This document shows, in pieces, positions 1 to 64,000 of a DNA stretch of 64,000 nt. The position numbers and the translations under genes are program-made. Below the pieces are notes generated by a model. The model saw only the letters and a program-made list of their open reading frames with translations, was not told the DNA's origin and ran no database searches. The DNA comes from Vermamoeba vermiformis (taxonomy: Eukaryota). The stretch spans positions 248,001-312,000 of the forward strand of contig JBEWZL010000084.1 of assembly GCA_045837725.1 (NCBI GenBank). Reading direction: 5' to 3'. How positions within the stretch are numbered: the stretch's first letter is position 1; the number at the start of each line of letters is the position of its first letter.

Positions 1-2831
1 CCAACAGACTCTCAGACGAAGCCAAGCAGTTCGGCTTTGATGTAGAGACCGTGGATGCCGAGAACTATAAGAAGGTAATATTATACGACGTACTTTTGAG
101 TATTTCAAAGTTCGGGCCGCTCCGAGATTGCGATCCGGCTGCGAGCCCAGCAAATTATATCGTGATGTCTGAAAATTACACCATTGCAGTAATTACATTA
201 AAACAACATTATATTGCACATTGCGCAATCTACCCGAAGCTAAAACCCGATCAGATCTTCACGTAACAACTAATATTTCGCTCGTAACAATTTCCAGTTT
301 CGGTTAAAAATTGGGGATCTACCGATTTCAAAAAATAAGAGAAATTATATACTAACGTAATTGATATAGGACGAGCTCGAGACTGAGAAATTTGTCGTTT
401 TCGCTTGCGCCACTTATGGCGAAGGTGATCCCCCAGACAACGCCAAGGAATTCCACGAATGGCTTATGAGCGAAGAGCGCCCCAGCGATATGCTTAAGAA
501 TACTCGCTTTGCTGTAAGTAACGCAAATTTTAACGCGATCTTCATGTCACGACGTCGCATGACGCCTGGATCTGTTACTTAAACTCTACCAATTAATTTC
601 TTAAAAGCTTAATAATTGTTAAGAGTGTTAATCGCACCGCCCTTCATATTATACAAAGATATTCGATCCCTAGATAATTAGACAAAATTATTGGGAGCCT
701 TTTTTTGTGATTGGTGAACTTTTTGTCGTAATCTTCTCGGGCCCGATTACTAACGTAAAATTATAAATAGGTCTTTGGATTGGGCAACAAGACTTACGAA
801 CACTTCAACAAAATTGGTAAAGACATTGACAAGCGATTGGAAGCGTTGGGTGGTACTCGTGTTTGCAAGCGTGGTGAAGGAGATGATGACGCTAAGTAAG
901 TCTCAAATAAGCATATAATGGCTAAGGCCGGGACCTACTCATATTGGAATACTATAAGAGCTAAAAATAGTGGATTAATTGTTTGTAATTTAGCATCGAA
1001 GAAGACTTTGTCAAGTGGAAGAAAATTTTCTTCGAGGAGACTTGCAACGCGTTCAAGATTAACGCTAGCGACAAGAAGGATACTATGTAAGTGTAGCTAT
1101 TAATATCAGCATGATTTGAATTATTTGCAAATTGATTTTTATTCTAAATTTGTCCGAAATGACTTTCAATTCAAAATTTAATTCCCAAATTAGTCCTTGG
1201 GTAATAGCGATGCAATAATCGCATGACACTATATTAATCGCGTCGTATTATTAGTGAGCGCAAATTCAAGTTGGAGACTTATGAAAGATCAGATCCTGCT
1301 ATTGCCGACGTTGATATCAATAACATTCCTCGTTGGTCGCCTAAGCATTATGAAAAGAACACTAGCAATGTCTGCGATAACAAGAACCCTTACTTGGGCA
1401 AAATTGTCGTTAATCGTGAGTTGCACAAGAGCTGCTCTGATCGATCTTGCAGACACGTTGAGGTTGAAGTTCCCGATTGGATTAAGTACGTAGCCTTCGT
1501 ATAATAATATCGATGATTTATTGACAATATTTAGATACGAAACTGGTGACCACATTGGTATTTTCCCAACCAACGATCCAACTACCGTTGAACAATTGGC
1601 TCGTCGATTGCAAGCCGATCTCGACCAAGTTATTGAGATGAAGAGCATTGATAACAAGTAAGGATTGCCAAGAGCATTTAATTTGAATTTTTGGATTAAT
1701 TTTTTTGTCAGATCTCCTTCAGTTGTTGGTCCTTGCACTTTACGCGCTGCTTTGATGCAATACTACGACTTGAACTGCATTGCCCGCAAGCCCTTGCTTA
1801 AGGTCTTGTCTCAGTACGCTGCAGATCCAGCTGAGCAAGCTCGTCTTGCCAGTTTGTCTTCGGATGAGGTTGACCCGACCGATCCCCAAAACTACAATGT
1901 TTATATTCAAGCTGATGGCCGCACTATTTTGGAAGTCCTCGAGTCGTTCCCTAGCGTCAAGGTACCTTTGGACCACTTCTTGGAAGAGTTGCCTAAGCTT
2001 CAAGCCCGCGAATATTCCATCTCTTCTTCACCGGATGTGCACGGCAATAAGGTTCATATTACAGCTGTCTTAGTCGACTTTAAGACTCCTACTGGCCGTA
2101 GACACATGGGTCTCTGCACTAGCTGGTTCGCTCGCAACATTCCTGCTGCTGGTCAAGCCATCTCTGTTCCCATGTTCATTGGCAAATCCACTTTCAGATT
2201 GCCTAAACAAATCACTACTCCAGTTATTATGGTTGGCCCTGGTACTGGTTTTGCTCCTTTCAGAGGATTTTTGCACCAACTTACCTACGACAAGTCAAAG
2301 AACCCAGAGGCCATCGTCAGATCGATGTTGTTCTACGGATGCCGAAGAAGAGACGCTGACTTTATCTACGAAGAAGAAGTCAACGAGTTCTCTAGCACTG
2401 GCATTGTTTCTGACTTGCACTTGGCCTTCTCACGAGAAAAAGATAGCAAAGGTAAGTTGCGCAGATCTTTGTTAGATGTACTTTTGACACAGAGTTCTAA
2501 CTCTTATTTATAGTTTATGTGCAACACCGTATGTCTGAGGCTCATGTCGGCGCTAAGATCTACGCATGGCTCGAGGATGGAGGCTACTTCTACATTTGCG
2601 GGTAAGTAATCGATCGCACGATCGGCTCGGCTCGAGCATTTAGATCTTAACTCTGAGCATTTCTAACAATACTTTGTTATATTTAGTGATGCTAAGGGCA
2701 TGGCTGTTGAAGTTCGTAACACTTTGAAAGAAATCATCAAGCACAACGGCAACAAGTCGGATGCTGAAGCCGAAGCTTACCTCGAGAACTTGTCGAAGAC
2801 CAACAGATATTTGGCCGACATCTGGGCTTAA
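1..2831 (+). CDS. POR: NADPH-cytochrome P450 reductase (diflavin reductase), 5'-truncated by window, 9 exons visible
   Basis: Spliced frame gives FMN motifs ATYGEGDPPDNA and VFGLGNKTYEHFN, FAD motif REYSISSS, NADPH motif MVGPGTGFAPFRGF, FYGCR, YICGDAKGMA and the C-terminus LADIWA*. Introns are GT-AG (e.g. 75-369, 514-770, 2452-2512). Confidence 0.95.
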
Positions 2832-3373
2832 GCGAGCACCTGGATCAAGTCCATATTGATCAATCACATATAAATAGTCGTCAATGTTTTATCGGATGCG
2901 CAAGCTGGTAGAATATTGATACAAAAAAACCCCTCCTGCGAAATTAATAACTCAATATTACCCAATAAACCCATTTTATTTATAAATTTTAACCTTCCTG
3001 ATTCTATTCAACTTACTGACCGGATGGAGATCCGTATCAAAAAATATCTCCGTTTTGCTTAAATTGACACGAGGTTTCGGAATGGAGCGATAAAGTAGCT
3101 AATAAAAGGGATGCCTAGTCATGATAAATACCCGACGGGTAACTTCGGCAGTACCAGATGCACCATCCCGACCTCTGTGTTCAAGTCAACTGCTGGAAAT
3201 TTACTGGATAATACTGGCGTATCTTAAAGTTTTATTCTTAAAATTAGTGGTGGTTGTTATTTGCCGAAGCGGGTGATTCATAGCCGTTGGAAGAAAGTTT
3301 TTGTTTTGTACATCAACCGAATCTATCGAGTGCAACAAGAGGTCACTTAAAATTTTATTGGAAGGTGACCACA

Positions 3374-6300
3374 ATGGCTACAGCAACTACCCCTCGAGGA
3401 GAACCGACTGTGGAGGATGTTCTGAAAGACATGGCCTTCGATCCGAAAGGCAGTATCGCTGTTTACTTCAAACATCAAGAAAAAGCCAAATACATGTGCA
3501 TTGATCAATTCGGTAAGTACGAGTTGCTTAATACGCAGTTCTAGTGTCCCGAAAATATTTTAAAAGAAAATAATCGATTTCCCCGACAAATTACAGATGC
3601 GTTAATTTTAATAATTCAATTGAATTAAAATATCTTGGGAGTACCTTCAAAAATTTTATTTCTACTTATTGGCCCTAGGGACATCATTATTCTTAATGTA
3701 TTTTCCTAACGATCTACCTTTGTTGCTATTGTGTTAATCTAACAAATTTAACGGAAAACTAATTCTACTGCATGCTAATATGAAACATTAAGGCAAAATG
3801 ACTATGCGACAAATTCCTAAAGAGTGGGAGAAGTTTACAGTGACCCGCCAAGCCGAGACTCATAAATTCTCTATCAAGGTATGAAACTCGTTACAAACCC
3901 ACGCAAAAAAATTGTTACTATTTGATTATTGATTTTTAATACGTTAATTTTCGGTATTATTTGTCAAATTAGCGACATTTTGGTGGACCGAATTAAAACT
4001 GATCCGTTATTTCGTATTTCTGCGGTTGATTGAATTTCAATAACACGTGCAAACTAATAATTATGCAATATTAACGGTTACTATGAATTACAGAGTCACT
4101 GGAATACCTTTTTGGGCTTAGACATTAAAGATCCGAGCAAACTCGATTTGAAGCCTCAATTAATCTATGAAGCTCAATTATGGACCTTTGAATTGGGCAA
4201 AGATGCTCTTTGGCGCATTAAGAACTGGTATGATTTTATTTCAGCTAATTATTAAATAGCGAATCAACTGCCGATTCCGCGGAAGATCCTACCGACAAAA
4301 ATTGCAATATTTTAAATTGAATTTTAATCAAAAATGCACCGTGCGTCGGCATTAAATATTATAAACGACCGCTGATAAAAATTAATTGATCTTTGTAATC
4401 GAATAATTACAATTTTTTATTACGGTACCTGCAGTTGCTAATTGATTATTATTATATAGCATGAGTGGCAGTTATTTGTGCTACAGAGGCAACAGAGAAT
4501 ACGTCATGTCGGGCGAAGTAAACACAGCACTTCAATGGCGGGTACTCGATATTGCCGCTGTTAATGACGTCACTTCCGACAATATTTTCAGCTTGGTATG
4601 TCTTATAGAATCATTTAAACCTAACGATTATAATGTCACCGGGATCTATTGTTCTAATTATAGAGATCTTCCTATTCTATAAATTTGCAAAGTATAATAG
4701 CTAATCGAAACTTCATCCTTTAGCTCATTTCGGAATTGACCCGCAAAGCTTTTGTTACATTGAATTCGGGTATCATGCACGAGGCCGAGCAATTCCTCGA
4801 CCAGGAGATCAAAGAAAACGAAAGTAAGTCATCACGATTGCTAAGCAATACAGATCCGGCCTAACCTATGACGTTTCAGACAATTGGTTCGCTTGGAAGT
4901 ACAAGGGTTATTTGCGCTTGGGCGCCAAAGATTGGGACAAGGCAATTGAAGCGTTAAGTCAAGCCCTGAGAATTGAAGAGAAGTACGTATTTTTTTTAGC
5001 TTACACGTGTCATTTGCATGTAAAACACGAGCTAACCTTATTGTTTTCAGATGGAGTTTTGCCTGGGCTAAGCTCGGCTACGCGTTCATTAAGCAAAAGA
5101 GATACTACGAGGCTTTGCCGTGCTATGCCAAGGCACTCGAGTACACTCCAGGTGATGTGGCTTCGTTGTACTACAAGGGCAAGGCGCACTTCCACACTCA
5201 AGACTACAACGAGGCTCGCGCTTGTTTCGATAAGGTCCTCGAGCAGCCTCAGAACTTCAAGAACTCGTTCTACTACAAGGGCAAAATGCTCGTGACGGAA
5301 CAAAAGATCTCGATGGCCATTCAATGCTTCAACAAAGCACTCGAGCGCAACCCCAACAAAGTCACCGTACACAACGAGAAGGGTAAGTATTAATATGAAG
5401 ATGTTATTACTGAGACCTATATGGCCTCTGAACCCTGTTGTGTTGCTTGCTCAATCCGTTTTCTATTGTTGAGCGAGTGTCAAACACGGGGAATATTCTT
5501 CGACACTATCAACTTTAACTTGATTTAATCTTGTACGAGGTTATTAACAGTGTGTAGGTTTGGCTCAAATGAAGCTTGGAAGCATCGAGGACGCTTTGGA
5601 TTGCTTTACCAATGCGTTGATTTTGCACCCGAAGGTTCGTTTTTCAGAGGTTAGATCCGCTCTTTGAGCAATTATTTATGCCTTGCTATAGGACACTGCT
5701 ATTTGGAACAACAAAGGTGCTGCATTCCGTGACTTGCGCAAGTACAAGAACGCCATGGAATGCTTCAAGACTGCTATTAAGATCGACGCCAACTGCTTGA
5801 ACTCGTGGGTCAACCTTGGTCTGACGTACGGCACTATCGGCAAGTACGAGAAGGCCATTCAATGCTTGCAAAAGGCACTTGAGATTGCTCCTCAACACGA
5901 AGACGCCCCGAAGTGGACTAAAGAAGTCAAATTGTACTCGGATATTATGGGCAATCACGAGGTGAGTATACTTTTCCTAATTAGGCAAATGCACTTATAA
6001 CCCAATTCTAACGTTTATTTTCATCGTAGGTTTTGGAGCTGCAAAAGAAAGGAGATGATTTCTATTTGCAAAGACAATTTGATAAGGCACTTGAGGTCTA
6101 TTGCAAGGCCAAAGAGACTACCAAGATGGATTCGCAAGATCTGGACATTAAAATTCACGGTAAGCTACAATATCTAACACCAAACATATCCTTATTAATA
6201 ATGCATTATAGAATGTAAATATGCTTTGAAGCAAGTCACGTGGGACATGTTGGATATCTTCCATCAAAATTCAGATCAGACTTACGAGCGGTTGTTAAAG

Positions 6301-7793
6301 ACTTACGACAAAGTCAGCAAGAACAGCTCGAAGACCGTCAAAGTCAACGAGTTTTGGATCTTGAATAAGATCAATATTGGCGCTTTGGCTCCTGATGATA
6401 TCACAGCCTGCAAGCCCAAACAGCTGATCTTCTTGTTGCCGATTATTTTGGGATACATTCGCGATTTCCGTGACGCAGAAAGTCGATTGCCGTTCATCAC
6501 TGCAATTTTGGATAAATTGAAAGAAAGCATCAAGTTGCAGCAATTGATTGTCAGTTTGAACAGATCTAACGTAAGTCCCTACTTTTCACGCTCATAAGCT
6601 CTGATACTAGAGCTCATATCAAACTCATATTATGATATGTTATAGTACTCGGCAGTCTCATAGTATACTAATCTATATTTGTTTAGTTGTTGGTCACTGA
6701 AGTCCAAAAAATCTTCACGGAAGACGAGTGGCAAAAAGAAACGTTCAATTTCTTCGCGGTCAATGCTCAAGGCCAACAACGCACGTTCACTAAGGGCCAA
6801 GTGTTTAACAACTTGCGCATGGCTGGACCACTCTACGGCTACCCAGTCTTCGAGATTAAAGTCGTCAAAGTGTTCGACTCGAAGGCCAAGCCCGTCTTGT
6901 TGGAATACCAGAGCGGAAAATTCTTCCAACCTTTGCGTGCAATTTTCAAGACCGGCGATGACTTGAGAAAAGATTTCTTGGTCGAAGTTATGTTCTTTAT
7001 CTTCAACAAGATCTGGGAGAACTCTGGCTTGAAGAAGAAACCTCACGTCTATCAGTACTTGGTCATTCCTTCCGGCACTAATGCTGGTAAGTTAGTAGAT
7101 CTTGATCTGCGCATCCAGATCTTGAACAATAATTTTAGCTTTGGGATGGATTATTAACGATATATTTATAGGCTTCATTGAGTTCGTGCCTGACTGCACG
7201 CCCGTCAAGAGTTTTGATTGGAACAGAATTGACAGCTTGACTGAGCGTGAAGTGGATACTTTGGTGTCAACAGGTATGTTTGCAACTATTTATTTTTCAC
7301 TGAAACTTGTTATTAACGGCACTTTGCACGTGTAGCTGCTGGAGGCTTCGTTGCTGCATTTATTATGGGCATTAGAGATCGCCATAAGGACAACATGTTG
7401 ATCAAGGACAACACGACCTTCGTGCACATCGACTTTGGCTATTTGTTCAATGAAAAGACCTGGTTCGATGCACCCTCATTGGCTATTCCTGGAGGCTTGA
7501 AAACGAAGCTAGAAAGCAAGGGCAAGTGGGAAGAGTTCAAAAACTTGATGGCGGATGCGTACTTGCTGTTGAGACGCAACTCTGGTATGATCAGCAACAT
7601 CTGTTTGAGGCTGTTCAAGGGCATTTCACCGACTGAAGTGGTGGAAAATCAATTGTACACTGCATTCCAAATGTTTAAGACGAGCGAAGATATGGCCTGG
7701 AAGGACTTCAAGGACTCGATCGATCGCGATCTGACTTCATTGCAGAAGAAGTTGAAGGACGTGGTGCACAAGATTGAGAGTCAAAGCAATTAA
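3374..7793 (+). CDS. Multi-exon PI3K/PI4K-family lipid kinase with N-terminal fascin-like beta-trefoil and TPR array
   Basis: ATG at 3374. Exons 1-4 give beta-trefoil-like repeats (IPKEWEKFTV, SHWNTFLG, EAQLWTF). TPR repeats at 4880-6100 (AWAKLGYAF, SLYYKGKAHF, IWNNKGAAF, SWVNLGLTY). Kinase domain FDSKAKP, FKTGDDLRKD, GFIEFV, MGIRDRHKDN, VHIDFG. Stop at 7791-7793. Confidence 0.88.
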
Positions 7794-8189
7794 TTTATTT
7801 TTAAGGGAGCGAACTGTATTTATTTGTCAAGTAAAATTGATTTTTGAAAAACTCGAAACCGCACAACTGTACAGTTTTTGATTACCATTGAGAGGCTTCC
7901 AAATTGATACGGCATATCAAAGCTGTATGTAATTATTCAACGTGCAGTCACTACGGCCCAGGATGCACTCGTGCTAATGTCCGTTCTGTGACAATCTACC
8001 TGATCTGTTTTGTCTGAGAGTTAATCACCAAAGGTTCGCTTGCAATCAACGTTTTCTTCAGAATTAATACGGACAATGATACCTATTGGTAAACAACGCA
8101 TCAGATTAAGACCTGGGATCTATTTCAAGGTAATGATTTTTAGTTCGCGTATGTACAAATAAACAAGCTATGTGAAGTAATGTCAGTTT

Positions 8190-10416
8190 CTAGCTAGATA
8201 CTCTAGAATCTGAACTTTGGGTGAACAAGTCGTGGCCAATTGAAAGGAAATCTTTGTTGGATGCAGATGAGGTCGGATCCTCCGCGGCATTTTGGTTTGA
8301 TGTGCAGTTGACGGCGAGAGAGACCTCTGCTATAGAAGGGGATCCAACTGAAGGCTCATTCGGCGGCGAGTTTGGCTGCAGATCTGGTGGCAGAGGGCGC
8401 TTGAAAAAATTGGCTAAAAAAGGCAGTAACGGCTGGTCGTTAAGAAGTTGATTATATTGATGCCAGAATAGTCGAGCAAGGAAGTAGTAAGAGTTAGAGA
8501 ACATATGAGCTATCTATACGTAATTTTAAAATTAGAACAAAGGATCAGATCCGAACAAAAAAAACGTACGTTTTGGAGCATTTCAACTTGCTTCGTTAGC
8601 TTCAAGAACGGTAAGATTGAGAAGACGTATATATAGGGGAATATGAAGTGCGGCATCTGAGCTATTAATGTTTTGGCAACGTTGATAATGTAGTGGCAAC
8701 ATTGGATCGCACTTTCGAGCTGATCGCAGGCGTTAAAAGCGAACACTCCGGCCACTTGAATAGACAAGCCAATAATATCCCTAATTAATAACATGAGAAT
8801 ATGAATCGGGTATTGGTTTAAAGGGTACTTGCCTTAACGTGTTTTCGGTTATTAATGAGGCTTGTTGGATCAGATCCGATAAGTATTTGTGAACCTCTGT
8901 TTGGTTAAGCTTAGTTCCGTCGCGCATACATGATGCTCCCACAGAGACTACCTACAGAGGTAACAAGTAATTAGCGTCCGAGATTTTCGAGATACAAAAA
9001 TTTTCAGTAACTTTCCTAATTTGGAAAGTTTGCTACAAAAATAGCACTCTGATACTACGCCACTTACCGCTCTAGCTTTATCTCTAAGATCTTGCGCGAG
9101 CTTTGATGAGCTTGTTGTGCCAAAATTGAACTCAGAAATCTTCGGAAATTGTGGATCTGATCGGCGGTCTTTAACTCTAGTAGAAGGGATGCTGAATGTT
9201 AATATATGAAGTAGATGGTCCTCAGTCGAGTCTCCGTCAATCTCTTCTTGGTCTTGTTTAGCTTTGTTCACAGGTAAGGCGGAAACTTTTCCGAGATCCG
9301 TTCTCGTCGCTCGAAGGCCGCTCAATCGCTTCCAAACACTAGCACTTTGTTTCCAATCGCCTATACTAAGTGCATAGAATGCTAGATTAAATAACAAGCT
9401 CATTTCTTCGTTGAACAACAACTCGTCTCCGAGTTCGTATTGTGTTGCGAACTCCCTATTTGTACGTAAAGAATAATACTTAGTATGCATATGATTTTAA
9501 GAACGAAACATAATTTGCACTTACGATGCCTCTTTCATGCATTTTTGGGCTGTTTGAATGTCGTTATTGATTAGCGCTCCGCACCCGATGACTGACATCA
9601 TAAGGGCATTCTTCAGCAGATCTAGGTGACAGAACAAATTTAGTGGAGGCTATAGCATTATACTTATATTAAATGAAATAAAGACATTATTTTGAGCTAT
9701 TTCTTAGCATTTGAGGTATTACGTACCATCATCTTGGAGCAGCGTATCGAGATCGGGATATGGAACGACAGCGCCTGTCATGGCACCTATCGTTTGGGAA
9801 TACCAATAGACATATGTTGAAAGATGAGGAATCGAGAAGAATTTTGCGATCTTATTGCGCACAAAGGCAATTTTCTAGCCAGATGAATTAGGTGCGGAGT
9901 AATTATCATATTTGAAGCGTTACTAATTCCGTTAATTTCCTTTAATTAACAGATAATTGCACGAGTATTAATCGGAAGTACTTACCGCTTGAATTCGATC
10001 CAGTTCTCGCATTTTTTGTTGCTGATCTGCCTTAAGACTAGTTTCGTATTGTTCGTTACACATTATTTTTATCTTCAACGTTTCATTTTGCTTAGTCATT
10101 TGTTCTAAGAAATAATAATAATAAGTTAATACTTCAATAAAGCGAGTTTTTGATGCATCCACCGCACCGAACACGTCTTCTTCTGCCATATTTGGAAACA
10201 CGCAAGTTTCATTAGCCTCGAGACATCGATCGCACGGACAAACGCCATTGCCTAGAATTAATATAGTATTAGCGGAACTATCCCTGATCGATGCGTGCTT
10301 ATTTAAGGTCCCGCTGACATGCCACACTTACATTTTTTATGATGAATTTTGCATCGTTCGCAAGCACGAAGTACGACAGAAATCCCTCCGCGTTTTTTAC
10401 TTACGCGTTTTTGCAT
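8190..10416 (-). CDS. Zn(II)2Cys6 binuclear-cluster transcription factor, multi-exon (3' end uncertain)
   Basis: Removing the intron at about 10252-10331 gives CERC-KIHHKK-C-NGVCP-CDRC-LEANET-C (Cx2Cx6Cx5Cx2Cx6C) after a basic N-terminus. A coiled coil and a middle-homology-like region follow. Confidence 0.85.
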
Positions 10417-11481
10417 TTCACTTGTGTTTTCTACTTTTTTAGAGTTTAGTAAAAATAATCTTTGTGTTTGTGGCCAACAAACTTCATTTTTTCTATCTAT
10501 AGAAGGTGATCGAGATGTTATCTTATCCAAATATGGTAATAACGACCGGCAGAAAATTAAATTTCCCAATGTATAATTAAAGTAGGAAATTTTGTAGTTA
10601 AAAACATCGTCAACCTGCGGCTATGTCAAACTGGTTCTAATAGACTTAATAGTACTATTTATAGCACTATTAAGACCAGTTACAATCGTTCGCTTGGGTT
10701 TGAAGGTATTTTAAGTTACGCGGATAATTTCCCTGCCACGCGCCTCAAACGTTTTAAACCTCTTTCTGTGAACGTAAAACTGAAATGAAAGCGAGAGATA
10801 CAACGAATAAGTGATATTTAAGGGTCTATATGCTATATGCTTCATATTGATCGCTTTTTAGTACCTCTTTGAAAAAGTGGTGCCATGTGTTCATCGGCCG
10901 ATAGACACGTGCACAAATTTAATGTTCAAAATACCATTCTAAAGGGTTATAGATAGGTATAGTCGCTCAATTATTATAGAAAATAGGCGAATCGATGTTT
11001 GAAGTTGCAGAAATGCAATTCGTTTCGAAAGTAAATTTGGCAACCAGATCTATTTTTGGAATTAAAAGACTTCGCTACCTGAGAATAGGCGGGCAATAAA
11101 GGACGCTTCTAGGGCAATAATATCGCTCAATTTACTTCGGAGAGCACAAATTTCTAAAAAAAGGCATCATTAAGTAAGCGCTATTTTAGGAGCTGGGTTT
11201 AGCTATTTTGGGCGACTTACCTGGTTTCATGGGAGATAGTAATCCTGAAAGTAATCCATTTCGTTTTGCCTAGCATCGCATTAATATTTCAGATTTTTAT
11301 GAGATATCTCCTGCGAACCAGATCTATTGTACGGGAAGCGCCAAAAAGTTCTAATAGTAGATCCGTTGTTAGTAATGGTGGCAATGTTTTATTATGTTAA
11401 CCGTACTTACTATTGCATCCATAGGCATCGCCTAAAGTAGCAGATCTGGGCGTATTTGTGGTTTAATAATCCACGCTGGAT

Positions 11482-12919
11482 CTAACTCGACTTATTCTCG
11501 ATAACGAGGTTAGCAACAATAGGGCAATGGTCACTTGCGGGTCTATCGCGTTCGCCGTTCTCGAGCACTTTGTAATCCTGCACGGTAATTCCTTTGCTCA
11601 CAAGAATGTAGTCAATCAGCATCGTATAAGCGTAGTTAAGTAGCTTAATATAGATATTGTTGAAACCAACAAATGTGGCTTGGGTGCTATTAGCGCCGGT
11701 ATTGACTAATGATAGGCCTAGATGTCGGATCAATTAGGCATCATTAATGACCCGTAAAGTGAGCTCAACATACCCCACTTCATCGCACAATTTGGGTTCG
11801 TGACTTCAGCTATTAGACCTTCGTGTGGCGTAGAATTAAAATCACCGGTTAAGATGCACGGGAGACCATTGGATATGGCTCGCATTTTTGATAATATCAA
11901 GTGCAAGCCGTTCTTGCGTGCCTCGAATGATTCGTAGTCCAGATGCGTGTTGAACACGAAGAATGGAGGTGCATTTCTATTGAATAGTCAGTATTTGTTA
12001 ATCATATCATATGAATTACTTACTTAGTTTTAGATCTGAGTTTGACCCACGAGCAGATCCTCGGCAAAGGAGCTTTCCAGGCACGAGATCCAGCAGTGTA
12101 CGGCGTCTCTGATAACCAAAACACGCCACACCCTTCTTGCTATATTAAACTAACGTTAAATATAATCATATCAAGGTATCGATAACTTACACTGAACAGA
12201 TCTGCTCGATAAAATATCGGCGAAGCTTCACCGCGTTGTTGACCGTCATCGCGGCCCCACGAAACATAATCAAATGCAGAGCCCACCCTTTGCTTAACAT
12301 ACTAAAGGCTTGCGTAAGTTTGAATTTCATTACGGTGATTAGCACTTACCGCTAGCTGATGGTGCAAGGGCTCTTGAAGGCCAAAAATGTCGCATCCTTT
12401 AACAATTTCTGAAACCTGCCTCAAAAATTATTAAATATTATAATTTTATAATGCTATGCATACTATGTCTTTTCGATGCTCCCAAGAATGTTTTCCGTCC
12501 TCTGGAGTGTCATAACGAATATTAAAACTCATGACCTACACAAAAATTCAATTTGATTATTAAAAATAAATAAATTAATTTACCTTCACCGCCAATGATT
12601 CTGGATAATTATACGTTTCTTTTCTACGATCAAATGCTTCAATAATATTCATGTCGCCATTATTTTCCAAAATTCTATTGTCTTCACTTTCCCAATGTAG
12701 GCTTCCTGATTGATCCTTAATGACAAACTTATATTCGATTCTTGTTGCTGGCAATTTAAATGCTTGAGCGGTTTCCCACCAATTCAACTGAGACCACTTC
12801 AGCTTGTTATCATTTGTGGGCATCCAGTTACCAAGTGCTGGAGTATTGCCGACTACGTGTACTGTTTGGCCGTAGCTTGTCTCGCAGTACACTCGAAAAA
12901 GCACATTTGTGGTCGTCAT
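11482..12919 (-). CDS. CBM20 starch-binding domain fused to an exonuclease/endonuclease/phosphatase (EEP) domain
   Basis: N-terminal CBM20 (TSYGQTVHVVGNTPALGNW...IEYKF...WE...NR). Spliced EEP motifs VMSFNIRYD, DIFGLQE, GRDDG, FWLSETP, PRICSW, NTHLD, LTGDFN, IDYI, SDHCP. Confidence 0.88.
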
Positions 12920-13054
12920 GGTAAATTCGAACAAAAATATGTTTTATGCAGATACTTGCCATTTTTGGAAGTGTATCGGCTCTAGAAGCTCGGGAAGGTT
13001 GAATACTTTATTAAACATATTTAATACAAGTTGTCGCTTATTAAAAGAGCGTCT

Positions 13055-14319
13055 TTACATGTCGCACGGGTACAGTAGGACGCAGTTCCACCACGAGGTA
13101 GATCGCGGTCGTCGTTGTTCTGAACCTGATTTAAACATTAGATAGCTGTCTAATGATTCGGCGACGATATATTGTTAGTAACGCCGACGAGTATATTAGT
13201 ATATAGAGTTCAAATGTGACTTCTTACCTTCGGTCTCTGAATGATTTGTAGCTGGTTTAGGTGTGGGCATAGGAGCTAATTTCAACGGCTTAGCCTTCTC
13301 TTCTATCTCTCGCTGCTTGTGCTCGATAGGAAAATTCTTTTCGATCAGGTTGGCTAATACTAAAGAGAAAGTAACAATTAGAAACAGAGGGAAAGGAGAT
13401 CCGTTCCCAAAAGACTTGCTGCAACTGAATTATTCGTGTGAACTCTCAGTCAATTTCGCGAGTCATATTTAATACGTACCTATATTTATAGAATGGTTGA
13501 ATTCAGAGGGGTGGTCGAATAACTTGGCTCTGCATAACGGACAGTTCTTGCTGTATTGAAGCGACGAGATCAGGCAGTTTTTGCAATAAGTATGGCCTAT
13601 ATCCATAACGTTAGTAATATTATCCATATTTCCGCGTTAAATTTCTCAAAGAAATCGATAGAGCAAGATCGCGCAAGACCGAAACTGAATCTTACCACAG
13701 ACGGTTGTAATGGGCTGATAAAATAGTCTGAAACATAAGGAGCATTCAAAATCCGTCATGTCTAAGGGGTTTACGAAAGAGCAACTGCAAGGAACCTCGC
13801 CGTGCTGAGAAAATTTGAGGTCCTCGAATAATTCTGCATCCGAATCTGCTAAAGCGGAGCCATCTTCGGAGTCACTTGACCTACATAATTAATAAATCGT
13901 TAGCAATGTAGATTAAATGGCCAGAGGGTTAAATTTTCTGCGTTAAAAGTTCGCTGCAAAGCACCCGAATCTCATCCTAAAAATATTTGATACGCTAGAT
14001 TTTCTACGGCAACGATTCGTAAATTTGAGTGTTTTAAATTACAATTTATCAGGGTGTACCTTTTAATGATTCTGGAATGCGGCGATTGGGAAATTGACCG
14101 AATCGCGTTCGATGCGCTTTCTTGAGAAGCGAAAGCCATAGTCGTAGCCAAGTGATTGGAGGGCGAAGATGATAACGGAGATGAGGATTCAGCGTCAGAG
14201 GCATTACTATCAATTAATTCGGCGCTTGAATCAATTGGATGCGGCTCTACTTCGTCCAGTAACAAGGAAATGTTGTTAATGTTTCTGCCGCGCATGCGCG
14301 ATCGAATATTTGTTGCCAT
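13055..14319 (-). CDS. RING-HC finger protein (LONRF-like RING), putative E3 ligase
   Basis: Spliced CSLCFRLFYQPITTVCGHTYCKNCLISSLQYSKNCPLCR. Ser-rich N-terminus. The last exon is inferred from the acceptor near 13126. Confidence 0.8.
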
Positions 14320-14839
14320 GATTGATGAGGTGAATATAAACAATGCAATAGAATATTATACAAGTATTTACAGGCTTTTTACAGGAGATTCGAAGGGTTA
14401 CCAAATCTGCACCCCCTTCTACCACTTCAAAACTATAATAGCTGGGTGTCTTGTGGTTGGTAATCTAAATTGATTTTGTTTTAAGATGAAAGGCACGCGC
14501 GAAGACAAAATAAAGCAGTTTGACCGCCAATTTTCAGCCAAATCCACAGGAAACTAATTCCGGCTCGATTTTCAGCCACACGTCACTTGACCTTGCCTAC
14601 GCAATTATCCTTTTCAAGTAACAATCTTTTTGCGCCTTAAACAAACTGCCTACTTATATTGTGTCGATCCAAGCCCTGATAAGTCGGTTGAATGATCGCA
14701 TGCATTGCAATGCAACAACGAGAACTTTAAAGCAATTTAATTTGCGGAATAAGGCTAAGTTAATGTACAAAAAGTCTCGATGCGAAATTTAAACCAACAC
14801 GAATCGGATGTGGTCTTCAAAAAATAAATAATTGGTTTC

Positions 14840-17778
14840 TTATTCAATGACTTCGACGTAATTGCTAGGGAAGTTGCCACCAGCGCCCGATGAGTTAGTT
14901 CCATAGTACCATCCATCCTCTTCGCCTTGAATCTCCAAGATTTCGCCTGAACAGCAGATTAGCAAAAAAAGATCCGATCGAGCTTTTTTTGAATTCTCTT
15001 ACCTTCTTTAATGGTCAATTCGGTCTCATCTTCGGCATCGTAGTCATATAACACCTTGCAGCGCATTGTTTGACCCTCTTTAGGCACGACAACAGTGCTT
15101 CTGTTACCAGGTTCGCTTGCAGCTAAATAAAAAACAGATCCGGTTAATATTGATCGTAACGGATAAGTATTATACTGACAATAGTTGCTACCTTCTCCTC
15201 CGATAACCTCGACAAAGTTCGACGGGAAGACACCTTCATTGCCATCCACGTTTCGTCCTCGCCACCAGCCGCTCTCGTCTTTTTCAAGCAGCACGAGAAT
15301 ATCGCCCTCGCGCATTGACAATTCATTTGCTTCGGTGGCGTCGTAGTCGTAGAGAGCGCGCAGACGAGTCTGGCCGTCATCGTCTGAACAAAATAGGAAT
15401 TAAATTTAATTTCAAATTCAAATTAAGCCAAATTATAATTGTAATAGCATTCGCTAGTAAATATATAGAACAGCCAAGCAGCCAGTTTCTAATGGCGCTA
15501 GGAGTGCCATAGATCCGACCGAGATCTCTCGATCTCGCCGCTGATCCGAGCTGAAGGAAAATAACTTACTGCTGCTAGCAACAGATCCAGCGGATTGATG
15601 AGTAGGAGCAGGGATATAAGGCGTATGCGTGGGCTGAGCAGAGACCGGTCGTGAGTTCGAGTTGTTGGTCTCAGGAGGAGGTGTGGCAGGTGTGCTGTTG
15701 AAAGTGAGTGTCGGTGCTCTGTTGGCCGAGGTCTCGTTCTTCACTGAATTCATCGGCGCTGACACCGTCACTGGTGTGCTACTGTCCTTGGAGCTGCCCT
15801 TGCTCGCTAAAATAATCACCAATCAGTCGTTAAGCTCAAGGTTAAAACCTTCGTGTCAAAGTGTCCACGTACCTTTGGGCTCTTTAGGTGGTTTGTCCTT
15901 GCTGGCCTTGTCTTTCTTCTTCAAGAAGCTCAATGCGCCGCTAGACTTGCTGCCTGAAGTGGTAGGAGTAGGGGCTGAAGTCGAAGGGGCGGACACAGCT
16001 GAAGTGGGCGGTTGTTTCTTGTCCGCGGCACCGAGCGGCACGTAGAAATATTGTGATTGGTCCTAAGCCCAACAAATAAATAAGTTATGAAACTTTTGAG
16101 ATGAGACGAAACAAAACTTACAACGGTGGAATCGTAAGCGGCGTATTGGACGCGTGGTGGAGGATAACCACTGGGCTTGTTGACTGTAACAAAGGCACGC
16201 AAATCATTGGAAACATCGACTGCGTTGGCTTTGGTCTACAAAAGAACAAAACGAAGGTTAGTGACACGTGTAAACGGTCGTCGATTAGGCATTATTTGTT
16301 CGTACGTTAACTCTTCTGACGGCTTCGGAGACAGAGGGACCAATGTTCTCAGCAAAGTTGACGAGCTTGCAGAACACGTCCTTGGTTTGTGTCAGACGCG
16401 AGTTCTCGTGCGATTCCATTTGCTAGTCATCAGTTCGGTTAGTTTAGATTATTTAAAATAATTCATTGTAATAAGACGTACTTTCAAAATTGCGGGCATT
16501 TCGTTATCGTAAAATCGGTCTTGAATGGCCTTCAAATTGTTCACAGAGTGAGAATAGTCCGTGTCTGATTTGTCTGCTTTTTTAGTGGTCTCTTCGAGCT
16601 TCTTTTGCACCTGTACAAATATCGTTAGTATATTTGCATATGGTGCGTATACCAGTTAATAAACGAGATTGCACGAGATTTTAAAGCGGATCTAACGGAA
16701 AAAGTGTCTTACTTTAGGAACTGAGGACGAGTTGGCTTGTTGTGCCTTTTGTAATTCTTCTTTTGTTTTGTCTTCCATTTGTCGCATTTTAATGTAATCT
16801 TTTCGTTCCTAAACGATAAAATAATATTTTTAGCTCATAATTATTTCGGACAAGATCTGTAGGCTTAGAAATTCGTTTAATTCGCTTATTTACCTTCATC
16901 ATTTCATCTTGTGCGTGCAACAAATCCTTTGTTAATTTTCTTCCGTTGGCAATGGTCTACGAAGAAAAAAATTAGAACGGGAATTCAATTTGATCGAAAA
17001 AACAGTAAATTTCTGTATTTATCTCGATAATGTTGTGATAATAAATAAGACCTACCAATGCGCGGCCTTTTCGGTCTTCCGTAGTTTGTTTTGAGAAAGG
17101 GTCATGAACTTCAGCCAGTACTTTTTGAGCGAATTGAGCATGAGTATTTGCGATAGCTTCAAATTCGTTTTTAACGGTCGCCCAGCATTCATTAGTGGTT
17201 CTATATAATATATTAAATTAATAAATTATTCTTGGATCTTAAACTGCACAGATGAGGTCGTAAACAGATTTTGGCAGACGATCTGCATTAAAATTGTAAA
17301 GATACTTTTCGTTGAAAAATAATTCTGTAATAATGCAGAAATAATAGGAAATAAATTAATTGATATAAAGCATGAACCATTTGAGTTCAGATGGGACAAA
17401 CGGGAGGTGAAGTCGTTGGTATAATAGAAATAATTTCTTTCGATATTAAAATAATTATGTCATATATAAATAACACTATATTTACCCTGATTCTCCGTTT
17501 AAGTCTAGATTTCGAACTAATTTTAACAGCGAAGAAGAGTATGCCTCTTCAATCTCGTGCAGCTTCTTTAAAAATTTGGCGACTTCTTTTGAGAATTTTT
17601 CTCCATCTTCCGCCTTTTTAGCGACGACTTCAAAGCCGTTCTAGAATTTACAACGGGATTAGTCGTTGCGTTTTGAATCAAAACTCTAACAACCGGTTTA
17701 CGTGCAGTATAGCCGCTCAAACTATTAGTGATGAATATTATTATAATATGTACGTACCCACAACTCGTCGAAACTCAT
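14840..17778 (-). CDS. F-BAR (FCH) domain protein with Pro/Ser linker and two C-terminal SH3 domains
   Basis: MSFDELW|NGFEVV FCH start followed by coiled-coil exons. SH3 motifs ALYDYDA...MSMREGDIL...GWWRG...GVFPSNFV and VLYDYDAEDETELTIKEGE...GWYYG...GNFPSNYV. Confidence 0.9.
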
Positions 17779-18236
17779 TTCGTTCGGAGCTGAGCTGTGT
17801 TGTCTCGGTGGTGGAAATTTTAATTTTACGAGTCTTCAAGCCTGTCAAACACCTTGTGGCGATTGGCTCAGTTCAAAATAGGGTGTCAATTAATAGGAAT
17901 ATCAGCTACGTAACTGCGGTGAGGCGTACATGGAGATAGTGCGGTAAAAATTGTTACGGAGGCATAAATCCACACATCCGGAGATTGCTCCTGATTTATT
18001 GCCCATTTAATCGATTTGAATTTAATTCTTACATACTTTAATACCTATTGTACCGTGCGGACATTTGCCAGTGAAGTTTCTGTTTCAAAAAATCTTTCCG
18101 TTTCAATTGGCCGGAAACGTGGCCACAAATTATTTGCACAATATCTGCGGAGTAATAACACTACGTATATATAACGTATTGGTCATTAATACGTTGTTGA
18201 CGTCACGTACAGTTCAGCTTCAGTGATCCGATCAAG

Positions 18237-21200
18237 ATGTCCTCGGTCTCTGATAGCGATCTCGACCATTTATTTACTTTTTTTGGTAGTCTGTCTGATT
18301 ATAGTGCCGCAAAAAAGAAAAAAGATCCTGAAGTACGTAATAGATACTATGAAATGTCAAATCCATTTCAATTTTGCGACAATATCTACCTAGCGAAATT
18401 TTTACGATATAAATCGATAACAGTATAATAAATAATATGAAATAATAGTATTTCTGTTTTTTCCGAATATTAGAATTTTTAAACGGTCTATTCAAAGTTG
18501 TGAAAATTGAATAAGCGTAGAATATTTTGTCTACTATTGGCACAATAATTTATATTAATATCTACTTAATGTTATTAACTGCTATGTATTCCAGCTGCAA
18601 GAAATACAAGACAGATGCAACGCACTTTTTTCAAAGGACTACATTATTCATCTGATTGAAAATAATCATTGCCATACGTACCCTCCCGAGATAGTATTCT
18701 TAGGCAGTCATGATGCTAGGGTAATATTAGATTTTTTTTGAATTTTTAAACGAACTTTCTGGTCTCAATGTTGCAATTTCGTTTCTAGGGGACCGAAGGA
18801 GATCCGTTCAACGCAATTCTCAGCCATGAAGAAACAGGTACTTATTTTCCCTATCTATCATATTTCCTCCTGCGGCAAGAAGTGGATCCGGATTTTTAAA
18901 GTTAAATATTTCCTATTTTGGGTTTGTTGCTTTAACATTATTATGCAGCTGTGAAAATGGAAGGAGAAATGCAAAAAAGCAAGAATTGTCGCTGCCGCCA
19001 ACGATTTCCAGGTACGTTTCTTATCCTACCGAAAACTAATATCAGATAACATCTGTGAATCGAATTTAATATTTAATTAATGAGAATTGTTGCATATTCG
19101 TAAATTATGTGTAATAATTGTGTTTTACGGCATTAATTAATGTTGTGGAACAGTTCCCGTGATAATGATCAACAACAAATATGTTTGCCGATCTGCTGGT
19201 CTGTCGGAAGCATTGGAGATCACCTTTAGGGTCAAAAGCGAGAATATAGGGTACTATAATATTACAATACTCTAACGTCCGATAAAATATAATATAATAT
19301 TTGTTGCGGATGTGGCACGTGCTTACAAACTTTTTCGTAGACATTCAGCTTCATCGGTAGCAACTCATCGAGAGTGGGATATATCATGGCTTAAGATGCT
19401 TAATATCAAATACATTTGCGATCTTATGGTCGAAGAGGCTGTTAAAGTGTACGTCATTGAGATTATTTTTTTTTCATGAACCAGATCTGCTTGGCGGGAT
19501 CTAGCAGCAAGCATGAAAATCTTATTAATTATCGTCATTATAGTTTGGGTTTTAGCGTTTGTTCTTCTGAGCGTACAGCTGAAGGCCACGGCAAAGTTTT
19601 TTACGTGTCTGGCATGCCCTATCCTGGTACGCATGAAACTGAAACACAACAAAATTTCTAACTATAATAACATCATATAGGTGTCAGTGCCTATGCCAAC
19701 TTCATAGAGAAGTTACAACGATGTAAGTCTAAGCGTTGCTATAAATAGAACATGATCTGACATATGACAGCTAAAACTGGTCCGTTGAAGATTACGACGG
19801 ATTATTGGAAAAAAGAACAAGCGACTGTTAGTATTTGCAAGCCTTTTACTCTTCCAAAGCCGTATAGCTGGGACCAATTCAAGCAATGGAGTGCTAGTAC
19901 GTGAGACTTAAAATTATTATTATTCATTCGATATTTTTTACCTAACATTTGTGTAGTCGAATTGACGCAAAACTACATGCGCTTCATTTTAAACTTGCTT
20001 CGCGACCCTGACAATACAGCTGGTGTGTTGATTCATTGTATTTCTGGTAAGATTATCTCGTGAAAATCACCTCGGTCGAGTCACTCATTCAATGTATTTA
20101 GGCTGGGACAGAACACCATTGTATATTTCACTACTCCGTATTCTTTTGTGGGCCGACGGTCAGATTCACAAGAACTTGTCAGCCGATCAAATGCTTTATT
20201 TGACGATTGCCTATGATTGGTTACTTTTCGGGTACGACAAAATTTTTTTAGACGCTTCTCGGAATTCAATTTTCTAATTAATATTGCTAGGCACGGCTTG
20301 TCCAAGCGCCTTAACAAGGGCTATCAGATCATGTACTTCTGCTTTTGGATCCTTGATTACCTCCGTGACGACGAGTTCAGTTTCCAATTCAACAAGCACG
20401 ACAAAGTGAACGAAGAGTTCCCTGAGACTATTGAGTACACCTTAGACCGACCTCCCTTGCCCAAGATCAGCAAGAACTATGTCAGCCCGACACTAGACAC
20501 GCACGACATGTTGTTCAAGAAGTACAACGACCCTAGCCTGCTTAAGAAGGCCAATAGCACGGCTGTGTTGAAGTCGCCGAAATCAAAAGACACCAATAGT
20601 GCTCTGACGCGTAACACGACTATTGCTCCGTTCACAAAGGACGAGTCAGTGCGTAACTCCAAGAGTGCCCCATCATCGCCGAGAGAACCTGAGACACCAA
20701 AGTTGGACGCACCAGCTCCGCCGACAGATACACGGGCCTCAAAAAGTTCCAGCAGTGACACGCACTTGGACTCCATTTTAACATCGAGCGAGACATCACA
20801 AATCAGTGAGTTGCAAATCAGAGTTGAAGAGCCAGCTGGTGAAGGGCAAAACAGTCTGTTCAGCAGCGATCTTTCCGACCCAACGAATGAACCGACTGGC
20901 GGAATTATTATTGACACGAGTCATAAAGGCGCTGAGAAGGAATGGGAACAAATCAAAAACAATCAAGACATTACTGACACTCAATCGCAAGTCTCGGAGA
21001 TAACTGGTCCAATTATAGACGACCGTGAAACCGTCACAATGGAACAATGGGAGAAAATGCAGCAAGGAAAGACTAATGGAAACAATACGAATGTCGACAC
21101 CCTATCAGAAGGACCTGTCATTGACGACCGTGAGACTGTTACGATGTCAGAATGGGCTAAAATGCATGAAGCGAAAGACACTTCCACCATTGACACACGT

Positions 21201-22379
21201 TCAGCGATCTCAAGCGATGACGGCAAGAGCCTAACTGTCCCTAATGAAGAGCCGCTACGCACTTCGTTGAACAGCGATCATGCTGCTGTTAACGCCGCCA
21301 GCAACAAGGCCCTGGATGCAATTAACCAGCTCAGCATGGACGACTTTGAGCACATTGAAAACAAGTCAGAGAAGGGCGATCACGTGGTCGATGAGCGCGA
21401 GACGGTGACCATGGAAGAATGGGAAAAGTTGCAGCAAGAAAAGAACAACGCGGATAATGCAGCAGCACAACAAACTAGGAAGAACTCGATTCCCATCAAC
21501 ATCCCTGACAATCTCAGCGACATCAGCTCACCGTTCAGTGACGTTAGTCTCGAGTTCGCGAAGAGCACGACGCCCAAAGCCAATCCGCTCATTGAAAGCT
21601 TGAAACTATCGAACAACTCACCGCGCCTGAGTGAGCAATTAGCTCATCTTGATGACCCGATTTCAAGGAACAGTCTCGCTGATAGTCCACGAAGCAACAA
21701 CAACGACTATTTGCCACGCGACACGAGTTACAAGCGCAAAGATAGCTTAGCCGAGTGGTTGGAATACACGCCTAGCCCTCCTGAGACTATTACAGTAAAA
21801 GTTGAGACTAAGCCTGAACCCGTAGTCCAAGTACCAGTAACGTAAGTGACCGATGCGCACGTGACACGTGTCACTAACTTCAATTCTATTTTTAGCCCTA
21901 CGAAGCCTACTATGGTGCCTAATCATCAAAGTGTAGTCGTAGATGAACGAGGTGATGATAAGTGGCTGGGTTGGGACATTGAAATTGACAGCGAGACGAG
22001 CAGCATGTCGGATCACATTGAAAAACTTGACATTAGTCCGAACGAATTTAATGGAGCCAATCATATTCCTGTGACGTTTTTCATGCACTTTAAGAAGACT
22101 GCGCCTACTGAAAGTCCAAGAAAGAGCAATACCAATGATATCTCCATGAGCGCAAGATCTTCCGATGAAAACGTTGATCCGGAAAAAGAACAAAAAAGAC
22201 GAGAATTGCAAGAGCGATTTGATCGTAAAATGGAGCGCACGCAAAGAATAGAACAAATTAGAGCTAAATTTATGATGTTCTATTTCAAGTGCATTCATAC
22301 AAAGTACTCGTTAGAAAAACGAAATCCGATCCGTTCATCATTTTTGGCTCTTATCAAGAACAATAGCAACCAAATGTAA
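18237..22379 (+). CDS. MTMR14: Myotubularin-related protein 14 (phosphoinositide 3-phosphatase) with a long disordered insert
   Basis: Spliced motifs RCRQRF-PVPVI, YICDLMVE, MPYPG, catalytic HCISGWDRTPL and AYDWLLFGH. A 54-nt intron at 21842-21895 joins ORFs 20217..21845 and 21846..22379. C-terminal RIEQIRAKF. Confidence 0.9.
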
Positions 22380-22444
22380 ATAAAGCCTTCCACTTGTAAT
22401 TAATTAGTGCTATTCTCAAATACTCCGGATTTGTTTCTGACATT

Positions 22445-24422
22445 TTATTTTGCGTTTTTACGAGCACTTATTTCGTTAAGGAACTTGAGACATTGGTTGT
22501 CGTTAAAACACTGTACATTCAGATGTTGTGGGCAACCATTGGCATACAAATATTTAAAACAACTCAGGGCGTTTGCTTCAGCTGTCCACTTATAAGTTGT
22601 TTTATCCCATCGACATCCATTCTCATGCAGGTACTTCAGCATTTGCAAGTAATTGTTCTTCCCTGCATAGTACGTTTCTTTGTGAGTCCAAGGACAGCCA
22701 TTTTCATGCAAATACTTCAAGCATGCAAATCTAGCATTTTTTGCAGCTTCTAACATTGTGTTTGCAGTCCATGGCACACCATACTTGTGAGCTAACATTA
22801 GGCATTGAATATTGCCTTCTGAAGCAGCTGCTGTGCAAACAACAGAGCTGGGCCTGCATCCATTCTTGAGCAAATACTCAAGGATATTTATGTGCCCCAA
22901 TTGTGCAGCCACCATGCACAGGTCATCTTCCAATTTGCAGCCAAGCTTGTGAAGGGCTTGAAATATTTCAAAAGCTCCTGATTCTGCAGCTGTCTTCATA
23001 GCACTTTGATCATAAGTGCCTGTGTAGTGTTAGTAATTTGAGAATCAATTAAAAAAAACTTACATCCAAGACTGATTAGATACTGGAAAGTTTCTGGGTC
23101 ATTGTTTGCTGCAGCCAGATTGCACAATGAAACGTCACTGGTGTCAAGTTTGTACCCTTTGCTTATGATGTACTTTAATCCTTGCAAGTTTCCATTTTCT
23201 ATGACTTTGTGGGCAATAGTCATTCTAGAGTCATTTTCATCCTCATCATAATAGTATCTTGCTAGTGGTGTAAATGTGCCTTCCCAGTTGAATCCATTTT
23301 CATGCAAGTACTTGAGCATCTCTACATTGTGACTAGCATTCATGCAAGCATCGTTTGTTGTAGGCTTGGGACAACCAACTTCAAGCAAGTACTTTATCAT
23401 ATGCAGATGATCAGACACAGCTGCTAATGCATATTCTGTTCCACTCCAGTGGCATCCATGCTCTCGTAAGATTCTACTCAGGTTGTTAATTTCTTCACAG
23501 GCTCATGGTTGGACTTACTTGACACATTCAATGCTGCCAGATGTCACTGCATTATTAATTGAGTTCTTCCAGTAAATCTGAATGTCTGCACCATTTTCCA
23601 GAGCATACTTGAGGCACTCTACACTTCCAGATTCAGCTGCTTTTGCTATTGTCTCATGCCATGCAGCACCCTTTTCATGAGCAAACTTCAAACAGTCCAG
23701 GTGACCTCCAAGTGCAGCTGTTATACAAGAGTCGCCTAGTTCACATCCTGCATCCACTAAATACTTCAAATTTTCCAATCTGCCTGCCCTGGCAGCCTCT
23801 TTACAGAGCCAATGTCGTACCATATGGTTGGATTTACTTTCAAAAATGTACTTCAAGCAATCTATCCCATCCGCTGCAGCTGCACCTACAGCTGTTTCCA
23901 TGTGCCAGTCACAGCCATTCTCATGCAAATACTTCAACGCTGCCAATTGATTGTTCTCCGCTGCTTTTGTTGTAGCCCAGAAGTTACATGGAAATCCATT
24001 TTCGCGCATGTATTTCAAGCAATCTACATGGCCTGGTCCTGCTGCTTCAGGGCAAGCATCGTAGTCTAAAGGGCATCCGTTGTCGTGCAAAAATTTGATG
24101 GTGTCAAGTTGACCTTCAGAAGCAGCTGCTGCCATTGTGTCAGCATCCCATTGTATTCCAATATCGTAGCAGTATTGCAGGCATGATATTGCGCCAATTT
24201 TTGCAAAGTAATCCATTGCAGAAGAATCGGCATCTGACACTGTTTTGAACTTCGGATCGGCCAGCTTGAGAAGCCGCTTATTTGTTGCTCGGAGCATCAT
24301 AGCATCATAGACATGAACGTCGCTTAGTATGTGTGTCCAAACGTCGTTGGGTAAGTCCAGTAGAGTGGTCTAGTGTCAAATCCAGAAAAATGTTAGAACG
24401 TTACAAATTATTCCATTACCAT
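22445..24422 (-). CDS. F-box-like N-terminus plus degenerate ankyrin repeats of the type abundant in amoebal giant viruses
   Basis: ATG-only exon at 24420-24422, then TLLDLPNDVWTHIL. Many AAxxGxLxxLKYLHENGCxW repeats. Two short internal introns (about 23021-23063 and 23473-23518) join three ORFs. Confidence 0.85.
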
Positions 24423-24713
24423 AATCGGAGCACCGAAAAATAATTTTAGAATATTTACTGAGAGTTTTGGGTGTTAATTCGGTGCGTCTAAACCGTAATT
24501 ATGTTCGATCCGTATCTTTTGGTCATTACCTCGTTCATGCTAGGTATTAATCAAACGCCCGTTCGCTGGAATTATTAGATATAATGAGAGTGTTAGTGTG
24601 CAGCGCTAGAATGTCAAAATACTTTTTGTTCCAGCCAGAAAAACACAACACGCCTGGGAATCACATAATTATCTAATATTTGATGTGTAGCATATTTATT
24701 TAATATCCGTAGC

Positions 24714-27700
24714 ATGAAGAGAATTAAATTATTTATTTGGTGCGTGCTGGTCGTGCAGATTTGTTTGGCGCAAGTGCGGGATCCAAGCGAGGCTTCAACT
24801 AAGGCAACAAGTAGTAAATATAGATCGAAGGACCCTAAGTCAGTCGAAGAAGTGCTCTTGTAAGTACTACTATGTCTTGAAGATACGAAAATTAATACAT
24901 TTTTTTCAAAAATCCTCAAATATTTTCTAACGCGGCTAAATGATACAGATAATAGCTTATATACAACAATAAGCATTATTTTATATTCAAAATATTAAAA
25001 TAATATTATTGACGTAATTTTTTTTTGATCAGCGGAATTGACACAACAAAACACGGAGCCCACGAGTGCCATTATAGTGTGGACATAATATATCAAAATG
25101 AACTATTATCAGACGAGAATACGCTGGTACCGCCAATTATATCAGATCTGCACGCGACCGGCGAACGAGATCTCGTTTTCGCGACTCTTAACTCAGCGCA
25201 TTTAATTAATGGTCGAACTGGCGAACTTCAAAGAGGTAAAATTAATATTGTCTATACCATAATTATGCAATCAAACCCTAAACAAAAAATGGATCTGGTC
25301 CAAAATTTTTTTAGTTGAATTTCATTAAGAATTTTTGCTGTATCCTTTCATAGTATACTGATATATTGTAATTTTATAGGACAATGGCCGCTATTATTAG
25401 GCGACACGGATATTTATTCTCAGCCACTTTTGTACGACATTAACGAAGACGGCATTGACGAAATAATTATCACGACAGACAACGGAGAAATAGTGTTTAT
25501 TGACTTATATGGCAATCCTTTAATAGGCCAAGCATTCAAAATACCTAAATTAAGAGTACGCAAAGATTGGTATACGGGTCTGGACACGGATGACGTGGAT
25601 GCGTTTTATTCACTGAAAGAGCACCAAGACAGCGATTCGGCGGATGAGAATAGGGACAATGTAAATAAGGACAGTAAGACTTACGAGGACTTGGAAGATG
25701 AAGGCTTCAAGGATTGGTTGGAACAGCAGCGCGTAAGTAATTTACGACCCATACATTTAGCCATAAATAATTACGCAAATATTTTCGAAAAATTATCCAC
25801 ATTTTCTCTGGCGAAAAACTGCATGAAAATTGTCTTTGGATCTGAGCTAAAAAGACCTCAATTAATCTTCTGTTAATCATTTTAGCGCTATTTCTGCGTT
25901 ATTAATCAAGTATTATCGGTATTAATAATACTGTTATTTTGTACAGCAAGAAATGTTGGAGCTGATCAACACGTTGAAAGACGAACTGACCGAAGAGGGA
26001 ATCAAGAGCTTAGATGTAAGTAATACTTGTATATATACCATATACATTTCATATTGCATTTAAAGAATTATTTAGCGGATCAAGGTCGAGATCCGGATTT
26101 CGACCAAAATTTCAACTTTTTGTCTTTAACAACTACGTATTGATTATTGTTATAGTTATTATTAAGCTCACGCGAGATCAAACATAACGACCAAGACGAG
26201 TTGTTCTATTCAATTCAATACGAGAATTATTTGAAAGAAAATCCAGCGGCAGTCAAAGTCGATGCCAAATATTTGCAGGTTGATGCGCACGTGATGGCGT
26301 CACCGATCATTGCAGATTTAAACAGAAACGGGCAGTATTATTTGATAGTACCGGTCTCGTATTATTTTGACGAGTAAGTAGATCGAACCGCTAAAAAACT
26401 TTCTTGCCAGATCTGATTTAATTTCAAAAGCAAAGCATCCTTCAACACAATACAATATGATAATAATATTAATAATTAATATGGACCAATATAATTCGTC
26501 CAGTTTCATGAAATATTGCAACAAGATCTGGCATTAAATTTTTTCCGTCCAAATTTTCCATACTAAGCGTTAGAATGTTATATACTACTATAGTATCTTA
26601 TTCATCATATCTTTCATATTATAGGTCCGAAGCTAATTCACCGCTCCGTCGCAACGAATTCATCGGAGTGTATCCGAACAGATACATTGCTAGCGGTGTC
26701 GTGGCGTTCAATTTGAAGACAAAAACTATCGCTTGGACTACTCGTAAGTATAATAATAATAATAATATGTATAATGTGATTATTTTCTTATATAACAATT
26801 TGTTGAAATAATTTAATTTTATCGATCCGAAAACAATTTACCGATCCAGATCTTGGCGAAACGATAATCTCCTCGCAAATTCATTTCATGCTATTTAATA
26901 TATAATTATACCAATATTTCCATTTGCGAGTCCATAATTTTACCATATAAGTAAATTTCAGATCTAACTTTTTTTTGGATTAGATCTGGATCTGACCACC
27001 GACAAGACCGAGTACCGCGGCTACATGCTCTCGTCACCAGTCACTGCTGATCTTAACGGTGATGGTCGATTAGAAGTGCTCGTCACAACTGCCGTCGGAT
27101 TCGTTTACGTCCTGGAAGCGGATGGCACCTGGAACAAACAATTTTCACCTGAATCTATGAGCTCTATTTATGCTAGTCCTTTAGTTGATGACTTTAATAA
27201 TGATGGTGCTTTGGGTATGATAATACGTCATAATAATAGGCAAACTCGGAAAACAATATTTGGTTACATCCGGATCTATTTTTACTGAAACAGAACAAAC
27301 CTCCTATCGATCGATTATTAATCAATTTTACATAGATGTGCTCGTAGTAGATGATAAAGGCAATGTCGTAGTGTTTAACGACAAAGGCCACGAAATTTGG
27401 GAAAACACAATTGCAGGCACGACACTCTACGTAAGTCAAAAAAACTAAATTTTCGTTCATGAAACAGCACGATTTTATCAAATTTATTAACGCACTTCGT
27501 TTTAACAGAATCCCATGTCTGGAGACATCAACGGCGACGGAATTTTAGACGTAATTATTTTGACCGAAGAAGGCATCGTATGGGCCTTGTAAGCATCTAT
27601 TTCCATATTAGGAAATGTAAGACTTCATATCAACAACTTTTTTTTATTTAGGCAAGGCAACAACGGTCAGATAATGAAAAATTTCCCTGTCAAATTGGGC

Positions 27701-28688
27701 GGTCAATCAACGCAACCGATTTTATTGCCCATAAAAGGAAATAATACGCTGGACATTGTGTTCTTCACTGACGACGGTCATTTGTACATTATTGACGGTG
27801 GATCTGGCTGCTTTGAAACAATCGACTTTGGCGAGGAAGAATATCCTTTAATTACCATTTTTAGCAATACTTTCCTAATTTAGAAATATCGTCACGTTCC
27901 TTGACTAACATTACGTCCATGGGATTCGTTCTTGCAGATGACATTCGAGGCAATGGCAAAATGAACCTGTTATTAACTACGTTGAAGTCGTTTGCTTTAT
28001 TGGAGACCCAAATGGACTATGACCCGATTTGGGCATGGTAAGTACATAAAAATATAACGATCAAAGAACTTGTCAAAGTTGACACGTGTCACGAACTTTT
28101 GACACGCACTTTTTCACAGAGATTTAAATTTAGCACTAAAACTCTATCTTGAAATTGCACTGAAAATGCGTTTATTTTACAGGAAAACATCGAGTCACAA
28201 CAGCGGTCCTATTACTGGCAATAGATTTGGAGTTCGAATTTCTAAGGAACTTAAATCGATCAAAAACATCGTGGGCAGAGATTTCAGTCTTTATTTTGAT
28301 ATCGTTGATAATAGAAGACACGTAAAGCCTCCTAGCTATAACGTTAGAGTAAGTTTTTAAGACAATGACGATTCACGAAAAACGGAACTTTTCCTAATTT
28401 GGTAAATTTATTCTTCAGATTTTCAACGGCGCCAAAATGCTCGGTGAATACAAGTATCTCTCAGCTGGTCAACAAAGAGTCAAACTGACCTCGCCAAACA
28501 TTCACCACGAGACTCTGATCCGCATTGAAGTCATGAACGAGTTTGGCCAAGTCGCTTTTGACGAGTTTGCGGTCTCGTTTAATGCTCACTTCGACCGAGA
28601 TTTCGCGTGGATATTAGCAATGCCGTTCATTGGCATGTGTTTTGTATTGTTGTTCGTCAAAGAAATGAAGAGCGTACTGCCCGTCTAA
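24714..28688 (+). CDS. DEX1: DEX1-like (DEFECTIVE IN EXINE FORMATION 1) FG-GAP beta-propeller membrane protein
   Basis: Signal peptide MKRIKLFIWCVLVVQICLA. Motifs YDINEDGIDEI, IPKLRVRKDWYTGL, VDAHVMASPIIADLN, YIASGVVAFNL, SSPVTADLNGDGRLEVLV and GHLYIIDG. C-terminal TM WILAMPFIGMCFVL. Confidence 0.88.
27841..27914 (+). other. U12-type (minor spliceosome) AT-AC intron in DEX1
   Basis: 5' ATATCCTTT, branch site TTCCTTGAC at 27897-27905, 3' end TTAC. Removal restores DFGEEE-SMGFVLADDIRGNG. Confidence 0.9.
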
Positions 28689-28872
28689 AATTAAATCAAA
28701 TAACATTAAATTGCTGCTATGCTGTTATTTATATAAATTTGCTTCTCACTAACGAATAATTTGTTCAAATAAGGAAATAACGTTTGCTCGCAGACAAACG
28801 TTACCGGATCTAATTTTTTCCATTCTTCTATCGTACAAACACAACAACCTCCTATAATTTATATAATTTATA

Positions 28873-29473
28873 ATGTTTAGCACGTACACACCCGCTATCG
28901 CCTCCGTGGCTGGATTCTACGTCCTCAGTTACGTCCCTCACTTTTTGAAGGGCTATTTTATTATGAAATCGGGTGAAAAAATCAACAACCACGACCCTAG
29001 AGGCGAACTTAAACGATTAGAAGAAAAGAACGTGGATAAGAACCTGGTAAGCAATTAAAAACTTTCGAATTGAATTTAAAAATCTCAAAAAATTCAAATT
29101 AACCATTTGAATAGATAAGCTTAATTAGGAGATGTGAAGCAGCCCATAACAACTCTTTGGAGAATTTTGCGCCGTTCGCATCCGCAGTAGCTCTCGCGAT
29201 GTTGCGCAGTATGTCAAAAAATAGTTTCTAACAGCGCAATTATTAACATTATAGATGCACCTGCCCCTACTGTAAATAAGGCAGCTTTATTATTCTTGGG
29301 TCTTAGAACCGCTTATCTCGGCGCTTACGTTTCAGGTGAGTTCAATTCTCAATTTGGTTCGAAGATCTGACGATTCAATTTCAGACCAACCCACTATTCG
29401 CAGCACCCTCTGGAGTGGTACTTTCGGCACAGTATTGTACCTCTTCTTTACCGCTTACAAGGGCCGAATTTAA
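28873..29473 (+). CDS. MAPEG family membrane protein (4 exons)
   Basis: Spliced INNHDPR...IRRCEAAHNNSLENFAPFASAVAL...LFLGLRTAY...IRSTLW. Confidence 0.85.
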
Positions 29474-29605
29474 TTGCAAAACTTGCGTCACGTGCATCCG
29501 TTACCAAACCACTCACGAGTTAACCCTTGAATGCTAATAATTAATTAATGATATTTATCTATACTATAATAAAATCCTTCATACGTTGTAAAAACAGCGT
29601 TTATT

Positions 29606-32438
29606 TTATTCCTTTTTCGTGGCTCGTAACAAAAAGTTTCTTAATTCATCGAGTACGTTCTTGGAATAAAATCCAATCTTTTCCAAAGATCGCATTAACA
29701 GCATAATACTCGCTTCAGTATCCTTATTCACAATCATATCATCCACAACTGTCAAGATCTGGTCGATCGTTAAATGACTGACTCCAATTGCAATAGCCGG
29801 CCAATGCTTAGGATAACCCTTCGTAATAGACACACTATCAATAGGCACATATGGTGATAAATAGAACTGTTCGTATTGTTTTGTCGCGGTAAAGAAGTAA
29901 TAGCAGTTGGTCTTGTAAATATCAACGTCTTTTGGGTTCTGTGGCCAAAATACTCTTAATAACGGCATCATAATGTAATTCAATATGACTCGTATTAGTC
30001 TCAATATTTCAATTTTCACGCTCTTCTTTTGCACTCGGAGTTTTTTCTTCTTCAGATCCGTTGAAATTTTGGGTTTTTCGATGTGCTCGGGAAGTTCCCA
30101 GTCTCCAGTATGAAAGTCTAATAGTCTATCACCATATGAATATATCTTCTTAGCATTAAGATCTGATCGCTTAGGCAGCTTTTGTTTGTTCCAACTGAAT
30201 TCTACCACTGGTGTTGCATTTTTGAAATTCGTTATGACTCGTTCCAAATACTGCAAATCAATTGTGCTATGATCAATAGTATTGAGTAATTTCGTTATGT
30301 GTTCTTCAATCTTCTCGTTCATTTTTGACAACGCCAAAGTCAAATTTGTAAAATGTTCGTCTAAACAGTTTTGTGGAAAGATTTTGTAGTGGCTAGTATA
30401 GTGGTTATTATAATTAAGCACCACATACATCTCTGCTAACGGCTTGAATTTTTCTAAGAATTCTTTAGGACTTTCAGCTTGGATCCATTCAAGCACGTAA
30501 TGCAAATGATCGAACGGATCATTCTTGTACATATGATCTACGTAATTGAATTTTCTTAGCAAAATTGCATTGTATTTGTTGAATTCTTTTTGATATTGAA
30601 CTCCAATCTTGTGCGCCATGTACTTGTTCGAATCAATACTGCCTTCAGCTTTAAACCAAGCAAAATCATCGCTCATCTCTCCAAATGCATGTTGATATTT
30701 GAGCTGTGGGAATGATTTTGATACCAATTGAACCATTGGATTTCTATCTTGTGGCAAGTCAGCTAAATTAACCCAATAAACGTCTTTCATAGCTTTCAAC
30801 GCCAAGATCCAGATATTCGTCGGAAATAACTCGTCAATTGAACTCGCTCTAGTTAATTGATCTCCATATTTGACACCAACAGCTTCAAGAATCTCTTCAG
30901 GAATGCAATCGAAATGCGTCAAATAATAGTCCCGCCAAAAGTTGAACGAGCGGCCAAACTCCGTTGTTCTTTTGTTAGCTCTTAAAAATGCCATTAATGG
31001 ACTTATATTCAACGAATATAATATCTTCTTGTTGATCTCCATTGGAAGTACGTCTATAAATAACTCCGTCATGTTGGCTGGATGCGACTGTAATACAACA
31101 TCTTGAACTGGCTGAATTTTTTGTGCAACGCGTTCAAATTCTTCGTCATCATCGCCATCTTTTATATTCTCAGATTTGGAAAATCCTATAAAAAAGTCAG
31201 TCCCGATATGGAAGTGGCATGTTCGGACATACCAATGACACTCGGATCTTCGACGAATTCTGCAAGAAACTCGAGAGTTTCATACGCTTGGTATTTTAGT
31301 TAATACTGGATTATTATTAGGCTTCGTAACTACTTACGGCAATCTGCATGATAGTTCTTGATGTTTTTGTGCCTGTTCAAGAACTGGGCAAGTTTTTTGA
31401 GCGTTTCGTGAGACCATTCACCGGCGTCTCCTAAAATACAAATTCATATAAGTCCTGGTGAATTGATACCAAGCTCATATGTATAACGTTCACGGAAGAG
31501 ATAAACGACAATTAACAGATCCGTCAAAAAAAAATGGTTTGCAAACAAAAAATTCGAAAAAGCAACGGATTTTTTGTACAACCATAAAACTATTAGTTGG
31601 AGCACCAACAACTATGGTAATCGATTAAGGTTAAAAAAAACCGACGTTTACCTAGGCATAGCTCCTTTAGATTGTGCTGGTCCTCTAGCGCATCCAAGAA
31701 CTGCAGCGCGACATGTTCGGTAAAATTATTACCAAAACTCAAACTTGTGAGAGCTGTGGCGTTACGACAGTAGTGCAGTAATATCGGTATTAGAACGTCA
31801 TTGTCGTTTTCGAACCTCACTAATAATATTAACATTAATAAACTAAGCTCTATTTTTCGTATTTATGAGCTATTTTATTTCTTTATTTGGATCTGATCTA
31901 CTTACAGGACAAGCTACGAAGCTGATTTTTTCGAGCCAATGTCTCAAATAATGGCTGAAAATCACTGTTGTCCTTACAAGAGATATCTGCCAAATACTAA
32001 TTAATTGACGCAGTCATAAAAGTGCTACTTACATCCGACAGAGAGTGAAGTGAGCGAAGAATTGCTCTCCAAAGCAGCAACAAATTTACGAATATTCTCT
32101 TTTTCCAATGTGGGCGAGTCTGATTTTATTAGAGAATATTTGAAACGTTTTGATCTTACCAAAGTGATTGATTTCTTCAACAATAGAACTTCGTGCGATC
32201 GCGTTAGATAATGCGTCAAACTGCTCTAGATTTTTTATATAATCTGCAGTGTAATCAATAAGTTAGTCGTGATCCGATTTAATTTAATCGAATTCAAAAA
32301 AATTCGAATCTGCCAGCAAAATTGTTGGTGCATCTAAAATCTCAGTATATAGTTACCGCGTAATCTCCAGATTTTTTGCGTCGCTTGAAGGTATTGAATA
32401 AATTTCTCGGTGTTTAACGGTGGATGGAATGCTTCCAT
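29606..32438 (-). CDS. RI-like leucine-rich-repeat N-terminus spliced in frame to an F-box-like motif and an unknown C-terminal domain
   Basis: LRR exons (ALESNSSLTSLSV, NATALTSLSFGNN, QHNLKELCL) join through introns 31287-31337 and 31186-31232 to the long exon containing FIDVLPMEINKKIL (ORF 29606..31072). Confidence 0.72.
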
Positions 32439-32659
32439 TTGATTGGCGTTTAGATTATTCCTTCAATGCCTCAAAAATGGCATAATAAAAAATATGACCC
32501 TTTTCCGGTCTCCTTTCCGCGCTTTTTCTGAGTTGTGATTCGATCCAGCGCTATATTTACTTAAAATCTGTTGCAACGTAACTAACAGTCTTATCAAGGT
32601 AGCGAAGTGCTTACATTAATTAAATTACTTTATTGTAACGAGAGCGATGAACAAGAACA

Positions 32660-35600
32660 TTAATAACCGGCAGATTCTCCGTATTTTCTAAATAAATCAA
32701 ACTTAGCAAGTGGCTCGTACATATCAAATTAATAATACTATACCTGAAGTCTGAAGCCGAATACAAGTTTTCGCCGTCAATTATAATGCCTTGAACGCAA
32801 GCATTCTTTTGCACATCGAAGAACTAATTATAAGTAATTTAGTAAATATGCCTTCAGTGCAAGTAATACTAACTATCATATACGTACCTCGTGCTTATAC
32901 TTAGTGCCCAAGGTATTGCGCATCTCAGCGGGGAAGTTCGGTTCGATGTACACCTTGTTGGGATACAACTGGTGATGTACACGGGGCTTGTAAATCGCTT
33001 GCTTGATGTTTTCACCAAAGGCCAAGACGTCTAAGATAACACTGATCGTCGCGGTGGTGATACGAGGACCGCCGCTGCCTCCCACGACCATGTAAGGTTG
33101 ATCGTTCTGCATGATATTATGTTAGTATTTCCTTATTAGGCAATATATCCCGGTCATGACGTACCTTCAAAACGATAGTAGGACTCATCGAGGACAAGGG
33201 TCTCTTGCCGGGGGCTGTAATAATAATTAGATTAGTAACAATCATCGAATGAAACACATGCCACACGGGCCCTTTTTACGATTAATGCAAGTTTGGTATT
33301 TAATAGAGACACTTACCAACAAAATTGGCAACAGAAGGTGCCAAGCCAAACTGGTTGGGAAGTCCAGGAATGCTGAAATCATCCATCTCGTCGTTGAAAA
33401 TGATGCCAGTATTGGGTCCTAACACCATACTGCCGTAGCCCAAGTTGATCTAAAATCAATCGTAAATAAACAAATGCACACCAAACATTTTTTCTGAAAT
33501 GCGCAAGAGTAATGAACTATTTGTAGAGCTACTTTGAATATAAAACGTGGATCCACGTACCGTTGAAGTCAACGCAACAGAGTTTCGATCCTTGTCCACA
33601 ACAGACATATGACTAGTGCCTTGAGGCGAGACAGGGGCTTCAGTGTTCAAGTCCTTGTAGTAAGTCGGATCGTGGGTTTGTGACTGCGAAACCACGGGAT
33701 GTTAGGCAACAGTTGGATTTGCAATATTCATTTGCCAAGGACTTACCAAGTCAATTCTAGGTCTGATACGGGAAGCATGATCTTTGCTAACAAGCTCCTG
33801 AATGATCAATATTGACGAACTCCGGATCAGCCTGAAACATTACTTCATTAGTCTTGGTTATTAAATTGGTATTGCTGAACGTACCAAAGCCATACGGTTG
33901 CTAAAAGCAAACTTCCAAGACTCGATAATCATATGCACGGTTTCAACGTCGTAAGATCTCTTCGGGAGATTGAAAAGTTCGAGCAAGTTGAGCGTGTACA
34001 TAGTCAATGCACCGCCTATTTTTAGAAAAAAAATTAGATCGAAATACGAGGAATTATATTGATTATTTTTACCTGAGAAAGGAGCGTTAGACCCGATTAC
34101 TTTGTAGCCCTGGAAATAAGTGCTCAATGGCTCTCGCAACTTAATAGTGTAGTCGTGGAAATCCTGTTCAGTAATATTTCCTCCGTTGCTATTAATCTCG
34201 TTGACCATAATAGGAGTCAGTTCTCCGTTGTAAAACACATCGGATCCGCCAGCTGCGATCTTTCTCAAACTTTCAGCCAACTTGATGTTCTTCAAAATGC
34301 TTCCTTCTGGCAAAAGATTTCCGTTTCCATCGGAGAATACTGCCATCATAGTAGGACTTTGCTTCATAGGGGCGGAATCCAACTGCGATAAAAAGTCAGA
34401 TCCGGATTCAGGCCAACACTATCCAGAATTTTGGAATAGATGTCATATAATACTTACAGTCATAGACTCTAACAACCACTTCTCTACTTTAATGCCATTA
34501 GCCGCCAAGTCAATAGCTTTGTCGAACAAACGAGACCAGCTGATCTTGCCACTTCCGTACTAAACAAAAGTGTTAACATTAGGCATCAAATATCAGATAC
34601 TTTTAATACAACGTGTTGAATAATATTGTAATAATATAATTTAAACGATTAAGGACATTAGAGAGTCACTTACATTCTTCCAAGCATATTCAAGACCCTT
34701 CAATTCGCCAGGTACTGCAACGGCCAATCCACCACGTGATGCCAGTTTGGGATTCGCGACAAACATTTCTAAAGAAATTTCAACAGATCAGTCGACAAGT
34801 TCAAACAGCGGCTGCTGATAACTTTTCGTTCGATAGTTCGTTGTGAATTTAAATATCATCCATCGAGGTAAGTTTAATATAATGCCTATTATACGGTATA
34901 ATCGTTTTAATCGAAATAATAAAGCAAACATACCAGCATAAGCATTGCGCGGGGCAGTCTCTCGTGCGTCAATAACAACCGTTGTGCCATTAGCCAGCCT
35001 TATTCTAAGGATTACATGCATTAATAGGCGCCAGATAGATAAGATATATAATATTGAGATTCTATTTTTGAAACTTACAACATGACATGACCGCCTCCAA
35101 TACCGCTAGCCGAAGGACCTGCAACACCCTGGCAAAGGCACGTAGCCACCGCTATGATAAAACTTGGTTAATATGATACCGTTATATGAAGTAAATAAGT
35201 ATAAGAATATTCCAGAATATTCTTAGCTCAACGGCGAGCCGAAGGTTGGGATCGAACGGTCTCAAACTATTTCAATTACCGTAGAAATAATTATTTACCT
35301 GCATCAATTGCATTACCGCCCTCTTTAAGAATTTCTACGCCAAAAGCACTGTAACAAAGCTTAGAATACGTATCTTTGCTAAATCTGAAGAAACTTTGCG
35401 TAGTAATAGTTTATTCGTACCTGCACGCCGGGTTATCAGCCGCTACTGCACCATTTTGCGATTGTAAAGGAGTGAGTTGTTGAGGAATATCTAAACCAAA
35501 CCGATCAAATAAAAAATTAAACTGGGATAATAGCTAATTTTCTCATGCTCATTATATTAATTAGATAACGAAAATAGTATTAACAGCATATTATAAGTGA

Positions 35601-35861
35601 ATTTACTAATTTTGTACAAGCGAAAACCGATGAGACAAGTCGTGTGACATTACCTGGTCTATTTGCTACGGCAACGACAACGATTATAATGAATACAATT
35701 ACGAGAAGTGAAACACCGCCAATAATGAGCCAATTTCGGATCTTCTTCCTCCGCTCAAATCCAGATCCTCCATCTCGAATTAACCTGAGGTCCCTTGAAT
35801 ACGGGTTTATTTAATGTAATTATCTTAACTTGACTTACGACTCCTGTTCTAAATCGCTCAT
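32660..35861 (-). CDS. GGT: Gamma-glutamyltranspeptidase, type II membrane; apparent +1 frameshift in exon 33747-33831
   Basis: TM anchor, [38 protein letters not shown], catalytic [43 protein letters not shown] and SDFRK. Confidence 0.92.
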
Positions 35862-36018
35862 ATTGTGACCGCGAGCGAAAATTCAATAAAAATGACGGCG
35901 AAGATTTTTGAAAGACTGTCAACAAAGCTATTTCTGGTAGAATTACAGGTTTTTATTGATTTTTAAAGTACATATAAACAATATTTAGTACCCTGCTACC
36001 AAAGTTCTCTTTACGCTC

Positions 36019-36678
36019 TTAAGGGCGAACGCATTGAGAAGGTTGGCAAGGAGCGTCAGGGCAGGTGTGAGTAACACGGCGAGCGCAACCAGAGCGGCCC
36101 GGAACATAAGTGGGCCAGGGCAAGAGAGGATCGACAGACTCGTCGTAGTTCAAAACACCTTGTTGTTGCAAGAAGCGAACTGAGTCGGACAACCATTCAG
36201 TGAACTCGTAGAATTGAGTACCAGCGAAGTTGGTCTTGCCGAACCAGATATCGTTGACGACAGATCTGACGCCAGCTTGGGTAGTTTGTCTGAATTGGAC
36301 CTTGACGGCACCGTTGCGGGTAGCAGCGTCGATGGCAAAGCCGTCAGCTTCAATGAAGACTGAGACGTTGTTGGGGCGAGAAGTGGGCACGCAGTAGCTA
36401 TCAATGTCGGTCAAAGCAGCAGTGAGACCGTTGTAGCGAGCGAAGAGGTAAGAGAAGAGCACATCCTCGTCGAAGACTTCAATCATCTTGTTTCTGTTGC
36501 AAGTAGTGTATGATTCAGCAAATGAGAAGAAAGCACGTTGAACGCGACCACGATAGCCGACGAAGAGAGGGCCGTTGTAGATTACGCCCTCAGGCAATTG
36601 GTACCAGTTTTCAGAGAAACCTTGAGCGGCGATGAGGCCGACAAAGCCGAGAAGAGCGACCAAGACAAGCTTGTTCAT
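36019..36678 (-). CDS. Secreted intronless NTF2/SnoaL-like protein (219 aa)
   Basis: Signal peptide MNKLVLVALLGFVGLIAA. SnoaL-like pattern (FAESY...MIEVFDEDVLFS...YNGLTA...ND...FYEFTEWL). Cys-containing tail. Strong C-ending codon bias. Confidence 0.7.
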   Translation of the reverse strand: MNKLVLVALLGFVGLIAAQGFSENWYQLPEGVIYNGPLFVGYRGRVQRAFFSFAESYTTCNRNKMIEVFDEDVLFSYLFARYNGLTAALTDIDSYCVPTSRPNNVSVFIEADGFAIDAATRNGAVKVQFRQTTQAGVRSVVNDIWFGKTNFAGTQFYEFTEWLSDSVRFLQQQGVLNYDESVDPLLPWPTYVPGRSGCARRVTHTCPDAPCQPSQCVRP

Positions 36679-36732
36679 CTTGTGTTGTGTGTAATTGTGT
36701 TTTTGTTTGAATAAAGACTGTCCGAATTTCGA

Positions 36733-36740
36733 TATTTATA
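36733..36740 (-). promoter_or_regulatory. Probable TATA box (TATAAATA) of the NTF2/SnoaL gene
   Basis: TATAAATA on the minus strand about 55 bp upstream of ATG 36678. Confidence 0.5.
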
Positions 36741-37383
36741 GTTTTTTGTCGCCACGTGATAAATAAATTTTAGTTGTGGGCGGAGCTCCAATACCGAAGT
36801 ATACTTAAAATTTAATCATTAGTTCCGATAAAGCTCCAAAGCATCTGAGAGGGTGGCGTTGGTGCATATATACATTACGAGACTTACTCTCGAACATCCG
36901 AAAGCTCGGATCTTGATTCGAATCTCACGTTTCGTACAGACAGAGCCCGCTTGCAGCGCACGGTGTCGGTATTGAATTATGCCCCATTAGGAGGTACTTG
37001 TGGCAAACGTACGAATAGAATTCTTCGCTTTCTAAGTGTGTAATATTCATCTCCGTTTCGAGGTTTAAAGATATTTTTTCTTTCTGAATTTCCTTTTATG
37101 GATTTACGGTATTTTGGTTGTAAAACTGAAAGTCGCTAGAACGATTCCGACGCTTACCTCTCTGTGATGCCAATTGGCAATATTGACCTCAAAGCGCAGT
37201 TTTTCTTGCAGTTGTTCGGTCGCGTGCCGGATTTACCAAACGGCATTTGCCACGCAGTTTGTCAATATGACAGCAATGGCTCAAGGTCCTAGTATGAATC
37301 AAATAAGTAGCGCATAAATTAGGACAGGCAGGTTACTTAACTATAAGACTTATTCGAAGCGTTTTTCCGACGACGATCTATTT

Positions 37384-38663
37384 TTAACCGGTTTTATTTT
37401 CAGATTGTCGCGAGATAAAATGGCTGTCCACCCATTTTAAATGTCTCAATGAGGCTGCAAGCTGCGCTCGAACCGTGGCGACGCTGATAGTATGAAAGAC
37501 AGGGTTACCTTCTATCATCAGCGTATCCAGTTTCGGTGCGCATCTGGGGAGCGCTGTCAATACGTAGTCGAGAGAAGCTATCATATTTCCATGTAGGCCT
37601 AAGAATGACAGCTCTGGAAGGTTCGGCAAGTCTTCAACTTTATCTATAACATTGCATGAAATCGACAACCTACAAAAAGTCTTAGATCCGGCGCATCTAT
37701 CTCCGCCTTCAGAAGCGCTTACCTTTTTAGTTTAGTGTTTGCCGAGAGATTCTCCACTCGCTTAATCCTATTCGCACGAAGGTCGAGTACTTCAAGGTCG
37801 GGCAAGGCTTCTAGATTTTCAATCTTCGTGATCTTGTTGCTGCTAAGGTACAGCTCTTTACAGCCTCGTGCTGACCTCAGATCCGGTATACTCGTCAACT
37901 CATTGGCGGATAGATGTAATATGACGAGGCTACTGAACGAAATGAACGCGTTGGAATGCACCTTCTCGACAAAATTTGAGTATAGCGCGAGTTCCTAGGA
38001 TGAGGTTAGATCCTGAAGTATAAAGAAGAATTAAAGCTTACTGTTACTGTAGCGACATATGCCTTGTCTTCTTCGTTCTCTATCGTCAATTGATCCACCT
38101 CTGTGAGTCGTTTGTTCGAGAGGTCTAGTCGCGTACTGTTGCCTTTACGTGTTCGGATAACACTCTAGAGAGGAAGACTAGCATTACTATTAGTGCACTA
38201 TTGTATGAAAGGAATTAGGGTAGCGGGAGCTAGCTTTGTACAAATTTGAAACTCGCGCATCTGGCCAAAAAGATCGAGTGATTGTCAACTCAAAGATCAA
38301 CCCAAACATAGATGAAAAATAGAGGCTTAAAGTTGAAAGAACACGCTCCAAATATTTAAATTTAATTGTGTGGTGCACAAAACTCGAACCAACGGGTTGC
38401 ACTGTGTCTGAGATAGCAAGATCCAATTTTAGCATTAAATAATTTGCAAATAGACAAAAATTAAATTAACTCGCGTAAAAATTCGGACATACATCTCGCA
38501 CGACCTCATAAATTATGTAAATTATAATTAATTGCGTAAGCAAACAGAAAACGGATTCCTCATCTTGCAAAAGAGCGCAACGGTAACTTACCAGTAGACA
38601 TTCAGTGTTCAATGGGTTTGCTGGAAATATATTCCCACTAGTGCGTTCGTCAATATCTTCCAT
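37384..38663 (-). CDS. SDS22-like leucine-rich repeat protein
   Basis: LxxLxLxxNxIxxIENL repeats (LYLSSNKITKIENL, LDLRANRIKRVENL), LRRcap-like EGNP...LKWVD, and GT-AG introns. Confidence 0.85.
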
Positions 38664-38746
38664 TAGATGGTTCTGTAGTGCTGTTAGTTGTGGTTGCTGA
38701 GTGACGTGTGGTCAAAACTTTGGCAAGTTCCATCTACTCTCCGCTC

Positions 38747-39927
38747 ATGAGCGCAACTACTCAGCCTGAGTTTTTAATCTACGGCGCCAATGGTTATCTT
38801 GGTTCACACATCGTAACCGTATTGCGCGCTCAGGCGAAGACGTTCGAGATTGGAAAGGCACGCATTGAAAACAAAGCATCAGTAGAAGCAGAAATTGATT
38901 CTTTGCGTCCAAAATATGTTATTTGTGCTGCAGGATTAGCCGGCAAACCCAATGTGGTAAGACACGTTCATGGCCATTTTAAAAGATTTTTTAAATTTCT
39001 GGGCTGATGAGCTTTGATAATAATTATTTTGCTATAATACTACACGCATAATATTATACGTCATTTTAATGCGATCAGAATTGGTTTGAAGATCCGAAGA
39101 ACAAGCCCGAAGCTGTTCGCATTAATGTACTTGCCCAACTCAACGTTGCTGATGCTTGCTACACGCGCAACTTGCACTGCACGTTGTTGGGTACTGGTAT
39201 GATGTATAATTATGACGCTCAGCATCCATTGGAAGGAGGCAAGCCATTCAAAGTAAGTCTCATCTGCAGTGTTTACTGACCCGAATGCACACTCCGAGTA
39301 CTCACCTCATCTGTAGGAAGATGACCCTGCAAACTACACAGGCCTATATTACGTCGAGCTAAGACTATTATTAGAACAACTACTAAAGGTAAGCCATTCG
39401 TGCGTGTAGATGTGTTGTTGCTAATTAGGGTCCGAGTCAGGCTTACACGAACGTGCTTAACTTACGTGTGCTCTTCCCAATTTCGAGTGATTTTAGCAAC
39501 AAGAGCCTCAATGGCAAGTTAATCACCTTCAAGCAAGTCGTCAGTGTTCGTAACTCGTTTACCGTCGTGGATTCGCTTTGGCCGGTAGGTGTTTTGCGAA
39601 TGGTTCGGTCTTTTGCTAGTTATTTAATATGATTCTCATTAGTATATACCTCTTATGGCCGAGAAGAACATTACGGGGACGTTCAATTTTACTAATCCAG
39701 GAGCTATGTCTCACGGTGACATATTGAAGTTGTACAAGGAACACGTTGATCCGAACTTCGAATGGACCGAGATTACCAAAGAGGAGTTTGAGCGCGTAAA
39801 TAACATGACGAGGCCTAACGCTGAATTGGACGCGTCAAAATTGCTGCAATACTTCCCGGACATTAAAAATGTACGAGATGCAGTCGCGGATGTGATGAAG
39901 AAGGGCAAGGAAGTGCTGAAGAAGTAA
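38747..39927 (+). CDS. NDP-4-keto-6-deoxyglucose 3,5-epimerase/4-reductase (NRS/ER-like, rhamnose synthesis)
   Basis: FLIYGANGYLG, VICAAGLAGKPNVNWFE, NVLAQLNVADAC, GTGMMYNYDAQHP, LNLRVLFPI, TGTFNFTNPG and RPNAELDASKL. Confidence 0.88.
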
Positions 39928-40253
39928 CTTGCTAAGAATATCAAAGCTGGTCTGCGTCATTTCTTCTACGACGCTTTCACAAGTGCACAGCCAGCAGCGC
40001 GTGCTACATATTTGACCAAAGTTTGACCGAACAAAATTCGCACGGAAACTGAAAAAGTAAAATTAATTTAGCAAACAACCCAGAGGAATCACCACACTAA
40101 ATAAACGATTGTTATAATCGTAATTTTTGTTGGCTTGTAGAAGATTCGGATATCCTACCTATCTTCCGTCTTTCATCTGAAAGATTAGCAAATCAGCACA
40201 TCTATCGAGTTTGCTCAAGCCAAAAGCAATCAATTACGTCAATTTATATAAAA

Positions 40254-43200
40254 ATGAGCACGGAACACGAGGATTCGGAAGTAAACTTACCAGTGGTACG
40301 TCAATTTCACTTCAGAAAATAATAACAAATCTGAATTTCTCCTAGTTAATTAACTGGTCTTGTATTCATATATAATGTCGATTAATAATATTGTACAGGA
40401 AAATGTTCTTTTGCCCGTTGCAGGAGAGCCCCAAAAGAAGATTCCGGCCGAAATTAATTATGACGAAGACATTGCTCTCAAACCATTTTTAACAGGTAAA
40501 TTCTATTTGCAATAATAGTGATATAGTTATGATATGCATATTTTCGCCGATGGTAGCATTTTCATGATTACGGCCGACATCGGCATGTCACTGCCATAAT
40601 AATTTTAAATTTTATTATTCAGTTTATTTTATATTCTGTCACGTCCATAAATCAATGATATTAATAAAATCATGTAGAGAGGCTATTATGGGAGCTACGA
40701 GTCTTGGAATCGAAAAAAACGCCCGATCTAAAGCTCTGGTGTGTACCAATTCTTAATATACCAGTAAATACTAAAAACTAACATTAAATTAATAGGTTCG
40801 CTAGTATTAATGGCTGGTCTGAATCAGTTCACTTTTTGTTGTCAAATCCGGATGCCACCCAAAAACCCAATGTAAATTATTCTCAAGGGTAAGTTTATAA
40901 TAATATTTCGATTTTATCCAATGCATTGATATAATTTTCATATTATTAAGACTTAATTGTATGATTTATGTATGACAGACCGAATTTTTGAATTGGTGTA
41001 AATAGATCTCGTTTGAAATTGCTTATTTTAACACTTTATTTAGTGGTTATTCTTGTTTATATCGAGCAGCACAATATGCACATTCAGAAGTCGTCGAATT
41101 GTTATTGCGTCATGGTGCTGATGTTAATATGGCTGGCAGGTATGTCCCAACCATCTCATACTTGTTTAACGTTGAATAATATTTATAGTAATATTTAATA
41201 ATTGTATAATATAACTTTAATTCAATTATTTTCGATATTTCGCCGATCTGATGATAGACACGAATTAATTAATTTGATATTTTATTGTGGCTTGGTCATA
41301 CGGCTATTATAATTATTAGTTATACATCATATATATTACTGGCATAATGTTGTAGTACTTACCATTCATATTAATATGATCTTGTAGCGATGGATCTACA
41401 CCGCTGTACATCTCCGCTCAAGAAGGACATTTTGAAGTCGTAAAAGTGTTACTGAAGTACAATGCAAAAGCACACGCGCCATTTAGTGCAGGATACACAC
41501 CGCTATATATAGCCTCGCAAAAGGTACGAAATTGATCTAACTTTTAATTCGCCTAACGAAATATTCATTCAATGAAAAATGCAATTTAAACAAAATATCG
41601 ATTGATCGGAGAATAATTGCAATATTATAATCAATTACATGGATTTTGTGCAGTAATTGTCAAAATGGAATTTAATCCGAGCAAATGCCATGAAATTCCA
41701 AACCTATGATACAAATGTTATTCCGTGGTGTGCTCGATATTAATACCATTATTGTTATTTTATAGGGATATCAAGACATAGTGTCGCTATTATTGGATCA
41801 CGGAGCTAACGTGGACGCTGCGTGCAGCTCAGGATCTACACCTTTGTATATTGCTTCTCAGAAGGGATATTCCGAAGTACGTATTATAATCTAATATATT
41901 GCATCTATTATAATATTATATTTAAATACGAGCGATATAGATGATTAAATCGTCACGTGATAATTTCTCAATTCGAGTTGGATCGGATCTTTTCGGGTCC
42001 TAATATTTTTTCCTTTTTAGGTAGTCAAAGTGTTATTAAAGCGAGGAGCAGAGATCGAGGCCTTATTTAAAAATAACTGGACGCCATTATCAATAGCGGC
42101 TAGTAATGGTCACCACAAGATTGTCAAAATGCTCTTGAACTACGGCGCTAAAGCTGACGTTTGCGACTATACACCATTGTATAAAGCTTGTCAAAAGGGT
42201 CACTTAGAGGTAATTAATCTTTTCATAGCATATTCATATTAATCCCGAAACATGAAACCAAAGTTATACCCGAGTAGATCGACCTGATCTGATCCATTTT
42301 TTTGCAGGTGGTTAAAACTCTCGTTAAGCACGGTGCCAATATTCGAGCTACAGGCAAGGACGGCTCAACACCACTGTACATTTGCGCGCAAGAAGGACAC
42401 ACGGCCATTGTAAAATACTTAATCAAAGCTGCAGCCGACGTCAACGCGAAATGGAACAGCGGATACACGCCGCTATATATAGCCGCACAAAAAGGTCACA
42501 AAGAGATTGTTGCTCTGTTAATAGAACACGGGGCTGATATCGAGGCCGCATCCGACGTCGGATCGACCCCACTATATATTGCTGCTCAGAAAGGCAATAC
42601 AGAAGTCGTAGAATACCTAATAAGGAAAAAAGCGAATGTCGAAGCCAAGTTTAAGGTATGTCTTTGTTCTATATAATGCTTAAATGACTTATAATCGTGT
42701 TTTTAGGGCTGCTACACCCCATTGTATATTGCGTGTCAGAACGGGTGGTTGCCCATTGTAAAATTATTATTGAATGCTGGAGCCAATATTGAAGGTAAGA
42801 TAGAACATACATTCACATAATAAGAGTTATTTATCGTGTTGCAAATCAAGTTTTCAAACGGATCTAGTGAAAATTGTAAGGGTGGATCTGACGTTTTTTT
42901 TTGACAGCTCCATGCAGCCAAGGCTCGACCCCGTTGTATATAGCATGCCAGAAGGGTCACAAAGACGTCGTTGAGTACTTATTGCGCCGTGGAGCCAATC
43001 CGAATGCCAAGTTCAAGAACAAGTTCACACCGCTGAGTATCGCCACGCAACACAGACATCAAAACGTCGCGGCGTTGTTACGCGAGTACTTGGCCTTGCG
43101 AGCCTCAGACCCACTAAGCCCGAACAATTCGGCCTTGAATTGTTCCGGATCTACTGGTGCAATGTCGCAAGGGCCCGTTGTTGGATCTGCACCTGGGGAT

Positions 43201-43416
43201 CTGTCGGCACTCATGCACGGCTTGACACTGTCATCGAGCGAGAGTGGTGCGGAGAACCCTCCAATGAACGAAGGATTAAACAACAATAATGTAGATGATG
43301 ATAATAATATGGGAGCTCAAAATGTGAATAATGCTAGTACCAGCGGCGGATCTCGCAGCGGACGAAGACATCGAAATAATAATAACAATAACGGACCCGA
43401 TGATGGATACGCTTAG
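40254..43416 (+). CDS. Canonical ankyrin-repeat protein (about 13 repeats) with Asn-rich tail
   Basis: Repeated G(S/Y)TPLYIA(A/C)QKGHxxVVxxLLxxGA across GT-AG exons; frame continuous from ATG 40254. Confidence 0.9.
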
Positions 43417-43521
43417 TAATATTATAAGAGTAGTACTAAGCGGATTCAGAAAAAACATTAATTTGTTTGTAATTTATTTACTTGTAGTAAAAATGTTGTA
43501 ATTACACGAAATTTAAGTTTT

Positions 43522-43932
43522 CTATTCGAATTTAATAGAAGTTACATTAGTGGCAACGAGCACATTGACGTATTCAAGCGTCTTTTCTTTAATTAGCTGA
43601 GCATTTTCTTGCATGTACTTCTTGAATAAAGTCGGATTAAACGTCGCTAGTTGTTGGAATAAACTAGGAAATAACATGAATAATTTCAAATTGAATTGTT
43701 TTCGCGTGTCTTCTGGCGCATTTCTGAAAGGGTTATGGCCGTCTTTATAGACGATTGATAAAAGCAAATTGAGCTCTTCGACGGACGACAGTTTCGCTTT
43801 GCCTTCGCTAAATGACCGAGCAGCATATAATAATACAAATGCTGGTCTTGAGGAGTTTTGAAATGCGTCGTAAGTTTTTCCAAATGAAGAGTACTCTTCG
43901 TTTTGTGGAAATGGCAGCTTGTTAATGCTCAT
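43522..43932 (-). CDS. Hypothetical intronless protein (about 136 aa)
   Basis: Open ORF from ATG 43932 (MSINKLP) with protein-like composition; no recognisable domain. Confidence 0.55.
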   Translation of the reverse strand: MSINKLPFPQNEEYSSFGKTYDAFQNSSRPAFVLLYAARSFSEGKAKLSSVEELNLLLSIVYKDGHNPFRNAPEDTRKQFNLKLFMLFPSLFQQLATFNPTLFKKYMQENAQLIKEKTLEYVNVLVATNVTSIKFE

Positions 43933-44202
43933 GTTTCGTGACGAATAATCAATTTTGGAGGCGCTGAGGAACAATAACCGAACCAGAAGTCAGCGGAATC
44001 GAAGTAACAAACGAATTTTCTTGCGTCAACTTTCGAGCTGGCAAAATTTGCTATGAAAGTAAAGCGCATGCGAATTTCATCTTAAATATAGTATTTATAG
44101 CATTACTAAGATTCTGTCACCAATCCTATTATTATTATTCGAATAAAAACGTCCAAGTCACAATTGAGCGGTTTATATGCCGGTTAATTCAAAAATCATC
44201 CC

Positions 44203-45189
44203 TTAAATGTCATTTTCAGGTACGAATATTGTTGTGTTCGTGTATGCACCTCGAGGCAGTTGGCTTGCCATGACAACAAGTTGCCGAAACTGTTCACAAA
44301 AGTAATCAGCGACGTCAACGGTCTGATCCAATGGCCTGCCATATAATAGTGATATCACAGAGTAACATAAGGGGTAGTATTCTTCTTGTGATTCATCGCC
44401 GTTGTGTTTGTGAGTGAACAGATCGCACCACTGGTTTGTCGAGTAGCTCCATACTGAGGCTTTGAAGTAGTATGGATTTGTTACCAATGGCTTAATCTGA
44501 GTTCTGATGACAATAGGCGCTGCTGAGGGCCCAATGAATATGAACTCTAGTGACGCAGGTAGTCCTGCGAATGGATCTTCATTTCGTGGCTGCTGAGCAC
44601 GACGGCCACGAGTTAGCTGCCTCTCTTTTAGTCTCTTGATATATTCTAAGTGTCTGGCCTCTTCTTGCTCGTGCTGCGTGGTTGATCTGTCGTAAATTGT
44701 AACTTTTGAGCCAATTGCGTCTTCTTTGCTGGGATAGATTCGATCGATATTTACTGCGTTTGGTAGTAATGATACCCTATGATAGTATCTCGACTTCCAA
44801 GGTGATTTCGTGCTCAAAACCGGTTCTAGAAAGTCGCTGCATCCGGAAAATAACGATTTTTGACTTTCATTTTTTAATTCGCCAATTAATTCTTCATCAT
44901 TTTCGTTTTGTTGCAAATATTGCAATTCATCAGCAGTAATAAAATTACTCTTCCAGCGCCACACGTAAAGTTTCTGGTAGCTTACATCCAAACTAAAATT
45001 GGAAAAAGGCTTCGCCACCATATTTAATTGCGGAAGCGATTTCATATCGCAAAAATATTCAATGGATCTCCATATGTCCATAACACTGAGTGGTTGGACG
45101 TCGGTCGATTGATTCATAGATTCGTTTCCAGTACGGAGCTTTTTCGCAAGGGGCTGAGAAGGATTTTCGTCTTCAGTTTTTCTCTTCAT
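44203..45189 (-). CDS. Intronless hypothetical protein with bipartite NLS and degenerate F-box-like segment
   Basis: 328-aa ORF with MKRK...AKKLR and LSVMDIWRSIEYFCDMKSLPQLNMVAKPF. Confidence 0.7.
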   Translation of the reverse strand: MKRKTEDENPSQPLAKKLRTGNESMNQSTDVQPLSVMDIWRSIEYFCDMKSLPQLNMVAKPFSNFSLDVSYQKLYVWRWKSNFITADELQYLQQNENDEELIGELKNESQKSLFSGCSDFLEPVLSTKSPWKSRYYHRVSLLPNAVNIDRIYPSKEDAIGSKVTIYDRSTTQHEQEEARHLEYIKRLKERQLTRGRRAQQPRNEDPFAGLPASLEFIFIGPSAAPIVIRTQIKPLVTNPYYFKASVWSYSTNQWCDLFTHKHNGDESQEEYYPLCYSVISLLYGRPLDQTVDVADYFCEQFRQLVVMASQLPRGAYTNTTIFVPENDI

Positions 45190-45336
45190 TGTGTTATGAC
45201 AAAATGGTCGTGGGTTTACACGTTTTGGTGGTGATCTATCAAAAAAATAAGATTTTCTTCTAATTTATTTTCCTGTTCCTGAACGAACAACCTTTTCGGT
45301 CGAACAATTTATTCCTCTGACTTACAACGTTTAAAT

Positions 45337-46548
45337 TTACCATGCTAAAAGTACGACAAGTTGCGCCGTAATGATAGCCACTGCTAAAACTGCCTCAACA
45401 CATCTGACACTTCTGGCAGCCACCGAAACAATTTTGGCACTCGAGGTTGAAGCGTCAGGCGATCCGGTCGTGGTGGTAACAGGAGTTCCTTTTGGTGCAA
45501 TTGGGAAGGCAATTGGCGTTGTGACAGGACTGGCAACAGGCGGGGCCTTGGGTGCGGTGACTGGAACTGCAACGGGACTGGCAACTGGTGTAGCGACGGG
45601 AGGTGCTTTGGGCACTGTTACGGGAGCGGCTATTGGTGCTGCCACCGGAGTGGCCTTTGGAGCTGCAACAGGTGTAGCGATTGGCACGGCGACTGGAGGA
45701 GCCTTAGGAGCTGTAACAGGAGCAGCGACTGGTGCTGCAATAGGAGAGGACACTGGTACTGCTACTGGGGTGGCCTTTGGAGCTGCCACAGGTGTAGCGA
45801 TTGGAACCGCAACGGGAGGTGCTTTCGGAGCTGTAACAGGGGCAACGACAGGCGTCGCGACAGGAGTGGCTTTAGGTGCTGCAACGGGAACGGCGACAGG
45901 AGGCGCCTTCGGAGCTGTGACAGGAGCTGTGACCGGTGTGGCAACAGGAGGAGCCTTTGGAGTTGTGACAGGAGTGGCGAGGGGAGCAGCGACGGGAGGT
46001 GCCTTTGGAGCAGCGACAGGAGCTGCGGTAGGAGTTGCGGGGATTGGTGGCAGTGTATGTGGAGTTGCAGTATAAGGACAAGCAATGCAGTTAGTATCTC
46101 CTTGCGCTGCGTATTCACCTGAAGTGACTCGAGCAGCACAATCGTTGTAGCAGAGCTGACAGCACGAATAACATTTCTTTTGTTCAGGAGGGGACAGCGG
46201 GGCTATTGTTCGCTTGCAGTCAGTGTCGCTAGTACACGATTGAAGGACCATGCATGGGTAAGTATAGTCAACATTTTCGAAGCCTCCCCAGCCTTGACAA
46301 AAACTCGTGAGATCCAGATTTCGTTTTGGACAGAGTAGTTGCCAAGTGTTGAACACCTGCGAGGCACAAGCAGTGATTGAAACATCTACTGGTCCATATG
46401 CACAGACTTTTGCAGGAATGGCGTACGTGTTGGCAGTTGAATTACCGCACAGGGAATTACGGATCCCGGTTGTTGGTTGACACGTTCGATCTGCTGCTAT
46501 AACTGCACTAATAAATAGTAGCGTGACTAATAATACTATTTCGCGCAT
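45337..46548 (-). CDS. Secreted Cys-rich domain plus Pro/Ala/Thr/Val/Lys mucin-like stalk and probable GPI-anchor signal
   Basis: Signal peptide MREIVLLVTLLFISAVIA, a Cys-rich N-domain, APKAPPVA/TPVA repeats, then SSA and a hydrophobic C-terminus. Confidence 0.82.
   Translation of the reverse strand: MREIVLLVTLLFISAVIAADRTCQPTTGIRNSLCGNSTANTYAIPAKVCAYGPVDVSITACASQVFNTWQLLCPKRNLDLTSFCQGWGGFENVDYTYPCMVLQSCTSDTDCKRTIAPLSPPEQKKCYSCCQLCYNDCAARVTSGEYAAQGDTNCIACPYTATPHTLPPIPATPTAAPVAAPKAPPVAAPLATPVTTPKAPPVATPVTAPVTAPKAPPVAVPVAAPKATPVATPVVAPVTAPKAPPVAVPIATPVAAPKATPVAVPVSSPIAAPVAAPVTAPKAPPVAVPIATPVAAPKATPVAAPIAAPVTVPKAPPVATPVASPVAVPVTAPKAPPVASPVTTPIAFPIAPKGTPVTTTTGSPDASTSSAKIVSVAARSVRCVEAVLAVAIITAQLVVLLAW
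45470..46035 (-). repeat. Coding tandem repeat of 12-bp (tetrapeptide xP[V/I/K]x) units
   Basis: Repeated APVA/TPVT/APKA/PPVA peptides with synonymous divergence. Confidence 0.85.
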
Positions 46549-47075
46549 ATTTGTATCTTGATTCGTGGTGATAGCGACGGATCCTGAAACTACACTGATT
46601 TTACCTGAACTGTCCCAGTTTTTAGCCACCTGCAACCGAATCTTCACCGTCTCATTCGAAAATCAACCTGTAGATTTTGTGTACTATTAGACAACAGACT
46701 AACCAATGACGGGTAATTTACCTTGAAATTGGTATCAGATCTTGCTGGCAGATCTTTGTTCGTCTTTGAACGGTTTGTGCGCGTGGAAACTCGTGCCTTG
46801 GAGTTATCACAGGCCTCGGCTAATTGATATCGACCTTAGACTTTTTGTGACGAGACTTGTGTCGCACATTTGAAGCATGACATGGGCAATTGGAGCACAA
46901 AATCTCGCCTCGCATTCTTTAGTACGCTCTATGTTACTCTCGGGTTAGAAACACTTGTAATGTGGTGACAACTACATCAACGGCAATATTTGTGCATCTA
47001 GAATACTTTAACTTGAGATCTAAAACGGGGTTAACGGATGCGGATTCAGCAAAAACTTGAGAATAATTTATATAT

Positions 47076-48642
47076 CTATTCAATTTGATATCCTACATTA
47101 TAAATGCCCACGGAGTCGTTAGCAACGTCGTCATAATCGGCCCAATCCTCGTGCAATTCAACTTGAAATTTCTTCTCGCTCTTTACTCCTTGACAAGTCC
47201 ATCCATTAGCTGGTTGAAATTCAATGGGCACTGTTCCTCGGCATTCGAACACGATGACTGGAACGAATCTGCCAAAAAAGGTAAATTTAGGTTAATACGA
47301 TGTTGCGCTAGTAACGTATTTAAGAAATTAATATTAATGCAATTAATATTGGACAACTGTTGTGTGGTAATATAAAACTTTAATAACCAAAGACGTTTCG
47401 TTACTAAAAATAGAAGGATCTGGATCCCAATCCATTTATTCGAATGAAAATAATCGTAGGTGATAATAATGAACGATAATATTATAACAAAAGATAAAAA
47501 AAAAGACCGCGCGGTCTAACTCAACCCTCACAAGTATAGAACTCAGAAAAATTGGCCTATTTCTCAGCTAACCGACAGTCTTCCTGCTCAATGTCGCTAT
47601 TTAAACACCAAAACTTGTCTTTTGCGCTCAGTTATGGGAATCTGCAGCTATATCATACTTTTATGCGAGTATTATTAGGCTAATTACAAAATAAATAAAA
47701 TACTTTTAAAGTTTAAGGCGCGATCTAGATCCGTTTCGTAGTTATTGAGTTGTCATAGCTTTGAGGGATTATTTTTAAACATATTTAATTTATGTAACCA
47801 TATTTCTAATTATTAGCTGAATCTAAATGCTAAAAGTCATATTTACCGAACTCGCTGATCGGATCTTTGTAATAGATATTTGAATTTCGCTCATAAATTT
47901 TGCTAATATTTATAGACGCCCTAGTTTAATATATTCGCTAATATTTAGCCACAAGACTACCCACTAACATTTTAAATAATTTTTGAAAATTCAAAATTAT
48001 TAATTAATTGACTGCGCGACTTGGTATGGTCATTTAGTCTTCTCAAAACTACTAAAATTCATAATTATTAATTTTTACTTACTTTCCGTTATCTTCAGGA
48101 GTCAAAGCTCGGCAAGCTTTCGTCGAAACAACATCCACCGTCATATCTCGCTTGCAAAACTTGCACTTCATAATTAAATTGGCTAAAAAGGATTATTAAT
48201 ATGGGTTTAATAGGCAGCCAGGAATAAGGGCCCAACAGCTTCGTCGAGAAAATTTTTGAGCAGATTTGCAAAACTTACTAGTGCCTCGACCGTGAGGGTT
48301 TTCCAATTGCTCTTGACCATTCACATCGACAAAATTTTCTTTGACTTCATTACAGTGCGAGCACTTGAACTACGAAGACCACAGGGTTAATTGCTTCCGA
48401 CATCCAGAGAAAATTATCAGACCCAGTCCAAATACCTTAATTTTCCAACTACACAGTGCTTAATTAATATCGTATAAATATTTTATTACATATCTAATAT
48501 TTTTATGCTTACTCAATGCTGGCGTCGGGATGCAGATTGGTCACGTTCTCAAGATCTGCCTTCAGTGATAAAGTGAATTGAACCTGATAAGTAGAATTAA
48601 TATAAAATAATTGTAGCCTCATTATTGCAATTACATTACCAT
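47076..48642 (-). CDS. CZIB: CXXC motif-containing zinc-binding protein (DUF866/C1orf123 family)
   Basis: ATG-only exon 48640-48642, then VQFTLSLKADLENVTNL. A 13-nt microexon, FKCSHCNE, GRGTTNLIMKCKFCKR, KFVPVIVFECRG and DWADYDDVANDSVGI. Confidence 0.9.
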
Positions 48643-48664
48643 TGTTGCCTGTGTTGTCTGTGAA

Positions 48665-49701
48665 GATAGTCGTTCGACTTCTGGGTAAGGTAAATTTTAC
48701 CTGGTTTTTTTTTTCCTACCGACTTTTCGGGTAGGAAACGGATAATTTACCTTTCCCTTAGGTTAAGGTAAATTTACCTCCAATTGCCAATCTATGATGT
48801 AAAGCTGACTATAAAGAAGTAACATTGGCCACGCTTCTTGGATAAGTATATCAAAAGGTTTTATTTAGGTGACAAGTCCTGGATTGCCTTCGAAAGCTGA
48901 ATCTGTTGCGACCCTTCTCCAATTAATCTCTCTATATTCAATATTTCAGCCATTTTGAATTTATTAGACTATTGCATTTGTCGATTTATTTGTATTTGGA
49001 ACCGATAGCTTGTAGTGAGGTCTTCTCTAGAGAAGCGATTTTATTTCCTCGATCGAAACCTCGGGAACAGCACTGTGGTGTCGGTTAGTATTAATTAGCC
49101 CTATTGAAACATTACTTACGTGGGGGAGTTATTCATCGTATTACAATTTGTGCAATCCTCGCGGTTCAGTCGCTCGATCAGCTTTTTCAGCAACTCGAAT
49201 TCTGTTCGCATTATCTTTTTGTGGACAATAACCTGTTCTTTGACCGCACTAGCAAGTTCTTATTCGAGGCGCTACTTGCTCAAGTTGATCTTGCAATCCA
49301 ATCCGCCAATTGGAACGAACAATTTTGTAAAGCCTCAACAAATTTAGTATTCAGCTTGGCCGTGATCTTTTCGACCTGCAGGAATATTAAACCTTCAATA
49401 AGAGTTGTTTACTAATTGACGGGTATTTGATAAGCAACGTACGTTGCTTCGCCGATAATTGGAATTGTAATTATTAATTAAATTGACTCCACTATTAATT
49501 ATTAATTTGAGCCCCAATGGATTTAACATTGTGGATTGGTTCAACACCCAAGCATATTGCCCGTAAGAGGAAGGCTACACACTGGTAATTTACCAATTTA
49601 CCTTGGTAAATATAACCTGGTTTTGGTTACCTTCCGACTTTTCAGGTAGGTAAATAAAAAAGAAGGTAAAATTTACCTTACCCGAAAGTCGAACGACTAT
49701 C
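48665..49701. mobile_element. Non-autonomous TIR DNA transposon (1,037 bp) with 8-bp target-site duplication
   Basis: Left end GATAGTCGTTCGACTTCTGGGTAAGGTAAATTTTACCT matches the reverse complement of the right end at 36/38 positions. TSD TCTGTGAA at 48657-48664 and 49702-49709. No transposase ORF. Confidence 0.93.
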
Positions 49702-49814
49702 TCTGTGAAAAAAAGTGAATGGTTTAGCCAAGAGCAAAATTTATTTCCTCCAAACGAGCCCGATTGGCAAATACACCGAGCTGTTTATTGACTATGCTAC
49801 GGAGTGTATAATCA

Positions 49815-51934
49815 ATGAGTTCTTATGTTATTCAATACTCGGGCAGTCAAAATTATGACGCCGAAAAGCTGCATCAGCCCAAAAAATCTCTTAGCTCTGT
49901 CGGGCTAATCTTCATGGTATTTTTTGCGGTATCTGGTGGTGCATTTGGACTGGAAGATGGCCTTGGTAAAGGTAATTTGCGTAATTTTGCGTAATAAAAA
50001 TACGAAATTAGTGAATTATTTTGCGAAACGTTCAGATCTGTTTAGATCGTCACAATAACTTTGATTTTTTCTGGTAATAACAAATTAAATCATAATGAAT
50101 AGTATGATATGTGTGATTCGATTCAGCGTAGAAAAATCAAGCGAAAATTATGTCGGCTGCTGGAGATGCTGATCCTGCTTTACAGGCTACCCATTAATAT
50201 TTCTTATCACATTACTGGTTGTACCATGGATATGGTGCTTACCTAAGTAAGTATGGGCGATAATCACGCGACGGAGGGTTCCGATCGGAGCAAGATCCTA
50301 TTTCTACCGTTGATTTAATTATCCAACTTTACTAATATTATATGAATTTAGTGCGCTAATGAGCGCTGAATTGACGTCAGCAATGCCCGAGAACGGTGGC
50401 TATTTATTATGGATCGACAAATGTTTCGGTAGATTTTGGGCCGTTCAAGCAGGCTGGTGGAACGTTTGGTACGGCATATTAAATAATGCCCTATTGCCTA
50501 TCATGTTTGTGGATTATGTCGAAAACTTCAGCAGCACTGAAGTCCTCGAACGACATTGGTACCTGCCTTTCGTCATTCGCGTGGCTTTCATCGTATTCTG
50601 CCTATTGCTGAATATATTCGGCGTTCAAGTCGTAGAAAAGGCCACTATAGTATTTGGAATTATAGTACTGGCTCCGTTCTACGTCATGTTTTTCATGGGC
50701 GTGAAGGAAATCGATCCGCACGATTGGACGATATTACCTCCAAGCGTCAGCAACGTCAATTGGGGAGTATTCATTAGCGTAGTATTATGGAATACAAGCG
50801 GTAAGACGAACAAACGCCATCCCACGATTTCTTGCTCACTTGCCTTTCTTTCTGGCATCTGCATCTGAAATTCAACAATTTTTGTAATAATCATATAATT
50901 GCATTAGGTTGGGACAATATGTCGCTTTTATCAGGAGAAATGAATCCAGCTACTTCAAAGAAGAAGTACATCAAGTTGTTGATTATCGTAATCGTCTTGG
51001 TGATCACTAATTACCTCATGTCATTCCTCGTTGGCATGAGTGTCGCTAAGCCATACGATTTATGGACCGAAGGATATTTTTTGAAAGTTGCTAAAATTGT
51101 TGGTGGACTCGGATTGCAGTACGTAATTTCAATTTTAAAAAACGAACGGATCAGGTCATATTTCAATTGATAGAGTTAATATTATTACACGTGATGAAAG
51201 ATTTGCTAATAAGACTCGTTTTAATTAGAATTATGATGCTGGCAGGTGCATTGACGACATCGCTCAGTGCGTACATTTTGAACACGTGCTTTGGCGCACA
51301 ATCAATTTCTAGCATGGCCGAGCCTGATATGATAGAGTAGGTGCCTAGTACTACTTAAATTTTGTTTCGTATTTCAAATTTCTTTCGAAAGTATCGCAAA
51401 AAGTTATCGCCAAGTAGCATGTTGTCATCGATTCAAAATTTAATTCTATTGATTTCAAGTGTCCGTTGTAGGGTTATCGAGGCTAACATTATTTATAGTA
51501 TTCCATTCTTTACTTGGAAATCACGCTGGAACACGCCTTGGGTCTCGATCTTGTTCTTTACCTTACCTGGTCTCGCGCTCATGCTTTTACCCGAGTTCTC
51601 AGTCGTGTTGCAACTCTCGCAAACATTAGCCGTGATGAGAGTGTTGCTAGAGCAGATTGCGTTGATCGTTCTGCGGTTTACGCATCCACAAATGGAAAGA
51701 CCTTTCAAGATCGGCTTGAACAACACGCTGCTGATTTTGGCCTTTACGCCTGCAATACTTATTTGTCTAATTTTCTTCTATTTTGCCTTCACTGAATCGC
51801 TTTTCAACGTCATTTGCACAGCTGGTGTAGTAGCTTTAGGATGCTGCTTTTATTTTGTACGCTGGGCTTTTGGACTGCGACGGAGGCATGAATCAAAGGA
51901 AGAGGAGGAAGAGCGTAAAGGACTATTAAATTAA
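49815..51934 (+). CDS. APC-superfamily amino acid/polyamine permease (PUT/LAT-like)
   Basis: FFAVSGGAFGLED, WCLPNALMSAELTSAMPENGGYLLW, LWNTSGWDNMSLLSGEM, TPWVSIL and LRFTHPQMERPFKI, with many TM segments. Confidence 0.9.
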
Positions 51935-52066
51935 TGTAAATAAAACATGATCTGTTGCAACAAGTAAATCGACTGACGTGTGACGTTAGGTGACTTTGTG
52001 TTCTTCTGTTTAGTCTTGTAATTATAGTAGAGCTGTGAACATAAGAGGGCATGTTGCATTAGTAAA

Positions 52067-55000
52067 ATGTAGGTAACAAGAAAGATAGTATTTAGATTAA
52101 TAAACTAATCATAAACAGGAGGAAGCGTTTTTCTTAATTGCAACGCTTTATCTCTTTATATGTTCGTTAAAATTAACATCAGGTACGTACTATAAAGAAA
52201 TGTCAAATAAATAAATAAACAACGATCGCAAATCCAAATCTGAAAATAAAATCAGTTTAGAATCGCTCCAAATTGCGATCATTATCCGCAATTAAAATTA
52301 AATTATTTTTAGGCTGCGAGTCGCCATTGATTCTGAATACCCCGCGTAACAATGCTGGATTAACCGAAGCTGATCTGTAAAATTTATTACTCTGGCGGAG
52401 TTTCAGCTTCCAACAATTTTGCTTCTTTGTCTTCAGTCGAAGTTTTTGATCCACAAACGAACACTATCAGCACTTTCGAGTTACCCGTCGCAAGGAGAAA
52501 TATTTTCAGCACGAAGATTGACTCGTTAGTTCTATTTGTGGGAGGAATAGAAATATCACGTGGCATGCAGCGAAATTACAACAAAATTGATGTCTACGAT
52601 ACAAATACGCAATTGATATGGACAATTGATGTGCCCAGTGTGCACATCCCTTCGGCGAGAATAGAAGTAGTGGGAACAAAGCTAGTTTTTAGTCAACCGT
52701 ATTCATTGGCCGTCACTATATTCGATATATTAACGAATACGACAACCCAAGTGCCGTCTCCGCAAAACAACGGATTTCGGCCTGAGGCAACGGCTTCAAA
52801 CGGAACTCATGTTTTCTTTGTTCAAAACGCTGCTACGAACTCAATGTACATCCTCGACGTGGCGACCAATCAATGGACACCGTTCAATGTGAACATTCAG
52901 ATCCAACAACAAGTGACGATTTTCATGACAATGATCAGTCCTCAAATTCTCGTCATTATTGAACCGAGAAGATTGACACGAATAGATATGAACTTCCAAA
53001 TTCCTAGAATTCGAGTTCTGAACTTTAATGGCGTGCGCACTTCACACACAGTGTCCGGAGACAGATTGTACTTGCTCAACAGAAATTCTATTATTGTTTA
53101 TACTGCCAACGGCAATTTAGTCGAGTACGCGTTAGGAAGTACATTCCCCAACGAAGCAACAGATTCAGTTATTTATAACAACATACTCTACGTATCATCA
53201 ACATCGACCTTTGGCGTTCCATCTGGCACCAGATTCAATTTGGACATGTTATTTCAGCCAGTGCCAGTCACGTGGGACTCGTATTACAGCCAATCACTAT
53301 TCGCCGAAAGAGGATATATATTCTACCTAGTCAATACGAAGATAATGCACGTCCACTTGCGAACTCAACAATCTGGCGAGATAGAGCACCCTGATATTGC
53401 TTACTACGTTCACTACAGGAGAGCAGTCGTCGGCAACAAATTGTTGATCACGCTCGAACAAGTCTACGGAATATTCAATTTTGAAACGGAGACTTGGTCA
53501 ATTTATTCCTTGCCTTATCGACTACAGTATCATGTGCCGTTGGTTTCTGGCCGATACGTTTTATTCAGCCACCGTTTATACCAAGAATTGCCGTTATTTG
53601 ACATCGAGTTAAATCAATGGAGCATAATTCAAGTGAATACAAGTTCAACACAAAAGCTTATCACCGGTGACAGAATAGTGACACTTGCCAATCTTGAAGG
53701 CATCGGAATCTACGATATACCTTCAAAACAATGGACTCAAGTGTTAGAAGGCGACTTTCTAATTGACAAACCAGCGATAGTTTTTGGCTCAAAAATAGTT
53801 TTTCCTGCACTATCTGTCAGAGACCTTTCAAGAAAGCTCGTTTGCATTTACGACATTGATACGAAGGATATTAATTGCGTGCAGTCTCCAGCATCATTTT
53901 TTTGGAAGGAACACGCCCAGAAAGTACGAGACTACGTCGTTTTCAATAGCCAAAGAACAGTCAATCGGTATACTATACAAAGCTTTTATGCGCTGAATGT
54001 TGTATCACTCGAATGGACTTCTTTTGATTTGCCGCCAATATTGGAAGAATATCGATCGATGCAAGTGGCCGTGCAACAAGATGTCATTTATGTATCTCAA
54101 GTTGGTAGAATTGACGCAATTGATATGACAACTTTGACACTATTTTCTCTCAACGTACCAATGGGACAACCAAAAGCAATAGCGTCATACGGCAGCAAAG
54201 TTATTTTTATCAGCGAGTCAACGAATAATCAAGGACAAATAGCAGTTTTGTTTGAAGCATCGCAGAGGACTTGGACGAGTATAATCGTTAATGCAAGAAA
54301 CGATATTCTGGTGACACAAAATTTTATTGCGACGTACGTCCATAACGGCTTTAATTCAATGGAGTTCCCAGCAATGCTGAACAGAATAACCAACGAAGAA
54401 AGATTCGTCGGACAGTCCGTGGAATTTACGGTCAATACTGTTGGCATTGGACTGACATCACAGTGGATTTACGGAACTAGATCACGTCTTGCCAATGGGC
54501 CTTCATTGTCACTGACCAACTTGACCGAACAAAATGCCGGAACTTATGTCATTCAGATCACGGACAAATGTCAAAATGTCATGCGCCAGGCAGCGACTCT
54601 CCAAGTTCACGGCGCTCCGTCATTTGCAGAAGATCTAACTGAATCGATTATGCTGTGCGACACAGCTTCGCAGCTCCGAGCCAATGTCGTCGGCAAACTG
54701 ACTCAAGTTCAATGGGAGCTCGACAATCAGCTGTTAGAGGTCACGGACCGAGCCTACTTGAACGTGTCCAAGGATAAGCTCTCGTTGACGTGTAACTCCG
54801 AGCATCGCCTTTGTGCCATCGCCAGCAACCCTGCAGGCCAAGCGCGCAGTTGCTCAACAGTTCAGCTCCGATCACTTGACTCCATTTTCGATGGACCTCG
54901 CCCAGCGTCAGCCCAAGCGACCTACTTCACGGACTCTGTTGTTGATCTTGTTGTAGACTTGCTTCACGAAGATTGCACCGGGCACGTGTGGCTTTTGAAC

Positions 55001-56607
55001 GGAAGAGAAGTTGGCGAGCAGCAGCCAAGAAGCAGCGCACTCTCAGTGACAATTTCACAATTGGTGACAGCCAACGAGTACAAAGTTCGCGCCTTTTGTG
55101 GCAACAGCGAGCTTGAATCAAGTGTCTTCGCATTTGAGGCAGCACGAGTCTCGTCTCTCACGCCTGAAGGTGTTGCAGGAATAGTAGTTGGTGCATTTGT
55201 GTTGCTCGTTGGAGCTATTGTGACGGGCATACTTGTTCAACGACGTCTCAAGAGGAGCAAGCAACACGAGATCGAGTTAGAGAACTTGCTCAATGAAGCC
55301 AAATCCGAGAACTACAAGCCCAAAGACGGAGTTTCGATCATTCATACAACGACTTGGGAGTGGTCCCCTAGCGATGGGTACACGTACCGACCAATCGACA
55401 ACTTCCCGTGCGACATTGACACGTCACTGTTGAAGTATTCGTTGAAGCACGCAGTTGATATTGACGTGTGGATTCAAGGCGACATCGTTTTTTCACCGAA
55501 AGAGAAGAGCAGTGCAAAAGGCAAGCAAGAAAGACTTTTGAACGGGCTTCAAATTGACGTGTACGTGCCACAATCTCCCAAGTACGAGATCAAAGTAGAG
55601 CCTGCAAATTTCACCCTTCAAAGCAACAAACAAGTGCGAGTAACAGTGTCATCGATGATGCGAATGACAGCGAAGAGCAACGTCTGTTTGATCGTCGTTT
55701 GTGAACGGCAAATGATTTATTCGGTCCTCGAGTTCAAGATTGAAAGCAAGCCGTCAATGTGGATCGATATTGAAGAGATCAAAATGACAGGAGATTTCCT
55801 TGGTGGAGGAGGGTATGTCAAAAGTGACACGTGTCAAATCCGTATTAACTTTTTTCCGGTAGATTTGGAGCTGTAACGAGAGGTGTTTATCGAGGACAAG
55901 ACGTAGCTGTCAAAAAGCTACTATTGCAACACATGCTTGATGATGTCTTGCACGAATTCGAACATGAAATAACACTAATGAAGAGCTTGCATCATCCGAA
56001 CATCGTACAATTTGTTGGTGCTTCAAGCGTTCATGAAAACTTGGCCATCATTATCGAGTACGCACCTCTTGGCAGTCTCGCCAGCGTCATGAAAAAGCAA
56101 AAATTGTCGTTCTCGATGAAAACTACAGCGTTATTTGAGACTGCCAAGGCACTCCAGTTCTTGCACGCGAACGGAATAATTCATCGTGACATCAAGCCTC
56201 AAAACATTCTCGTCTTTTCACTCGAACAAAGAACGCCGGTGCACGTTAAACTGACTGATTTTGGCACCGCAAGGTTCATCACAGAGAACGCGACAAATGT
56301 CACAAAGAACGTCGGAACATTTGCGTACATGGCGCCAGAATCGCTCGGAAAGAACCCACGCATTGATAAGAGCGCAGATGTATACAGTTTTGCTATATTA
56401 ATGTGGGAAGTGCTTTACGAACAGCTTCCGTTCGAGGAATTTCAGTGGCAATCAGATCTCGAAAAACACGTGCTTGAAGGAAAGCGACTGCAGTTGGATC
56501 CGCTACCGAACGACCAGCTAGTGAGGCTTATAGAAGAATGTTGGCATCCAGACCCATCACAAAGGCCTTCTATGACTGCTGTAGCTCAGCGACTTGCAGA
56601 TCTGTAA
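52067..56607 (+). CDS. Receptor TKL kinase: Kelch-like propeller, Ig-like domains, TM and kinase; 5' end apparently disrupted
   Basis: Kelch motif YSGG...SSVEVFDPQTN. Ig-like segments (QNAGTYVIQI, LCAIASNPAG). TM GVAGIVVGAFVLLVGAIVTGILV. Kinase LGGGG|FGAV, VAVKKL, HRDIKPQN, DFG and YMAPE. Intron 55813-55862. Confidence 0.85.
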
Positions 56608-56742
56608 AAATTTGCGGATTTGGATACGACTAAACAACCGACAATTTTGCTCCTTTTTATAGATTTGCTCAAACATAAAACAATAGTACGTATGAATGAC
56701 ATTGTAATACTAATGATTCTAATGAGATTTAGTTTGTACAGC

Positions 56743-58635
56743 ATGATCCGAACTAACTTCGAAGCGGATGTGGTGAATAACAAAAATCCATTTGACCTAA
56801 TTCCGAACGAAACAATCGAGTACCATATATTCACTAATATTCCGTTCAATAATTGGATTGTGGTGCTATCACTAGTGTGCAAACGATGGATGCAGATCAG
56901 CGCCAAAGCCACCGTCTCTCCTCGGCAAATTTCTTTTGAACAAGAGAATGGTTTTATCGTTCGCACGGCAGTTTTTGGAGTGGCTAGGTATAGGCCAACA
57001 ATATTGTATTTTGGAATTCCAGTGGAGCTACGGAATATTATGTTGATCGTTACTGCAGCCAATTGCATAGACACCCTGATATTACGTAAAATAATATTAA
57101 GAAATCAATATCATTCAATGGAACAAATCACTACCTTGTGCTTATCCGCTTGTGAAGGAGTGGCTGCAAGCGATATTTTCAAACTATTTCCCAATCTCAA
57201 ACGATTGCAAGTCAATTACATAAATATAAACGATGAAAGATTGAATCAATTGGATGAATTGGCACTTATCGACGTCGATCGAAAAGATTTGATAGAGATT
57301 TCTGATGCAATTACAATTCCAAAAATTACGATTGTTTACAGCAAAGTCCGCATGGTTGTTCAGCGCATTAATGGTGTCACTAAAGTGTACAATGGAGATG
57401 AAATTTCTTATGAGGACTATTTACGTTACTTTGGCGAGACTAAATTATCCCGAACGTTGCGGGAAAAAGAGTTCGAAGTTGCTGCTCAATTGTTGGACTC
57501 TCAAACGATCGAATATGATGCCTTCCTTCAGGAGTACTACAAGCGAGTGCATATATTTCCAGGAAAAATTCATTTTAATTCCTTGGTTTGCGATTATCAT
57601 AAGGCTTTATTTTATTGTGGTGGGGATGAGCCTTACTTAAATGCTTGGAAGTTGCTGGCTCGTACAAATAAAATCTCGGTACCTCATGTTTGGCTTAGAA
57701 TGATCGGTTTGGTGCATGAAAAGTGTTTTGACGAAGCACTGAACGAGTTCAAAAATTGGTCTGGCTACACGGATCCGAAAGAATGCGAGTCTGACGAAAT
57801 GAGGACGGCTTTTTTTGCACTAACTACAGCGCCATATATTACTGTTGATCATCTTAAGCAGCCTGGTGTAAATGAGCGAGCACGTGCAATTATGAACAAG
57901 ACGTACGACATCGCGAGTTACATTGAAACTACGGACCAATTCAAAAAGATCGTTTTCTTACGTGACGACTGGTCCGATGTTGTAACTGAAACATGTCGCA
58001 GAAATGAAGAGCTATTTTGGGCGATGGTCGATCAAGGCTGCAAAATACCTTTGAGCTACACTGTGGCCGGTGACTTTTCACTTAAAGTAATTGACAAGTT
58101 GATAGAAAGGAAACTGTTCACACCAGATGAAATTGCTTTCAAATGCACTCAAGCCCTTTTGAAAAAAGTTGTCCGAAAATATCGCATTGATATGACAATA
58201 GAAAAAAAAAATACATCGTTGTTCAATTATTGGATAAATCGTGGTGGCCACACGGAGGATTTCATACTTGAATATAAGCACCTGCTTAATCATTTTGACA
58301 GCAGTGGCAACAGTCCGTTATTGTTGCTATTGACGGTACAGTATCCGCGCATGGATTTGATAAAAACATTGTTAAATTATGGAGCGGATCCAACGAAACA
58401 TGATCCCCGTTCTTTGTCTCCGTTGGCTACTGTTATCACAAGTGAATGGTTACATATAGACCAGAAGTTAACAATAATCCAGTGGTTGGTGGATCACGGT
58501 GGATCCGTCAATGCTCCGTGCATGTATCAGGGTAGGATGTGCTCGCCCTTAATGATTGCTATTCTAAATGACAGCTATCGTCCTTTGCACGATCTACTCA
58601 TCTCACATGGGGCACTTGCGTTCTATCAGGACTGA
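56743..58635 (+). CDS. Intronless F-box, LRR-like and C-terminal ankyrin protein (paralog 1; start uncertain)
   Basis: FDLIPNETIEYHIF...SLVCKRW, IFKLFPNLKRL, SGNSPLL...LLNYGADP and SPLMIA. Confidence 0.8.
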   Translation: MIRTNFEADVVNNKNPFDLIPNETIEYHIFTNIPFNNWIVVLSLVCKRWMQISAKATVSPRQISFEQENGFIVRTAVFGVARYRPTILYFGIPVELRNIMLIVTAANCIDTLILRKIILRNQYHSMEQITTLCLSACEGVAASDIFKLFPNLKRLQVNYININDERLNQLDELALIDVDRKDLIEISDAITIPKITIVYSKVRMVVQRINGVTKVYNGDEISYEDYLRYFGETKLSRTLREKEFEVAAQLLDSQTIEYDAFLQEYYKRVHIFPGKIHFNSLVCDYHKALFYCGGDEPYLNAWKLLARTNKISVPHVWLRMIGLVHEKCFDEALNEFKNWSGYTDPKECESDEMRTAFFALTTAPYITVDHLKQPGVNERARAIMNKTYDIASYIETTDQFKKIVFLRDDWSDVVTETCRRNEELFWAMVDQGCKIPLSYTVAGDFSLKVIDKLIERKLFTPDEIAFKCTQALLKKVVRKYRIDMTIEKKNTSLFNYWINRGGHTEDFILEYKHLLNHFDSSGNSPLLLLLTVQYPRMDLIKTLLNYGADPTKHDPRSLSPLATVITSEWLHIDQKLTIIQWLVDHGGSVNAPCMYQGRMCSPLMIAILNDSYRPLHDLLISHGALAFYQD

Positions 58636-58890
58636 ATAATTTGCGACCTTACAACAATGATCAATACATTACAAGAATACGGTTACTAACACTTTGCTTA
58701 ATAATAAATCTTATATACTATTTAAAATATAATTCTCTTGCTGATCGAGTAAAAACTTTTCGTTCAATCGATCTGAACGCGCAAATTTGCAGCTAAAAAA
58801 AACTGCAGTTTCGTTAGTTTCCTAAATTTATTTTAGCAACAAGATAACATTGGTAATAGCAGGCGATTAATAGACTACAAGTGCTCAACA

Positions 58891-60900
58891 ATGAGTAGCG
58901 AATTGGATGCGACAAACGACTATTTCTCATCCTTTGTTCCTGATGAGGTCTTGGAGCACAATATATTCAAGTATTTTATATTCAACAAATGTATTGCTGT
59001 ATTTAGCTTGGTGTGCAAACGATGGAAGAGGATCTGCGACCATTCGACTTTGGATCCGAAACAAATAACTTTGAGACTTGGCGAAACAATAGACGATGTC
59101 GGACAAATAATTATGATACTCAAAAAATATCAACCAACAATATTACATGCAAAAATGAATAACAAGAGTGAATTCAAGTTTATCGTTTCGCGGATGTGCG
59201 AGGCATCCAAGAGACTGAACACTTTGGTGCTTGAACTCCAAAATCCCGTGGAAATAGATACTTATGTTAAGCCAATGCAGCGAATAACGACATTAGCAAT
59301 TAGCACGACTTCAACAAACAAGAAATTTTGGTCGAATATTTTTAAGCTGTTCCCAAATTTAAAGCGTTTGCATCTGGAAAGCTCGAAATTGGCACAAATA
59401 TTCAAAGAACACCGAGAAGTATTTGAAAAATTGGAAGAACTGACGTTGGAGTTCGAAGCAATTATGTCATCATCAGAAGTTGAGTTAACGAATCCGGAAG
59501 TAACGCTGATTGAAACGGAAAGAGAGACTGTTAAGAAGAAACCAAAGATGTCTAATGAGTTTAAAAAGATGAAATTAACTTACGATGAATATTTCCGTTA
59601 CTTTGGCAAGACCAAGTTGTATTCAGCGTTGGAACGAAAAAAGTGTAAAAAGGCCGCTCGTCTTCTCGAACAGGAAACTTCAATGGAATACGAAAGAAAG
59701 TTGCACGAAGACTGCTTTGAATACGAGTATCCTACATCGATGAAAAAAGATCAATTTTCTTTGGATGCGTACTGCGCAACTTTCATGAAAAGTGAAGAGG
59801 CTTACAATACGCTCGTGGCTACGAACCAGATTACGGTGCCGGCCTACTTAAAGTTCAACGTGTTATTAAGCTTTTCTCGTACTGAGGAGGCCCTAGTCGA
59901 GTTTGGAAAGCTTGAAGAACACGAATTAGCGCTGGTCAAAAAAACATTTTTCCGAGAATTATTACCTAAGGTGACAAAGAAGGCTCTAAGGCGTAAATCC
60001 ATCATCAAGAACGTAAAGAAGATTGTTTTTTCTGGCGTCGATGACGTGGCAACTGCCAAAGATTTCAACAAGATCTCGGATCTGCGCGCCGATTGGTCAG
60101 ATCAAGTAGCAAACGCTTTTAACGCCGGAATATGCTGCGCAATGATAAAAAAAGGCTGCAAAATCGATGTTGAAAAAATGCATGAGCTATCGAGAATCGA
60201 GGACTTGGACATTAGCCCCGTCGTGGGCCTCGTTAAAAAGATGCATCCGTCAGAATTGGTCAATACTTTGCTTCGCATTGCTCCTAATTTAACTGGCATG
60301 ATAGTCATAACCGATGAACATAATATTTCGCTTACATTAGAAAAAGACGGAAAATCGTTGTTCAATATTTGGATCGGGTCGGGTGCTTTTTCAGTACTAG
60401 ATGTAGCTGACTATGCAGATCTCGTTAATCATATGGATAGCAAAGGCATAACACCACTTCATGCAGCACTAAAATACTCGAAGCATGAGCAGGTCTGGCC
60501 AATGGTCGTAAAGTTGCTGGAAGTCGGAGCAGATCCGAACAAATTTCGCGGAGACAAGCTATCGCCTTTAGCACTCGTACTTGATCGGCGTTTTGACTAT
60601 ATACACGAAGTCACTAATTTCATCAACCTACTTGTTGAATACGGCGTGGATGTGAATACGCCATGTTTATTCCAAGACTGGGTGCACCACGATCAGGTGA
60701 CTCGGATGTGCTCTCCATTGATGATTGCAGTATTGAATGCCACCCCGGTGGAGATCATAAGGCTACTTATAATATTAGGTGCTCGAATTGACTACGTGGA
60801 CGAGACAGGACGCACCATTTTGGAATGCGCTGCGTCGGTGCAGCGACTAGGCTTTCCGCGGGACTCGTGGTATCCAGAAGTATGTCAGTTATTGAAGTAG
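58891..60900 (+). CDS. Intronless F-box, LRR-like and C-terminal ankyrin protein (paralog 2)
   Basis: FVPDEVLEHNIF...SLVCKRW, IFKLFPNLKRL, KGITPLHAAL...LLEVGADP, RMCSPLMIA and GRTILECA. Confidence 0.85.
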   Translation: MSSELDATNDYFSSFVPDEVLEHNIFKYFIFNKCIAVFSLVCKRWKRICDHSTLDPKQITLRLGETIDDVGQIIMILKKYQPTILHAKMNNKSEFKFIVSRMCEASKRLNTLVLELQNPVEIDTYVKPMQRITTLAISTTSTNKKFWSNIFKLFPNLKRLHLESSKLAQIFKEHREVFEKLEELTLEFEAIMSSSEVELTNPEVTLIETERETVKKKPKMSNEFKKMKLTYDEYFRYFGKTKLYSALERKKCKKAARLLEQETSMEYERKLHEDCFEYEYPTSMKKDQFSLDAYCATFMKSEEAYNTLVATNQITVPAYLKFNVLLSFSRTEEALVEFGKLEEHELALVKKTFFRELLPKVTKKALRRKSIIKNVKKIVFSGVDDVATAKDFNKISDLRADWSDQVANAFNAGICCAMIKKGCKIDVEKMHELSRIEDLDISPVVGLVKKMHPSELVNTLLRIAPNLTGMIVITDEHNISLTLEKDGKSLFNIWIGSGAFSVLDVADYADLVNHMDSKGITPLHAALKYSKHEQVWPMVVKLLEVGADPNKFRGDKLSPLALVLDRRFDYIHEVTNFINLLVEYGVDVNTPCLFQDWVHHDQVTRMCSPLMIAVLNATPVEIIRLLIILGARIDYVDETGRTILECAASVQRLGFPRDSWYPEVCQLLK

Positions 60901-60996
60901 AATAGGCAACTGTTTGTATAGAAATATTGTAGTCAATTATAATAAAAGTCAGCATAAATAACAGCTTACGTTAAAGTTCGAAAGTCACATCCACAA

Positions 60997-61542
60997 ATGA
61001 AGACAGCAATTGCCGTTGCTTTTATACTTTTAAATCTTACCTGGGTCCAATCCGACTGGATAATAGTTCAATCATGCCCTGGTGCACCTTACCGTGGAAT
61101 ACGTGCTCAAAATGGAAATTGCGCTCAGTTCGAAGACAGATGGCGCCAGATCAACTGCGACGCTGAAACAGTCAATTCTTACGTCTGTTCAGATTATAAA
61201 TGTCAAAACTGCACTATGGAATATTCTACTACGTTACATACCTGCGCTAAGCTGACAAACGCGACCTGCCAGAAAGATCAACCGGATCTTCGAGATTTGA
61301 TGGACAACAACTATTGGATGTCTACTAGACGACTTAACTGCAACTCAGAAATTATTTTTATGGAGGCAGTTGATCCTCAGTGTGCGATCGGGCCCTCAAC
61401 ATCGTTCTCGGCCAAGTGCTCAGGAGATCAAGCTATAATATTATACTCGAACCCTAATTGCAGCGGCACGCCTAATTTGTCGTATCCTATGGTGTTAAAT
61501 CAATGTGAGAACGGATGGGAAACATTGTGCAATCGAAATTAA
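60997..61542 (+). CDS. Small secreted Cys-rich protein (181 aa, intronless)
   Basis: Signal peptide MKTAIAVAFILLNLTWVQS followed by many Cys in two related halves. Confidence 0.75.
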   Translation: MKTAIAVAFILLNLTWVQSDWIIVQSCPGAPYRGIRAQNGNCAQFEDRWRQINCDAETVNSYVCSDYKCQNCTMEYSTTLHTCAKLTNATCQKDQPDLRDLMDNNYWMSTRRLNCNSEIIFMEAVDPQCAIGPSTSFSAKCSGDQAIILYSNPNCSGTPNLSYPMVLNQCENGWETLCNRN

Positions 61543-61938
61543 AATAAAATGATGGCCAACTCGTTTAATTTTTAAAAAATCAAATAAATAATTCCACATT
61601 ACTTACAGCCAATAGGTTGCTAGAATCTTTCTCGCCTTTTCTGTTGCATCTTTGGATCTTTTTCAAAAAGTTTCTTTATTTGGCGTATCTCAGTAGGAGT
61701 AAGACGATGGTGATAATTGTGATATGAATATACGCAAGAGGTATGTGCTCATGAATGTCTTAAACAATTGAATCTCCGACTCCGTTTCTCCTGTCGCGTG
61801 GTATCGTGAGGACCTCATTGAGCTCAGAATCATTTATTATCGTTTTGTTTGTTCGTATAACACATATACGTCATTATTTACATGACGATCAAAAGGTAGA
61901 CTGCAAACCAAGGTTACTTCAGTTTTTGATCTCACGAG

Positions 61939-64000
61939 ATGTGGCGTTCTCTGACGAACATAGCCAAAGTAGTTGCTAAACCGAGTAAAAATGCCAAGAT
62001 TTTCAATAATAAGACGCTCTTTAGGCAGAACTCCACGCAGTAAGTCAGATCTTTAAAACTACAAACACAAGAAATTATTTAAAATCTTATAAAATTGTAA
62101 AATAACCTGCGCATATCGGAATACCGATTAAAATATCCCTTTTTAATTTCTCGTAATAACTCTAACTCATAGGGCCGCTCCAAAGAAGAGATCCCTTGCC
62201 AAAGTTTTTGGCTACACCTTAGGCGGTCTTACAGTAGCCACCGGAGCAGGATTATTAGCAGGATCTTTATATGCAGATATGAGCGTGCCTTTATTCACCA
62301 AACACACGGTCAGATTTCTTCGTACCGCTTATGTGGTAAGAGATCGCGCTACGAAAAATTAATTGCTAGCTTTTTTTCAAATTAGATTCGTGATAATTAA
62401 TTACTTTCATCGTTTTATTATAGGGCGCATTGATTTCTTGGGATTACAAGTGGTCTCTTCGAGATATCGAAAGAAAAGATCCGCGGTACATGCCAATCGT
62501 TAATGAAGTAAGATTTTGCCTTTTTTAGCAATTAGTCTTTAATATGAAACATTTATAACCCTATATTTTACTGTTGCAGTTCGAATTTGATATCGATAAG
62601 AAAAGTTAGATCTAACTTTTTTGACAGGTCAATCTAAGAACAGCCAAACGACTGCTGGACTTATGTTATGCAAATAGAGGCATTTATGTTAAAGCTGGAC
62701 AACATTTAGCGTCGTTAAATCAAGTATTGCCGAAAGAATTTACCGACACTATGGCGGTGTTGCAAGACAAGGTAACACTATTAGAATTACCTCATAAGAA
62801 AATGCCATAATTCAATTAAATATAATACTAATTTTCTCGTTAGGCGCAATATCAGCCGTTATCAGCAGTCGAAGAAGTTTTTCGTGAAGATTTTAATCGA
62901 TTGCCAAACGAAATGTAAGTTCAAAATAGTCGAAACGGAAATACTTCCTAATTTAGTAATTGCTTACTATTTTATTAGATTTGCAACGTTTGATCCGGTT
63001 CCGATCGCTGCAGCTTCGCTCGCGCAAGTTCACGTAGCGACTTTAGCTGACGGAAGAAAATGCGCCGTAAAAGTTCAATATCCCGACATATGGCACATGT
63101 TTAGAGGCGACATTAAGACTATAGAGTTCATGGTCAATACTATCGCCTACTTATTCCCCGACTTTCAGTTCTCGTGGATCGTACCTGAGTTCAAAGAATT
63201 TTTGACCGAAGAGTTGGATTTTATTAATGAAGGCAAAAACGCTGAAAAAATTCAAAGTTTTTTCCCGAATAACAAGCAAATTCAGATTCCTAAGATTTAT
63301 TGGGTAAGTATGACGGATCCTTCACTTTTTGCCTTATTAGGCAAGACTACCCGAATCAATCACGTGACGGGCATTCACTGAAATTCGATGTCGCATCGCT
63401 GCAGGTCAATATTTCCTTTTTTGGTTACTATCCGCGAAAATAACTCTATTTTATCATTCATCATAGATTAACATTTCCTTTAATAGAACTACAGTACTAA
63501 ACGAGTCTTAACGATGGAGTTCTGTGAAGGAGTTAAAATCAACGATGTGCAGGGCATTGAGAACATGAAGCTGGACAAGGCTGAAGTCGCTAAACTTTTG
63601 ATCGATTTGTTCAGTGAACAGATTTTCGTGCATGGATTTGTACATAGGCAAGTTTAATCAACCATATTATTTAATTCTCTATTATCGAAAGATCGGTTTT
63701 AAGTACGTTTGTTTGCTCTGGATCCGTCGATGACAAAATGACACGTGTCAATTTTTCTTTACACAAGTCATAGTTTTTAACGTATTTTTGCAATTATAGT
63801 GACCCTCATCCCGGAAATATTCTCGTGGCTCCGTTAGATCCAAACTGGCGAACAAGTAACAAAAAGAACTTGAAGCCTAAGATTATGTTACTCGATCACG
63901 GCCTCTACAAAACGTAAGCGCAAATGACGCCTATTAATAGTATTAATATTAATATTCATATTTAGCCTGCCTAATGAATTGCGTGTTGATTACTGCGAAT
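61939..64000 (+). CDS. ABC1/UbiB atypical kinase (ADCK1/ADCK5-like), 3'-truncated by window
   Basis: Basic N-terminus resembling a mitochondrial presequence. GIYVKAGQH, LQDKA, PIAAASLAQVH, AVKVQYP, ELDFINEG, VLTMEF, HSDPHPGN and LLDHGLY. GC-AG intron at 63648-63799. Confidence 0.92.

Follow-up and report, generated by a model that had tools for sequence, protein, structure and literature searches.

A perfect 12-bp palindrome recurs in introns of unrelated genes in a 64-kb stretch of Vermamoeba vermiformis DNA and may be a site for a dimeric protein

In budding yeast, the introns activated by Mer1 constitute a regulon defined by an intronic splicing enhancer, a non-palindromic sequence located near the donor. 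Among DNA sites, the available part of a study of Arabidopsis drought genes gives GACACGTGTC as an enriched promoter motif of the G-box/ABRE-like kind (PMC4417316), and the crystal structure of the TGIF1 homeodomain, as the accessible portion of its report describes it, places two monomers on opposite faces of a 16-bp palindrome (PMC6158717). Introners are recognized, in the section of the source at hand, by the similarity of introns together with their flanks in an all-against-all BLAST (E of 1e-5 or lower), and by the start of this similarity no further than 5 exonic or 10 intronic bases from each intron boundary (PMC9860276).

The window, that is, the whole 64-kb stretch of DNA analysed here, holds four exact and three one-mismatch matches to the 12-mer palindrome TGACACGTGTCA. 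These seven matches compare with 0.20 expected, and none of 100 dinucleotide shuffles gave as many. In a first-order Markov simulation of 200 runs, the classes with 0, 1, 2 and 3 mismatches, observed 4, 3, 1 and 18 times, had means of 0.005, 0.075, 1.9 and 20.7, respectively; the two- and three-mismatch classes are at the background level, the copies are all-or-none, and the sole two-mismatch site (1.9 expected) is exonic. The recurrence of the 12-mer is too frequent and too exact for chance. The seventh match (20912-20923), which carries a central mismatch and lies within a 542-codon open frame, is exonic and looks like a chance occurrence; the other six are described in Table 1.

Table 1. 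Intronic copies of the 12-bp palindrome and their host introns (window positions)
Copy	Position	Host intron	Host gene
Variant TTACACGTGTCA, mismatch at position 2	5001-5012	68 nt, 4983-5050	TPR+PI3_PI4_kinase, + strand
Variant, TTACACGTGTCA on the transcribed (minus) strand	16262-16273	70 nt, 16236-16305	FCH+SH3 (F-BAR)
Exact (21862-21873), as 14-bp palindrome GTGACACGTGTCAC	21861-21874	54 nt, 21842-21895	
Exact, centre of a ~50-nt imperfect palindrome (28063-28112)	28080-28091	145 nt (predicted), 28038-28182	DEX1-domain gene
Exact	55825-55836	50 nt, 55813-55862	Kelch+Pkinase
Exact, inside a 26-nt 85% palindrome (63732-63757)	63739-63750	152 nt, GC-AG, 63648-63799	ABC1/ADCK

An earlier sequence-only reading of the window had listed four exact copies, three of which are where it placed them, whereas the one given as 21872-21883 was off by 10. 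Its 14-bp extension of that copy was correct, as were its two one-mismatch copies, to which the exonic match adds a third; its statements that exons are free of exact copies and that such a 12-mer is expected far less than once per 64 kb are borne out by the intronic location of all four and by the Markov expectation of 0.005. The upstream half-sites that it saw beside exact copies are present. The six host genes are unrelated, and the domain matches agree with its names PI3K, F-BAR, DEX1, kinase and ADCK; MTMR14, its name for the sixth, finds no counterpart, that gene having no Pfam hit. The GC-AG intron that it proposed in the ADCK gene is sustained by the ABC1 profile, whose positions 138-190 and 192-215 fall on the two flanking exons, and this intron replaced a GT-AG model (63703-63799). 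The folding, introner BLAST, flank-similarity and GGATCT analyses used that shorter intron, which includes the motif, and the same outcome is expected with the longer one.

Exons make up 58.3% of the window, introns 25.5% and intergenic DNA 16.2%, according to our own gene models, which recovered seven of eight RNA-supported introns, those eight being part of the training set. In these models the six copies that contain the inner ACACGTGT fall in six different introns, as the claim of an intron-only location had it, and none is intergenic; the chance of such a distribution is 2.7e-4 by intron share and 0.052 when coding sequence is excluded a priori. The motif-bearing introns are six of the 120 in the window. 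Splicing was directly observed for at least two of them, in a comparison with RNA reads and contigs that covered a 20-kb stretch with three of the host introns and that used RNA runs chosen by the same species label: intron 16236-16305 is removed in four reads of X17, seven reads of X18 and two contigs of X7, and intron 21842-21895 in record 12 of X7, where the pieces 21540-21841 and 21896-22403 are contiguous. The motif occupies the intron interior, starting 13-43 nt from the donor (92 nt in the GC-AG intron) and leaving 10-91 nt to the acceptor when two environmental introns are included. A general intronic enrichment of CACGTG was rejected, six of the 20 sites other than the six motif copies being intronic for an intron share of about 25%, and so was decay by CpG methylation: intronic CpG is not depleted (observed/expected 1.36), and the central CG of the motif is therefore at no special mutational risk. 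Neither Rfam nor tRNA scanning gave a hit in the window. A second intronic motif in the window, GGATCT, is sense-biased (21 vs 7).

The motif is also found in short introns of environmental contigs from similar low-GC eukaryotes, namely the near-identical pair L001 and L009, which differ at three of about 1,440 aligned bases, and L012. Cluster members at 90% or more protein identity lie on JGI contigs of 589 and 542 kb.

In their 25-nt flanks, the six copies resemble one another no more than random intron positions do (share of controls reaching the observed mean: 0.24). With the core all-or-none and its flanks at background similarity, it is therefore the 12-mer itself that is constrained, and the copies are not simply recent duplicates that carried their surroundings along; the best explanation of the sequence pattern is that TGACACGTGTCA is a functionally constrained recognition element with double-strand symmetry. 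When the spacing k in TGACA-Nk-TGTCA was varied from 0 to 12, enrichment was confined to k=2, with four copies, all intronic; the other spacings gave 0-1. Additional TGACA or TGTCA half-sites occur within 25 nt of the copies (4 vs 0.6 expected, P 0.0115), often about 4 bp from the core and on either side of it relative to the transcript, as expected if the reader is strand-symmetric.

The model we tentatively favour is that the motif is a putative site, of the G-box/ABRE or TALE-homeodomain type, at which a homodimer would bind double-stranded DNA. The core lies well inside spliceosomal introns of an ordinary kind, which it would not have created, and a sequence-specific homodimer would read it at the DNA level: either a bZIP or bHLH factor recognizing a G-box/ABRE type of site (CACGTG, ACGTGTC), or a TALE homeodomain-like factor recognizing a pair of inverted TGACA half-sites with a 2-bp gap. 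Introns would host the site since they account for most non-coding DNA in this gene-dense genome, and the site would be removed from the mRNA. The binding might result in an enhancer-like control, or act within gene bodies on chromatin or elongation. This model fits best because the dyad is perfect, the core is all-or-none over unconserved flanks, the half-sites are enriched and the sequence agrees with published G-box/ABRE and TALE-homeodomain palindromes, and on these points the dimeric-protein site suggested by the sequence-only reading is partly supported; the absence of intergenic copies is only marginally significant with exons left aside (P 0.052). The same absence weighs against a DNA site, none of the six copies being in the intergenic 16% where promoter sites are expected, with P 0.052 given non-coding DNA; so does the placement in the gene models, where no host intron is the first of its gene and the copies keep no constant distance to any gene start. 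The lack of a two-mismatch excess is a steeper fall than transcription-factor sites usually show, and the common transcript orientation of both variants, together with a branch-point-like continuation shared by three copies, hints at a link with RNA or with splicing.

That hint belongs to an account we judge rather unlikely, in which the motif would mark a splicing regulon in RNA, being read by an RNA-binding factor or pairing with itself or another RNA and thereby controlling the removal or the retention of a subset of introns. The copies are confined to transcribed sequence that splicing later excises (6/6 in the window, plus L001/L009 and L012), both intronic variants read TTACACGTGTCA on the transcript, and base pairing would require the all-or-none exactness observed. 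Three copies share the continuation GTGTCAC, then T or G, then AAC: CTAAC, which is branch-point-like, directly follows the copies at 16262-16273 and 21861-21874 (a second CACGTG overlapping the latter at 21858), and CGAAC abuts a third. In L012, nothing branch-point-like other than the TTGAC of the motif lies at a usable distance, and 10 nt separate the end of the motif from the 3' splice site, but seven of the eight introns inspected by eye have an independent branch-point-like sequence downstream, and a role as a general branch point was rejected. As the sense bias of GGATCT shows, introns here do carry RNA-level signals other than their splice sites. However, a perfect palindrome is superfluous for a reader of single-stranded RNA, the half-sites flank the core on either side on the transcript, and the distances to the donor (13-92 nt) and to the acceptor (10-91 nt), the two environmental introns counted, are variable. 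Nor is a common hairpin predicted: folding stability is ordinary, with a mean z of -0.19 in the motif introns (n=6) against 0.47, sd 0.99, in other introns (n=76), and the minimum-energy structures differ among the six introns, which do not share an unusually stable one.

In a further account, which takes in the intron-targeting element of the sequence-only reading and which we regard as unlikely, the motif would be a very short dispersed palindromic repeat of the micro-foldback or MITE-like type, inserting into, or surviving only in, pre-existing introns; the core would be its still recognisable remnant, and any function would be secondary. Imperfect palindromes of 26-50 nt surround two of the six window copies, one at 28063-28112 with 15-nt arms (80%), where additional TGTCA/TGACA half-sites flank the core on both sides, and one at 63732-63757 with 13-nt arms; longer ones occur in L001 (310-349, 20-nt arms, 70%) and in the non-coding DNA of L010, where the core sits within a larger foldback with GACAC-repeat arms. 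Sub-variants also exist (TTACAC twice; a TGTCAAA flank, in either orientation, in two of the four exact copies), and the extended motif is intronic in other low-GC eukaryote contigs as well. Against such a repeat, the background flank similarity and a core without decay classes are the opposite of what a neutral repeat would give, neither target-site duplications nor terminal repeats at a defined boundary were seen, and the window contains no intergenic copies. No nuclear mobile unit as small as 12-21 bp is known to us.

That the motif is the core of an intron-generating transposon, or introner, which would have created the host introns, is very improbable. Some junctions recall such an origin: the upstream half-site TGTCA overlaps the donor GTATGT of intron 55813-55862 (GTATGTCA), a flanking half-site supplies the acceptor in L012 (TTTGACAG), and the palindrome arms of L001 start with GTAAAT and finish with ACTTAC. 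The organism is, in addition, found in water metagenomes, and introners are commoner in aquatic species according to the available part of the source (PMC9860276). Yet no pair of the 120 window introns reached E 1e-5, the only three pairs at this threshold all involving metagenome loci selected by the search pattern itself, and the host introns (50-152 nt) have unrelated ends. The alignment for extended similarity and target-site duplications that had been suggested at the outset gave, at best, 14-24 nt centred on the interior motif, never at the intron boundaries, and revealed no duplications; the intron-generating element envisaged by the sequence-only reading is not supported. The one intron comparable for recent gain, 16236-16305, is spliced at the same position in RNA reads only ~90-95% identical to the window, i.e. 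it is common to a lineage of that divergence. Finally, an origin of the copies in chance or in an assembly or adapter artefact has a negligible probability: no point in its support was found, four exact copies face a Markov expectation of 0.005 and no shuffle of 100 matched the observed count, spliced RNA contigs and reads jump precisely over two host introns, and the motif is also intronic in independent metagenome contigs.

Beyond the window, it is conceivable, if somewhat doubtful, that about one intron in 20 (6/120) carries an exact dyad element belonging to a lineage-wide, intron-resident system conserved across related freshwater eukaryotes, in which either a dedicated dimeric factor would read the element within gene bodies, or the element would spread as the smallest known nuclear palindromic repeat, kept exact by that factor. 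The dimeric factor might couple chromatin or transcription elongation to the splicing of a defined set of introns. Either form, if true, would be a gene-body element without a described counterpart, and the label "undescribed" given to it earlier fits a non-exhaustive literature search, in which the exact 12-mer appeared, in the accessible parts of the sources, only in unrelated primer or oligonucleotide contexts, and the 10-mer was reported in articles none of which concerns introns by its title or abstract. Apart from those of animals, plants and yeasts, little is known of intronic signals other than the splice sites. An exact, dyad-symmetric element of 12 bp confined to introns of unrelated genes offers a sharp, mutable handle for asking whether the introns of compact protist genomes harbour DNA regulatory sites, whether some of these introns are under joint control, or whether palindromes of very small size can invade introns. 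If the density of the window holds genome-wide, few intron motifs other than splice sites would be known to be commoner in any eukaryote.

Compared with the known systems, the motif resembles the Mer1 regulon in that a specific short sequence is restricted to introns of a few unrelated genes, and differs from it in being a perfect palindrome of variable position. With introners (PMC9860276) and with the symmetrical stwintrons of the Hypoxylaceae (PMC8469720), as the available parts of both sources portray them, it has in common a sequence shared by introns of unrelated genes, the presence of some copies within a longer symmetrical sequence and the aquatic setting; in contrast to both, the similarity covers 12-24 nt of the interior, not the whole intron, and is accompanied by no target-site duplication. 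TALE sites of the TGIF1/MEIS type, in the accessible portion of the structural report, share its inverted TGACA half-sites with a 2-bp spacer, often preceded by T, whereas the central dinucleotide is CG in the window motif and GC in the published site (PMC6158717); the likeness is one of sequence, and intron restriction is no known property of TALE sites. As for G-box/ABRE sites, those of plants are degenerate and located in promoters, whereas the window copies are intronic, 12 bp long and all-or-none, with none of the six in an upstream, intergenic location. The CACGTG or ACGTGT(C) core of these sites is nevertheless present, all six intronic copies containing ACACGTGT, and the inner ten bases, GACACGTGTC, are the very string of the Arabidopsis promoter motif as given in the available part of that study, palindromic and, like those sites, suited to be read by a dimer.

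The palindrome TGACACGTGTCA, a perfect 12-bp dyad formed by two inverted half-sites (TGACA and TGTCA) 2 bp apart, is a real and highly non-random feature of the window. Seven matches with at most one mismatch were found against 0.20 expected, and none of 100 dinucleotide shuffles reached seven. The window holds 4, 3, 1 and 18 sites with 0, 1, 2 and 3 mismatches against 0.005, 0.075, 1.9 and 20.7 in 200 runs of a first-order Markov simulation, so that the excess is limited to the exact and near-exact copies. The sequence-only reading had located three exact copies correctly and put the fourth at 21872 instead of 21862, and its list of one-mismatch copies lacked the one at 20912, an exonic copy in a long exon that is most likely due to chance. 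A further CACGTG overlaps the copy at 21862 (21858-21873, GCGCACGTGACACGTGTCAC), so that this 54-nt intron contains a pair of G-box cores spaced by 7 bp.

Copies of the 12-mer in the window and features of the matching metagenome loci
Feature	Motif start	Location	Length	Host or neighbouring gene	Remarks
Exact copy	21862	intron 21842-21895	54 nt	gene without Pfam matches	RNA-spliced
Exact copy	28080	intron 28038-28182	145 nt	DEX1 gene	predicted
Exact copy	55825	intron 55813-55862	50 nt	Kelch+Pkinase gene	predicted
Exact copy	63739	intron 63648-63799	152 nt	ABC1 gene	GC-AG, predicted
One-mismatch copy	5001	intron 4983-5050	68 nt	TPR+PI3_PI4_kinase gene	predicted
One-mismatch copy	16262	intron 16236-16305, minus	70 nt	FCH+SH3 gene	RNA-spliced
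One-mismatch copy	20912 (to 20923)	exon 20291-21841			central T to A
L001 = L009, one locus		intron	65 nt	adjoining TRAF-zinc-finger gene
L012		intron	61 nt	ABC transporter gene	motif end 10 nt ahead of acceptor
GC-rich array		L003 200-240		AMP-binding enzyme downstream
GC-rich array		L004 400-440
GC-rich array		L005 515-560
GC-rich array		L006 3520-3560		AMP-binding enzyme downstream
GC-rich array		L007 6305-6350
GC-rich array		L008 855-900
GC-rich array		L011 600-640		small LexA-like winged-helix protein downstream

The window is eukaryotic, gene-dense, of 40% GC and rich in short spliceosomal introns; it is present in full in DNA runs of one species label and in part in water and aquifer metagenomes. 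A small gene finder combining codon log-odds and splice-site matrices kept 20 models with 119 introns. It recovered seven of the eight RNA-seen introns with canonical joints, a weak validation since the same eight served for training, and further predicted introns outside the training set fall at or near RNA joints (13597-13695, 13881-14059, 16063-16121 and 16611-16712). After one correction, these models assign 58.3% of the window to exons, 25.5% to introns and 16.2% to intergenic DNA. RNA-seq reads of the same species label map mostly at 90-95% identity (for the run X17, 3, 101, 415 and 113 reads at 99% or more, 95-99%, 90-95% and below 90%), from which it follows that the transcriptome derives from a diverged relative. 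Across 8500-28499, the runs X17 and X18 carry many fixed differences to the window, with some segments replaced, and the species label seems to span diverged lineages.

Six copies of the inner 8-mer ACACGTGT are present in the window, and each is one of the intronic motif copies by our gene models. Splicing of 16236-16305 was seen directly in 4 reads of X17, 7 reads of X18 and 2 contigs of X7, and that of 21842-21895 in record 12 of X7; the remaining four host introns are based on gene models. The ABC1 profile is matched up to position 190 by the exon that ends at 63647 and from position 192 onwards by the one that begins at 63800, which bears out the GC-AG intron proposed earlier. The host genes are mutually unrelated, and the earlier observation that the palindrome recurs inside introns of unrelated genes holds for all six ACACGTGT copies. 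The name MTMR14 for the host of 21842-21895 is unconfirmed. By intron share, six of six intronic copies have a probability of 2.7e-4; with coding sequence excluded beforehand it is only 0.052, so that the intron-versus-intergenic contrast is only suggestive. A general intron enrichment of CACGTG was rejected, as 6 of the 20 remaining CACGTG are intronic once the six motif copies are removed. No CpG depletion was found in the introns of the window.

Other intron signals were also recorded. Among the 75 introns of 130 nt or less, the leading donor hexamers are GTAAGT (25/75) and GTACGT (15/75), and TTAAC, CTAAC and CTAAT prevail among the branch-point-like pentamers; GC-AG splicing is represented by at least one intron, with donor GCAAGT (63648). 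A second motif, GGATCT, occurs throughout the window, with 21 sense and 7 antisense copies in introns against 2.2 expected from intron composition (for example in introns 34383-34457, 37995-38041, 42795-42907 and 8514-8569). It often runs into the branch point as GGATCT(G/A)AC or takes the form GGATCTGATCC; being common in exons too, it is notable only for its intronic sense bias.

A metagenome collection was scanned for the core plus the flank found in two window copies, which yielded 12 loci. Five are eukaryote-like and of low GC, 34-40% (L001, L002, L009, L010 and L012); the motif of L002 is probably intronic as well, and since the search pattern fixed 21 bases and not location, the short-intron habit is shared by further contigs from organisms of a similar type. 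In L010 (865-985, on a contig of 34% GC), AT-rich non-coding DNA contains a larger foldback with GACAC-type repeats as its arms, one of which includes the 12-mer; no other observation hints so clearly that the core may be part of a longer palindromic element. The seven GC-rich loci (56-66.5% GC) bear half-site arrays upstream of uninterrupted open frames, in which TGTCA and TGACA alternate and include the same 12-mer, a match partly forced by the search pattern. These loci look bacterial and their arrays look like operator arrays for a dimeric regulator, a separate matter from the intronic motif.

The model we propose rests on the anatomy of the motif. When TGACA-Nk-TGTCA pairs are counted at every spacing k between 0 and 12, k=2 alone stands out (4 copies against 0-1 at other spacings). 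Extra half-sites number 4 at up to 25 nt from the core, where 0.6 would be expected (P 0.0115), and lie on either side of it, whatever the transcript direction. Similarity of the 25-nt flanks is not above that of random intron positions, 0.24 of the controls reaching the observed mean. The decisive pattern is that of an exact 12-mer amid unconserved flanks, with decay classes absent: a neutral repeat would be expected to have cores in decay, and flanks in common if it were recent, and neither is seen, so that the core is under constraint. It would be a recognition palindrome housed in introns and read by a putative homodimeric DNA-binding protein. Perfect dyad, preferred spacing and half-sites independent of transcript direction together give the pattern of such a protein's site, an assignment that we make tentatively and rate somewhat short of an even chance. 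The site for a dimeric protein put forward by the sequence-only reading thus gains from the dyad, the spacing, the half-sites on both sides and the match to published site types, its placement in introns rather than intergenic DNA being only suggestive (0.052).

Action of the motif at the RNA level would be the most natural account of its intron-only location, and it fits the common orientation of both variant copies, which read TTACACGTGTCA on the transcribed strand, and the contacts with branch-point-like sequence: the copies at 16262, 21862 and 28080 are each followed by C(T/G)AAC, which in two of them is CTAAC. However, it leaves the palindrome unexplained, and folding of the host introns revealed neither a common structure nor unusual stability; we consider it rather unlikely. 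In the six window copies, the distance from the donor to the start of the motif varies from 13 to 92 nt and that from its end to the acceptor from 22 to 91 nt, so that its position in the intron is not fixed. A micro-repeat landing or surviving in introns would fit the sub-variants and the longer imperfect palindromes around the core (28063-28112 and 63732-63757), but not the conservation pattern, and is likewise rather unlikely.

An intron-generating mobile element, also suggested earlier, is not supported, since the operational test for introners set out in part of PMC9860276 (all-against-all BLAST of introns with 20 nt of flank, E 1e-5, similarity to both boundaries) gave 0 pairs among 120 window introns, the motif-intron alignments are interior and of 14-24 nt, no target-site duplication is visible at these introns, and intron 16236-16305 is common to the window and the diverged transcriptome lineage. 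Published introners, in the portions of the literature considered, are whole-intron families. Some transposon flavour is kept by the flanking half-site that overlaps the donor in 55813-55862, by the one that provides the acceptor in L012, and by the palindrome arms of L001, which open on a donor-like hexamer and close on the complement of that hexamer.

In conclusion, the motif is most likely a putative protein-recognition palindrome housed in introns. In open-access text, the 12-mer appears only in two papers, both unrelated, and the inner 10-mer GACACGTGTC in 23, of which none concerns introns by title or abstract; no account of an exact palindrome restricted to introns in this way was found, in keeping with the earlier word "undescribed". 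Known sites do resemble it. The palindrome of TALE homeodomain proteins, bound by two TGIF1 monomers in the relevant part of PMC6158717, likewise has inverted TGACA half-sites with a 2-bp spacer, although its central dinucleotide differs from ours; and GACACGTGTC coincides with the G-box/ABRE motif of Arabidopsis promoters, as given in a section of PMC4417316.

What the first reader, a model, noticed from the sequence alone, without database searches (positions are those of the whole stretch)
4852..47866. AGATCCG/CGGATCT (GATC-core) motif strongly enriched in AT-rich introns
Seen: the 7-mer occurs in introns at 4852, 5653, 8547, 8872, 13397, 14970, 15136, 15511, 16687, 26089, 27271, 31517, 34398, 37684, 41984, 42859, 47727 and 47860. 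Many further RGATCY variants and tandem GATC clusters occur (7097-7122, 42277-42296, 47416-47428). My rough composition-based expectation for intron DNA here is about one copy or fewer. Both orientations occur relative to transcription, with CGGAUCU more common. In several introns the GATC core overlaps the branch point as GATCTRAC (34398 on the minus strand; also 26960, 29362, 42884, 62609). About a dozen exonic copies also exist. Inference: a lineage-specific extended branch or splicing signal, or a DNA-level linker signal such as a preferred ApT 6mA context or nucleosome-positioning factor site.
Basis: partly seen in the sequence, partly recalled or inferred. Interest (0 to 1): 0.7.

Follow-up and report, generated by a model that had tools for sequence, protein, structure and literature searches.

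The report
GATC word marks nucleosome junctions genome-wide
The short DNA word noticed in introns is not a splicing signal: in this amoeba-like genome it recurs about every 141 to 146 bases in introns, exons and spacers alike, alternating with TAT-rich stretches, most likely as the imprint of unusually tightly packed nucleosomes whose junctions carry methylated adenines.

Summary
In detail: 36 copies against about 5 expected, all 18 coordinates exact. But the 7-mer is one spelling of the palindrome YRGATCYR (two overlapping (C/T)(A/G)GAT half-sites around an ApT). It is enriched in introns (7.8x), intergenic DNA (3.6x) and all three coding frames (2.4-3.3x over synonymous shuffles). It is not a splicing signal: 161 of 189 intronic copies miss the branch point, U2 is canonical, and there is no hairpin covariation. 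The main result is new: GATC words and TAT/TATA alternate in a DNA-level wave of 141-142 bp (138-146 by compartment). It is seen in 69 of 70 sampled segments, confirmed by whole-genome pair counts (704 versus 133), phased to start codons, and lost in spliced coordinates. The 10.2-bp AA/TT bending signal centres on the TAT phase, so the motif marks the junction between nucleosomes. The genome encodes AMT1 and AMT2/5-type adenine methyltransferases, whose known best (SATS) and worst (TAT) contexts largely match the two phases. Best reading: an imprint of linker 6mA on arrays spaced at or below the 147-bp core length. Neither nucleosomes nor 6mA were measured here.

The parts
1..64000 (.). DNA-level wave of about 141 bp: GATC/CGGAT/A-tract phase (inferred nucleosome junction) alternating with TAT/TATA phase (inferred core)
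   Evidence: Best period 138-145 bp in each of the eight 8-kb blocks of the window; 27 of 36 7-mer copies lie on the GATC side of the phase predicted from at least 71 bp away
3028..3034 (.).
4129..4135 (.). AGATCCG, CDS
4852..4858 (.). AGATCCG in predicted + intron 4824-4879
5653..5659 (.). AGATCCG in predicted + intron 5635-5691
8547..8553 (.). AGATCCG in predicted - intron
8872..8878 (.). AGATCCG, exonic by my model (reader: intron; unchecked by RNA)
9294..9300 (.). AGATCCG, CDS
11359..11365 (.).
13397..13403 (.). AGATCCG in predicted - intron
14970..14976 (.). AGATCCG in RNA-confirmed - intron (joint 14945-15002)
15136..15142 (.). AGATCCG in RNA-confirmed - intron (joint 15122-15192)
15511..15517 (.). 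AGATCCG in - intron (RNA joint 15383-15571)
16687..16693 (.). CGGATCT in - intron (RNA joint 16612-16720)
18800..18806 (.). AGATCCG, intergenic by model
26089..26095 (.). AGATCCG in predicted + intron
26960..26968 (+). AGATCTAAC overlapping a predicted branch point (incidental overlap)
27271..27277 (.). CGGATCT in predicted + intron
28805..28811 (.). CGGATCT, non-coding (model fuses two genes here)
29363..29371 (+). AGATCTGAC overlapping a predicted branch point
30054..30060 (.). AGATCCG, CDS
31243..31249 (.). CGGATCT, CDS
31517..31523 (.). AGATCCG in predicted - intron
34398..34404 (.). AGATCCG in predicted - intron, reads CGGATCTGAC on the branch point
35737..35743 (.). CGGATCT, CDS
36907..36913 (.). 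CGGATCT, intergenic
37684..37690 (.). AGATCCG, probably in a short - intron of a gene the model missed
37879..37885 (.). AGATCCG, probably exonic in the same missed gene
39090..39096 (.). AGATCCG, CDS
41984..41990 (.). CGGATCT in predicted + intron
42277..42296 (.). cluster of three GATC words; GATC pairs 4-6 bp apart are in excess in the sample
42859..42865 (.). CGGATCT in predicted + intron
42884..42892 (+). GGATCTGAC overlapping a predicted branch point
43146..43152 (.). CGGATCT, CDS
43347..43353 (.). CGGATCT, CDS
47416..47428 (.). GGATCTGGATCC tandem pair
47727..47733 (.). AGATCCG, non-coding (probably a long - intron of a missed gene)
47860..47866 (.). CGGATCT, non-coding, 133 bp from the copy at 47727
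60077..60083 (.). CGGATCT, CDS
60531..60537 (.). AGATCCG, CDS
61283..61289 (.). CGGATCT, intergenic by model (probably in an unmodelled ORF)
62477..62483 (.). AGATCCG, CDS
62608..62616 (+). AGATCTAAC overlapping a predicted branch point
7097..7122 (.). cluster AGATCT / GATC / AGATCT in predicted intron 7087-7171

Best explanation
SHOWN: AGATCCG/CGGATCT is one form of YRGATCYR, built from a strand-wise half-site CGGAT > CAGAT ~ TGGAT whose ApT must not be followed by A. These words, with A-tracts and CG, occupy one phase of a genome-wide DNA wave of 141-142 bp (about 138-140 in spacers and gene starts, 143-146 in distal gene bodies and long exons). TAT/TATA occupies the opposite phase. INFERRED (strongly, about 0.8): the wave is the imprint of regularly phased nucleosome arrays, with the TAT phase at the dyad and the GATC word at the junction between neighbouring cores. 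INFERRED (about 0.55): the writer of the sequence preference is AMT1-type symmetric ApT adenine methylation, which works on linker DNA, prefers G/C-flanked ApT and shuns TAT. Over time, good substrates built up at junctions and poor ones in cores, through weak selection for a nucleosome-repelling mark or through a methylation-linked mutation or repair bias. Introns show it most because they are least constrained.
For: Enrichment in every compartment and all frames. Period 141.9 bp (95% 140.8-142.9) for GATC and 141.0 (140.5-141.5) for TAT, coherent over about 8 periods. Antiphase in 69 of 70 segments and 36 of 37 held-out loci (some overlap or are paralogous). Amplitude 6.74 vs -0.03+-0.11 in block shuffles. 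Whole-genome YRGATCYR pairs: 704 at 136-148 bp vs 133 at 65-77 bp; 542 at 414-426 vs 422 at 456-468, windows symmetric about 3x147, p=1e-4. Signal kept across introns in genomic distance (2.20+-0.26), lost in spliced distance (-0.39+-0.16). With phase predicted from at least 71 bp away, non-coding YRGATCYR runs from 0.0-0.2x to 2.2-2.5x of its mean, TATA the reverse (0.19-2.37x), and A6 tracts follow GATC. The 10.2-bp AA/TT signal is 5.97+-0.86 for pairs centred on the TAT phase vs -0.55+-0.93 on the GATC phase (x1e-3). Phase is tied to start codons. Flanks of ApT explain more phase variance (R2 0.089) than flanks of TA, CG or GC (0.048, 0.029, 0.036); base -1 is G +0.24, T -0.29. L082 matches Tetrahymena MTA1-type chains at E 5e-24 vs METTL3 3e-6; L080 is an MT-A70 with ZZ fingers, the AMT2/5 hallmark. 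Literature: SATS most and TAT least methylated in AMT1 species (PMC12695648); 6mA in linkers (PMC7145601, PMC5714169); AT-rich dyads with 6mA about 70 bp away in Chlamydomonas (PMC12146615); a methylated GATC disfavours nucleosome assembly in vitro (PMC6245762). GATC coupling is stronger in the first 1 kb of genes (0.58-0.67 vs 0.31-0.42).
Against: No methylation or nucleosome map was available. CATG, also a SATS word, is not junction-enriched (-0.08) and CATC/GATG only weakly (+0.07). In ciliates AMT1 has no consensus beyond ApT (PMC5714169, PMC6245762). PMC12695648 finds that 6mA does not generally shape base composition and that the amoebozoan Acanthamoeba lacks periodic 6mA. The imprint runs through whole gene bodies, whereas 6mA is usually limited to about 1 kb after the start; stronger 5' coupling would follow from tighter phasing alone. 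A repeat under 147 bp is hard to square with canonical H3/H4/H2A/H2B and two H1 genes. Within single long exons the period is 145-146.5 bp, with intervals reaching 149-153, so it cannot be told from 147 there. GC-rich long exons carry almost no signal (amplitude 0.01-0.05 vs 0.38-0.48 in AT-richer ones). AMT6/7, p1 and p2 were not searched for.
Confidence: 0.55

Rival explanations
1. A sequence-specific protein binds GATC at the junctions and sets or reads nucleosome spacing. Candidates are the four CX2CX18CX2C GATA fingers found, above all L009, which joins a RAMA domain to a GATA finger. The TAT phase would then be an independent bendability signal.
For: GATA fingers at L007-L010; L009 has RAMA (Pfam E 5.9e-7 and 1.9e-4 on two exons, each under the curated cut-off) plus GATA. 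A fungal GATA factor, WC-2C, binds GATC (PMC12638772, passage). The RAMA protein MPND binds DNA and histones (PMC9963953, abstract). Flanks behave like an independent-position matrix.
Against: G is at least as good as A before GATC (GGATCC 0.79, AGATCC 0.69), and CGGATG and CGGATT half-sites are also junction-phased, unlike WGAT-type GATA sites (recalled). Sites are not concentrated in promoters. 0 of 3 intronic GATC sites are kept in an 81%-identical relative (very small sample). The motif and TAT form one ApT-centred scale.
Confidence: 0.2
2. Chromatin-dependent mutation or repair bias, or selection on DNA mechanics alone, with no role for 6mA: flexible TA steps collect in cores, while stiff A-tracts and GATC/CG words collect at junctions, as in the A/T waves of other microbial eukaryotes.
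For: About-150-bp A/T waves with AT-rich dyads are widespread, also in fungi with little DNA modification (PMC12146615). The signal is strongest where coding constraint seems weakest and nearly absent in GC-rich long exons. Sites turn over.
Against: The G+C wave is small (about +-2-3%) next to the 12-fold TATA and over-10-fold YRGATCYR swings. TA steps outside TAT are barely phased (GTAC +0.02, TTAA -0.18, TATA -0.70). An 8-bp word with a ranked half-site points to an enzyme or binding protein.
Confidence: 0.2
3. Extended branch-point or other intronic splicing signal acting on RNA.
For: Highest fold enrichment in introns; 28 copies overlap called branch points; U2 bases next to GUAGUA could pair with CAGAU.
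Against: 161 of 189 copies are off the branch point; no excess of GAT before branch CT(R)A (p=0.62); both strands used; enriched in CDS and spacers; no hairpin covariation; intron positions are not periodic; the pattern is lost in spliced coordinates.
Confidence: 0.03
4. Artefact of sequencing, assembly or repeats.
For: Only one assembly was measured at scale; the one related metagenome contig (3 kb, L105) was too short to show the wave.
Against: Spread over 61 of 70 segments with best period 136-148; tied to start codons; present in intact reading frames whose exons are matched mostly at 95% or better by RNA contigs of other studies.
Confidence: 0.02

Closest known systems
   Same: Nucleosome-sized waves written in the genome sequence, phased to gene starts, AT-richer phase at the dyad, 6mA half a period away in Chlamydomonas.
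   Different: CAPs are bulk A/T waves of about 150 bp. Here the wave is word-specific (YRGATCYR vs TAT), with only a small G+C swing, runs through whole genes, and measures 141-142 bp. The paper's main text has no GATC, TAT or amoeba; the term search of its two held supplements hit only Dictyostelium purpureum, with zero feature scores.
AMT1/MTA1 symmetric ApT 6mA in linker DNA (ciliates, Chlamydomonas, early-diverging fungi; PMC7145601, PMC5714169, PMC12695648)
   Same: AMT1 and an AMT2/5-type gene are present; the phases rank ApT contexts with GATC at the top and TAT at the bottom; TAT depletion near 6mA is known in early fungi.
   Different: Methylation was not measured; CATG is not favoured; the surveyed species showed no general effect of 6mA on composition, and Acanthamoeba showed no periodic 6mA; the Tetrahymena period is about 200 bp.
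CG-enriched, DNMT5-methylated linkers of prasinophyte algae (Huff and Zilberman 2014; not held, recalled; summarised in PMC12695648)
   Same: A methyltransferase target word concentrated in linkers along gene bodies, leaving a periodic mark in the sequence itself.
   Different: The word is adenine-centred; CG is only weakly phased here (amplitude 0.06 vs GATC); the period is shorter.
Very short nucleosome repeats: Paramecium 151 bp, Plasmodium 155, S. pombe 156 (PMC8997360)
   Same: Near-zero linker length in a compact genome.
   Different: The sequence period here is 5-13 bp shorter still, and those three species are said to lack H1 whereas this genome has H1 genes. A 130-140-bp 6mA period near Chlamydomonas start sites is recalled from Fu et al. 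2015 but could not be checked.
HIP1, the highly iterated GATC-core palindrome of cyanobacteria (recalled, no paper read)
   Same: GATC-centred palindrome over-represented in coding and non-coding DNA in all frames, linked to an adenine methyltransferase.
   Different: Degenerate rather than fixed; no Dam-family (PF02086) gene found; tied to a chromatin repeat.

Membership tests
Extended branch-point signal | Fixed position at or next to the branch adenine | tested here: not met
   28 of 189 copies at the branch point; GAT before CT(R)A 55/994 vs 53/867 elsewhere
Extended branch-point signal | Sense-strand and intron specificity | tested here: not met
   43 vs 33 off-branch; enriched in CDS and intergenic DNA
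Extended branch-point signal | Matching change in U2 branch-pairing sequence | tested here: not met
   GTGTAGTATCTG unchanged in both U2 types
Intronic RNA hairpin | Complementary flanks, G-U allowed and A-C not | tested here: not met
   Pairs beyond the 8-mer at chance level (e.g. 44 vs 46.7); A-C and G-T both above expectation next to GATC
Nucleosome-array imprint (CAP-like) | Nucleosome-sized periodicity in genomic DNA | tested here: met
   141-142 bp overall, 138-146 by compartment
Nucleosome-array imprint (CAP-like) | Phasing to gene starts | tested here: met
   TAT peaks about +133 then every 139 bp, GATC about +62 then every 140 bp from predicted ATG, 197 genes
Nucleosome-array imprint (CAP-like) | About-10-bp rotational signal centred on one phase | tested here: met
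   AA/TT 10.2-bp amplitude 5.97+-0.86 vs -0.55+-0.93
Nucleosome-array imprint (CAP-like) | Agreement with mapped nucleosomes | not testable with these tools
   No MNase or chemical map available
AMT1-dependent linker 6mA | AMT1 orthologue with DPPW motif | tested here: met
   L082: E 5e-24 to MTA1-type chains vs 3e-6 to METTL3 on one 77-aa exon; no tree built
AMT1-dependent linker 6mA | Partners AMT6/7, p1, p2 | not tested
   The MT-A70 search returned only two genes; no partner-specific search was run
AMT1-dependent linker 6mA | Context ranking SATS > VATB > TAT | tested here: inconclusive
   GATC top and TATA bottom, but CATG -0.08
AMT1-dependent linker 6mA | Symmetric 6mA at ApT in linkers | not testable with these tools
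   Needs raw long-read signal or DpnI/DpnII digestion
GATA-finger binding site | Candidate GATC-type GATA fingers encoded | tested here: met
   L007-L010
GATA-finger binding site | W before GAT (recalled), promoter concentration, site conservation | tested here: not met
   G as good as A; 0.65/kb in the 250 bp before ATG vs 1.12/kb in introns; 0 of 3 intronic GATC kept in L105
HIP1-type iterated palindrome | Cognate Dam-family methyltransferase | tested here: not met
   PF02086: no match in G000, control rang in 6 of 14 genomes; absence in an exon-by-exon search is not proof

The most novel reading that the evidence does not exclude
This amoebozoan packs its whole genome in nucleosome arrays with a true repeat of about 141 bp, shorter than the 147-bp core and about 10 bp below the shortest repeat found in my searches, despite canonical core histones and H1. 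Neighbouring cores unwrap their ends to expose one 8-bp junction word, YRGATCYR, that AMT1 methylates on both strands and a RAMA-GATA protein may read. It would be an adenine counterpart of the CG-linker system of prasinophytes, readable from sequence alone, even at synonymous codon sites.
Probability: 0.3. Interest if true: 0.88.

Novelty: new variant of a known kind. Interest (0 to 1): 0.72.

Why it matters
It turns a motif count into a sequence-only map of predicted nucleosome positions for a whole genome, and makes two open questions directly testable. First, whether adenine methylation can shape genome sequence: the broad survey PMC12695648 concluded that it generally does not. Second, how short a nucleosome repeat can be: the sequence period (138-146 bp) is at or below the core length and below the 151 bp of Paramecium, in a cell that has H1. 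One MNase ladder and one long-read run would settle both. It also means codon choice, branch-point spelling and motif counts in this genome are biased by chromatin phase.

Tried and rejected
Rfam and tRNA scans of the window: nothing. RNA hairpin reading of the palindrome: no covariation. Periodic introns as the cause: donors, acceptors, centres and the intron mask show no peak near 141 bp. First-intron or promoter enhancer: density is lowest in first introns (0.48/kb). Clustering by gene class: chi2/df only 1.1-1.2. Dam-family methylase: none found. Variant histones that would wrap less DNA: H3 aligns to ordinary H3.1 chains with two one-residue gaps in the tail; H4, H2A and H2B look ordinary by eye. 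Cross-species control: the single metagenome scan gave 19 AMT1 loci, mostly 1-3 kb; I tested the 6 longest. L120 (16 kb) and L107 (8 kb) gave a TAT peak at 150 bp without the GATC antiphase, and L105, L106, L116 and L118 were too short, so this is inconclusive. RNA reads came from diverged strains and could not place transcription starts. Earlier scan notes: nothing on this genome; one unrelated viral palindrome. Huff and Zilberman 2014 and Fu et al. 2015 are not held. An earlier count gave the RNA check as 14 of 15; the recount is 12 of 13.

Full report
Setting. The window is G000:C84:248001-312000 of a 43.3-Mb, 309-contig, intron-rich eukaryote. Its major actin scores best against PDB chains 4EFH and 1NLV/3CHW, above animal actins; that these are Acanthamoeba and Dictyostelium actins is recalled, so 'amoebozoan' is an inference. 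I analysed the window plus 69 stretches of G000 (750,686 bp in all, 1.7% of the genome) with a self-trained gene finder. It reproduces 12 of the 13 distinct RNA joints displayed. It misses or fuses some genes, so 'intergenic' contains some genic DNA.

The observation. All 18 coordinates are exact; there are 36 copies against 5.0 expected at Markov order 2 and 34.4 at order 5, so the excess belongs to shorter words within the 7-mer. Predicted window introns hold 16 copies against 0.86 expected. In other parts of the genome the enriched family is YRGATCYR. It is 189 vs 24.2 in introns, 3.6-fold in intergenic DNA and 258 vs 79+-10 or 107+-10 in CDS under two synonymous shuffles, raised in all three frames. 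Control palindromes (CATG, TCGA, AGCT, ACGT) are at 0.87-1.08 in the same shuffles.

Not a splicing signal. 28 of 189 intronic copies overlap the called branch point, but GAT precedes CT(R)A no more often there than elsewhere (55 of 994 vs 53 of 867, p=0.62). The sense bias is weak off the branch point (43 vs 33) and reversed in CDS (41 vs 65). U2 is canonical in the branch-pairing region. Flanks do not covary as a hairpin would.

What is really there. GATC-to-GATC distances oscillate with peaks near 140, 280, 425, 565, 705 and 845 bp. Among all 4-mers TATA, ATAT and GATC are the most periodic; introns themselves are not. Bootstrap periods are 141.9 (140.8-142.9) for GATC and 141.0 (140.5-141.5) for TAT. 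GATC and TAT are in antiphase in 69 of 70 segments, and the wave is seen for CDS-CDS, intron-intron and intergenic pairs. 61 of 70 segments have their own best period at 136-148 bp, and the mean amplitude is 6.74 against -0.03+-0.11 in 20 block shuffles. In 37 loci not used for training, the TAT term is positive in 37 and the cross term negative in 36; some of these loci overlap or are paralogues. Whole-genome counts of YRGATCYR pairs are 704 at 136-148 bp and 133 at 65-77 bp, and 542 at 414-426 vs 422 at 456-468 bp, windows placed symmetrically about 3x147 (p=1e-4). For exon pairs separated by introns the wave holds in genomic distance (2.20+-0.26) and vanishes in spliced distance (-0.39+-0.16), so it is a property of DNA.

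The motif and the wave. With phase predicted only from sequence at least 71 bp away, 79% of 574 YRGATCYR sites and 27 of the window's 36 7-mers fall on the GATC side. In the better-phased half of non-coding DNA, YRGATCYR runs from 0.0-0.2x its mean in the TAT phase to 2.2-2.5x in the GATC phase; TATA runs the other way (2.37x to 0.19x); A6 tracts and CG follow GATC. The unit is a half-site: CGG, CAG and TGG before AT rank highest whether C, G or T follows, and a following A cancels the effect. The palindrome is two such half-sites sharing one ApT.

Which phase is which. The 10.2-bp AA/TT signal typical of wrapped DNA is present for base pairs centred on the TAT phase (5.97+-0.86 x1e-3) and absent on the GATC phase (-0.55+-0.93); WW-SS shows the same trend (12.7 vs 4.2). 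A-tracts, which nucleosomes disfavour (established knowledge), flank RGATCY at about 6-20 bp. The wave is phased to predicted start codons, and promoter A-tracts and CACGTG lie near -80, in the GATC phase. AT-rich dyads are the common pattern in microbial eukaryotes, with 6mA about 70 bp away in Chlamydomonas (PMC12146615). I infer TAT phase = core and GATC word = junction. True transcription starts were not available, so the promoter evidence alone would be ambiguous.

How short. The period varies by compartment: 137-140 bp intergenic, 139-141 in the first kb of genes, 142-144 beyond 2 kb, and 144-148 within single exons of 500 bp or more, with intervals reaching 149-153. So it is at or below the 147-bp core everywhere, clearly below it outside long exons. 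The shortest repeats named in PMC8997360 are 151 (Paramecium), 155 and 156 bp, in species without H1. Here H3 is ordinary, H4, H2A and H2B look ordinary, and two H1 genes are present. Whether sequence period equals true repeat was not calibrated on a species with a measured repeat. A 130-140-bp 6mA period in Chlamydomonas is recalled, not verified. GC-rich long exons carry almost no wave while AT-richer ones carry the strongest, and 0 of 3 intronic GATC sites survive in an 81%-identical relative. Both suggest a weak, diffuse force rather than fixed conserved sites.

Mechanism. The genome encodes an AMT1-like enzyme (L082) and an MT-A70 with ZZ fingers (L080), the AMT2/5 hallmark (PMC12695648), and no Dam-family match. 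In AMT1 species SATS is the most and TAT the least methylated context, 6mA lies in linkers, and a methylated GATC disfavours nucleosome assembly in vitro. The phase ranking of NATN words here has GATC at +0.45 and TATA at -0.70, and is ApT-centred. Against this: CATG is not favoured; ciliate 6mA has no wider consensus; the survey found no general effect of 6mA on composition and no periodic 6mA in Acanthamoeba; and in Oxytricha the effect of 6mA on nucleosomes in vivo is subtle. The main rival is a protein reader: L009 joins a RAMA domain (under cut-off on each exon) to a GATA finger, and a fungal GATA factor binds GATC. The two could act together.

Novelty. Sequence waves tied to nucleosomes are known (CAPs; prasinophyte CG linkers, recalled). 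My ten literature searches found no report of a GATC/TAT antiphase wave, of such a wave in an amoebozoan, or of a genome-wide repeat under 147 bp. The library lacks most subscription papers. Data S1 of PMC12146615, which I only term-searched, may list species with periods under 147 bp by its peak-calling method. What I saw of each paper: PMC12695648, passages and part 3 of 12; PMC12146615, parts 1-4 of 11, passages, and a term search of two supplements; PMC8997360, PMC7145601, PMC5714169, PMC6245762, PMC12485025, PMC12638772, 10.1101/475384 and 10.64898/2026.05.21.726589, passages; PMC9963953, abstract and outline; Huff and Zilberman 2014, Fu et al. 2015 and HIP1, nothing (recalled).

Verdict. 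Observation confirmed; splicing reading rejected; DNA-level junction reading supported and extended. New variant of a known kind; interest 0.72.

Noticed in passing
window + intron 21842-21895, 55813-55862, 63703-63799; many in L012-L014: A second palindrome, TGACACGTGTCA/TGACACCTGTCA, is strongly enriched in introns (GACACGTG 52 vs 0.9) and 7-11x in CDS over synonymous shuffles. It clusters in GC-rich genes, is absent from first introns and scarce in the first 500 bp, and is only weakly phased (0.22+-0.09). It resembles TALE-homeodomain dimer sites (recalled).
   Followed up: partly
L004-L006 (G000:C202, C49): A second, divergent U2 snRNA type (4 copies, about 57 bits, 219 nt) beside three near-canonical copies; the branch-pairing region is unchanged.
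   Followed up: partly
L009 (G000:C216:248603-251668): Gene joining a RAMA domain, a GATA zinc finger and a long coiled-coil-like tail.
   Followed up: partly
L098-L101: Cytosine methyltransferase genes: a DNMT1-like one, one with chromodomain-like repeats by eye, and a DNMT2-like one. CG is weakly junction-phased.
   Followed up: no
L087-L091: Near-identical partial histone-fold matches (profile 37-122) repeated on five contigs, outside predicted genes; possibly carried by a repeat.
   Followed up: no
L126:137-547: H2A with an acidic tail ending in SQAY (H2A.X-like end) and H3 with F41/K42; the effect on DNA-end wrapping is unknown.
   Followed up: no
750-kb sample: The commonest called branch-point 7-mer is TATTAAT (150), ahead of TACTAAT (81) and TACTAAC (55); acceptors lean slightly to the TAT phase (-0.13+-0.03).
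   Followed up: no
G000, whole genome: Large actin family: 123 PF00022 matches, at least six identical-scoring intronless copies and many divergent ones.
   Followed up: no
L120, L107: Another AMT1-bearing eukaryote from metagenomes shows a TAT peak at 150 bp in 16 and 8 kb, too little to judge.
   Followed up: partly

Follow-up and report, generated by a model that had tools for sequence, protein, structure and literature searches.

In the genome of the amoeba Vermamoeba vermiformis, one F-box and ankyrin-repeat gene is nearly free of CpG in its interior. What removed the CpG dinucleotides from this gene? The window (the whole 64-kb stretch of DNA analysed here) holds 2964 CG dinucleotides, which corresponds to an observed/expected ratio (o/e) of 1.16 at a GC content of 0.40. 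The affected gene lies on the minus strand and is composed of the following parts.

22445 to 24422, minus strand: F-box and ankyrin-repeat gene, 612 amino acids, four exons; spliced from window coordinates it is 1839 nt long, with an open frame and GT..AG introns.
24422-24420 (ATG only), 24369-23519, 23473-23064 and 23019-22445 (including the stop codon), minus strand: exons of the ankyrin gene; the first exon (3 nt) is predicted from the sequence alone.
24370 to 24419, minus strand: predicted intron of 50 nt, GTAATG..AG, with a CTAAC branch-like site and one CpG, outside the desert.
23474 to 23518, minus strand: intron of 45 nt, GTAAGT..AG, with a TTAAC branch-like site and no CpG, inside the desert.
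23020 to 23063, minus strand: intron of 44 nt, GTAAGT..AG, with a TACTAAC branch-like site and no CpG, inside the desert.

The open reading frame and the splice sites of all three introns are intact, as the original prediction had held for the frame. Each of the three large exons matches ankyrin families in Pfam (Ank_4, Ank_2, Ank_3, Ank_5 and Ank, with E-values down to 2.8e-22), and the protein has approximately 17 ankyrin motif units. An F-box (PF00646) is matched at residues 3-38 with 18.7 bits and an E-value of 0.0017, under the gathering score of 20.5 bits. Internal DNA repeats of the gene are 61-78% identical over 37-54 nt. Viral-like or multicopy genes had been suggested as the target; within the 64-kb window the gene has no paralogue, and tblastn and blastn of the spliced gene match only itself.

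The CpG depletion is real and far beyond chance. It is composed of a core and a weaker shoulder, and is bordered by a coding end and an intergenic region that have kept their CpGs.

22674 to 23732, no strand: core CpG desert, 3 CG in 1059 bp, o/e 0.07; it runs from the 3' end of the second of the four exons through the third exon and two introns into the last exon, of which it takes the 5' two-thirds.
23733 to 24369, minus strand: 5' shoulder with partial CpG depletion; CDS 1-639 has 20 CpG against 34.5 +/- 4.6 expected (P = 0.001).
22445 to 22673, minus strand: 3' end of the CDS with near-normal CpG, 7 against 9.7 +/- 2.3 expected (P = 0.17).
24423 to 24715, no strand: intergenic region of approximately 290 bp between the ankyrin gene and a divergent gene that starts at approximately 24716; CpG-rich, with a 1-kb o/e of 1.4-1.5.

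The CG dinucleotides lie, in order, at 22673, 23133, 23352, 23465 and 23733, with none between these. The original prediction had counted approximately three CG in 1 kb, near 23133, 23352 and 23465, and these are exactly the three sites found in 22681-23700 (o/e 0.07, GC 0.41); it had also seen none from 22681 to about 23130, and the count gives none in 22681-23132. The 241 1-kb windows outside the gene have a mean o/e of 1.20 (sd 0.18), and none falls below 0.74, which agrees with the earlier description of CG-rich surroundings. Against these windows the desert has a z-score of -6.3. The longest CpG-free gaps of the window (460, 268 and 219 bp) are all in the desert, and the next is 167 bp. 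Similarly, the 20 300-bp windows with two or fewer CpG all start within 22601-23551. With 50.1 CpG expected, the Poisson probability of three or fewer is 4e-18. The TG and CA dinucleotides, which had been described as abundant, reach o/e values of 1.53 and 1.83 in the desert vs 1.03 and 1.06 in the remaining window.

The profile of the depletion along the gene is bell-shaped. Per 120 nt of CDS, the numbers of CpG are, in order, 8, 3, 3, 4, 2, 1, 0, 1, 1, 1, 0, 0, 0, 2, 2 and 3. The desert had been called sharp, which is true only in part, as its 5' edge is a gradient where recovery starts at approximately 23733. The depletion is limited to the gene interior, and CpGs are kept in the 5' intergenic region and at both gene ends, which is a gene-body pattern. 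The intergenic region may serve as a promoter.

The two introns in the desert had been described as CpG-free, and together they have no CpG in 89 nt; such a zero occurs in 1.5% of 2348 comparable 89-nt windows outside ORFs. The third intron, which the earlier description had missed, has its single CpG outside the desert. Away from CpG contexts, the gene uses codons much as the host does, with C at 57% of the NNY sites that precede a base other than G, and G at 21% of other fourfold sites. The CpG-free introns and this codon usage indicate that the decay took place in an intron-bearing genome, and to that extent they support the earlier claim that it took place in the present one.

Correction for codon and amino acid usage had been named as a check that could overturn the depletion, and the depletion survives it. 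Expected CpG numbers come from 5000 resamplings in which synonymous codons were drawn according to the codon usage in the window and the protein was kept fixed. CDS 640-1608 has 3 CpG vs 46.9 +/- 5.4 expected, and the lowest of the 5000 resamplings has 27. Only the CpG context is affected, on both strands, and there is no general codon shift. In the desert, Y-ending codons have C and T at 2:60 when G follows and at 61:46 when another base does (Fisher P = 8e-14); in the reference ORFs, C makes up 46% in both contexts. The 5' shoulder is intermediate, with 30% C at NNY|G sites vs 55% C before non-G bases. NCG codons are 0/71 in the desert vs 22% in the reference ORFs, and G-ending GTN/GGN/CTN codons are 21% in the desert vs 18% in the reference. 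The repeats of the protein show the same context dependence. At the Y|G sites of LKYLHENG-type repeats, the first two repeats (CDS 274-378) have C at 3/4, and from CDS 436 onward T stands at 25/25, and the His codon of the motif is CAC before A (2/2) and CAT before G. In aligned DNA copies of one repeat family (D1), the 5' copies have CG where the desert copies carry CA. The relatives found, all at 50% identity or less, are too distant to polarise the direction of these changes. In the 64 kb examined, all 23 reference ORFs have CpG o/e values of 0.71-1.59. CpG is normal (o/e 1.13-1.26) in the window's three other ORFs with ankyrin repeats, so coding for such repeats is not the cause of the depletion.

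The desert is also found in independent data. One sequencing run (X10) yields a 233-nt contig identical to 23157-23389, and a water metagenome (X4) yields contigs of approximately 200 nt that are 95-99% alike to the gene. Because independent data sets carry the same sequence, the desert is not an assembly artefact. Among the differences listed for the metagenome and relative runs, two fall in the desert (23313 and 23324), neither of them in a CpG context.

The original prediction had also proposed that the gene is silenced. RNA data bear on this claim; they also cover the gene on the 3' side.

20217 to 22379, plus strand: convergent neighbour gene with normal CpG (two ORFs, o/e 1.03 and 1.26); it ends 65 bp from the stop codon of the ankyrin gene.

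X6 is an RNA assembly of a close relative and has spliced contigs for both neighbouring genes. One of these confirms a 54-nt GT..AG intron at 21842-21895 in the convergent neighbour; the other, near the divergent gene, ends at 24859, and its loose end matches from 25033 onward. In the ankyrin gene, X6 has 210 nt of exon 2 at a depth of 3.5, similar to that of the neighbours (5.4 for the neighbouring gene). The gene is therefore probably transcribed in the close relative, and with its intact frame and introns it looks functional, so silencing finds no support and is, if anything, contradicted. A second set of RNA reads (X21) covers the convergent neighbour at 20217-22379 and has a depth of 0 on the ankyrin gene. 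This says nothing on silencing, because these reads are only 90-95% alike to the region and the gene upstream of the ankyrin gene likewise has a depth of 0.

The ankyrin gene belongs to a type that is shared with giant viruses. Like the F-box/ankyrin proteins of Bodo saltans virus and of many amoebal genomes, it has an LKYLHENGCPW-like repeat consensus (alignment A1) and an N-terminal F-box-like segment, and it has hundreds of homologues on contigs of giant-virus metagenome-assembled genomes. This type had been described as typical of amoebal giant viruses, and 125 of 171 pattern matches on viral contigs do encode relatives, many on GVMAG contigs, at up to 47% identity. The best named viral matches are proteins of Bodo saltans virus (43%, 36% and 36%). 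In the V. vermiformis genome, 70 of the 185 genes with a best match in giant viruses are reported to be ankyrin genes, and 68 of these are nearest to Bodo saltans virus (PMC7125106). In GC content, number of introns and frequency of ankyrin genes, the DNA analysed here is similar to the published V. vermiformis genome (PMC7125106).

A recent viral origin, in contrast, finds no support. The best identities are 46% among the longer proteins and 50% among the similar-length ones of the protein database, and at most 44% on metagenome contigs. No relative above 50% identity, viral or cellular, was found in the protein database, the metagenome contigs or the viral contigs, and single-protein scans of the viral contigs with each of three exons gave no close relative. 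Cellular homologues (Bathycoccus, Pythium and Physarum transcripts) have scores similar to those of the viral homologues. Viral and cellular relatives both lie at 35-50% identity, and the gene is not in a cluster of viral genes. Unlike the viral copies, this one has three spliceosomal introns. Together with the lack of a relative above 50%, these introns indicate a resident member of a cellular family and not a recent insertion; the neighbouring genes have ordinary eukaryotic domains and introns. The affected gene is a fast-evolving, lineage-specific member of the F-box/ankyrin family.

We consider it probable that the desert was caused by CG methylation of the gene interior over a long time and by the deamination that followed. 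Whether in today's organism or in recent ancestors of it, the interior would long have borne symmetric CG-context 5-methylcytosine. Spontaneous deamination of this base would then have replaced almost all CpG by TpG or CpA on the two strands, in introns as much as in exons, with purifying selection preserving the open frame and the splicing signals. Both gene ends and the CpG-rich intergenic region shared at the 5' side would have been spared, giving the bell-shaped profile.

Sparse, repressive CG methylation of viral-ancestry genes and endogenised giant viruses is reported in Acanthamoeba castellanii and Amoebidium (Sarre et al. 2024, 2025; Blais et al. 2025). In A. castellanii, 1.3% mCG is reported, with 2.4% of genes methylated and enriched for viral ancestry (PMC12344493). 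A single affected gene among approximately two dozen ORFs fits such a sparse pattern. As in Acanthamoeba and Amoebidium, where a few percent of genes are affected, the genome is essentially without a CpG deficit, a rare giant-virus-type locus is singled out, and the effect is CG-specific. Methylation was measured in those organisms; the evidence here is a mutational footprint. In addition, the methylated genes of A. castellanii are described as silent, methylated at the promoter as well and clustered in viral insertions, and gene-body methylation is described as lacking (PMC12344493). The ankyrin gene, in contrast, is single, intron-bearing and intact, and has ordinary neighbours, a CpG-rich 5' region and probable transcription in a relative. 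By analogy, this difference from silent, promoter-methylated, clustered genes counts as evidence against methylation. The main text of the Acanthamoeba and Amoebidium papers has no mention of ankyrin, CpG depletion or deamination scars. Among the article texts searched, none describes a CpG-depletion scar on a gene of this kind in amoebae.

CpG o/e serves as a measure of past germline methylation, and footprints of gene-body methylation are seen in it in invertebrates and plants (related papers: PMC8857923, PMC2970541). The ankyrin gene resembles these cases in that depletion affects the transcribed interior, the promoter and ends are spared, and the gene is intact and probably expressed. Gene-body methylation in these groups differs in that it extends to a large fraction of the genes, most of them conserved housekeeping genes; here one of approximately 24 ORF sets in 64 kb is affected, and the gene is lineage-specific. 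A mark on the body of a single gene would differ both from the silencing in Acanthamoeba, which includes the promoter, and from the methylation of housekeeping gene bodies in animals and plants.

Methylation acting in the past only would leave the same footprint. The lineage could have formerly methylated the gene and since lost the mark, at this locus or altogether, with CpG regained slowly. The apparent function and probable transcription of the gene agree with this, as does a window o/e above 1, which shows that there is no broad methylation, and 5-methylcytosine is reported to be lost frequently among eukaryotes (PMC12344493). However, the core is near saturation and has no visible recovery, and wild relatives carry the sequence at 95-99% similarity. 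A lost mark is an unlikely account, which shares its cause with continuing methylation and differs in timing only. We judge it similarly improbable that the composition was imported, with the central part or the whole gene coming from a CpG-poor donor such as a giant virus or, through gene conversion, a paralogue in a methylated repeat region. The giant-virus homologues are often CpG-poor (median o/e 0.70, some 0.11-0.25, for the 47 of 77 loci covered), and 41/47 have an o/e below that of their own flanks. DNA matches to viral or metagenomic homologues (70-80% over approximately 110-135 nt) occur only in the CpG-poor part (CDS 653-783 and 1458-1693), and the depletion does not follow the gene's ends. 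Against a donor stand the distance of every relative found, in the exon-wise scans too, the two CpG-free introns of host type, the host-like codon usage and a 5' edge that is a gradient with no junction. Moreover, the long residence that the introns and usage imply should have restored CpG toward the genome o/e of 1.16 unless it was continually removed, and a donor that was a methylated paralogue would still make methylation the cause.

Selection against CpG in the gene, as an escape from methylation-dependent silencing or for an mRNA-level reason, would account for depletion that is complete at synonymous sites under a conserved protein. Of 43 codons tested for a change from NCG to NCA, 21 end in A; 55% is predicted under deamination and 40% under proportional avoidance, and the count is compatible with both. 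Yet the two introns lack CpG as well, the 23 reference ORFs show no comparable avoidance, and the graded profile is hard to derive from selection on the transcript. To our knowledge, no CpG-sensing mRNA pathway exists outside vertebrates. Selection is very unlikely. Chance, amino acid composition, classical RIP and assembly artefact together have a negligible probability. Cys, His, Ala and Gly codons are frequent in the family motif and add C and G without adding CpG, and in AT-rich viral contigs the o/e of the family is usually under that of the flanks; even so, the resampling, the Poisson test and the independent runs refute chance, composition and artefact. Classical RIP prefers CpA, which it changes to TpA. 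The locus resembles fungal RIP, or CpG-targeted hypermutation of repeats, in its locus-restricted C-to-T change in sequence that is repetitive internally and at the family level. RIP is rejected, as CA is in excess and TA low, the indices point in the wrong direction (TpA/ApT 0.60; (CpA+TpG)/(ApC+GpT) 1.94; negative by the usual thresholds), and the window holds no duplicated DNA partner.

If methylation is confirmed as the cause, the gene would be a further example of an already known kind, the sparse methylation of viral-type genes, and targeted 5-methylcytosine on virus-related families would extend to another lineage. The marking could then persist until nearly all CpG is erased without destroying the gene, a point that matters for the question whether silencing always goes with the mark. 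As a proxy for past methylation, CpG o/e costs little and needs nothing but sequence, and here it singles out one giant-virus-type gene in a CpG-rich genome. This suggests a practical screen, where isolated CpG deserts in protist assemblies would point to methylation targets before any methylome exists.

A more specific form of the methylation reading is unlikely. It would have an expressed, functional gene carry heavy, body-only CG methylation in an otherwise unmethylated genome, as a mark on a single gene of a host family that its giant viruses have too, with homology or small RNAs as a possible guide. No inverted repeat pairs able to feed small RNAs are present in 21500-25500, and no structured RNA of an Rfam family is present in 20000-27000. 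The 22 window ORFs scanned with Pfam include no methyltransferase domain. A neighbouring ORF encodes a cytochrome P450 reductase, which has one match at 94% and whose best named matches are in Arcella, insects and Capsaspora at 47-48%.

The F-box/ankyrin gene at 22445-24422 (minus strand) contains a CpG-depleted core, the desert, at 22674-23732 (3 CG in 1059 bp). The gene structure was modelled from sequence, with a tiny first exon that lacks read support.

Modelled structure of the F-box/ankyrin gene
24422-24420, minus strand: exon 1, ATG only, 3 nt (sequence model)
between 24420 and 24369, minus strand: intron 1, 50 nt (GT..AG)
24369-23519, minus strand: exon 2 (sequence model)
between 23519 and 23473, minus strand: intron 2, 45 nt (GT..AG)
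23473-23064, minus strand: exon 3 (sequence model)
between 23064 and 23019, minus strand: intron 3, 44 nt (GT..AG)
23019-22445, minus strand: exon 4 (sequence model)

Each of the three introns has GT..AG ends and a branch motif of CTAAC or TTAAC type. The predicted product is 612 aa and begins with an F-box-like segment (18.7 bits, slightly below the Pfam cut-off of 20.5). Downstream of this segment, all three large exons encode ankyrin repeats (Pfam), and the product has ~17 units of an LKYLHENG-type motif.

By dinucleotide count, CG occurs at 22673, 23133, 23352, 23465 and 23733 and nowhere between; the three internal positions named in the original prediction match exactly. The observed/expected ratio (o/e) of CpG at 22681-23700 is 0.07 (GC 0.41), and the entire 64-kb window has 2964 CpG at o/e 1.16 (GC 0.40). 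The 1-kb windows outside the gene (n=241) have a mean o/e of 1.20 (sd 0.18, minimum 0.74), and the desert is 6.3 sd under them. Ranked by length, the window's top three CpG-free gaps (460, 268 and 219 bp) fall in the desert; the fourth is 167 bp. Across the whole window, 20 of the 20 300-bp windows with at most 2 CpG begin within 22601-23551. The Poisson probability of 3 or fewer CpG given 50.1 is 4e-18. TG and CA o/e are 1.53 and 1.83 in the desert vs 1.03 and 1.06 in the remaining window. The desert is not an assembly artefact, because a 233-nt contig of the independent run X10 is identical to 23157-23389 and ~200-nt contigs of the water metagenome X4 are 95-99% alike across most of the stretch, desert included. 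Water metagenomes contain close relatives of the source organism.

A codon table was built from 23 of the 32 stop-to-stop ORFs with 150 aa or more, leaving out the ankyrin gene's 3 ORFs and 6 that overlapped a better ORF in another frame or on the opposite strand. Expected CpG was derived from 5000 synonymous-codon resamplings of the ankyrin protein.

CpG in the spliced coding sequence (CDS, 5' to 3')
CDS 1-639 (5' part): observed 20, expected 34.5 +/- 4.6, P = 0.001
CDS 640-1608 (desert): observed 3, expected 46.9 +/- 5.4, lowest resampling 27
CDS 1609-1836 (3' part): observed 7, expected 9.7 +/- 2.3, P = 0.17

Codon and amino-acid correction was the check set by the original prediction, and the desert still lies outside expectation (3 vs 46.9 +/- 5.4). 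CpG o/e is 0.71-1.59 in the 23 reference ORFs. It is 1.13, 1.17 and 1.26 in the window's three other ankyrin-bearing ORFs, so ankyrin coding itself is not the cause of the depletion. Large plus-strand ORFs lie in series at 52364-60900. The first (1170 aa) has Kelch motifs at its N terminus; the next two (675 and 687 aa) carry ankyrin repeats at the C terminus, and one of this pair also has an F-box-like segment. Their CpG is normal (o/e 1.13-1.26), and F-box/ankyrin content alone therefore does not draw depletion.

The loss of CpG is strictly context-bound. At codons ending in a pyrimidine (Y), C:T in the desert is 2:60 before G vs 61:46 before other bases (Fisher P = 8e-14); reference ORFs have 46% C at these codons, equal before G and non-G. 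NCG codons number 0 of 71 in the desert (reference, 22%). Thus, both strands were hit, without a general shift in codon usage; GTN, GGN and CTN codons end in G at 21% in the desert and 18% in the reference. The repeat motif shows this in register: its Y sites before G are C in 3 of 4 cases in repeats one and two (CDS 274-378), and all 25 such sites from CDS 436 onward are T. The motif's His codon reads CAC where A follows (2 of 2) and CAT where G follows. In the gene's aligned DNA repeat family, CG in 5' copies is aligned to CA in desert copies. The two introns within the desert have 0 CpG in 89 nt, a value seen in 1.5% of 2348 non-ORF windows of similar size and GC. The process therefore also hit non-coding sequence, in an intron-bearing genome. 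There is good support for the proposal that a giant-virus-type ankyrin gene acquired, within this genome, a mutational scar specific to CpG. Classical RIP is ruled out by a TpA/ApT of 0.60 and a (CpA+TpG)/(ApC+GpT) of 1.94, compared with the RIP index thresholds.

The CpG counts per 120 nt of CDS (8,3,3,4,2,1,0,1,1,1,0,0,0,2,2,3) trace a bell-shaped trough whose centre is the gene body. Outside the trough lie the final ~230 nt of the CDS and the 5' intergenic region, which is rich in CpG (o/e 1.4-1.5). The desert had been described as sharp, which does not hold on the graded 5' side.

To our knowledge, deamination of 5-methylcytosine under symmetric CG methylation is the sole well-established process of CpG-specific loss that acts on both strands, in introns as well as exons, and leaves other contexts untouched. 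For this reason, we lean towards reading the desert as a trace of prolonged CG methylation, past or present, in the interior of the gene. Deamination would have removed CpG from both strands of the methylated interior, whether exon or intron. An o/e of 0.07 implies almost three e-foldings of CpG loss. Because an unconstrained 1-kb frame would close over such time, the gene appears to have been under purifying selection throughout. The RNA assembly X6, from a close relative, has a 210-nt exon-2 contig that crosses no intron; X6 contains RNA, since it has spliced contigs for both neighbouring genes. This contig and purifying selection argue against simple permanent silencing, and the proposed silencing is not supported for a gene whose reading frame was kept open. 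The gene is probably expressed. In the RNA run X21, which shares its species label with the probable source, reads are 90-95% alike at 21500-22084, with 0 of 56 at 99% or above, so the label spans strains or species that have clearly diverged.

Giant viruses do commonly encode this repeat type. Viral contigs queried with a profile gave 125 relatives of 171 pattern matches, many on giant-virus MAGs, at identities up to 47%, and Bodo saltans virus proteins are the best of the named matches (43%). Cellular homologues (Bathycoccus, Pythium, Physarum transcripts and unnamed metagenomic proteins) are likewise at 35-50%, and single-protein scans of viral contigs, exon by exon, found no close relative for any exon. 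There is therefore no sign of recent viral insertion, and a recent viral origin finds no support. Nor does multicopy status, as no paralogue exists within the window. It is conceivable that the CpG scarcity was brought in from a CpG-poor donor, and viral homologues are often poorer in CpG than the sequence around them (median o/e 0.70 vs 0.88, with 41 of 47 loci lower; 47 of 77 loci compared, L026-L075 minus three duplicates). Such an import would have to account for the host-type introns within the desert, its host-like codon usage away from CpG and its graded edge.

A few viral homologues in these 47 of 77 loci have o/e near 0.1-0.25, and viral-contig homologues are consistently GC-richer than their flanks (e.g. 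0.34 vs 0.23). DNA-level matches to viral and metagenomic homologues (110 HSPs from 42 of 102 loci, 70-80% over ~110-135 nt) are confined to two repeats of the CpG-poor part, CDS 653-783 and 1458-1693. None fall in the CpG-retaining 5' third, despite good motif copies there. They likely reflect a shared way of encoding the conserved motif, with codons that lean towards AT and form no CpG. Two of the named homologues, the aphid (Uroleucon formosanum) proteins P0002 and P0294, join the same ankyrin type to transposase/THAP or BTB domains, which hints either at contaminated assemblies or at mobile elements also carrying this repeat type in animals.

Methylation, judged from sequence pattern, is the best available account of the scar and a reasonably probable one. 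The CG methylome of A. castellanii is described as sparse (1.3% mCG, 2.4% of genes methylated), with methylated genes silent and enriched for viral ancestry (PMC12344493). Similar enrichment is described in Amoebidium and several algae and plants (PMC12344493, PMC12210455). The ankyrin locus, here as a mutational footprint alone, shares three features with this picture: rarity, CG specificity and membership of a family shared with viruses. Unlike the A. castellanii methylated genes, it has a spared promoter, is intact, is probably expressed and lies outside any viral cluster. The shape of the depletion resembles animal and plant gene-body methylation, but only 1 of ~two dozen ORF sets is affected, and it is a fast-evolving gene. 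Text searches of the amoeba and Amoebidium methylation papers gave no mention of ankyrin or CpG-depletion scars, and we found no report, supplements aside, of such a scar on such a gene in amoebae. If the methylation reading is true, the locus is a further case of a known phenomenon, a methylation-type scar on a virus-shared gene; what would then call for explanation is why the methylation is limited to the gene body when the gene seems to work.

The flanking genes are ordinary eukaryotic ones. The convergent neighbour ends 65 bp from the ankyrin stop codon, and its 54-nt intron is confirmed by a spliced contig. The divergent neighbour starts ~290 bp upstream. At 24716-25062 it opens with a signal-peptide-like exon; an X6 RNA contig ends at 24859 with a loose end matching 25033 onward, implying a 173-nt intron at 24860-25032. 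Its ORF at 25319-25876 matches no Pfam family. Other window genes encode cytochrome P450 reductase, PI3/PI4-kinase, gamma-glutamyltranspeptidase and amino-acid permease, and there are also Kelch ORFs and more of the F-box/ankyrin kind. In its GC content, its intron number and its many Bodo-saltans-virus-like ankyrin genes, the source bears a resemblance, no more, to the published Vermamoeba vermiformis (PMC7125106). The GC-richest stretch of the window, 45001-46700 (up to 0.55), has the lowest CpG o/e outside the desert (0.74-0.82) and long open frames on both strands (45335-46075 and 45451-46122, plus; 45337-46662, minus), the longest without a Pfam match. The P450 reductase ORF suggests a protist with few sampled relatives: it has one 94% match, to an unnamed protein, and its best named matches are at 47-48% (Arcella, insects, Capsaspora).
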